A program made the translations under genes and the position numbers. The notes under the pieces are model-generated. The model saw nothing but the letters and a program-made list of their open reading frames with translations. It ran no database searches and was not told the origin of the DNA. A stretch of 64,000 nucleotides of DNA from Blastocystis sp. Blastoise. Lineage: Eukaryota; Protista; Bigyra: Opalinata. Shown piece after piece: positions 1 through 64,000 of the stretch (position 1 is the first letter of the stretch; each line of letters begins with the position of its first letter). The stretch lies in the NCBI GenBank assembly GCA_039096225.1, contig JBBPEB010000003.1, forward strand, positions 558,001 to 622,000, written 5' to 3'.

Positions 1-52
1 TATATATCTATTTTTTCTCACTATATATACCTATATATACTTTTATATATAG

Positions 53-4253
<4,201 letters not shown>

Positions 4254-4799
4254 GTATGCTGATATATATATATATATATGTATATATTTTTTATTGTTAT
4301 TTTATTATTCTTTCATATATATATATACATATTAAATGAAACTGGGTTGAATATAGGTATCAAGAAGTACCTAAATGTGATTAAAAAGTTGAATAGTTTC
4401 TTTTCTTCTGTCTTTTGTATATTAATGCTTAAAGTAATTATTTCATTGCTTCGTTTAGTTTGAATATGTTTGATGGCTTATATCAAATAAATGATAGCTT
4501 TATTTGCTCATTTATAAAGACATTTTTTGTATTTAGGTTAACTTTGTCAAAAATATTATGATTTATGGCCATGTATACAAATAAGGTGAAAAGCCTTTCA
4601 TTCAGTCTGATGACAAAACTCATGAGTATCATATTTTGTTACAAAAAACTTCCTTATGTGTTTGATAAATTCAGCAGAATTAAGCATGGCTGAAAAAGTG
4701 TCACAAAATTTGGTGGCAAGTGTCACCAAAGTCAGGAAAGGACTGACTATTTGATTATTTTTAAAACTTCAGTCATTCTTTAAAAATTTCAATGATAAT

Positions 4800-7700
4800 T
4801 TCATTCTTTTGTTAAAGATTCAAATCAGAATAAGATTATTGCCTATAATATTTTTTCAAACTTGCTTTCTATCTGCTTTCTGAACTAATAATGGTTTATC
4901 ATTAAGATTCATATTGGTTTTTGTTGCATTGTGAACTCCTCTTAAATACTAGTCAATATCTACTACATGATGATTTCCCATTGTTTGTTGATTGCTTTGT
5001 TACGTACTTGCTCGTTATGATCAGTGTTCAATACACATATCTTACAATGTGCTACGTGATGGATACTTATCAGTTACTTATTCTTGGAATGATTACTTGC
5101 AATGTATAATTTTATGAATATTTACAGTTTGTTGCCTTCCATTTATTATTTACATCTGATTTGGTTACTCACCAAACTTCCTTACTTCTCTTCTTGAATT
5201 AGTATACTCATTTTTCTTTTTGTAACTTTGCGATTAATGAGATCTTTATTTATGTTGTTTGTATGTTTGATTTTATTCGACTAATGTGCTTTTGATTGCT
5301 TGTTCTACTTTATAAGTGCTAATTATTTTGTTTTTGTTTTTTATTTTTCTGATACTTCCTTTTTTCATACTGTATTATAATGGTATTTATATATAACGAT
5401 GACATTTTCTTATAGATTTACTTATTATGAATTTTCTTATTCTTATTCTAGTATTTAATAAATACTTAAACACTTCATCTCTGCGATTAATACTTACTAT
5501 GGTTACTAACATACATAAGTTTCTACTGAAGATAGTAGCAGATTAGTAACAATTGATGTTTATTTCTTTTCATCCTTAAATCCTTTTGTCTATATTACAA
5601 TATTATCATGTACTCTTATTCTATCAAGTTTACTATTATAAGTTTTTGAATGTTTTAGTATCTTATTGTGTAATTCTTTAATATGCTATTATACAGGAAA
5701 GTATCTATATGATATTTCTTTGTTGTAGTTTTCTGTATAAAATTTTTGAATTTCTTTTTATTCTTTGTATATATTTTCATCTTGGTTAATTATTCTTCAA
5801 CTTCTCTTCATGTTATCGTTAGTCTACTATTATATATTGAATTTTTAGTTATAAACCTTATCTTATTTCCTTATCTTATTTCATCTTTTGTTCTTTTAAG
5901 GTATTATAGCATTACATTAATTGTATTAGTTTTCTGGTTTTTCAGTCTCTTCCTATCTTCTTCGTATGGTATCTTTATATTTATTAGACTCTTCATTTCT
6001 TCTGGTGCTTTTCAATTATTATGTGATCATTCGTAATACTTCACCTGCATGTTCTTTTCCCTTTATTAAAGAGTTTCTAGATGTGCTATTTTTATATTAC
6101 TTTTATATTATCCTTAGTTGATATTCCTTTTTCTCCTATGATAGAATTCTTTATGTTCTTATGTTATTCTAATAGTCGTTTCATATTTCTCTATTAAACA
6201 TACTATGAGATTTAATGACGATTTTCTTTTCCTTTAATAATTACAAATTCCTCACTATTATATATTATTATATATCTTAGTTTTATTATTCTAACAGATT
6301 TATTTTTATATTTGTTTCTATAATTGAAAACATACTCAATTAATTTATTTTCATATTTCATTCAAATATACTCTTCATATACATATTCATATCCTTCATT
6401 TATGGTTTTCTTCGTTTTCTCATGTTCTATATATTATCCCATGGTCTACTTATTTTTGTGCCTATTTTTAATCCTATACTTCCTCATTATCTCTATTTCT
6501 TTATCCACTTTTCTTTTATTTCTAGTGCTTCTATTGTGTATATTGTGTGCTCATTATTAGACTTATTCATTTTAATACTGCTTCATCATTATCTCTCTTC
6601 ATATTCTTTAATGCTCATGTTTATTGTATTTCCTATTTACACAGTTATTATTTCAGAAGCATTTTCCATTTCTTGTCTAAATAATATGGGTTTGAATATT
6701 TTTATTAGTCCTATTTCTTACTATCGTTTTTTATAATTCTTCTCGTTCGTTTCCTTTCTTTTTCTTTCCAACAATTTCTCTCTTGGCACTACTCATCATG
6801 GATTTTAGTAATCAAAGTTAGGATTTGTTCTCATTGTTGTATTACTATTATCTATATACCACAAAAGATATTTTTATTATTTCTCTTCATTCTAAGGTTT
6901 TGCTCTTTTTGTTACTTAAACATATTTATATGGCTACTCTTATTTATTATTATTGTGTACATTCTCTTCTTCTTATTTAATTTTTTATAAAAGCCTAGTA
7001 TCTACACCTTCTATTCCTTCTATTCTTTCTCATTTCTAATTACTCTCATTTTCCAAAAATGATATAATTATATAATAGGATCTATGTCTCCATATTTCTT
7101 TCGTACTGTTATTTAATAAAATACTATCTCTATTTACTTTAAACCATTTCAACTCCCTTTAACTTATTATCTATATACATCTTACATTCATGCTAATATG
7201 AATACTATAATACTATTTGTATTTCTTCTATTTTGTTGAATACGGTTGAGGTAGTTCTCGAATTGTTTATTTTCTAAATTTATTTTCATTTCTATTACTT
7301 TAGATATTATATCTTCTTAAGTGCATATGTACATAATTAATATGCTTATATATATTTACACCTGCTTTTTCCGTTATCAGCCGTTACTTCATATTATTTA
7401 TACAATGTCTAACTATTATATACAATTTACTCCGTTTGTTCTTTTACTCATGATGATATAATATAGAAATCAACTTCTTATTACTTCTTATGGTTTATTT
7501 ATTGTATTTCTATTTATAGATTTATATATATTTTTATACGAATATTGTTCTCTCTTCATGTTATTGTCTTTAAAAATATACTAAAAATAATTATTATCGT
7601 CTCTTCTACTCATTTATCACTGCCGATTATAAATTCAGTTGATATATGCATTCTTCCTTCTTCTTAACTTCAAATTTTATTTACAAGTTTTTAGTTATCT

Positions 7701-8400
7701 TCTTTATGATCTACATATATAAATATATTCTCATTAAGTCTATGTCAATCTTTCCAATAATTTTTCTTCTGATAATCTTTCAAATGCTAACCTTTATATA
7801 ATATCATGAATCTTAATCTAATACTTATTTCATGCTATTATAATATAAAATCCACATTACTTTCTATTATATCATATATTCTAATACTCTTTCGGATATA
7901 TATAATCCCTCATATGATACTTAATATAGATATAACACATCTTGCTCTTTCCTTTTGAATTCATGTATAAATATAAAATTGTTGGTGTAAACGATTTAAG
8001 ATTCCACTTTATATATATGTTTTGGAAAATAGTATATTCTTTAGGAACCAATTGTTATCACTCTCTTTGTGATATTTGATTGATAAGTCAGGTAAATGAT
8101 TTTAGTAGTTATTTGGTTCTTTCTATTGATACATTATGATTGAAAATATATTTTGCTATTTATTTATATATTTAATCTTCTTGATTAGATATACTATTTG
8201 ATTTAAGAAGAGTATACTTTATAGTTGTATATTATACTTTTGATTGAATAAAGATTCTTATTAGTATTGGATATTGTTTTAAAGTATTATACTAGAGAGA
8301 TTAGTATATATGAAATAATTACTTCTAAAATAATATTTATTTTTCATATAAGTAATAATATTTCTCAGTTATTCGTTTGATCTGAATATAATAGTACTTG
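4800..8400 (-). mobile_element. Heavily degenerate non-LTR retrotransposon (APE endonuclease + reverse transcriptase + C-terminal CCHC) remnant
   Basis: Strong strand skew (purine-rich minus strand) and no long ORF. Minus-strand translation gives eroded motifs in the expected order: G-I-L-N (~8000, GDLN-like), NVDFIL (~7850), LSEEKLL (~7770, SDH-like), FKPILF..WKMLLK (~6675, YRPISL..YKIL), KISRPWDNIEHE (~6445, DISKAFDxVxH), SEEFVIIKG (~6250), HAGEV (~6045, YADDV-like), SIHHVAHCK (~5060). Each motif is weak alone; boundaries approximate. Confidence 0.6.
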
Positions 8401-8747
8401 AAAAAGAATATAATTAGAAAAATAATTGAAATATAGATAAAAATTATTAAGGAATAGTGATTCTAATTAAGAAACTATATACTATTGATATAATCAAATA
8501 TATAAAGGAATATTCAATGTCATCTATTTATAATTATATTTAAAAGATAACAGTATATCTTCTTGAGTTAATTAAAACAATACAAATTATAATGTAACAA
8601 TAAAACATTATGGAATACAAATAGTTAATATAATGAAAACAATATAAATATATAAATATTAATAGTAAAAGAAATCAATGTACTTTGTAGTATAAATACA
8701 GTAATTAAGTAGTTGGATTAGATTAGTGATTTTGTTGCTAGATGTTA

Positions 8748-11482
8748 TCAATCGAGTTTCTTTTTCTTTAATTTATCTATATATAATTAAGAATAGATTC
8801 TATATTATGTGAATTATGAATATAATACTTATAATATACATACGCTCTAAAACAGTAGTTATAAGTGATGAAGAATCAATGATATCAGAAGTTAATCCAA
8901 TTGTCATTTGGGTTGTTGGATTAATAGTGTTTCTGTATTTGTTTTTTATATACACGAGATGACTGAAACCGCTCTCACAGAGATATGAAGTTGCAAAGGG
9001 AAGAAAACATTTCTTGGCTATATCATATAATAATGGAAAACGACTCTTATGGCTTATATAGAACTCATCTATTGGTACGTTATTAAATTCTTCTCTACAT
9101 GTTTTATCAGCAAGTAAACAGAAATACTCTTCTTTAACATGAAACTCCATTTTATTTTCGTCAGCTACTTTTGAAAATGGATTAGTAATCCAATATAAAG
9201 AATGATCAATAAGATTAGTTGTTGGTGTATTTTTTGGTTTTTTTATGTTACTATTCGTTTTCTTCTGCTTTTTATTCTTTTGTACTTCTCCTTGATTTGT
9301 ATTATTACTTATTTCATTTGGAATGATTGCCCCAAGAGTTATTATACAATTGATATTAGCCTGAATTATATTTATATTACTAATGATTCCATTGTATTGT
9401 CCTTGAATACTACTATTAGGGAAATTATTAAGAACACCAGAAATACTACCTAAAGTGTATCCATATACTAAATATGGAAAGTCAATTCTAATCGTTACTT
9501 GAGTTTCTATTAATTGCTGAGTAACTATGTCAACATAGGTTATTAAGCCATTTACAACTCCATTTGGAGATACGCAACCTTGTAATGATCCAAGAATATT
9601 AAATTGGTTTGATACTACTGATGTATTGTTATTAACATTACTATTCACTTCATGAGATATATTTGATGTATTATGTGTATTTTCTTGGTCTATTAAATAT
9701 TCATTAAGGTCTTGAAGATACGATTCATCACTACCAATATAATTTAGTATTTCTGGGAAATAATTCAGTAAATTACGTCGAAGAGTTATTAGATGATTTT
9801 TGATATAAAATATGATTGAATTAATATCAAGCTTGGTTGTAGATACATAATCCTTAAGTTTCGTAAATGATGAATAATCGTTATTATTTATTAGTCTTTC
9901 TAATCTCAACGATAATTTTATAAATAAATCCTTCATAATGTCTATTAACCCAAATATATATCTATGCTGTCCTTGCATTGATTTATTACAATCATAGAAT
10001 AAACTGGTAACATCCTCAAGGTATAACATTGAAGCTATGAAGTTAGTATCAATAATGGTGTTATATAAGTCCTTCTTTTCTTTATCCTTTTTTATTACTA
10101 GTGTTATTCCATTTCTAAGTAAATTAAATCTTTTAATTGATGAATGGCATGAAAGCCATCTTGTAGGGCAATAAAGGAGAAGTTTATAACTTCTAATATT
10201 TTTTTCCTTTTTTTCTTCCTTCTTATCATTACTATAAACTTCATGAATATTATTATCTATATTATTATCTGTATCAGATGTATCTAAAAGGGATTCAACT
10301 ACTTTATTATATTCTATCTCTAAAGAAGATATATTATTAGGGGAATCAGGTATGTTATCTTGAGGAGAGAAGATAGAAGAGGTTAATGAATATTCATTAT
10401 CAATATTGTAATTATTGGATTCGTCTTGTCTAACAGCAGACTTCTTTATATATGAAATTATCTCAACAGCACTTTTGAATATATTAGTGAAGTATTTTGG
10501 TAAACAGTTTACACAGAGTTCTTCTCTATGAAGAAAACAGTGGATGAACATACAATTCTTATTCTTCTCTAGTACTCGTGTTTTGAAGGAGTTTTTGTCT
10601 CCATTCATATTCGAAGCACCGTCAAAAGTAGCTGATACGCAATTATTCCACAGAAGGTTATTATTATTAAAGAAATTATCTACCATGTTAAATATATTAT
10701 CACCTGTTTTGGAACTAATCTGAAAAATACTTAAAAATGATTCAGTAAACTTTTTATTATATTCGTATCTAGCATAAACGAGTAAATAGGATTTCATTTC
10801 TATGTCAGTTGACTCGTCAAGCTGAATAGAAAATGATCCTGATTGTCTTATCCTATTTATTACTTCTTGTTGAATTGTCAAAGCAATTTCATCACTTTTT
10901 CTTTTGATACTGCTTGAGGATAACGGAAGATTAGAAAGGACTTTGACATTCTTTAACCTTTCATATTCTTCAATAATAGGTTTAACTAATTTTTCTCCAG
11001 TTCTGTAGCTGTATCCATTCTTTGAAATGGAGTAGGCGATGAAATATGAAAGCTTACTGGATAAATCTGAAAAGCTAAAGAGAGAATTTGAGTATTCTGT
11101 GTTTTCATTATGATCTTTTAAGAGTTCTTGAATGTCATCATATGTGTATTTGCTTAACCCATGTTTATTCTTGAAATGAGTGAAGAGTTTTGAGGCTTCA
11201 TAACCTTTACACGTGAGAGTAGACTCACAGATTAAACAAAAATAGGAGTTTTTTGTTAATTTTTTAAATCCATAAACAACTGGATTGGCATTATATCTTT
11301 TAACTCCTTCTTTTACTTCACTATAATATTTGGATTTAGGATTAATATCTGGTTTATTATTCGTTTCTTCTGTAATTATGTCATCATCTTTTTTTTTTTC
11401 GTCTGTTGTAGACTTGTCAATCTATATATATATATATATATTACTATTAATATACTTGTAATTTTTTAAAGTACTGTTCCAT
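8748..11482 (-). CDS. hAT-superfamily (Buster/Charlie; ZBED5/SCAND3-like) DDE transposase with N-terminal BED zinc finger, about 880 aa, two predicted introns
   Basis: ORF 8800-10881 has FSIQLDESTD (D1), TFDGASNM (D2), IHCFLHRE (CxxH), CPTRWLS and PFATSYLCESGFS (E). The frame stays open upstream to 11421 (CLIC...KLFTHFKNKH BED finger; GEKLVKP; NLPLSSSSIKRK). ATG at 11482, exon MEQYFKKLQ, then a 34-nt phase-0 intron 11422-11455. A probable last intron 8777-8843 gives ...EHKLKKKKLD* with stop at 8748-8750. Confidence 0.92.
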
Positions 11483-11667
11483 GTATTTAAACAATAAAAA
11501 AAGTTTATCTAATATAGAATGTTCTTTTTGGTTTAGCAAAACATTTTCCCTTATATTTTTGTTTTTCCCGTGTTTTCATCACTTAAAATAACTATGAAAA
11601 TCACGGTAATAAAAAAGTAACTTTGTTATTTAAGCGCAAAAATTTTGGTCCTTTCGCTTAACGAGTA

Positions 11668-11685
11668 ACTACGTGGTGACCCCTG
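11668..11685 (-). mobile_element. Candidate terminal inverted repeat at the 5' end of a Buster-type hAT element
   Basis: Top strand ACTACGTGGTGACCCCTG reads CAGGGGTCACCACGTAGT on the minus strand, ~200 bp upstream of the transposase ATG. CAGGGGT/CAGTGGT starts are typical of Buster/Charlie TIRs and stand out in this AT-rich context. Confidence 0.65.
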
Positions 11686-11832
11686 CTTTGTTGTAATGAA
11701 TTCTTATTTGCAAGTAAAGTGATCTATAAAAAGTTTATAATTTTTATATAAAGATTCTGTCAAACAGAATCACTTTTCTGTTTTTTAAATAATTAGGGGA
11801 ATACTGCCTTTATGAAGGACAATCTAAACGTT

Positions 11833-11845
11833 TAAACTCCGGATT
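11833..11845 (+). promoter_or_regulatory. Candidate promoter element TAAACTCCGGATT (copy 1)
   Basis: The identical 13-mer occurs at 55584-55596; both copies lie in short divergent intergenic regions, 124-180 nt upstream of a + strand ATG. Confidence 0.4.
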
Positions 11846-11968
11846 TCTTAATTTTTTGTTTTCGATATAACGAAGTACACAGACTTTATTCTTAAAGTAT
11901 ATATTATTTTCTTCATTTAATATTGTATATATTTTTATATATTTCAAATTTATGACAAATCTCTATAG

Positions 11969-14900
11969 ATGAATTCTTCATTTTTGCTATTGTGTGTGGT
12001 CTTTTTCGCTTCCTTTCTGATGGGCGCACATGCAGAGGTTCCTCTTCAAAACACAGCTTTAAAAGTTGCATTCTTCCGTGTTAATGATTTGAGTGACTCT
12101 TCTATTTGCTCGACAACAGAAACTATTCAGACTTATACTGAATCTATACTTAATTATTTTAAGCTTCTTTTAGGTAATTCGATAACTCTTCCTTCAGAAA
12201 ATATATTTGTCTCTGATTGTATTACTTGTGATTCTACTTGTTATGAATCTACAGATACTGATTTTATGAATCAAATTACAAGTGAAACAACTGGAGATTA
12301 TAATATTAAGATTATATTAACTTCTTCTGGTGGTAATCGTGTTGCTTATTCTTCCCTTGGATCTTTATCCACTTTTACTGGTTATACCTCTCAACCTATT
12401 ATTTTCCCTTATATATCAATACCCTCAACTCTTTCTGAGAAGAATTCGCAAGAATCTCTTCTCTTGTATCATATTTCAAAGACTCTTGGTTTAGGTAATG
12501 CTAGTAAATCTACTTCTACTACAAATACTTTTGAATTCACTCAAACATCTTCTCAAGATGATTATGCTACTTTGATGGGTTCTTCTACTAATGGATGGCT
12601 CTCTATTCCTACTGTTTCTCAATATGTAAATATTATTTCTGAAAAGACTTTATCCTCCCATTGGATTAAAACTGTTGAAAATGGTAGTAGTCAAAAATAT
12701 CGTATACTTGCTTGGGATCATCCTTATTCTAGAACATTCCTTGGTGAATCTCAATCTACTCAAAATGAAGAGGATTCTATTGATTCAATCCTCTTTAAAA
12801 ATCATGTTCTTTCTTTAAATATTCCTATTAGTCAAACAACTATGTATTCTAATTTAGATTCTTCTATTTCTGAAGCTTCTATTCTTTTAGAATATAGATA
12901 TAATCTTGATAAATCTATTGTTGGTGGTGTTGGTAATCAAGGTTCACGTATAGTCTCTGGTATTATTAATAAAGAAGGATATAATGATAATGAATCTATT
13001 TTACTTAATGCTCATATTGATGATATGAATTCTTGGATTGATAGTTCTATTCCTTATGGTGCTACTTGGTATGCTAAAGAATGTGATCTTGGTACTTTAT
13101 ATATTAAAGTTATTAATATACATAATGTCAATACACCTATTACTTCTTCTATGCTTACTGAAGAACGTCAAACTATTAATTCTATTCCTTATATTGATAT
13201 TGAAATTACTTATATTCCTTCTACTCCTTTTACTCCTACTCATCTTCCTGTACCTTCTCTTACTGATTTCTATTTCTCTCCTACTTTAAGTGAATGTACT
13301 ATTAATCAAGATGATGCTACACTTACTTGCTCTTATATTACTTATGATACTTTCCTTATTTCTTTCATTCCTACTGAAACTTTTGGTATTCCTCGTATTT
13401 ATTTTAATAATAATGAATCACCTCTTATTGGTATTTATGGTGTCAATTCTTTCCCTGGTAATGCTATTACTTCTTTTACTGTTGGTTTTGGTAATGAAGG
13501 ATATGGTAAATTCACTTGTACTATTACTTCAGGTACACCTATAAGAGATGTTAATGGAGGTAGTATCATTCAAAGAGTATTAAATGGTAATTTACAATAT
13601 AAATATGGTAATGGAGACGCTGCTGTTACTATTGATGGAGTCTCTTATGCATATACATTATCATCTGATAATCCAATGGATTTCTGGCTTCATATTGCTA
13701 CTGGTACAACTAGTACAAATGTTATTGCTGGAACAGAAAAAATCGCTTTAATGGATCAATATGGTGGTATCACAAATGCTAATCAAAAGGCTACTTATAC
13801 TTATGATGATATACAGGCTGATTTTGTTTTGTTTTGTACTGGATCAGGTACTCCTGGTTTAGCTTTAGGTTTAAGTGACAATAAACCTCAAGGTTTATAT
13901 ATTGGTACAATTACAGATATTCGTGTTTCTGATAATGTGAACGTAAATCATGTTTATATTGATAGACCTGTTTGGAGAGCTACTTCACGTCTTGCCTTTG
14001 AAATTACAAGTGCTTCTACTGTTGTTATTACTCCTGCTTCTATTCCTTCTGGTAAATATACTATTCCTTCTCTTCTTATTGCTCAGAGCTTAGCTGCTAA
14101 TACTTGGCTAACTTATCCTATAGATAAACTTGTTTCTGGAGATTATTTCTTTGTTGATTTCAAAGGTCTTATTCCTTCTTCTCTTCTTATGTATTTACAT
14201 ACTGATTCAGGTATAAAGACTATTGATCTTAATCTTCTTGGAGGTAGAACTGATGTTTCCCTTAAAATTACTTATGAACAATTAATTGCTCTTGGTACTT
14301 TCGGTTCTGTTTCTAGATTCTCTTTCTCTGATACTGTTGTTCTTCATGCTATTCGTCCTCTTTATAGTACTAATTATTATACTGCTAAATCTGTTACTAA
14401 ACCTGCAACTATGGCTACTACAAAGTACAATCTTGGAGTTAGTGCTAATGATAAGAGTTCAATGCGTTTCCAATTACTTGCTGGTACTACTACTATTCCT
14501 GAGACATACACTTTCACTTCTTTTACTTCTACTGTTGATGGTACATCTTTTGAATTTTCTACAATTGATACTTCTTATTCTCTTTCTTATGATATATCTA
14601 ATGTTCATTATGAATTTGAAACATATACTATTGATAATGGTATTGTAGATATATCTCCTCTTCAAACAGATAATGTATCTTCTTGGTCTATAACTCCTGA
14701 ACCTCAAGGTTTCTCTTTTGATACTACTACAGGTATTTTATCTGGTTCTCCTACCATTACTGGATCATTTACTTATACTATAACTGCTTCAAATGGTTAT
14801 TCCACAAAAGATCTTAGTGTTACTTTAATATTCCCTGAAGGTCGTTGTGAAGCTATTGATAATTGGCCTTCTACTGATATTGGTGTAACTACTACTCTTT

Positions 14901-17900
14901 CTTGTGAATCTGGATATAAAGGTATAGCTAAACGAACATGTTTAGCTGGTGGTATTTGGAGTGATGTTGATTCTTCATTATGTGTTTCTCTTTCTAATAT
15001 AGAAACTATTGCTACTTACTTATCATTAGATAATATGCAAGCTGGTGGTCATAAAGTAACTACTTCTTGGAGAATGAATACTAATGAATCTTGGACTGTT
15101 GCTGGTTGGTTTAGAATGTATAAAGCTAATAGTGATACAAGAGCTACTATATTTGCTTTAACTGATGGTACTAAATATATTAGTAATGGTTTTAGATTTT
15201 TAGAAGCAAGACATTTAAATTCTGGTGATGCTTATGATACTCTTCATTTAGATGCTTGGGGTAGTAGTGTTGATACAAATGGTTTAACTACTGGTATTTG
15301 TACTCAAATAGCTGATAATACTTGGAGATATTTAATATTCCGTTATACTCATAGTGAAACTAATTCTCAAAAGAAAATAGAAGTAATCTTTGATAATACT
15401 GTTTGTCTTACTTATACAAGTTCTTTATTAGCTAATTGGGCTACTACTCCTGATAAGAATTATATGTCTATTGGTAGTATTGAAAATAATTTAAGTCCTC
15501 GTACTATTCATAGTACACTTGCTTTTAAAGATTTAGAATATTATCCTGGTGTTGCTCTTAGTACTGAATATTTTGATATTATTAAATCTGAAAAACCTGA
15601 AGATATTGCTGTTGGTATTAAATCTGTATATCATGCTACTGATTCTATTAAAGTAGATATTATTCCTAACAGTGTTCCTGAAACTTTAACTAATGTTCAA
15701 TTTGGTTGTATGGCTATTGAAGAAAATACTGAAATACCTTCTGTTGATACTGTTGCTAGTTCAAATAGTATTACTGAATATACATTACATTCTATTTCTA
15801 CTATAACTATTCCTATTACTGATATTACAAAGAATTATTATGTTGTTTGTGCTGGTAAGAGTGATTCTATCTCTACTATTAATGAAATCATGCTTCTTAA
15901 TAAGGTATTAATACATGCTAATTCTGAATTACTTATATCCGATAGTACTGTATCTTCTTCTCTTATTAGTTTTGATAAGAATCATTTCTGGTTACCTATG
16001 AGAGAAGATATATCTGATTTCTCTATTTCTTTCATTCTTTTAACTACTAAAGCTACTGCTACTCTTCTTTCTTATACTGATGGTGCTTATTTAACTACTG
16101 TTGGATCTAAATTCTTATACATTTCTTCTGGTTATTTAAGATTTATTGCTAAACATAGTAGTAATGCTGAAATTGTCTCTAATGTTGTTGTTAATAATGA
16201 TGTTTGGCATAGTATTGTATTAACTTATTCTATGGCAACAAAGACTTATTCTTTATATATTGATCAAGAATTACAAGGCTCTACTCAACTTGATGATAGT
16301 TATACTATAAATACTTTAGAAGAAGCTTATATGGTTTATTACTATTCTGGTACTTATGGTGATTTCCAAGGATCTTTAAAGAATGTTATTTTCCATCATA
16401 GTACACTTTCTATTGAAGAAATTGCTGCTGCTGATAGTCAAAAACCTTTAGAATTTGGTCTCTCTGCTTCTACAACTACTACTATTGATTCTATTACTTA
16501 TAATTATAGAATCTTAAAATTAGCTATTACTACTCCTATTGATGTATATATATATCCTGCCTTAGCTACTGATGATATTCCTTCTATTGAAACTATAAAG
16601 ATTAATGGTCAACATGTATCTGTTCTTGTAGGTATAGATCAATCAACTACTATTAATAATCTTATTTCTGATACTGCTTATAAAGTATATTTGTATGCTG
16701 AAAAAGATACTATTTTTGCTGTTTCCCAAGATTCTATTGAAACACTTGCTGTAGCTACTGCTACTTTATCTTCTTCAAATTGTCAACAATTTATAGCTAC
16801 TCAAGGTTGTTCTCCATCTGGTCTTATTGATACTACTAATGCATATACTTGCTCTTCTATGATTCCTTCTTCTGTATCTGGTTATTGTATTTGTAAAGAT
16901 GGTAGAAAGATGAATGCAGTTACTTGTAATCATGATGAATTTACTTGTTCTGATATTTGTAATGCTGATGAATCATTTGTTGAAGTTAATAAATGGATTA
17001 TGAGACATCATACTTCTTTTACTGCTTATACTGGTGTTAATAATATTGTACCTGTTCTTCCAAGACAAGTATATTTCTATGATTCTATTAATCAAGCATA
17101 TTCTTCTGGATCAGCACCTACTAATGTTGATACTGCTGTAAATTCTATTTTTACATTCCATTCTATGATTTATATTGATACTACAGGTAGTTATACTTTC
17201 CAATATAAAGTAGATGATCAAGTATATTTCTTAATTGATTCCTTGAATGTAAATAACGTTGTAATTAATAAAAATACATATATTGGTACTTGGACATCTG
17301 TAACTCCTAAAACACTTACAAAAGGTTGGCATAATGCTTATGTTATTAATTATAATGGTGGTGGTGCTGGTGGTATTGAAATTCAAATGAAAGGACCTAA
17401 TGATAGTGCTTTCAAAGAAATAACAGGTCAATATCGTATGAGTACTCATGGTATTTTAGCTCAATATAAAACAGAATTTTATGGTGATTGTTCTGTTAAT
17501 TATTATGAGAGTACTACAAATACATTCTTTACAAGTGAATTAATGATGGATTTATCTAATGAAAATGGTAATACATTTGGTACTTCTGGAAATAGTTTAA
17601 CTGATAATTTCTTTGCTTCTTATACTTTTGTTTTATATCCTACAAATACAAATACTTATACTATTAGTGTAGAAGCTATTGATGGTATTAAGATTAATGT
17701 TGATGGTGTAACTAAACTTACAAATAATGTTTGTGGTGAATATACTGGATCTTTTGATTTAGATCTTGTAGCTAATACACCTGTTATGTTCTTTGTACAA
17801 TATAGAACAAATGGTGTTTCTCATAAATTAAAATTATATTGGAAATCTTCAGATATGACTGAAAAAGTCTTAATTCCTTCTTCTAATATGTATAGAGAAG

Positions 17901-20900
17901 ATTATAGTCGTTGTTTCCAAAGTGAAGTTGATTCTTTAACTTTACCATATACTTATTTAAATTATAAATATACATTAGATTGTCCTTCTGGTTATAATGG
18001 TTATGCATATTTTAGTTGTGCTGATCCTAAAGATAAACCATTTGCTTATGGTATGTGGAGTACTGAACAAAGAGATACTTGCTATTATAATCCTATTTCT
18101 AATGCTATTTATCCTTTAACTACTTTAGATTTACATAGATATGAAACTGTTTCAAATGCATTAACTTTTGATAATATTGCTACTTCTATAACTATATCTC
18201 CTTCTCTTCCTTCTGGATTAACTTTTAATGAAGATAATGGTCTTATTTCAGGTACAGTTACTGAACTTATTCCAGAAACTAATTATATTGTTACTTTATC
18301 TAATCCTGTTAATACTGTTTCTATTGTTATTACTATTTCTGTAGTAGAAACTTATTGTAGTGGTGATAATTATCCTACTACTGCTGCTGGTGAGAATGCT
18401 ATTGGTTCTTGTGGTGATAGTTCTTTATTTAGTGGCTCTAAATCAGCTACTTGTGGATCTGTATATCCTGCTACATGGACTAATATAATTAATACTTGTT
18501 CTCGTAATCAATGTAGTTCTATTACAACTGATGATATGGTATTTGAAGCTACAAATACAAATAGCTATGCTACTATTTATTGTCCTTATACTTATAAAAC
18601 AATAATTCGTTTCTGTAATTTAGATATGACTTGGGGTGATATAGAGAATAATTGTGGTAAGATAGTATGTATTCAAGAAGAATATGAAGGATATATATGG
18701 CCTGCTACAGAAGTAAATACAATACGTTCTATTGCTTGTGGTGAAGGACTTGAAGGGAATCGTAAACGATCTTGTAATGTTTCTAATAATGATAGTAATC
18801 AAGGTGAATGGTCTAATATAATTGATAGTAGTGAATGTATGATAGCTCCTGTTAATATAGATATATCTATTCCTACTTCATCTCATGTAATGAAAGAAGT
18901 TCCTATTTCTTTTGATTTTTATGGTCAAAATTATCATATTGATATAAATTCTATATTATTAAGTGAAGGTTGTTCTATTCAATCAACTATTAATGATATT
19001 TCTATTTTACCTCAATATACAATTCTTATTCGTCGTTCTTCTGAATGTATAATTACATTTAATACTGGATTCCTTTTAAATACTGAAAATCAGATTCTTA
19101 CTCCTCGTAGTCCTTTTTCTACTACACTTACTATTGCTTATCGTCCTATACCTGTTCTTAATGAATCCTATAATAATCATATTGGTTATGCTACTGAATT
19201 AGGTATAAATAAATATGTAGTAGATTCAAGAAATACAGAGAATGAAGCTATTCAACTTCTTACTGGTGGTCTTTCTTATGAAGATAAAGATATTAATACT
19301 CCTTATTCAATATCAACTTCTCCTTATTCTTCTATTGGTGATGAATTGTCTATTTCTTTATGGTTTAAGATAGATTCTATAGGTTCAAAGAATATTCTTA
19401 CTAAAGCTGGTACTAATGGTAATAATTATTCTATTTTTATAAATGATAATAATGAATTAATTATATCTACTGGTAATGAAATGGATACTTGTGCTTATTA
19501 TAATACTAATGTAATTCTTAATATAGATACTTGGACTCATATAGGTTTTACTATGAAAACTACTAGTGCTTATTCTGGTACTAAAACTATATATATTAAT
19601 GGTGAATCTACTACTTGTACTTATTCTTCTATGTATATATCTAGTCAATCTCCTGTTATTCTTGGTGAAACTGGTGGTATTACTGTTTCTGATTTCAAAT
19701 TATATAAATATGTATTAACTAATAATGAAATGATTGAATTATATAATACATTTGCTATTCCTTCTATTCGTATTACAGTTCCTTTAACTACTACTTCAAA
19801 TATTATTGATATTCCTATTGAATTTAGTGAATCTGTAAAGAATATAAATATAAATAAAGTATCTATTATAAATTCTATTGGTGGTAAAGATACTATTATG
19901 TCTTGGACATCTACTACTTTACCTTCTCCTTCTATTCATATTTCTTTCCCTATTTCTTCAGGTACTCGTACTTTAACTACAAAATTAATATTTGATACTG
20001 AATTTATTCAATCTACTACTACTGATATATATAATAAATATACTGAATATATAATTACTTATAATTCTATTATAGAGAATCCTGAATCTAGTTCATTTAT
20101 TCCTATATTTAATCCTGAATCTTCTACTAGTATGTCTTCTAATACTCCTATTACTTTCTCTTTTGGTCAAGAAGTTCTCTTTAATGGTAATAGTGTTATT
20201 CATTATTTTGATAGTGAACATAGTGATGAATATAATGGTGATATTCTTATTTCTTCTTTAGAATCTTCTCTTACTACTTTATATATTATATTACCTGGTG
20301 GATTTGCTCTTGGACGTTCTATTCAATTCTCTATGGATAGTAATATATGTACTGCTTTAGATGGTACTCCTTGTCCTAATGTTTCTTCTGAAAATACTTG
20401 GATATTTAATACTAATTCTCCTTTTACTGGTACTGTTGTGAAATCTATTGAAGGTAATAATAAATATGCTTCTCTTATTATGTATACTATTACTTATCCT
20501 CGTCAAGTAGCTACATTTGATAGTTCTTTAATTTCTATAACTAATGCTGTTTTAAGTACTGTTTCTATTAATAAGAATGTTGTTACTTTTGGTATTGCTC
20601 CTGTATTTATAACAGAAACAGAAATTTTAGAATCTGTTGATGTTTCTATAGAATTACCTTCTGAAGTTGCTGAAGATTATTCTATTCCTGCTATTACTTC
20701 TACTAGTATTATAAGTGAATCTTTTACTGCTTATTCACTTGTACGTGATTATTCATTTAAGAATACAGGTAATGATGAAATAGCTAATAAGAATTGTATT
20801 TATCAAAATACTATTAGTTCTTGGACTTATGATTCTTCAAGTACTTCTAATTCTGCATATACATTTACTTCTACTACTCCTTCTTGGGAATGTGAAAATA

Positions 20901-23900
20901 CTGAAGATATTACTTTCTCTACTCCTATTATTAATAGTGGTATTTCTATTAGTTTCTGGTATAAGACTTCAGATAATTCTCAAACATTTACATTTATTAA
21001 GAAGATGTTTGCTGATAATGATCATTTAGATTATGAAATTGGTATGAAAAATAATGGATTATATATTTATACTGGTGATCGTACTGGATTATATTTAATG
21101 AGTTATACAGCTCCTGCTGTTAATCAATGGCATCATATTGTATATACTTTACAAGCAACATCAACAACTAATTCTAAAGTTTCTATTTATATTGATAATA
21201 AGTTTATTAAATCTCTTGATTTCGGTAAAGTTTTCAAGAATGAAGCTAATCCTTTATATATTGGTAGTTCTGGTAGTTTTACTATGAGTCAAGTACGTAT
21301 TTATGGTGTTCCTATTAATGCTGCTATTATTAATACTTTATATAATCAAAAATCTGTACCTACTATATCAATTTCTAGTGAAACTACTTCTATTTCTGAT
21401 TCTACTCCTTTTACTATTTCTGTAACTACTTCTAAAGAACTTACTGGTATTGATAATACTATATTTAGTACTGTACCTATGGATGCTGCTACTATTAATC
21501 TTCCTACTCCTATTGATGCTACTCATTTTACATATACTATTACTCCTCTTACTTTAGGTACTATTTCTCTTCATGTTAAAGCTAAAGTTGCTTTTGATTC
21601 TAATAAAATCTATAATTCTATGAGTAATACTATTTCTATTACAAATACTGCTACTAGTCATATTCTACCTATGTTTACTATTCTTTCTGCTGTACCTGTT
21701 ACTTCAGCTATTGTATCTTTTACTATTGATACTAGTGCTTTAGGTATTACTATTGCTACTTCTGAAATATCTGCTAGTTATGGTACTATTAAATCATCTT
21801 CTGTTTCTGGTTATGTTTATACTGGTATCTTTAAATTAGCTGATAATACAGATATATCTCAACCTGGTGTTATTACTTTAAATAGAAATATTTGTGGTGA
21901 TGATGGTAATTCTCTTTGTGTATTTGAAATACCTTTTGCTTCATTCTTAACTACGACTGAAAACTTAAGAACTGCTGCTGATGATGGTAATAAAGAAAAA
22001 TTTGATACTGAATATTATCAACAATTACGTTGGAATACAGGTAGTAAAGATTTTGTTATTACTTTTGAAGCTAATTGTCAAAATGATGCACTTATTGGTA
22101 TTCGTGAATATCCTATTTCTACTACAAGTACTTATTTAACTTTTGTTTTAGGTGGTGGTAGTAATAGTGGTTTAACTATAAGAAAGACTGTTGATTCTAC
22201 TAATACAAATCTTGCAACAGGTATTCAAGCTAATTGGTGTACAAGTGGTAGTTATGTACCTATGTGGGTAAAGAAAGTTGGTACTACTGTTACTCTTGGT
22301 AAAGGTACATATTCTGATAGTGCTACTGCTGCTCTTTCTTATGCTTCATTCCCTGAATTTACATATACATCTTTTGTAGCTGTATTAGATAATTGGGGTA
22401 AACCTGTTTATTATAGAAATGTTCGTATTACAAGTTTAAATACTGATAATGATACTAGAATTCCTGTTCCTGAACTTACTATAGATACTTCTTCTTCTCC
22501 TTATAGTGCTACATTAAAGTTTACTCGTGTACCTACTACTGAACTTGCTAGTTCTTCTATTCAAACTGTTAATATGGAAGTATCTGAATTTACTAAAGTA
22601 TCTAATGATGAATATACATTTAAAGTATCATCAGTAAATACTGGTATTAATGATAATGTTCATAGTATTACTATTCCTGAGAATTCTGTATCTCTTCAAG
22701 TTGGTGAATCTACTATAGGTAATTCTGCTACTACATGGTCTAGAGAATCTATTCCTATTACTGTATCTCTAACATGGAATCCTGAAACTGCTTCTCAATA
22801 TATCTATGTTCCTGTTACTTTAACATTTAATGTACCTGTGACAGTTTATAGCAGTGATATACAAGTTTCTGATGGATATCAAGTAATTGATGTATATAAT
22901 ACAGGTAATGGTTGTATTGCTACTATTAATGCTCCTATTACTCCTATTACTGTTACTATTCCTGAAGGTTTAGTTACTCTTGGTGGTACTTCTTCACCTG
23001 CTGCTTCTCTTGATATTCATAGAAGTGAAACAGCCACTATTCTTCCTTATATTAATTCTAATAGTAATTATCCAATTTGGCCTGCTACATATGCTATTTC
23101 AAATGGTGAATTATTCTTTACTTTAAGTTTATCTTCTAAAGAAGGTATTATTATTGCTTTATCTACTGCTCAATCGATTAATGATAATAGTCTTATAATT
23201 AATTTCGGTAAATCTACTGGTACTCAAACTGTTATTTCTAATGGTGCTGGTACTGTATTATCTACTATAACTCATGATATTACTATAGTAAGTGATAATT
23301 ATCAAACTTATTGGGTTAATTATAAAAATAATGTTATTTCTATTGGTACAGGTATTGAATCAACTAGTGAATCTACTCTTGTTTCTTATGAATATAATAC
23401 TATTGTAGCTACATATTTTACATTTAGTACTGGTGAATCTCCTGCTTATATAAAGAATCTTTCTATTTCTTCTGGATCAAGTAGTAGTATTTATACTCCT
23501 CTTACTATAACTGTATCTGATGCTTCTTCTGGTACTACTGATATTCCTATTGTTATTAATGTTGAATTACCTGAAGGAACTACTCTTCTTCCTTCTCAAT
23601 GGATTGTAGGAAATGGTGTTATGTTATCTGGTATAAATAATCATGAATATTTATTCTATCCTAATATTAATGGTATCTCTACTTTCTTCTTACCTACTGG
23701 TGTTGTTAAGACTTCTACTATGACTTCTGCCCAATCTAATGTTTATTCTTATATTATTCCTTCTAGATTAACGTCTTATATATTACCTGCTGTACAAGAA
23801 AATAATTATTATAATTATGTATCTTCAGGATGGAAATTACCTACTACTAATCTTGGATCGGTTAAATTTAATTATATGTCTACTAATGATAATAATCTTA

Positions 23901-26900
23901 AGATTGCTTTTAGTAATTCTTTAGATACTTTTAATAGTAATAGATATGAAATAACTGTTTGTGGTAATAGTAAGATTGTCTCAGCTATTAATGATGAAAC
24001 TGTTTCTACTGTTTTAGGTACTCCTGTTGATTGTTCTACTTCTGCTGCTTATGAAATATTAGTTGATTCAACAACTATTTATTTAAAGTCTAGTACAGGT
24101 ACTGTATATGTTAGTATTCCTTTAGATTCTTCTCTTGATGCTACTTATTTCACATTTGCTGCTAGTACTTCTATTACTGATGGATATTTAACATCTAAAG
24201 ATACTGTTCATACTATATCTATTCGTACTACTTCTATTAGTTATTCTACTAATTTTGAAACTGTAGAGGATTGGCCAAATGATGGTTATACAAGTGTTGC
24301 TCGTACTTCTTTTGCTGCTGAAACTGTTGATGGTGAAACTGTTGGTGCATTAAGTTATCTTACTTCAGGAAATGTTGAATGGGGTACTAGAACTAATCTT
24401 ATTTATTTCTCTCATACTCTTCCTACTGGTTGGACTGAACTTACTTTTAGTATGAAATTTACTGAAACTACTGGTACTAAACAACAAGGTTGTATTGGTT
24501 TAGCTAAAACAAGTGATTTAACTTGGTTAGCTGATGCTATTTGTCTTCAACATTGGACTGATGGATATACTATTAAACATCAAAGAAAATTAAGTAGTTG
24601 GTCTTATAATGGTGATGCTACTTTCTCTGGTACTTATACTAATTGGGTTGATTTCAAGTTTGTTAAAGTATCTGATACTCAATATGATTATTATTTCAAA
24701 CAAGATACAACTGCTGCTCATACCGAATGGACTAAATTCTCTTCTTCAAGTGATAGTGATATGAGTGGTGTTAATAGATTATGTATTCATGGTTATGATG
24801 AAGATGGAAGTGCTGTTTCTAGTTCAGCTAAGACTTATTTCTCACATATGGTAGTTACTGTACCTATTGCTCCTCAACAAGTTACGTCTACTTTTGGTTG
24901 TATGTCTATGTCTTCTTCTCTTCCTGTTATTACTATTGATAATATGTCTCCTGAAGATTGTTTAGCTGAATGTGCTTCTTCTGAATATTATGGTTTAACT
25001 CAAGGTAATAAATGTGTTTGTATACCTACATATGATGATTTAACTCAACATATTGATAATTCTTTATGTACTACTATTTGTACTGGTGATAATTTATCTT
25101 ATTGTGGTGGTAGTGATAATATGTATGTTATTCCAACAACAAATACTCTTTATTATAATGAACCATTCTCTGCTACTTCTGGATGGAAACAAGATTTCCC
25201 TAATCCTTCTATTGCTAGTGTTTCTTATGCTAATGGTCAAATGACTATTACTACTACTGCTAATACTGATATTACTAGTACTACTAGAAATAATGCTCCT
25301 TTCATGTATAAACCTATGCCTAAAGAATTTACTAGTGAAGTTACTATTCATTTCCCTACAGGAACATCTAATCATGCTGCTGGTTATGCTATTACTTCCG
25401 AAGATGGTCAATATCCTATTTCTTTATGTATTATTGATTATTATACACTGAATACTCCTCTTATTGTTTATAAAGCTTATAATTCTGCTACTACTTACTT
25501 CACTAATGCTGGTGGTGCTATGACTGATGTTACTCTCCGTTTAAGAAGAGATGCTAATAATAATTATTATTGTTCATATAAACGTGCTGGTGGTTCTTGG
25601 TCAGTTGAATATACTGATAATACAAAGACTGCTACTACATCTACTCGTCTTAATCTTCTTGGAAAGAGTGTTAATATGGGTAAAGCTACTGTATATTCTG
25701 ATTTTAAGTTATATACTACATTTGCTGAAACAACTGCTACTTTAAGTTCTACTATCGATTCAACTGTTTATAGTAATACTGTTTCTGTTTATGTTACTTT
25801 TAGTCAAAATGTTTTACTTACAGTTGATTCTCCTTTTGTTGTTAGTAATTGTGCTGTTTCTAATGTTTTAGCTTTATCTGATACTGTTTATCTATTAACT
25901 GTTTCTATTTCTTCTCTTGGTACTTTCTCTATTGGTTTACCTACTTCTATAACTGATATTAATGATCAACCTATTGCTGCTTCTAATACTATTACTGGTG
26001 TTTATAATATTAAGACATTCAATTCTTGGTTAATTCCTGAATCTACTGGTTTCTATATATCTACTAATGAAATTATCGTTTATCTTGTATCTTCACTACC
26101 TTTATCTACAGCTTCATTAAGTTTATTATCTATTACTAATGCTGATTTAATAAATTCTGAAGTTATTAATGAAAATACATATAAATTAGCTATGACTGCT
26201 CGTTCTTCTGATATTGTAACTATATATCTTCCTGAAGGTATTCTTAGTTATGCTGAAGGTGTTTATAATACTAAGTCTAATATTGTTATGTATTATTATA
26301 GTCCTACTCATTGTAATGCTGGTACTAGTGAAGGATTTGAATGGCCTATGACTCCTATTGGTACTTATTCTACATTTAATTGTGAATCTGAATATGATGG
26401 TATTATTAAGAGATATTGTAAATTAAATGGTTTATGGGGTGTTGTTGATAATAGTTGTATTATTAAGAAATGTGCTAATCAACAAATAGATGATTTCTTA
26501 TGGTTAGCTGCTGATATTAATACTATTCGTTATGCTAATTGTCCTCAATATCAAAGTGGATCTCTTTATAGACAATGTACACTTATAGATAATGTTGCTA
26601 CTTGGGGTGAATTAGTTAATAATTGTGTTGATATGCCTATTACATCTGTTACTTATCCTGCTATTTCTGTTCATAGATATGAATCTATTGAAGTAACTCC
26701 TACTATTGTTGGTATTGCACATACTTTTGAATCTACTGTTTTACCTGAAGGTATTTCTATTAATCCTACTACTGGTGTAATTTCTGGTTCATCTGCTATT
26801 CTTTTAGATATTCAAGATTATGCTATTACTGTTACTAATGGTGCTGGTTCTTATGAAACTACTGTTTCTATTGTTATTAATCAATTATATTGTGAAGATG

Positions 26901-29900
26901 AATCTTATGGTTCTGTAATTGCTGGAGAATCTAAAGAAATTCCTTGTGAAAATACTGCTGAATATGGTTATACTTCTAGAACTTGTCTTCCTCAATATCC
27001 TGCTACATGGAGTGAAATTGTATCTACTTGTGAATTAAGATCTTGTTCTGAAGATATTGATACTATTTATAATCAAACTTGGGAAACTAAGACAGCTACA
27101 GAAGTTATTGATTTAGATTATTATGATGGTGGTTTAGATCGTTGTGTATTACATAGAACATGTCAAGTTGATGGTACATGGAGTGAGATTACTTCTGATT
27201 GTACACGTATTACTTGTGCTAGTACTACTGTTAATGATGATACTATTACTCTTCCTGAAACTAATGTTGAAATGAATTATGATTTAGAATGTCCTATGTA
27301 TTATTCTGGTAATGCTTATTATACATGTACACTTGTAGAAGGTAATGGTGTTTGGAGTGATTTAATTTTAACTAATTGTACTATTAGTCCTATTGAACAT
27401 TATACTTATGATATAGCTTATCATGCATTATATATTAATAGTGCTATTCCTATGCAATCTCCTGTTACTACTGGTATTATTGATTCTTATAGTATTACTC
27501 CTGATCCTACTACTTCTGGATTAACATTTGATACTGAAACTGGTGCTATTTCAGGTACTGCTACTACTATAGGTACTTATATATATACTCTTACTGCTAC
27601 TAATGCTGCTGGTTCTGTTGAATTTACTTATGAATTATATATATATGATCATTATTGTGAAGAAGTTGATGGTTTTGCTCAAACTGTTCCTGGTGAAATT
27701 GCTACTAAACCTTGTGATCCTATTCTTTATACTGGTGATTATACACGTACTTGTTTAAAGAGTACTATAGAATTTGGACCTATTATTAATGGTTGTGTTA
27801 AACGTATTCCTTATGATATTTCTTATTCTGATTCTAATAATTATTCATTCTACAAAGGAGAATCAGTACATCTTATACCTACTGTTAGTGGTATTGTTGA
27901 ATCTATATCTTGTTCTCCTGCTCTTCCTGGATCTTTATCTATAGATACTGTAGGTGTTATTCGTGGTAATGCTCCTGAAACATTAGATTCTACTGAATAT
28001 ACTGTTACATTTGGTAATTCTGAAGGTTCTAATACTGTTATTTTAACTTTATCTGTCTCCACAACTACTAAAGAATATACTTGGAAAGAAAGTATTGTTT
28101 CTCAAGATACTACTGAATGGACTCAATATAATTATGATGATTCTACTTGGAATACTATTACTTTTGCTTCTAATACTCATACTGAAACTACTGTTTATTA
28201 TAGAACTCATTTTACTATATATGATGAAGAAGCTATGCAATATACATTTACTATTAATACTATTGGTGGTATTGAAGTTTATATAAATGGTCAAAGTGTA
28301 TTTATAAGTACTGAAAATAAACCATTTACTATTGCTACTTATACATTTACTTTAAGTACTTATGATATTATACATACAGGTACTAATACTTTAGCTATAC
28401 GTATTGAATTACCTGAATCTGATATGTCTACTCAACTTGAATATTCTATTGTTCCTATTTATGGTAATTGTGATATGAATGCTTCTAATGCTAGTAGTAG
28501 TATTGCTAGTTCTGCAACTGAAACATTAGCTATGTTATTTGATGGTTCAACTTCTACTAAGGGTTATTTTGAAGGTGGTTGTCCAGAAAAAACATTCTAT
28601 ATTGAATATTCTTATAGTGAACCTACAGTAATTACTCGTTATACATTAATTGCTGCTAATGATTGTGGTAAGAGACATCCTTCTGATTGGACATTAATTG
28701 GTTCTAATGATGATTTTGCTACTGAAACTATTGTAGATACTGTTAGTGGTAATGTATTTACACAAACTTATCAATCTCTTAGTTTTAATGTTGATACTCC
28801 TGGTGCTTATAGTAAATATAGAATACAATTTACTAAATGTCAAACAAGTATATTTACTAATAATGCATTAGCTTATGATAATGCTCTTCAATTATCAGAA
28901 ATACAATATTGTACAGGTAATCTTCCTAGATCTTGTTCTGCTACTGATGGTTATGGTGATGCAATGGAAAATGGTTTATCTACTAAGGCTTGTCCTTCTG
29001 GTACAATTGGATATATACAATCTACTTGTACTGAAGGTTCTTATACTAATGAAGAATATTTATGTTCTCCTATTACTGAATTTGATTTAAGTTATTCTGA
29101 AACGAGCTTAGAAGTTAATATGAATGTTGTTTTTACTATTAATCCTGTTACTACTGCTACTGTTAATTCTTATTCATCTACATCTTTACCTGAAGGTGTT
29201 ACACTTAATAGTGAAACTGGTATTGTTACTGGTTCTATTAATAGTGTAGGTACTTATATTATTATGATTACTGCTATTAATAATAATAATCAACGAGCTA
29301 CTACACAAGTAACTATTACTGTTGTCGATGGTGGTTGTATGGAAAATGATGTTAAATATAGTGTTGGAAGTACAATTGAAAGAGATTGTGGTGATATACT
29401 TAAAGAGGGACATCTTGAATATACTTGTCAACGTAGTGATTCTTATGAATGGATATTAACAAATACTTATTGTACTTATAAAGCTCCTACTATTAGTTAT
29501 GATGAAAGTAGTTATATTTGGTATAGAAAGACATCTAATGTAAATATAATGCCTACTATTGAAAATTATGTATCATCTTATACTATTAGTCCTGAATTAC
29601 CATCTGGATTAGTATTTAATAATGAAAATGGTTCTATTAGTGGTACTCCTTTAATTTATTCTCCTCTTGTTGAATATACTATTACTGCTATTAATGAAGA
29701 TAAATCTGGTAATGTTAAATTATCTATTACAATTCTTAATAAGATATGTGATGCTACAGAAGATGGTTATGAAGAAACTACTAGTGGTAATTCATTTAGT
29801 ATTCCTTGTGAAAATAATGAATTATATGAAGGTTCTATTACTCGTGAATGTATTGATAATGATAATAGTTATTGGAGTACTGAAACTGATAGTTGTATAA

Positions 29901-32900
29901 GAATGAAATGTCCTGAAGATGTTTATGATGGTAAGACTTATGAATCAACTCCTACTAATACACATATTTCAATTCCATGTGGTGAAGGATTTATTGGTAC
30001 TTATGAAAGATTCTGTAATTTAGATAAGACATGGTCTGATCCAGTTGATCATTGTACATCTACTAATGTTGTTTGTATACCTAGTATAACAGAAATTAAT
30101 ATAGTTAGATTACAACCTGTTCCTGAATATACTATTAGTTGTAATAGTGAAATAATAGAATCTTATTCTATTAATTCAGAATTACCTGATGGTTTAGTAT
30201 TTAATAGTGAAACTGGTATAATATCTGGTATTCCTACAACAACATTAATACCATCTACTAAATTTATAATAAGTGTAAATACTCCTTTAGTTGGTGGTTA
30301 TGAAATGAATGTAATAATAAATGAATTATATTGTGATGTTGATGGTGAATGGAATTTTGCTGTTGCTGGTACAACTGCTACACATGAATGTGATTCTCTT
30401 AAAGAAGGTAGTATTACTAGAGTATGTAATAATGTATATCCTGCTACATGGGAAGATGAAGAAAATACATGTAAATATAAAGCTCCTACTATTAGTTATG
30501 ATGAAAGTAGTTATATTTGGTATAGAAAGACATCTGAAATTAATATAATGCCTACTATAGGAAATTATGTATCATCTTATACTATTAGCCCTGAATTACC
30601 ATCTGGATTAGTATTTAATAGTGAAAATGGTTCTATTAGTGGTACTCCTTTAATTTATTCTGCTATTACTGAATATACTATTACTGCTATTAATGAAGAT
30701 AAATCTGGTAGTGTAATTATTGCTATTACAATTCTTAATAAGATATGTGATGCTACTGAAGATGGTAAATATGAAGAAAGTGTTGCTGGTACAAAGATAG
30801 AATTATCTTGTCCTGAAAGTGAATTATATAGTGGTTTAATATCTCGTGAATGTATTGATAATGATAATAGTTATTGGAGTGAAATTACTAATACATGTAC
30901 TAGAAATACATGTAATAGTATAACTGAAGATGATGATCTTATATGGGATATTACTCCTACTGATACAACAGCAACTAAATCATGTGATGAAGGATTAGAA
31001 GGTAGTATAACAAAGAAATGTAATTTAGATGGTACATGGTCTGATACTATTAATACTTGTGGATTACCTACTATTGATTGTACTATTAGTACTTCTGAAA
31101 TTACTATTGTAAGATTACAACCTATTCCTACTTATACTATTACTTGTAATAAACCTATTACTACATTTACTATTAATCCTATTATTTCTGATATTGAAAC
31201 ATTATCATTTAATTCTGAAACTGGTATTATTTCTGGATATTATACTTCTGTAATATCTAAACAAACATATACTATTCAACCTGTTGGTTATAGTGGTAGT
31301 GTATCTTTATCATTAACTATAAATGAATTATATTGTAATGTTGATGGTGAATGGTCTGAAACTGTTGCTGGTACAAGTGCTGTTCATGAATGTGATTCTC
31401 TTAAAGAAGGTAGTATAACAAGATTATGTAATAATGAATATCCTGCTAGTTGGTCTGAATCAATTATTAATACATGTACTTATAAAGCTCCTACTATTAG
31501 TTATGATGAAAGTAGTTATATTTGGTATAGAAAGACATCTAATGTAAATATAATGCCTACTATTGAAAATTATGTATCATCTTATACTATTAGTCCTGAA
31601 TTACCATCTGGATTAGTATTTAATAATGAAAATGGTTCTATTAGTGGTACTCCTTTAATTTATTCTCCTCTTGTTGAATATACTATTACTGCTATTAATG
31701 AAGATAAATCTGGTAATGTTAAATTATCTATTACAATTCTTAATAAGATATGTGATGCTACAGAAGATGGTTATGAAGAAACTACTAGTGGTAATTCATT
31801 TAGTATTCCTTGTGAAAATAATGAATTATATGAAGGTTCTATTACTCGTGAATGTATTGATAATGATAATAGTTATTGGAGTACTGAAACTGATAGTTGT
31901 ATAAGAATGAAATGTCCTGAAGATGTTTATGATGGTAAGACTTATGAATCAACTCCTACTAATACACATATTTCAATTCCATGTGGTGAAGGATTTATTG
32001 GTACTTATGAAAGATTCTGTAATTTAGATAAGACATGGTCTGATCCAGTTGATCATTGTACATCTACTAATGTTGTTTGTATACCTAGTATAACAGAAAT
32101 TAATATAGTTAGATTACAACCTGTTCCTGAATATACTATTAGTTGTAATAGTGAAATAATAGAATCTTATTCTATTAATTCAGAATTACCTGATGGTTTA
32201 GTATTTAATAGTGAAACTGGTATAATATCTGGTATTCCTACAACAACATTAATACCATCTACTAAATTTATAATAAGTGTAAATACTCCTTTAGTTGGTG
32301 GTTATGAAATGAATGTAATAATAAATGAATTATATTGTGATGTTGATGGTGAATGGAATTTTGCTGTTGCTGGTACAACTGCTACACATGAATGTGATTC
32401 TCTTAAAGAAGGTAGTATTACTAGAGTATGTAATAATGTATATCCTGCTACATGGGAAGATGAAGAAAATACATGTAAATATAAAGCTCCTACTATTAGT
32501 TATGATGAAAGTAGTTATATTTGGTATAGAAAGACATCTGAAATTAATATAATGCCTACTATAGGAAATTATGTATCATCTTATACTATTAGCCCTGAAT
32601 TACCATCTGGATTAGTATTTAATAGTGAAAATGGTTCTATTAGTGGTACTCCTTTAATTTATTCTGCTATTACTGAATATACTATTACTGCTATTAATGA
32701 AGATAAATCTGGTAGTGTAATTATTGCTATTACAATTCTTAATAAGATATGTGATGCTACTGAAGATGGTAAATATGAAGAAAGTGTTGCTGGTACAAAG
32801 ATAGAATTATCTTGTCCTGAAAGTGAATTATATAGTGGTTTAATATCTCGTGAATGTATTGATAATGATAATAGTTATTGGAGTGAAATTACTAATACAT

Positions 32901-35900
32901 GTACTAGAAATACATGTAATAGTATAACTGAAGATGATGATCTTATATGGGATATTACTCCTACTGATACAACAGCAACTAAATCATGTGATGAAGGATT
33001 AGAAGGTAGTATAACAAAGAAATGTAATTTAGATGGTACATGGTCTGATACTATTAATACTTGTGGATTACCTACTATTGATTGTACTATTAGTACTTCT
33101 GAAATTACTATTGTAAGATTACAACCTATTCCTACTTATACTATTACTTGTAATAAACCTATTACTACATTTACTATTAATCCTATTATTTCTGATATTG
33201 AAACATTATCATTTAATTCTGAAACTGGTATTATTTCTGGATATTATACTTCTGTAATATCTAAACAAACATATACTATTCAACCTGTTGGTTATAGTGG
33301 TAGTGTATCTTTATCATTAACTATAAATGAATTATATTGTAATGTTGATGGTGAATGGTCTGAAACTGTTGCTGGTACAAGTGCTGTTCATGAATGTGAT
33401 TCTCTTAAAGAAGGTAGTATAACAAGATTATGTAATAATGAATATCCTGCTAGTTGGTCTGAATCAATTATTAATACATGTACTTATAAAGCTCCTACTA
33501 TTAGTTATGATGAAAGTAGTTATATTTGGTATAGAAAGACATCTAATGTAAATATAATGCCTACTATTGAAAATTATGTATCATCTTATACTATTAGTCC
33601 TGAATTACCATCTGGATTAGTATTTAATAATGAAAATGGTTCTATTAGTGGTACTCCTTTAATTTATTCTCCTCTTGTTGAATATACTATTACTGCTATT
33701 AATGAAGATAAATCTGGTAATGTTAAATTATCTATTACAATTCTTAATAAGATATGTGATGCTACAGAAGATGGTTATGAAGAAACTACTAGTGGTAATT
33801 CATTTAGTATTCCTTGTGAAAATAATGAATTATATGAAGGTTCTATTACTCGTGAATGTATTGATAATGATAATAGTTATTGGAGTACTGAAACTGATAG
33901 TTGTATAAGAATGAAATGTCCTGAAGATGTTTATGATGGTAAGACTTATGAATCAACTCCTACTAATACACATATTTCAATTCCATGTGGTGAAGGATTT
34001 ATTGGTACTTATGAAAGATTCTGTAATTTAGATAAGACATGGTCTGATCCAGTTGATCATTGTACATCTACTAATGTTGTTTGTATACCTAGTATAACAG
34101 AAATTAATATAGTTAGATTACAACCTGTTCCTGAATATACTATTAGTTGTAATAGTGAAATAATAGAATCTTATTCTATTAATTCAGAATTACCTGATGG
34201 TTTAGTATTTAATAGTGAAACTGGTATAATATCTGGTATTCCTACAACAACATTAATACCATCTACTAAATTTATAATAAGTGTAAATACTCCTTTAGTT
34301 GGTGGTTATGAAATGAATGTAATAATAAATGAATTATATTGTGATGTTGATGGTGAATGGAATTTTGCTGTTGCTGGTACAACTGCTACACATGAATGTG
34401 ATTCTCTTAAAGAAGGTAGTATTACTAGAGTATGTAATAATGTATATCCTGCTACATGGGAAGATGAAGAAAATACATGTAAATATAAAGCTCCTACTAT
34501 TAGTTATGATGAAAGTAGTTATATTTGGTATAGAAAGACATCTGAAATTAATATAATGCCTACTATAGGAAATTATGTATCATCTTATACTATTAGCCCT
34601 GAATTACCATCTGGATTAGTATTTAATAGTGAAAATGGTTCTATTAGTGGTACTCCTTTAATTTATTCTGCTATTACTGAATATACTATTACTGCTATTA
34701 ATGAAGATAAATCTGGTAGTGTAATTATTGCTATTACAATTCTTAATAAGATATGTGATGCTACTGAAGATGGTAAATATGAAGAAAGTGTTGCTGGTAC
34801 AAAGATAGAATTATCTTGTCCTGAAAGTGAATTATATAGTGGTTTAATATCTCGTGAATGTATTGATAATGATAATAGTTATTGGAGTGAAATTACTAAT
34901 ACATGTACTAGAAATACATGTAATAGTATAACTGAAGATGATGATCTTATATGGGATATTACTCCTACTGATACAACAGCAACTAAATCATGTGATGAAG
35001 GATTAGAAGGTAGTATAACAAAGAAATGTAATTTAGATGGTACATGGTCTGATACTATTAATACTTGTGGATTACCTACTATTGATTGTACTATTAGTAC
35101 TTCTGAAATTACTATTGTAAGATTACAACCTATTCCTACTTATACTATTACTTGTAATAAACCTATTACTACATTTACAACTGATTTCGAATTACCTAAT
35201 AATGTTGTTTTTAATTCTGAAACTGGTATTATTTCTGGTATACCTCAAGCTACTCTTTCTTATACTTTAATTACTATTCAACCTGTTGGTTTCGTTGGTA
35301 GTGTATCTTTATCATTAACTGTAAATGAATTATATTGTGATGTTGATGGTGAATGGTCTGAAACTGTTGCTGGTACAAGTGCTACACATGAATGTGATTC
35401 TCTTAAAGAAGGTAGTATTACTAGAATTTGTCTTAATGAATATCCTGCTAGTTGGTCTGAATCAATTATTAATACATGTACTTATAAAGCTCCTACTATT
35501 AGTTATTTATATGATACTTATACATATCAACGTTTACTTTCTAAAGTATCATTGGTTCCTGTTCTTGGTAATCATATTAGTTCTATTACTATTAGTCCTG
35601 AATTACCATCTGGATTAGTATTTAATAATGAAGATGGTTCTATTAGTGGTACTCCTTTAATTTATTCTCCTCTTGTTGAATATACTATTACTGCTATTAA
35701 TGAAGATAAATCCACTAGTTATATTTTGAAGATTAAAGTAGTTAATACAATTTGTGATGCTGATATTGAAAATGGCTGGCCACTTACTTATGCTAATAAT
35801 GTTGCTACTAAGTCATGTTCTGATGAACTATTTGTAGGTTCTATTACTCGTGAATGTATTCAAAGTGATAATAGTTATTGGGGTGATATTCAAGATACAT

Positions 35901-38410
35901 GTGTTCTTGGTAAATGTGGTTCTGTTGAAGAAGATAATTTATCTTGGCCTATAACTGAAATGGGTACTGTTGCTACTATTCCTTGTACTACTCCTTATGA
36001 AGGTGTATATTCTAAAGAATGTACTTCTGAAGGTTCTTGGAGTGAAACTACTAATGGTTGTTATATTCCTGAAGTTATTTGTACTCCTACTGTTTCTAGT
36101 ATATTACTTCAAAGATATCAACCTGTTGAAGATTACACTGTTTCTTGTTCTATTAATATGTATGCCTTTACTATTACTCCTTCTCTTCCTAGAGGACTTC
36201 AATTTGATGCTGCTACTGGTGTTATTTCTGGTACTCCTGAAGAAGTTGCTATTTATCAAGCTTATACTATTTCTGTTGTTGAACCTTATTCTGGTTCTTT
36301 TACTGTATATCTTAAAGTAGATGAATCATATTGTGAACCTGAAGATGTTTGGATTCGTACTCCTGTTGGTCAAACTCAAGCTGTTTCTTGTAATAATTAT
36401 GATGAATATGATGGTGAAAATACTCGTACTTGTTTAACTACTTATCCTGCTACTTGGAGTGATATTACTTATAGTGATTGTATTATGAAGGCACCTTATT
36501 CTTTCTCTTATCCTAGTGCTTCTATTTCTATTCCTAAGAAGGTTGCTATATCTCCTCTTATTCCTAGTTATAAGGGTAAAGATGTTTCATTTACTATTAA
36601 TCCTCAACTTCCTGAAGGTTTAGTATTTAATGAAAATACTGGTGTTATTTCTGGTACTCCTACTGAAGAATCTGATTCTACTTATACTATTACTATTTCT
36701 AATATTAGTGGTCAATCTGAATTTACAATTTCTATTGTTGTTGGTAGTGTATATTGTCAAGCTGAAACTATTAATGGTTATGTTTTCGATGTTACTGATG
36801 CTGATACAACTATTACTCTTTCTTGTCCTAATGGTTATAGTGGTTCTATTACTAGATATTGTTCAATTACTGGTGAATGGAATCCTGTTCAATATGATTG
36901 TACTCAATTAAGATGTCCTGCTACAACTATTATTTATGGTAGTATTACTTTAGAATTACCTAGTACTTTAGCTGGTCAAAAAGCTGGTCATCAATGTTCT
37001 GTTGGTGGTATTTATGTACAATGTCAAAATGATGGTACTTGGTCTGATGTCGTTGATAATACTTGTACTTCTTGTAGTAGTGGCCAATATCCTGCTGCTC
37101 TTCCTGAAGGTGGTTTTGTTTGTACTGAATGTCCTGCTGGTAAGATTTGTCCTGATGGTACATTAGAAACAATTGAAGGATGTTTTGGTCAATTCTATGC
37201 TCCTGCTGGTTCTTCTTATTGTAAATTATGTGATAATGGTATAACTGAAAATAGTTCAATTGGTAATACTTATTGTAATTATTGTCAAGATGGTGAATAT
37301 GTATTAGATGGTGTTTGTACTAGTGATCATTATTGTGAACCTATAATGGATGTTGATGGTTATTGGATTAGAACATTATATGGACTTAAACAATCTATTT
37401 ATATTAATGCTAATAATAAGGTTGGTTATGCTCATAGATATTGTATTTATTCTGAAGAAGAAGGATATCATTTTGGACCTGTTGATTATTCTGATATTGT
37501 TGATCAAAATGTTGATGCTGGTAGATCTATTATTGATGTTAATTTCATTTTCAATAATTTAGCTATTTATCATTATTCTGAAGAAGCTGAAGAATTAATA
37601 GCTCGTGTATTTGTACAAAATTATGGTATGAGAATTGGTTATATTAATAGTTATAGTGCTGCTTATACTGTTGAACATGGTACTTATACTGTTAGTATTC
37701 ATGTCCGTTTCGAATCTAACTATATTTCTTTATCTCGTTTTGAGAAATATATTCCTTATTCTATTAATACTGTTATGAAGAAATTACGTGAATATAATCA
37801 TATTATTTTCCATGAATATGTTTATCTTACTATTCCTAATTATATTGATACTGTTTCTCTTACAGATACTTGTACTAATGCTGATTATGAAACTGATCTT
37901 ACTCAATATGTCTTTAATAATTGTTATGCTGGTGCTAAGGGTACTGTTTCTACTAGATGTTTACAAGATCGTTATTACAATTACTTCACTTATCTTGCTT
38001 ATTCATGTAAACCTATTACTCCTACTATTGCTGATCATACTTTTGTTGATGTTACTTATGTTGTTAATGAATTACCTCTTGCTTCTTTATATTGTGAAAA
38101 GAAGATTAGTCTTCTTAGAGCTTTATTAAAACATACTAATACTGTTTTATATAGTTTTGATGTTTATAATATGAGAGAAGCTTCTACTGAAATTTCTGTC
38201 TCTACTTCATTTACTATAAGAATTGAAACAAGTAACGAAGATGCTACTGCTGTTTATGAAATTTTCAAAGCTTTAGAAAATGAAATTTCTTATATTATTA
38301 CTAATGATCTTAAGATTGCTGGAGAAGAAATTACTGTTACTTTCAATGAAAATAATTCTGGTATGGTTTCTGGTACTGAAATGGCTAGAAGACGTCTTAG
38401 AGCTCTTTAA
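11969..38410 (+). CDS. Giant (8813 aa) secreted multidomain adhesin/lectin-like protein: signal peptide, degenerate metzincin (M11-like) domain, 4x LamG/ConA, 2x PA14, 2-3x FAMeT-like, WSC, DUF1349-like, bacterial Ig-like, many He_PIG Ig repeats alternating with HRM/sushi-like Cys modules, galactose-binding jelly roll, F5/8C-like, GCC2/GCC3-like Cys-rich region, SEA-like tail
   Basis: Uninterrupted 26,442-nt ORF with strong T/A-ending codon bias. N-terminus MNSSFLLLCVVFFASFLMGAHA. He_PIG-like LPSGLVFNxENGSISGTP repeated many times. LamG-like SISLWFK..WTHIGFT..IYING. PA14-like GSYTFQYKVDD..LTKGWH..YNGGG. WSC-like MSPEDCLAEC..YYGLTQGNKCVC..CTGDNLSYCGG. F5/8C-like LFDGSTSTK..PSDWTLIGSND..YSKYRIQF. 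Domain names come from motif recognition, not a profile search. Confidence 0.93.
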   Translation: MNSSFLLLCVVFFASFLMGAHAEVPLQNTALKVAFFRVNDLSDSSICSTTETIQTYTESILNYFKLLLGNSITLPSENIFVSDCITCDSTCYESTDTDFMNQITSETTGDYNIKIILTSSGGNRVAYSSLGSLSTFTGYTSQPIIFPYISIPSTLSEKNSQESLLLYHISKTLGLGNASKSTSTTNTFEFTQTSSQDDYATLMGSSTNGWLSIPTVSQYVNIISEKTLSSHWIKTVENGSSQKYRILAWDHPYSRTFLGESQSTQNEEDSIDSILFKNHVLSLNIPISQTTMYSNLDSSISEASILLEYRYNLDKSIVGGVGNQGSRIVSGIINKEGYNDNESILLNAHIDDMNSWIDSSIPYGATWYAKECDLGTLYIKVINIHNVNTPITSSMLTEERQTINSIPYIDIEITYIPSTPFTPTHLPVPSLTDFYFSPTLSECTINQDDATLTCSYITYDTFLISFIPTETFGIPRIYFNNNESPLIGIYGVNSFPGNAITSFTVGFGNEGYGKFTCTITSGTPIRDVNGGSIIQRVLNGNLQYKYGNGDAAVTIDGVSYAYTLSSDNPMDFWLHIATGTTSTNVIAGTEKIALMDQYGGITNANQKATYTYDDIQADFVLFCTGSGTPGLALGLSDNKPQGLYIGTITDIRVSDNVNVNHVYIDRPVWRATSRLAFEITSASTVVITPASIPSGKYTIPSLLIAQSLAANTWLTYPIDKLVSGDYFFVDFKGLIPSSLLMYLHTDSGIKTIDLNLLGGRTDVSLKITYEQLIALGTFGSVSRFSFSDTVVLHAIRPLYSTNYYTAKSVTKPATMATTKYNLGVSANDKSSMRFQLLAGTTTIPETYTFTSFTSTVDGTSFEFSTIDTSYSLSYDISNVHYEFETYTIDNGIVDISPLQTDNVSSWSITPEPQGFSFDTTTGILSGSPTITGSFTYTITASNGYSTKDLSVTLIFPEGRCEAIDNWPSTDIGVTTTLSCESGYKGIAKRTCLAGGIWSDVDSSLCVSLSNIETIATYLSLDNMQAGGHKVTTSWRMNTNESWTVAGWFRMYKANSDTRATIFALTDGTKYISNGFRFLEARHLNSGDAYDTLHLDAWGSSVDTNGLTTGICTQIADNTWRYLIFRYTHSETNSQKKIEVIFDNTVCLTYTSSLLANWATTPDKNYMSIGSIENNLSPRTIHSTLAFKDLEYYPGVALSTEYFDIIKSEKPEDIAVGIKSVYHATDSIKVDIIPNSVPETLTNVQFGCMAIEENTEIPSVDTVASSNSITEYTLHSISTITIPITDITKNYYVVCAGKSDSISTINEIMLLNKVLIHANSELLISDSTVSSSLISFDKNHFWLPMREDISDFSISFILLTTKATATLLSYTDGAYLTTVGSKFLYISSGYLRFIAKHSSNAEIVSNVVVNNDVWHSIVLTYSMATKTYSLYIDQELQGSTQLDDSYTINTLEEAYMVYYYSGTYGDFQGSLKNVIFHHSTLSIEEIAAADSQKPLEFGLSASTTTTIDSITYNYRILKLAITTPIDVYIYPALATDDIPSIETIKINGQHVSVLVGIDQSTTINNLISDTAYKVYLYAEKDTIFAVSQDSIETLAVATATLSSSNCQQFIATQGCSPSGLIDTTNAYTCSSMIPSSVSGYCICKDGRKMNAVTCNHDEFTCSDICNADESFVEVNKWIMRHHTSFTAYTGVNNIVPVLPRQVYFYDSINQAYSSGSAPTNVDTAVNSIFTFHSMIYIDTTGSYTFQYKVDDQVYFLIDSLNVNNVVINKNTYIGTWTSVTPKTLTKGWHNAYVINYNGGGAGGIEIQMKGPNDSAFKEITGQYRMSTHGILAQYKTEFYGDCSVNYYESTTNTFFTSELMMDLSNENGNTFGTSGNSLTDNFFASYTFVLYPTNTNTYTISVEAIDGIKINVDGVTKLTNNVCGEYTGSFDLDLVANTPVMFFVQYRTNGVSHKLKLYWKSSDMTEKVLIPSSNMYREDYSRCFQSEVDSLTLPYTYLNYKYTLDCPSGYNGYAYFSCADPKDKPFAYGMWSTEQRDTCYYNPISNAIYPLTTLDLHRYETVSNALTFDNIATSITISPSLPSGLTFNEDNGLISGTVTELIPETNYIVTLSNPVNTVSIVITISVVETYCSGDNYPTTAAGENAIGSCGDSSLFSGSKSATCGSVYPATWTNIINTCSRNQCSSITTDDMVFEATNTNSYATIYCPYTYKTIIRFCNLDMTWGDIENNCGKIVCIQEEYEGYIWPATEVNTIRSIACGEGLEGNRKRSCNVSNNDSNQGEWSNIIDSSECMIAPVNIDISIPTSSHVMKEVPISFDFYGQNYHIDINSILLSEGCSIQSTINDISILPQYTILIRRSSECIITFNTGFLLNTENQILTPRSPFSTTLTIAYRPIPVLNESYNNHIGYATELGINKYVVDSRNTENEAIQLLTGGLSYEDKDINTPYSISTSPYSSIGDELSISLWFKIDSIGSKNILTKAGTNGNNYSIFINDNNELIISTGNEMDTCAYYNTNVILNIDTWTHIGFTMKTTSAYSGTKTIYINGESTTCTYSSMYISSQSPVILGETGGITVSDFKLYKYVLTNNEMIELYNTFAIPSIRITVPLTTTSNIIDIPIEFSESVKNININKVSIINSIGGKDTIMSWTSTTLPSPSIHISFPISSGTRTLTTKLIFDTEFIQSTTTDIYNKYTEYIITYNSIIENPESSSFIPIFNPESSTSMSSNTPITFSFGQEVLFNGNSVIHYFDSEHSDEYNGDILISSLESSLTTLYIILPGGFALGRSIQFSMDSNICTALDGTPCPNVSSENTWIFNTNSPFTGTVVKSIEGNNKYASLIMYTITYPRQVATFDSSLISITNAVLSTVSINKNVVTFGIAPVFITETEILESVDVSIELPSEVAEDYSIPAITSTSIISESFTAYSLVRDYSFKNTGNDEIANKNCIYQNTISSWTYDSSSTSNSAYTFTSTTPSWECENTEDITFSTPIINSGISISFWYKTSDNSQTFTFIKKMFADNDHLDYEIGMKNNGLYIYTGDRTGLYLMSYTAPAVNQWHHIVYTLQATSTTNSKVSIYIDNKFIKSLDFGKVFKNEANPLYIGSSGSFTMSQVRIYGVPINAAIINTLYNQKSVPTISISSETTSISDSTPFTISVTTSKELTGIDNTIFSTVPMDAATINLPTPIDATHFTYTITPLTLGTISLHVKAKVAFDSNKIYNSMSNTISITNTATSHILPMFTILSAVPVTSAIVSFTIDTSALGITIATSEISASYGTIKSSSVSGYVYTGIFKLADNTDISQPGVITLNRNICGDDGNSLCVFEIPFASFLTTTENLRTAADDGNKEKFDTEYYQQLRWNTGSKDFVITFEANCQNDALIGIREYPISTTSTYLTFVLGGGSNSGLTIRKTVDSTNTNLATGIQANWCTSGSYVPMWVKKVGTTVTLGKGTYSDSATAALSYASFPEFTYTSFVAVLDNWGKPVYYRNVRITSLNTDNDTRIPVPELTIDTSSSPYSATLKFTRVPTTELASSSIQTVNMEVSEFTKVSNDEYTFKVSSVNTGINDNVHSITIPENSVSLQVGESTIGNSATTWSRESIPITVSLTWNPETASQYIYVPVTLTFNVPVTVYSSDIQVSDGYQVIDVYNTGNGCIATINAPITPITVTIPEGLVTLGGTSSPAASLDIHRSETATILPYINSNSNYPIWPATYAISNGELFFTLSLSSKEGIIIALSTAQSINDNSLIINFGKSTGTQTVISNGAGTVLSTITHDITIVSDNYQTYWVNYKNNVISIGTGIESTSESTLVSYEYNTIVATYFTFSTGESPAYIKNLSISSGSSSSIYTPLTITVSDASSGTTDIPIVINVELPEGTTLLPSQWIVGNGVMLSGINNHEYLFYPNINGISTFFLPTGVVKTSTMTSAQSNVYSYIIPSRLTSYILPAVQENNYYNYVSSGWKLPTTNLGSVKFNYMSTNDNNLKIAFSNSLDTFNSNRYEITVCGNSKIVSAINDETVSTVLGTPVDCSTSAAYEILVDSTTIYLKSSTGTVYVSIPLDSSLDATYFTFAASTSITDGYLTSKDTVHTISIRTTSISYSTNFETVEDWPNDGYTSVARTSFAAETVDGETVGALSYLTSGNVEWGTRTNLIYFSHTLPTGWTELTFSMKFTETTGTKQQGCIGLAKTSDLTWLADAICLQHWTDGYTIKHQRKLSSWSYNGDATFSGTYTNWVDFKFVKVSDTQYDYYFKQDTTAAHTEWTKFSSSSDSDMSGVNRLCIHGYDEDGSAVSSSAKTYFSHMVVTVPIAPQQVTSTFGCMSMSSSLPVITIDNMSPEDCLAECASSEYYGLTQGNKCVCIPTYDDLTQHIDNSLCTTICTGDNLSYCGGSDNMYVIPTTNTLYYNEPFSATSGWKQDFPNPSIASVSYANGQMTITTTANTDITSTTRNNAPFMYKPMPKEFTSEVTIHFPTGTSNHAAGYAITSEDGQYPISLCIIDYYTLNTPLIVYKAYNSATTYFTNAGGAMTDVTLRLRRDANNNYYCSYKRAGGSWSVEYTDNTKTATTSTRLNLLGKSVNMGKATVYSDFKLYTTFAETTATLSSTIDSTVYSNTVSVYVTFSQNVLLTVDSPFVVSNCAVSNVLALSDTVYLLTVSISSLGTFSIGLPTSITDINDQPIAASNTITGVYNIKTFNSWLIPESTGFYISTNEIIVYLVSSLPLSTASLSLLSITNADLINSEVINENTYKLAMTARSSDIVTIYLPEGILSYAEGVYNTKSNIVMYYYSPTHCNAGTSEGFEWPMTPIGTYSTFNCESEYDGIIKRYCKLNGLWGVVDNSCIIKKCANQQIDDFLWLAADINTIRYANCPQYQSGSLYRQCTLIDNVATWGELVNNCVDMPITSVTYPAISVHRYESIEVTPTIVGIAHTFESTVLPEGISINPTTGVISGSSAILLDIQDYAITVTNGAGSYETTVSIVINQLYCEDESYGSVIAGESKEIPCENTAEYGYTSRTCLPQYPATWSEIVSTCELRSCSEDIDTIYNQTWETKTATEVIDLDYYDGGLDRCVLHRTCQVDGTWSEITSDCTRITCASTTVNDDTITLPETNVEMNYDLECPMYYSGNAYYTCTLVEGNGVWSDLILTNCTISPIEHYTYDIAYHALYINSAIPMQSPVTTGIIDSYSITPDPTTSGLTFDTETGAISGTATTIGTYIYTLTATNAAGSVEFTYELYIYDHYCEEVDGFAQTVPGEIATKPCDPILYTGDYTRTCLKSTIEFGPIINGCVKRIPYDISYSDSNNYSFYKGESVHLIPTVSGIVESISCSPALPGSLSIDTVGVIRGNAPETLDSTEYTVTFGNSEGSNTVILTLSVSTTTKEYTWKESIVSQDTTEWTQYNYDDSTWNTITFASNTHTETTVYYRTHFTIYDEEAMQYTFTINTIGGIEVYINGQSVFISTENKPFTIATYTFTLSTYDIIHTGTNTLAIRIELPESDMSTQLEYSIVPIYGNCDMNASNASSSIASSATETLAMLFDGSTSTKGYFEGGCPEKTFYIEYSYSEPTVITRYTLIAANDCGKRHPSDWTLIGSNDDFATETIVDTVSGNVFTQTYQSLSFNVDTPGAYSKYRIQFTKCQTSIFTNNALAYDNALQLSEIQYCTGNLPRSCSATDGYGDAMENGLSTKACPSGTIGYIQSTCTEGSYTNEEYLCSPITEFDLSYSETSLEVNMNVVFTINPVTTATVNSYSSTSLPEGVTLNSETGIVTGSINSVGTYIIMITAINNNNQRATTQVTITVVDGGCMENDVKYSVGSTIERDCGDILKEGHLEYTCQRSDSYEWILTNTYCTYKAPTISYDESSYIWYRKTSNVNIMPTIENYVSSYTISPELPSGLVFNNENGSISGTPLIYSPLVEYTITAINEDKSGNVKLSITILNKICDATEDGYEETTSGNSFSIPCENNELYEGSITRECIDNDNSYWSTETDSCIRMKCPEDVYDGKTYESTPTNTHISIPCGEGFIGTYERFCNLDKTWSDPVDHCTSTNVVCIPSITEINIVRLQPVPEYTISCNSEIIESYSINSELPDGLVFNSETGIISGIPTTTLIPSTKFIISVNTPLVGGYEMNVIINELYCDVDGEWNFAVAGTTATHECDSLKEGSITRVCNNVYPATWEDEENTCKYKAPTISYDESSYIWYRKTSEINIMPTIGNYVSSYTISPELPSGLVFNSENGSISGTPLIYSAITEYTITAINEDKSGSVIIAITILNKICDATEDGKYEESVAGTKIELSCPESELYSGLISRECIDNDNSYWSEITNTCTRNTCNSITEDDDLIWDITPTDTTATKSCDEGLEGSITKKCNLDGTWSDTINTCGLPTIDCTISTSEITIVRLQPIPTYTITCNKPITTFTINPIISDIETLSFNSETGIISGYYTSVISKQTYTIQPVGYSGSVSLSLTINELYCNVDGEWSETVAGTSAVHECDSLKEGSITRLCNNEYPASWSESIINTCTYKAPTISYDESSYIWYRKTSNVNIMPTIENYVSSYTISPELPSGLVFNNENGSISGTPLIYSPLVEYTITAINEDKSGNVKLSITILNKICDATEDGYEETTSGNSFSIPCENNELYEGSITRECIDNDNSYWSTETDSCIRMKCPEDVYDGKTYESTPTNTHISIPCGEGFIGTYERFCNLDKTWSDPVDHCTSTNVVCIPSITEINIVRLQPVPEYTISCNSEIIESYSINSELPDGLVFNSETGIISGIPTTTLIPSTKFIISVNTPLVGGYEMNVIINELYCDVDGEWNFAVAGTTATHECDSLKEGSITRVCNNVYPATWEDEENTCKYKAPTISYDESSYIWYRKTSEINIMPTIGNYVSSYTISPELPSGLVFNSENGSISGTPLIYSAITEYTITAINEDKSGSVIIAITILNKICDATEDGKYEESVAGTKIELSCPESELYSGLISRECIDNDNSYWSEITNTCTRNTCNSITEDDDLIWDITPTDTTATKSCDEGLEGSITKKCNLDGTWSDTINTCGLPTIDCTISTSEITIVRLQPIPTYTITCNKPITTFTINPIISDIETLSFNSETGIISGYYTSVISKQTYTIQPVGYSGSVSLSLTINELYCNVDGEWSETVAGTSAVHECDSLKEGSITRLCNNEYPASWSESIINTCTYKAPTISYDESSYIWYRKTSNVNIMPTIENYVSSYTISPELPSGLVFNNENGSISGTPLIYSPLVEYTITAINEDKSGNVKLSITILNKICDATEDGYEETTSGNSFSIPCENNELYEGSITRECIDNDNSYWSTETDSCIRMKCPEDVYDGKTYESTPTNTHISIPCGEGFIGTYERFCNLDKTWSDPVDHCTSTNVVCIPSITEINIVRLQPVPEYTISCNSEIIESYSINSELPDGLVFNSETGIISGIPTTTLIPSTKFIISVNTPLVGGYEMNVIINELYCDVDGEWNFAVAGTTATHECDSLKEGSITRVCNNVYPATWEDEENTCKYKAPTISYDESSYIWYRKTSEINIMPTIGNYVSSYTISPELPSGLVFNSENGSISGTPLIYSAITEYTITAINEDKSGSVIIAITILNKICDATEDGKYEESVAGTKIELSCPESELYSGLISRECIDNDNSYWSEITNTCTRNTCNSITEDDDLIWDITPTDTTATKSCDEGLEGSITKKCNLDGTWSDTINTCGLPTIDCTISTSEITIVRLQPIPTYTITCNKPITTFTTDFELPNNVVFNSETGIISGIPQATLSYTLITIQPVGFVGSVSLSLTVNELYCDVDGEWSETVAGTSATHECDSLKEGSITRICLNEYPASWSESIINTCTYKAPTISYLYDTYTYQRLLSKVSLVPVLGNHISSITISPELPSGLVFNNEDGSISGTPLIYSPLVEYTITAINEDKSTSYILKIKVVNTICDADIENGWPLTYANNVATKSCSDELFVGSITRECIQSDNSYWGDIQDTCVLGKCGSVEEDNLSWPITEMGTVATIPCTTPYEGVYSKECTSEGSWSETTNGCYIPEVICTPTVSSILLQRYQPVEDYTVSCSINMYAFTITPSLPRGLQFDAATGVISGTPEEVAIYQAYTISVVEPYSGSFTVYLKVDESYCEPEDVWIRTPVGQTQAVSCNNYDEYDGENTRTCLTTYPATWSDITYSDCIMKAPYSFSYPSASISIPKKVAISPLIPSYKGKDVSFTINPQLPEGLVFNENTGVISGTPTEESDSTYTITISNISGQSEFTISIVVGSVYCQAETINGYVFDVTDADTTITLSCPNGYSGSITRYCSITGEWNPVQYDCTQLRCPATTIIYGSITLELPSTLAGQKAGHQCSVGGIYVQCQNDGTWSDVVDNTCTSCSSGQYPAALPEGGFVCTECPAGKICPDGTLETIEGCFGQFYAPAGSSYCKLCDNGITENSSIGNTYCNYCQDGEYVLDGVCTSDHYCEPIMDVDGYWIRTLYGLKQSIYINANNKVGYAHRYCIYSEEEGYHFGPVDYSDIVDQNVDAGRSIIDVNFIFNNLAIYHYSEEAEELIARVFVQNYGMRIGYINSYSAAYTVEHGTYTVSIHVRFESNYISLSRFEKYIPYSINTVMKKLREYNHIIFHEYVYLTIPNYIDTVSLTDTCTNADYETDLTQYVFNNCYAGAKGTVSTRCLQDRYYNYFTYLAYSCKPITPTIADHTFVDVTYVVNELPLASLYCEKKISLLRALLKHTNTVLYSFDVYNMREASTEISVSTSFTIRIETSNEDATAVYEIFKALENEISYIITNDLKIAGEEITVTFNENNSGMVSGTEMARRRLRAL
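29471..35178 (+). repeat. In-frame coding tandem repeat, 2004-bp (668-aa) unit, about 2.85 near-identical copies; each unit consists of two diverged ~1-kb halves
   Basis: Units start TGTACTTATAAAGCTCC at 29471, 31475 and 33479. Identical shadow ORFs recur at 29667/31671/33675 and 30321/32325/34329 (spacing 2004). The third copy diverges at ~35179. Confidence 0.97.
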
Positions 38411-40679
38411 ATTTATTTTTTCATTCAAGTAAATTTATGATTTTATATATATTTGATTTGTTTTTAATTTATTTTTCTTTTTTATTTTATTATACTTCTT
38501 TTTTTATTTAATTCTATATAATCTTTCGTTATCCAATCGTTTAACCGATTTATATATAATAAATATATTATTTTGAATTCTTGTATACTCTCTTTATGTT
38601 ATTTTTATCATTTATTTGATTTTATTCAAATTAATATGGTTTATATATAATCGTTGTTATAAAAATGGTGTTTTGTTTAAATATTAATCGATTTTATCCT
38701 TTACTCAATTGTTTAAACATTTTTGATGTGTTTATTATTTAAAAAATATAATTTGAAACTATTTTAAGAAACTAAATATAATTATTTGCAGATAAAAATA
38801 GGTCATTACATAAATCATCATATTCTCAATTTCTCAAACACATTATTTTTCTTCTCTATAGAATACAGATTTTTTTTTCTGTAGCCAAATATAATAATAT
38901 GTTTTCTTATTTCATAAAAAGTAATCCATGAGATTAATTTGCAAGAGAAAACCAAATATTTGGGTATTTTGAATTTAAACATATCCGAATACTCTGAATA
39001 ATAATTAGATAACCATATAATTAAAATATTTTGCAAGAATCAATCAAAAATTTGTTTGATAGCAATAAATACAATTTGATTTGTGCTGATCAATCTCTGA
39101 GTCATAAAAATCTTTTATCTTATTTTATATAAATAATAATCATCAAAATCTTGGAGACATAATTTTTCATAAATATAGTTTATAATAACAAACTAACCTT
39201 CCACATACCTATATATTATTTTTAACATATTTATAGACTAAAATATTGGAATGTAAAATAAAAATGTCAAAATATGAATTTTTGTAAACATTTTCTAATG
39301 TATTTTTTGTTGATTTTTCATTTTTTATCTTTTTATTTATTTATTTATTTATTTCGATAATACTATGTTATATTTTTGTAGTAGAAGATGATGGTAATAC
39401 AAAAAGACACCTTATTTTTTATTTTTATATATTAAAAATATTCATATCCTTTTTCGTTATGTTGAAAAATAATATTACTATGTCTGTAGAATTGAAATAG
39501 ACATGGTACACACATTTATTATGCTTAAGTTCAATTTAATAAATTATTATTGTTTATGGTTTGAATTTTACATGATAAAAGAATTAATTTTTGATAGAAA
39601 AATGATGCAACGTATGTCAAACAAGATACTAAGATGATTATAGATGCAAATAGTCATTATCTTTTTGATTTATTTAATGATATTTTATTGATATTCATGA
39701 AATATAAATAGAATATGTTTTTACGTATTATACGGATTGCTCAGATTTTATTTATGATGTATTTAGCACGTTAATTGAAACTCCACTGAAGAATGTATCT
39801 ATAATTCTTGCATATTTACCAAATTTTTAATATCAATACGATATAATAGAGTATGTATCACGTATAATGTTTTAAAAAGGAGCCAGACATTCATATTTCA
39901 TTTCATTATAATAGTACTATTAATGTTCTAAAGAATTCTATAACACACAATATTTTTCCTTATCAGCAGATGAATCAGGACTTTAAATCTAGAGAGTTTT
40001 TCTTTGTTGAATAATAAACAGTTATGTTAAATTGGTATAAATTATCTACATTTAATATGAGCTTCACTTCGTCTATATACTGAATATAAATTTATGTGAG
40101 ATTTTTGAAGTTATATTATTTATTGTGTTTTGAACTATCAGATAAGAATTGGTTGAATAATTTTCTCTATTTTACATGGCTTTAAGAGCATAAAAATCAT
40201 TAACAAAGTTATCAATCTTATGATTAATTAGAATTACTGTTTGCAGAGTATATTGAATATATTATTATCATGAATGAAAATGTATATCATGATAAATACA
40301 CAAAATATACATAATTCTAATTCTTGAAATTCAACTCTGCCACTTGTCTATCAATTCAAAAAGTGAATGAAATAATTTGATTTCCTTTTAAATTAAATAA
40401 GAGATAAGGAATCAGTTATTTATATATTTATCTTTATAAAAAGATAAGAAAGTTCTTCATGATTAACTCCTAGTTCTTCTTTGTTGCTGTTAAATAATCG
40501 CAATAGTTCATATAATATCACAATTGGTATTCTTCAAAGATTTTGATAACTAAATGAGAAATATATTTGATCTCTGCTTCTTTTAATAAAGGAAAAAGGA
40601 TGTTTTTTTTCTTCTTTTTTTTTCGGTGATCTATTATTTTGTACTTTATGGAAACTTATTTTGTTTTTCAAGTTGTTAC

Positions 40680-41056
40680 ATGATGGATCAGCAGATAATT
40701 GAAGCAAGTGATTATTCCTTATTGACATCTCTTATTATAGATGCATTTCAAAATGAGCCTTTCTCTCAAACGATAATAAGAAGAGATGAAAAACATACAT
40801 GGGCTGAAGAAACCATGTGGAAAACTGTGGTTGATATCACAGTTGAAAAAGGAAATTATCATGCTTGGGTTGATCAAAATTATCGTTCAGCTATTATATG
40901 GTATATATTATTTGCTTTAAAAAGAATATGATTCAAACATATATATATTTATATAGGTCTGAAGATAAGAAACATTCTGAAGCTAGTTGGTTTTATAAAT
41001 TGAAAAAAGTTCCTTCTTTATATAAAGTTGTTGGTGGATTTAAGCAAGCGTACAAA

Positions 41057-41105
<49 letters not shown>

Positions 41106-41672
41106 GAATTACCCAATAGATTATTCATGCTTTTCAAAAACTTCGTAAACATCAATATAAAGTATGTAATAAAAATATTAATGAAACTATTTTTATTTCT
41201 ATATAGGGTCATCAAATATATGTATATGTATTAGGAGTAGTAACAAATGCTCAACATATGGGTTTAGGATCTACTATTTTAAAGAAACTTATGGATTATG
41301 CTGATGAGTATACTTTTATTTATTATATATTATATATGATATTTTCAACATAGTTATTTATATTTATTATAAATATATATATAATAATGATGATAATAAT
41401 GATTAACATAGTAATATATATATCAAAATATCGATAATATTATAATAATAATATAAAATGTAATAATAATATATATAGCAATAATCTTCCTATAACTTTG
41501 GAGACATCTACAGAAAATAATGTTCGTTTTTATGAAAAACATGGATTTATTGTCTTAGAAAAACGAGAATTCTTAAAAGAAGGTATATCAGATGATTTTT
41601 ATATTCTTTCTATCTATTTATGTAGGACCTCCTGTTTGGCTTATGTTACGCCCTGCGCTTCTCTCTCATTAA
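40680..41672 (+). CDS. GNAT-family N-acetyltransferase (puromycin N-acetyltransferase-like), about 6 exons
   Basis: Spliced exons give ..LIIDAFQNEPF..SAIIW|..IYVYVLGVVTNAQHMGLGSTILKKLMDYAD|NLPITLETSTENNVRFYEKHGF..|PPVWLMLRP*. Motif A (QxxGxG) and motif B (LETS..N..FYEKHGF) are present; TAA at 41670-41672. Confidence 0.88.
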
Positions 41673-42046
41673 ATATAATTTTTTAATTTAAACAAAATAT
41701 TTATCCAATGATTTTTTTTATGCTTATAATTAGAATATAAAGATCTAATCGAGACAAAATTTATTGTACACCAATGACTGCAAACAAAACAATACATATA
41801 ATGAATATCATATAATAAGAAATTAATTAATAAAAATAAATAATACCGACTATAAAAAAAAAATAAAATAAAAATTATATTTAATATATATATTTATATA
41901 TGCTAATGTTTATAGGATAAGAATGAAGATAAAATAGACGGACAAAAAAAACTAAAAAGAATATACATATATAGTCATAAAAATGAAAAAAAAACAATAA
42001 ATAAAGAACAATGAATAAAAATAAATTAAAAACAAATAAATTTTTT

Positions 42047-55396
<13,350 letters not shown>

Positions 55397-55775
55397 GTTT
55401 CTCTATATAATCTAACTATTATAGAAAAAGAATCAGTTCTTATTGTAGATATTATGCAAAATGTAATTTTATATTAAACTTCTTTTGATGACTTCAAGTG
55501 ACGCTAATCGCGGTAAAGGGACATAGAGACCTATAACTCTCATCAAATTCGTGAGTATCTCCTTTTTTGACTAAAAAATGGACTAAACTCCGGATTATAC
55601 CGTTTTTTTGCGGGAGAATGGATTATGGAGGTAAATAAAAACGAAAAAGGCGGTTTATAAATGAATAGGTTTTGTTTTCTTCCTTGTTGTGTGCTTATTT
55701 ATTAGAATCTTTCATTAAAACAAATTAAAAGTCTATTCTATAGATTTATCTCGTTTGTATCTTGCTTAATTCATA
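55397..55775. promoter_or_regulatory. Short (~380 bp) bidirectional promoter region between HEATR5 and CENP-L, locally enriched in GC/CpG
   Basis: Divergent ATGs at 55396 (-) and 55776 (+). Contains TCGCGGTAA, TAAACTCCGGATT (55584-55596), TTTTGCGGGAG and AAAAGGCGGTT. Confidence 0.6.
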
Positions 55776-57116
55776 ATGGAAAAAGAACATTCAGTTCAAT
55801 ATCTACTTGGAAAAACATGGAAGATACATAAAACATCATCGTTTCACCATTTTACAGTATCTGAATCATCATTCAAACAGTACAAAGCGAGTCTTATTGA
55901 TGATTTCAAGAATTGCTTGTCACAAATTCAGTATGGAGTTGTTCCAGTAGTAACAGCAGATCTATTTGAAATAGAAACGGGAAGAAGTATTTTTTTATTT
56001 GTTTTCTTATTACGCTTCTATTATAATTAGATGATACAAGTCAAATTGTTGCAATTTCATTGTTTTATGAGCATGGGGAATTCAATGGAGAATTATCTTT
56101 TGTATTATATGGAAATAAAGGAATAGACAATCAAGGTTTTTTTCATTTTGATTATTTATTAGTATTTTTTTTTTAAATATATTCCCATAGTATATATGAT
56201 AATCCTGTTATGTATAGTCAAAAGGTAAAACTCAATATATATCATTTGTAATGGATTGGTTTGAAGTTAATTTTGATTGTAAAATATCAAAAACACCAAA
56301 TATTATTGCTCCGTAAGATATATGCTTTTTTATTATGTTTATTATTATGTTTATTATTTTTTTAATTATTTTTTCAATTTTTGTTTTTACCCTATAAACT
56401 TTTGATATATATATATAATAGATATAAGTTAGAAACTATAACAAATCAATGGATAGAATTATCTCTATCGAATGAACGTGATGAAGAAGAAATCAAAGAA
56501 GGAGGTATATATATTTATATATTTATATTTTTATTATTAATAATATGTGTATTTCTTCTTTTGGAATTATATATATATATAATTTTTATTAAATCATAGC
56601 ATAAATTAATAATAATAATATATCTATATATATATAGTTACATTAGTAAATTTAACATTTCAAGTTCCTATATCTATTGATGGATTAGATTCAATATCAA
56701 TATCATTCAATCGAAATAATTTACTTACTTTAATTGATAATACAGATACATGTATATATTATTATTATTATTATACTTAGTATTATTATTATTATTATAT
56801 TACTTATTAAGAATCATCTCTTATAATCATAATTTTTTTATATCATGTGTACTCTTCTTATATATATTCCTATAACTTTATATAGCAAATTCATATGAGA
56901 CTTTATGTAAACATTTTGAATATACATTTAAAATTCCCGTGGGAATTTTAAAGTTGAATCGAGTTGCTACTGATATTGCTGCTCTATCTTCAGATGGAAA
57001 AATCAAAGTATATTTTATATTCATATATTACATTTCATTTTAATTATATATATATATAGTTTTTCTCGGAATCTTTGATTTTCATCCTATTAGACAACCT
57101 CATGGCTCAAATATAA
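55776..57116 (+). CDS. CENPL: Centromere protein L (CCAN subunit CENP-L) homolog, about 7 exons
   Basis: Exons give GKTWKIHKTSSFHHF (KQWTLYSLTPLYKF), WFEVNFDCKIS (WLQKTFDCYFS), GLDSISISF, and LCKHFEYTFKIPVGILKLNRVATDIAALSSDGKIK|FF (HFHRHFKIHLSATRLVRVSTSVASAHTDGKIKIL, recalled human CENP-L). Last exon 57060-57116 ends in TAA. Confidence 0.85.
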
Positions 57117-57735
57117 ACTTATATATTGCCTTTATTTTTCTTTTTCTTTTTTCATATATATTTTTTTTCAATTTTTCATTTTTCGTCATTTCCTTTAATA
57201 ATATCATAGATCTCCTCTATTTCACTTTTTTTTAAATATAAAAAATCTATCTTTTTGTGCATTATCTGTTTGTTGTCATCATGAAAAGTCATTTCTTCAA
57301 CAAGTTACACTATTTAATTTAATATGAATCACAATTTGCAGTTCAAGAAATAATTCTTTTTGCGTTTTTATGCATTTCATTGTCGATAATTATTTTGCAG
57401 TGAAGATATATTTAAAAAAAATTACATTCTCACATAAACATTCGTACCTACGTATATGTTTATAAACCATATTCATATTTCTAGTGTTACACGATGATTA
57501 ATCAATTGCGAAAAATAAATACGTTCAAATAAAAATAGTCATGTAAATATTCTCTTTTAATACTAGGTTTAGTTATTTAATCGCGGAATTTAAATAAATC
57601 TAGAAAATAGTAATCTGTCTTTTGAGTTTTTCCTATTCAATATAATAATTCTCTTTATAGGTAGCTTATATTAATACTGAAATAGAGGTATACTACTATT
57701 TCCAGAATCATCTATATTATTTTCTATTAGACACT

Positions 57736-61574
<3,839 letters not shown>

Positions 61575-62167
61575 ATTAATTAATTATATTCATTTACTTC
61601 TCTTGTTAATATTTTTATTTTGATTATTTTGTTTTATTCTCTTCTTACTAATTATTTTTTATTATTAATTTATACAGTGAACTGTTTTTTATATTATTAT
61701 TTTTTTTCTCTTTTTCTTTTTTTTATTTATTTCTGAAATCGTTCTTCTTTTTTGTTCGTTGTTTCTTTTATATTTATATATATATATTTATCAAATAAAC
61801 CTAGAAATGAACATTACATATCTGTTTTTAAACCGATGATTACTGAAATTATTATTAAAAATATAGAATAGTTATCGTATTACTAAATAGTATTGTCTCT
61901 AGTGAAAATTATAACTGAATTCTTTCTACTGTGGTCTATTGACAGAAACAACAATCAATAAAATAAATACATATTTTTTCAAATTTTGAAAGAGAGAACC
62001 ATGATTAATTTAAAATTGGAAGCAGAAAAAGAAACATTCTCATTCTTCAGTTTCTCTTTTTGTTATTTTTTTTTATCATCTCTTTTATTTGGTTGTTTAG
62101 ACCCTATATTTATTCCATCGTTCATTTACAAATTTACTTCAGTTGATCATTATTAGCTCTTCACAAT

Positions 62168-62698
62168 ATGAATACGAAAAAGCCTAAATCTCAAAAAACA
62201 CTTTCATTTAGTGACGTCATAAGTATTCAAGATCCTGATGGAACTAAGTTTTCTGGAACAATCAATAAAGGCAGACCAAATGGTGTAGGTGAAACATTAT
62301 ATGCAACTGGTGAATGTTATAGTGGTGAGTTTAAAAATGGAAAGCCTCATGGTTCTGGTCTATTTGTATATCAAGATGGAGAAATCTATGAAGGAAACTT
62401 CAAGAAAGGTAGTTTTGAAGGAAAAGGATCATTTTTCTTTAAAGATGGTTCGTTTTATAATGGTGATTTTCATAAGAATACGATTAATGGCTATGGAATG
62501 AAACATTTTTCTAATGGTGATGTTTACGAAGGTGATTGGAAGAATTCAAAGCAAAATGGTAATGGTGCTATGAAATATACTGATGGATCTCGATATGAAG
62601 GTGAGTGGAAGAATGGATATCGTCATGGTAAAGGTATTTTTTGGTTTTCAAAAACACCTTCTACATCTTTTACAAGAATCAATAGTCATTTATCAATA

Positions 62699-62783
<85 letters not shown>

Positions 62784-63070
62784 TAGAAGATGATTTTTTT
62801 CCAGAACAAGAAGAAGATATATCTGAATTAGAAGTTCCTTTATATATGAATTCTATACATAGATATGAAGGTACTTTTGAAAATGATGAAATGAATGGAA
62901 AAGGTGTTGAATATTTTTCAGATGGATCCAGATTTAATGGATTTTTTGTTAATGGATATAAACATGGAAAAGGACAATTTATTAATAGAAATGGAGGTAT
63001 ATTCTTTAGAAAATATAATAATAATGTTCTTATATATGAAAAAGAATTAAATTCAAAGTATATATATTAA
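62168..63070 (+). CDS. MORN-repeat protein (about 8 repeats) with a poly-Asn insertion
   Basis: Repeated Y(E/S)G(E/D)(F/W)K(N/D)G..(H/N)G.G...(Y/F).DG 23-aa units. A possible donor GTATAT at 63058 could change the C-terminus. Confidence 0.93.
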
Positions 63071-64000
63071 TTATATATATTATTTTTATTATATATTTTT
63101 TTGTTTGATGATATTTATGTTTCTTAAAATTCTTTTTTCTATATATGTTTATAATAATTATTAAATCTCTTATATATATATATATATAGATTTTGTGCTT
63201 GTTTTCAGTTCTTATTCTTCACAGGAATGTAGTATTTTCTATTGTATCCTATAGTTTATTCTATATTACTCTATAGAAATTCTATATACTATTCTATATA
63301 TTCTATATTTGATATCTATTTATTATATATATGGTCTAGAAAATTACTCTTCTACAATATATAATAATACTATTTTTAAATACATCTATACTATTTTTTT
63401 TAATTATTTTCTATTATATATATTTGACTATATAGTAATATTATTCTTTCTTTTTCTTTTTAATGATTTTTATTTTTATAATTTTATTTTTATGATTTTT
63501 CTTTTTATACTTTTCTTTTTATGATTTTTCTTTTTATTAATTTTTCTTTTTATGATTTTTCTTTTTATTAATTTATATTTTTAATGATTTTCTTGTTTTA
63601 ACTATTTTTTTTTTGCTTATTGCTTAGTATACTTTATATATATATTTCTATTGTGAATATTTGTAAACTTTTATTTGTTTTTTTTTAATGGTTAGAAATT
63701 ATTATTATTATTTCTTTCCTTCATTTATATATATAAATATATTTATATAAGGATTATATATATTTATATTTATATATCTTTTTTCTTATCTGCATGCTCT
63801 ATTTTTGTATTTATAATTTATATTTATATATTTTTCTGATTGTTGCTTGCCATCGTCATTATCCATTATTATATATATATATATATTTTTTTCTTCTTTG
63901 AAAAACATAATTATCAATAGTTTTCTTTTGATTTCTAATTATTGTTTTGTTTTTAGAATCTATGTTTAAAAGAATGTAATAAACATAGGATACTTTAAAT

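Follow-up and report, generated by a model that had tools for sequence, protein, structure and literature searches.

Does an open reading frame that runs for some 26 kb without interruption in a protist genome belong to a real gene and, if so, what kind of protein would it encode and what might that protein do? We addressed these questions for a locus of Blastocystis sp. Blastoise, a stramenopile of the tortoise gut, using a stretch of 64,000 nt of its genome (the window, to whose positions the nucleotide coordinates below refer).

An intact gene of 8813 codons

The frame starts with ATG and extends over 8813 codons, from 11969 to 38410 on the + strand, which carries all features described here; re-reading it returned exactly the single uninterrupted ORF reported in the initial annotation. 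About 668 stops are predicted in this frame from its own base composition and none is present; the other five frames contain 421–1619. The encoded product is acidic, with a mass of about 967 kDa, and its longest homopolymer is four residues, in line with the earlier statement that it lacks poly-Asn. The contig that carries the gene is AT-rich and eukaryotic, and the adjoining genes contain introns. The window has a GC content of about 22%, and genes neighbouring the giant carry poly-Asn; for tortoise Blastocystis isolates, GC contents of 21–23% have been reported (PMC10690189).

The same genome holds a copy on contig C18 that differs from the giant gene (on C33) by about 2%. Across 5481 aligned codons (16.4 kb), the two are separated by 361 substitutions, with zero indels and zero stops (dN 0.019, dS 0.034, omega 0.55, chi-square p 6e-8). 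Since the frame is open where some 668 stops would be expected, and since the comparison with C18 is free of indels and stops at an omega of 0.55, we judge that this is a real, intact gene of Blastocystis sp. Blastoise. As read from these substitution rates, the comparison also shows the gene to be under purifying selection.

Predicted secretion and depletion of N-glycosylation sequons

The N-terminus is hydrophobic (MNSSFLLLCVVFFASFLMGAHA) and is predicted to form a signal peptide (aa 1–22; 11969–12034). Apart from it, no transmembrane (TM) segment was found in the protein, and the C-terminal end (...GTEMARRRLRAL) contains no hydrophobic window and neither a TM segment nor a GPI-like tail. 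The presence of a signal peptide and the absence of a membrane anchor uphold the earlier description of a secreted-type protein.

The sequon content points the same way. The protein has three N-x-T sequons where 70.5 are expected, a depletion of about 23-fold, and 30 N-x-S where 67.5 are expected; the mirror pattern T-x-N occurs 81 times. Bacterial He_PIG giants do not show sequon depletion (Fisher p 2e-18 versus the giant), the Blastocystis paralogs follow the giant's trend, and the Blastoise genome encodes STT3. Taken together, the signal peptide, the depletion of both sequon types, its absence from the bacterial He_PIG giants and the presence of STT3 argue for passage through the secretory pathway. 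The N-x-T depletion is in itself a strong sign, at the level of sequence, of a protein that is produced and goes through the ER, and such a depletion over 8813 aa provides an unusually clean case of selection against N-glycosylation.

Candidate ligand-binding modules in the N-terminal half

The chain begins with a metzincin-like head (aa 23–900; 12035–14668) that is related to TM-anchored metzincin paralogs in the same genome (C4:2144-2168 kb). Homology extends over about 875 aa (27% identity, E 6e-77). The reference paralog, of 989 aa (L030:1183-4149), keeps the zinc motif HEFGHNMGYNH, a Met-turn-like ANIMG and a TM anchor, and scores 22.9 bits against Pfam Reprolysin_3 (cut-off 22.4). In contrast, the giant has YHISKTLGLGN at the zinc-motif position (nt 12467–12499) and a fused array of lectin and stalk modules, and its head has no Pfam match. 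It thus lacks the HExxHxxGxxH and Met-turn signature of metzincins; all three histidines and the glutamate of the zinc site are replaced, so that the head cannot be a zinc protease and is classed as a pseudo-protease.

The first He_PIG domain (aa 840–959) and the first HRM-like module (aa 960–1005) follow (14486–14983; Pfam and self-built HMMs), and beyond them lies a series of modules that recall lectins. Laminin_G_3 domains were recognized by Pfam at aa 1351–1486 (16019–16426; 42 bits), 2457–2587 (19337–19729; 44.9 bits) and 2982–3121 (20912–21331; 50.1 bits). These correspond to the last three of the four LamG domains proposed in the initial annotation, at 15090, 16015, 19340 and 20940; the first, with 17.5 bits, stayed under the cut-off of 27.6. 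A PA14 dyad (17072–17869) had likewise been predicted, at 17000–17890; its second member passed (aa 1878–1967, 32 bits) and its first stayed below threshold (aa 1702–1758, 17.7 bits). Over aa 1873–1994 the dyad matches Clostridium thermocellum RsgI3 (PDB 6qe7_A, E 8.9e-6); no other PDB sequence matched the gene-conversion cassette described below.

Two Methyltransf_FA (FAMeT-type) beta domains (aa 3344–3484 and 3713–3822; 21998–23434) scored 41.9 and 35 bits, which bears out the first two of the three FAMeT-like domains placed at 22040, 23110 and 23850; the third has no Pfam support. The WSC domain expected at 24890–25130 was found (aa 4320–4381, 41.1 bits). It is followed by a DUF1349/ConA-like stretch (aa 4420–4545; the two together span 24926–25603) that had been proposed for 25150–25720 and matched weakly, at 19.4 bits under a cut-off of 32.4. 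Gathering thresholds were therefore passed in this half by three Laminin_G_3, one PA14, one WSC and two Methyltransf_FA domains. PDB sequence searches with the head and with aa 2982–4781 gave no significant match.

A predicted rod of He_PIG and HRM/sushi-like modules

From aa 4782 to 8366 (26312–37066) the protein consists of a stalk in which HRM/sushi-like modules with four cysteines alternate with cadherin-like He_PIG domains, as delineated with self-built HMMs. These count 21 He_PIG and 36–38 HRM-like modules in the giant, in agreement with the earlier proposal of a He_PIG stalk alternating with C..W..C modules. He_PIG (PF05345) exceeded the Pfam threshold with 345 bits across 16 stretches, and He_PIG clusters received a protein atlas score of 0.97. 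An AF2 model of one 333-aa stalk unit consists of all-beta beads (pLDDT 89), and its top Foldseek matches are the EC arrays of protocadherin, CDH23 and CELSR, together with SraP. The model thus suggests a rod-like stalk of cadherin-like beads.

Within the stalk sit a galactose-binding jelly roll, BetaGal_ABD2 (aa 5380–5479; Pfam 27 bits), and a CBM32/F5-8C-like module (aa 5497–5627) that matches a bacterial GH92 mannosidase (PDB 7nsn_A, E 4.7e-16). The pair (28106–28849) was correctly anticipated as a jelly roll plus F5/8C-like module at 28075–28915. Further along, self-comparison revealed a perfect tandem array of 2.85 copies of a 2004-bp (668-aa) unit at 29471–35178: positions 29471–33174 equal 31475–35178 with no mismatch, giving 5.7 kb of coding repeat. 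Each unit is made of two subunits of about 1 kb with the order HRM-HRM-HePIG-HRM-HePIG (periods 999/1005 bp), and the two subunit types share 61% protein identity. As the repeat was possibly homogenised by polishing of the Nanopore assembly, its true length is uncertain. The initial annotation made no mention of this array.

The C..W..C modules are best described as HRM/sushi-like. Single modules reached up to 47.5 bits against Pfam HRM (PF02793; cut-off 26.2), with a sum of 149.5 bits for the C-terminal half, and the giant's modules also passed the cut-off in a six-frame scan of the genome; the Pfam alignment spans profile positions ~3–56 of 66. A profile of the modules (A3) matches full-length solved HRMs, namely those of CRFR2 (positions 1–49, E 3.5e-4), ADGRB2, ADGRB3, latrophilin-1, ADGRL3 and ADGRF1, and its C-terminal half also matches complement CCP modules (CR1, E 5.6e-11). 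The HRMs of class-B receptors have six conserved cysteines forming three disulfides; alignment A3 has only four conserved cysteines per module.

The Blastoise genome contains at least 138 HRM matches, a number that bears on the distribution of the module. A 2025 survey found HRM to be essentially restricted to holozoans plus Fonticula, with stramenopiles outside its search (PMC12716839).

The C-terminal region and the gene family

The last part of the chain (37064–38371) is shared with other proteins of the genome, and it is by this region that we define a Blastocystis giant-mosaic family. An Ephrin_rec_like Cys-rich part is followed by two HRM-like modules, each preceding a ferredoxin-like alpha/beta domain (aa 8520–8619 and 8690–8801). 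Alignment of nine members (A1) showed 18 invariant columns, and the giant has the common Cys-rich part, both ferredoxin-like domains and the basic tail. The AF2 model of the region (pLDDT 75) gave generic fold matches: ferredoxin/ACT (Foldseek TM <0.31) and ferredoxin, SEA and MAD-type at Z 7–9.7, with the SEA/MAD-type matches, at Z ~8, inside the aligner's noise band. A PDB sequence search with the C-terminus returned nothing significant, with one chance-level match at E 0.96.

The basic tail, ...ARRRLRAL plus the stop codon (38384–38410), is conserved in the family; other members finish KRRLRSL, RRRLFRIF, KKRVRL or KRRLRIRF immediately before the stop. This conservation bears on whether the ORF could be the ectodomain exon of an adhesion-GPCR-like membrane receptor, with overlooked TM exons further downstream. 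The ectodomains of CELSR-type adhesion GPCRs do draw on the same kinds of module: HRM, LamG, cadherin-like and SEA/MAD-like. Yet the stop directly follows a tail conserved at the extreme end of at least eight family members, deposited gene models among them, the next + strand CDS downstream is an unrelated GNAT-like gene, and no GPS/GAIN Pfam match is present; nor was any 7tm_2 match found in the Blastoise genome, in a search that the control genomes were uninformative for and so could not validate. We regard a missed receptor as extremely improbable.

Searched against 1.84 billion proteins, the C-terminal domain yielded 10 representatives at E<=1e-3, solely from the deposited proteins of Blastoise, and phmmer with the C-terminal region found seven proteins of the same organism (E 1.8e-100 to 1.7e-10). 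The protein atlas gave nothing for the giant beyond Ephrin_rec_like and He_PIG. A census of paralogs counted at least 4–5 of giant size and some 10 relatives of medium size; it used the deposited gene models as they stand and left out C18:38000-43999 and the 3′ parts of other paralogs. Judged by these sequence matches, the giant is shown to belong to a multigene family in its own genome, and the idea of a one-off protein does not hold. The family is undescribed, fast-evolving and lineage-restricted. Close paralogs went unmentioned in the initial annotation.

Over aa 1–900, the C18 and C24 paralogs are 94–96% identical to the giant. A further copy, running from the start on C24 to the end on C30, contains stops. 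ORF sizes across the family fit a variable repeat number.

Gene conversion among paralogs

A cassette of 3.7 kb (16761–20469), comprising the PA14 dyad, He_PIG, three HRM-like modules, Laminin_G_3 and flanking beta domains, is 93.3–93.5% identical in nucleotides to paralogs C2 and C30a and has sharp edges. Its flanks give no blastn match or about 65% identity to these paralogs, and the proteins are 22–56% identical outside it. Within the cassette dS is 0.07 and dN/dS 0.94–1.0, and elsewhere the same paralogs are saturated. An identity of about 93% at such a dS between otherwise saturated paralogs indicates gene conversion; the dN/dS near 1 could alternatively be read as relaxed constraint. We also considered whether the protein P0001 (5942 aa) is an ortholog that comes from a different species, in which case its islands of 95% identity would suggest inter-species transfer. 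This was rejected because P0001 sits on contig C2 of the same assembly, which makes it a paralog and its islands intragenomic conversion tracts.

Three processes diversify the family: duplication of recent date, changes in the number of repeats, and gene conversion of segments. For the earlier suggestion of a mosaic assembled by domain shuffling, this means that the mixture of modules stands, and that much of the mosaicism is explained instead by tandem duplication and conversion between paralogs, as in the perfect repeat and the cassette.

Expression and annotation

RNA evidence for the gene is fragmentary. Contigs inside the ORF were few, of low depth and 158–487 nt long (6000-nt query, no silent-stretch control). 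Short contigs of run X1 were 100% identical to the ORF and those of a poly-A gut metatranscriptome (X2) 96–100%; two of the four runs had no contig matching the query. The exact protein is absent from a collection of 15 billion proteins in which paralog models from the same assembly are present, suggesting that RNA-seq-guided annotation may have had little support at this locus. The deposited proteins thus seem not to include the product of this gene, an example of how giant repeat-bearing genes slip past RNA-guided annotation.

These observations could mean that the gene arose by recent duplication and is in effect a silent or decaying copy, its frame still open only because little time has passed since duplication and conversion. 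The small distance to the C18 copy, a dN/dS of 0.9–1.0 in parts, the stops in the C24/C30 copy and the missing protein entry would all fit. We nevertheless consider a silent copy very unlikely, in view of the 361 substitutions accumulated against C18 without an indel or stop in 16.4 kb, the omega of 0.55, the extreme N-x-T avoidance that has been kept, and the RNA-library contigs that match the ORF.

Low RNA support in culture is also what would be seen if the giant were a structural component, specific to one stage, of the cyst wall or of the wall's outer fibrillar layer, with hardly any expression in cultures of the vacuolar form. WSC lectins may bind wall polymers of the chitin or glucan type, and by analogy the WSC/LamG-type modules of the giant could do so; the lack of a gene model in the protein collection is in keeping with this as well. 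Gene conversion and ORF sizes that fit variable repeats, however, suit exposed interaction proteins better than structural proteins of a wall, and we think a cyst-wall role quite unlikely.

Proposed function

We propose that the giant is exported via the ER and would then remain on or close to the surface of the cell by non-covalent binding, mediated by its lectin modules, by the C-terminal domain with the basic tail, or by both. Its N-terminal half would present a string of probable ligand-binding modules (dead metzincin, 3–4 ConA/LamG-like domains, PA14 dyad, FAMeT-type, WSC and DUF1349-like), and its C-terminal half would form a rod of 21 He_PIG and ~36 HRM/sushi-like disulfide modules, with the 2-kb tandem repeat setting its length. 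Such a protein would act as a multivalent glycan-binding fibril and could be a structural and adhesive part of a fibrillar surface coat, binding plant-derived polysaccharide, bacterial glycans or mucus. As a whole, we consider it somewhat probable that the giant is a secreted, unanchored lectin-mosaic of ~967 kDa that serves as a surface-coat fibril in a lineage-restricted, recombining family; its localisation, ligands and role in the coat are what we infer.

The coat of Blastocystis consists of loose, carbohydrate-rich fibrils and is poorly characterised, and its use in sourcing bacteria for nutrition has been posed as an open question (PMC6115916). Electron microscopy has shown bacteria trapped for nutrition by Blastocystis, with no mechanism described (PMC5608401). 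The coat has repeatedly been proposed to function in bacterial capture, adhesion and protection (PMC6115916, PMC5608401). No protein is known to be part of it, and the giant family supplies concrete candidates for coat proteins.

An alternative is that the giant is shed as a fibre-tethering scaffold. In the hindgut of the herbivore it would then fasten the cell, or the glycoside hydrolases that the cell secretes, to particles of plant cell wall, in the manner of a cellulosome scaffoldin or a biomass sensor. The PA14 dyad is nearest to the tandem PA14 of the anti-sigma factor RsgI3, the CBM32-like, BetaGal_ABD2/rhamnosidase-N-like and DUF1349-like modules are typical appendages of bacterial CAZymes, the giant has no membrane anchor, and the tortoise clade of Blastocystis carries CAZymes for plant polysaccharides, tortoise isolates being unique in having those for plant fibre (PMC10690189). 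Pfam scans of the giant, on the other hand, detected no cohesin/dockerin-like or catalytic module, and rods as long as its 57 modules are met more typically in adhesins that project from a surface, which leaves a shed tether unlikely.

Returning to the coat fibril, a bolder version can be put forward tentatively, as an idea that we hold to be on balance doubtful. Tortoise-clade Blastocystis may possess a bacteria-trapping fibrillar coat built from a lineage-specific family of unanchored lectin-mosaic fibrils of ~0.6–1 MDa, composed of bacterial-type CBM/Ig and HRM/sushi modules and varied by repeat number and segmental gene conversion. With such a coat, a eukaryote would have its own equivalent of the bacterial giant adhesins, one that doubles as a contingency (variant-surface) system. 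The giant family bears in any event on how a herbivore-gut protist might attach to plant fibre or bacteria.

Comparison with known systems

Neither searches of protein databases nor a search of the literature for this combination of domains turned up a characterised protein with the giant's architecture, in line with what the initial annotation had supposed, and the Blastocystis genome paper does not mention its domains. The blend of bacterial-type and eukaryotic disulfide modules noted in that annotation is also borne out: He_PIG is of bacterial type, the nearest solved relatives of the PA14 dyad (RsgI3) and the CBM32-like module (GH92) are bacterial, and HRM/sushi, WSC and Ephrin_rec_like are of eukaryotic type. 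Some of the parts may have been acquired laterally, as the initial annotation suggested.

Among the closest parallels are the bacterial giant fibrillar (RTX/Bap-type) adhesins such as MpIBP, SiiE, LapA and SraP. Like the giant, these are ~1 MDa in size, have a long extender whose reach depends on how many near-identical Ig/cadherin-like domains stand in tandem, and carry modules that bind sugars, PA14 among them; He_PIG occurs chiefly in bacterial adhesins, and the ligand-binding region of SraP is among the fold matches of the stalk unit. The giant differs in being a eukaryotic protein that has a signal peptide for the ER, contains Cys-rich HRM/sushi modules and avoids sequons, in having its ligand modules in the N-terminal half of the chain, and in lacking, in Pfam scans, RTX/HemolysinCabind, a T1SS signal, and LPXTG or any other anchor.

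Ectodomains of the animal cadherin superfamily and adhesion GPCRs (CELSR1, PCDH15, CDH23, ADGRL, ADGRB) likewise combine cadherin-like bead arrays with LamG and HRM, and have a ferredoxin-like SEA/MAD-type domain at the base of the stalk, a resemblance that, at Z ~8, falls in the aligner's noise band. The giant has no GAIN/GPS, 7TM or TM segment, and its modules have four rather than six conserved cysteines and also match complement CCP/sushi. Among protists, the apicomplexan LCCL/CCp/LAP proteins are, like the giant, secreted and unanchored mosaics of bacterial-type and animal-type adhesion modules; the giant differs from them in its domain set, with no shared signature domain detected, in its far larger size and in its tandem-repeat stalk. 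Finally, PA14 occurs as a dyad both in the giant and in the C. thermocellum biomass sensor RsgI3 (PDB 6qe7). RsgI3 is a membrane anti-sigma factor, whereas the giant places its dyad, a candidate glycan-binding element by sequence, in a secreted protein.

Modular architecture of the giant protein

The ORF listing confirmed that a single ATG-initiated ORF of 8813 aa runs uninterrupted and without intron through window positions 11969..38410 (+), as the initial annotation had claimed. The base composition of the stretch predicts ~668 stop codons per 8813 codons, and the remaining five frames contain 421–1619 stops. The encoded protein opens with a typical signal peptide, in keeping with the proposed secretion, and ends in a hydrophilic C-terminus (...GTEMARRRLRAL). 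In mature form it would be ~967 kDa with a pI of 4.4, and its longest homopolymer is 4 residues, so the reported absence of poly-Asn holds. Blastocystis sp. Blastoise is a tortoise isolate; in the tortoise clade GC is 21–23%, introns are long and the stop codons are canonical (PMC10690189). Downstream of the giant gene, at window 40400-41700 (+), lies a GNAT-type acetyltransferase-like gene of several short exons, whose ORF pieces include ...NEPFSQTIIRRDEKHTW... and ...ENNVRFYEKHGFIVLEKREF..., with a (TA)n microsatellite near 41050-41100; two GNAT genes are among the bacterial transfers of the tortoise clade (PMC10690189).

Pfam scans of the giant protein as two halves, ten overlapping pieces and unassigned gaps bore out much of the module layout first read from the sequence: WSC, a jelly roll (BetaGal_ABD2), the He_PIG Ig domains of the stalk, and the C..W..C modules, which correspond to Pfam HRM. 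Three of the four proposed LamG domains (Laminin_G_3) and two of the three FAMeT-like domains (Methyltransf_FA) were recovered, the weakly scoring fourth LamG and the third FAMeT-like domain staying unconfirmed, as did the DUF1349-like stretch with its weak score. Of two proposed PA14 domains, the first along the chain lies below the Pfam cut-off; the second lies above it and matches RsgI3, a C. thermocellum anti-sigma factor with tandem PA14 (6qe7_A, E 8.9e-6). Sequence similarity to the N-terminal, CBM32-bearing part of a bacterial GH92 (7nsn_A, E 4.7e-16) upheld the F5/8C-like module.

By HMMs trained on its own modules, the protein contains 21 He_PIG and 36–38 HRM-like modules. A profile of 25 of the latter (alignment A3) matches, over its full length, HRM domains of CRFR2 and of several adhesion GPCRs, and its C-terminal half also matches complement CCP modules. 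Each module has four conserved Cys, not six, and HRM/sushi-like is the most fitting name. In an AF2 model (pLDDT 89), one 333-aa stalk unit (HRM-HRM-HePIG-HRM-HePIG) consists of all-beta beads, and its top fold matches are the cadherin arrays of protocadherin, CDH23 and CELSR, and the adhesin SraP. The kinship with GPCR modules would suit a receptor ectodomain whose remaining exons were missed. On the other side, a hydropathy scan of the giant protein gave no clear TM segment beyond the signal peptide, only two marginal internal stretches, and a six-frame genome scan for 7tm_2, which control genomes could not validate, returned zero matches.

No Pfam family scores above cut-off in the last 434 aa, which comprise a Cys-rich part of Ephrin_rec_like type and two ferredoxin-like alpha/beta domains, each preceded by an HRM-like module (AF2 pLDDT 75). 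Their fold matches are generic: SEA/MAD-type domains of MUC16, GPR126, PCDH15 and CELSR1 appear at Z ~7–8.6, and unrelated ferredoxin folds reach equal Z. All family members examined carry a basic tail directly at the stop (RRRLRAL, KRRLRSL, RRRLFRIF, KKRVRL). The conserved form, [KR]RR[LV]R.., occupies the extreme C-terminus at window 38384-38407, in the deposited models P0001, P0005, P0008 and P0012 and at locus L020, all predicted to be secreted and unanchored; sorting, a cleavage site or electrostatic retention are candidate roles.

Over its first ~900 aa the giant shares homology (E 6e-77) with a TM-anchored paralog of 989 aa, in which the HEFGHNMGYNH motif is intact and Reprolysin_3 gives a borderline match. 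As the giant reads YHISKTLGLGN in place of this motif, its head is a dead metzincin. Two ~1000-aa TM-anchored metzincin-like proteins with HEFGHNMGYNH intact are encoded by an inverted pair of genes ~20 kb apart, L030:1183-4152 (G000:C4:~2164.8-2167.8 kb, G000 being the window's assembly) and its twin L031 (C4:~2143.4-2147.9 kb), and are the active-looking relatives of the head domain.

A family diversified by duplication and gene conversion

Six-frame searches of the assembly, in which paralog structures are partial, located giant copies on contigs C18 (ORF 7594 aa), C30 (copy C30a, 6374 aa) and C2 (5696 aa; the deposited 5942-aa model P0001, with two extra small 3' exons). A further copy is split between the start of C24 (G000:C24:1-4848) and the end of C30 (G000:C30:~183000-207070). 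Gene nt 1-4200 align directly within the C24 locus; by projection of the coordinates, C24 position 1 falls at nt ~4848, and the final base of C30 takes up the match again at gene nt 4856. Several stops interrupt this copy near the contig end, and the deposited proteins split it into three models, P0034 (partial), P0035 and P0005; C24 and C30 probably adjoin, the assembly having broken inside a giant paralog. About ten smaller relatives (ORFs of 950–3600 aa) have the same C-terminal region. Upstream of one of them, P0010, lies a 790-bp (CCCTGG)n array of ~138 copies (L026:2026-2812; G000:C22:67025-67811) in a genome of ~22% GC, and GC-rich simple-repeat ORFs also occur at L026:7057-8061.

In nucleotide sequence, the C18 copy and the giant gene are 97.8% identical over gene nt 1-16445 with zero indels, whereas C2 and C30a match the giant gene only in parts of the tandem repeat unit and in window 16761-20469 (93.3–93.5%), a cassette of the PA14 dyad, He_PIG, HRM-like modules and Laminin_G_3; elsewhere their proteins are 22–56% identical to the giant. 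Within the cassette dS is 0.07 and dN/dS 0.94–1.0, so recent gene conversion rather than constraint accounts for its similarity. Between the giant gene (C33) and C18, 5481 codons show 237 non-synonymous and 124 synonymous changes (dN/dS 0.55; chi-square p 6e-8). Purifying selection is thus moderate, and in patches the ratio nears 1. Two short interruptions (introns) lie in the 3' regions of C2, C30a and C18 (G000:C2:1073835-1074192, C30:141774-142167 and C18:~37394-37750) where the window's gene is continuous, a difference that points to loss or gain of introns within the family; the exon structure of these copies was taken from the deposited models.

In window 29471-35178 a 2004-bp unit is repeated 2.85 times, free of mismatches. 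Paralog P0005 has four such units, 87–90% identical to the giant gene's unit, and since these differ among themselves, such repeats genuinely exist in the family; the perfect identity in the giant gene may stem from an expansion in the very recent past or be an artefact of polishing. The tandem repeat sets the length of the long beaded stalk, and ORF sizes are consistent with variable repeat number in a family that diversifies by duplication and gene conversion.

Expression and sequon avoidance

One 6000-nt stretch of the ORF was compared with four sequencing runs. X1, presumed to be RNA, yielded three contigs (178–411 nt, 100% identity) and X2, a poly-A gut metatranscriptome, five (158–487 nt, 96–100% identity), all at low depth, and the other two runs yielded no contigs matching this stretch; RNA support for the giant gene is weak. 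A silent recent duplicate would fit the closeness to C18; the contigs themselves, the purifying selection between the two copies and the avoidance of sequons (below) speak against it. The X2 contigs, from a separate 2025 study, lie within window 22825-26968, and that animal gut sample may harbour a closely related strain or paralog, possibly in transcribed form.

N-x-T sequons number 3 in the giant against 70.5 +/- 8 expected from shuffles (mirror T-x-N, 81), and N-x-S 30 against 67.5. Control patterns in the giant are not depleted, nor are sequons in two bacterial He_PIG giants of similar composition. The paralogs show the same trend, a small background sample of non-family ORFs has 17 N-x-T and 38 T-x-N, and STT3 is encoded in the genome. 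Alongside the unbroken frame and the dN/dS below 1, this avoidance is a strong sign that the protein is produced and enters the ER. Counter-selection of sequons in secreted proteins occurs in some protists.

Distribution and a possible role at the cell surface

An exhaustive phmmer search with the last 434 aa as query, covering 1.84 billion representatives (E<=1e-3), gave 10 matches, none from human-subtype Blastocystis: seven are hypothetical proteins of Blastocystis sp. Blastoise itself and three are metagenome fragments, confined to the Cys-rich part. The giant's best database match is likewise a hypothetical protein of this organism, on C2, with further matches on C30, C18, C4, C22, C26 and C24. 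Word-based searches in three length ranges found only the paralog models P0001, P0034 and P0035, and the exact 8813-aa sequence is absent from a 15-billion-protein collection; the giant gene seems unannotated or differently modelled. The genome paper does not discuss its domains (PMC10690189), and our literature search found no published description of their combination. HRM has at least 138 six-frame matches in the assembly, and most of them pass the Pfam cut-off; they fall in dozens of ORFs of ~1100–2500 aa that lie outside the giant family (e.g., C22:510-515 kb, C24:325-328 kb, C22:1113-1116 kb, C33:1219-1222 kb). A 2025 survey, whose search did not include stramenopiles, found HRM essentially confined to holozoans (PMC12716839).

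The giant combines a secretory signal, lectin/CBM-type modules, no membrane anchor and a family-specific C-terminus with a basic tail. We suggest that it would be exported from the cell, held non-covalently at the surface, and form part of the coat there as a fibril with multivalent glycan binding. Its ligand may equally be plant polysaccharide, given the affinity of its PA14 and CBM32-like modules to a bacterial biomass sensor and CAZymes and the plant-fibre CAZymes of tortoise isolates (PMC10690189). Such a ligand would also suit a less probable rival, a shed scaffold tethering fibre, for which the missing anchor speaks as well. A cyst-wall protein is a further rival of low probability. The reading as a coat fibril has its counterpart in what is known of the organism: the Blastocystis coat, of unknown protein make-up, consists of loose carbohydrate-rich fibrils (PMC6115916), and trapping of bacteria by Blastocystis, by an undescribed mechanism, has been seen in microscopy (PMC5608401).
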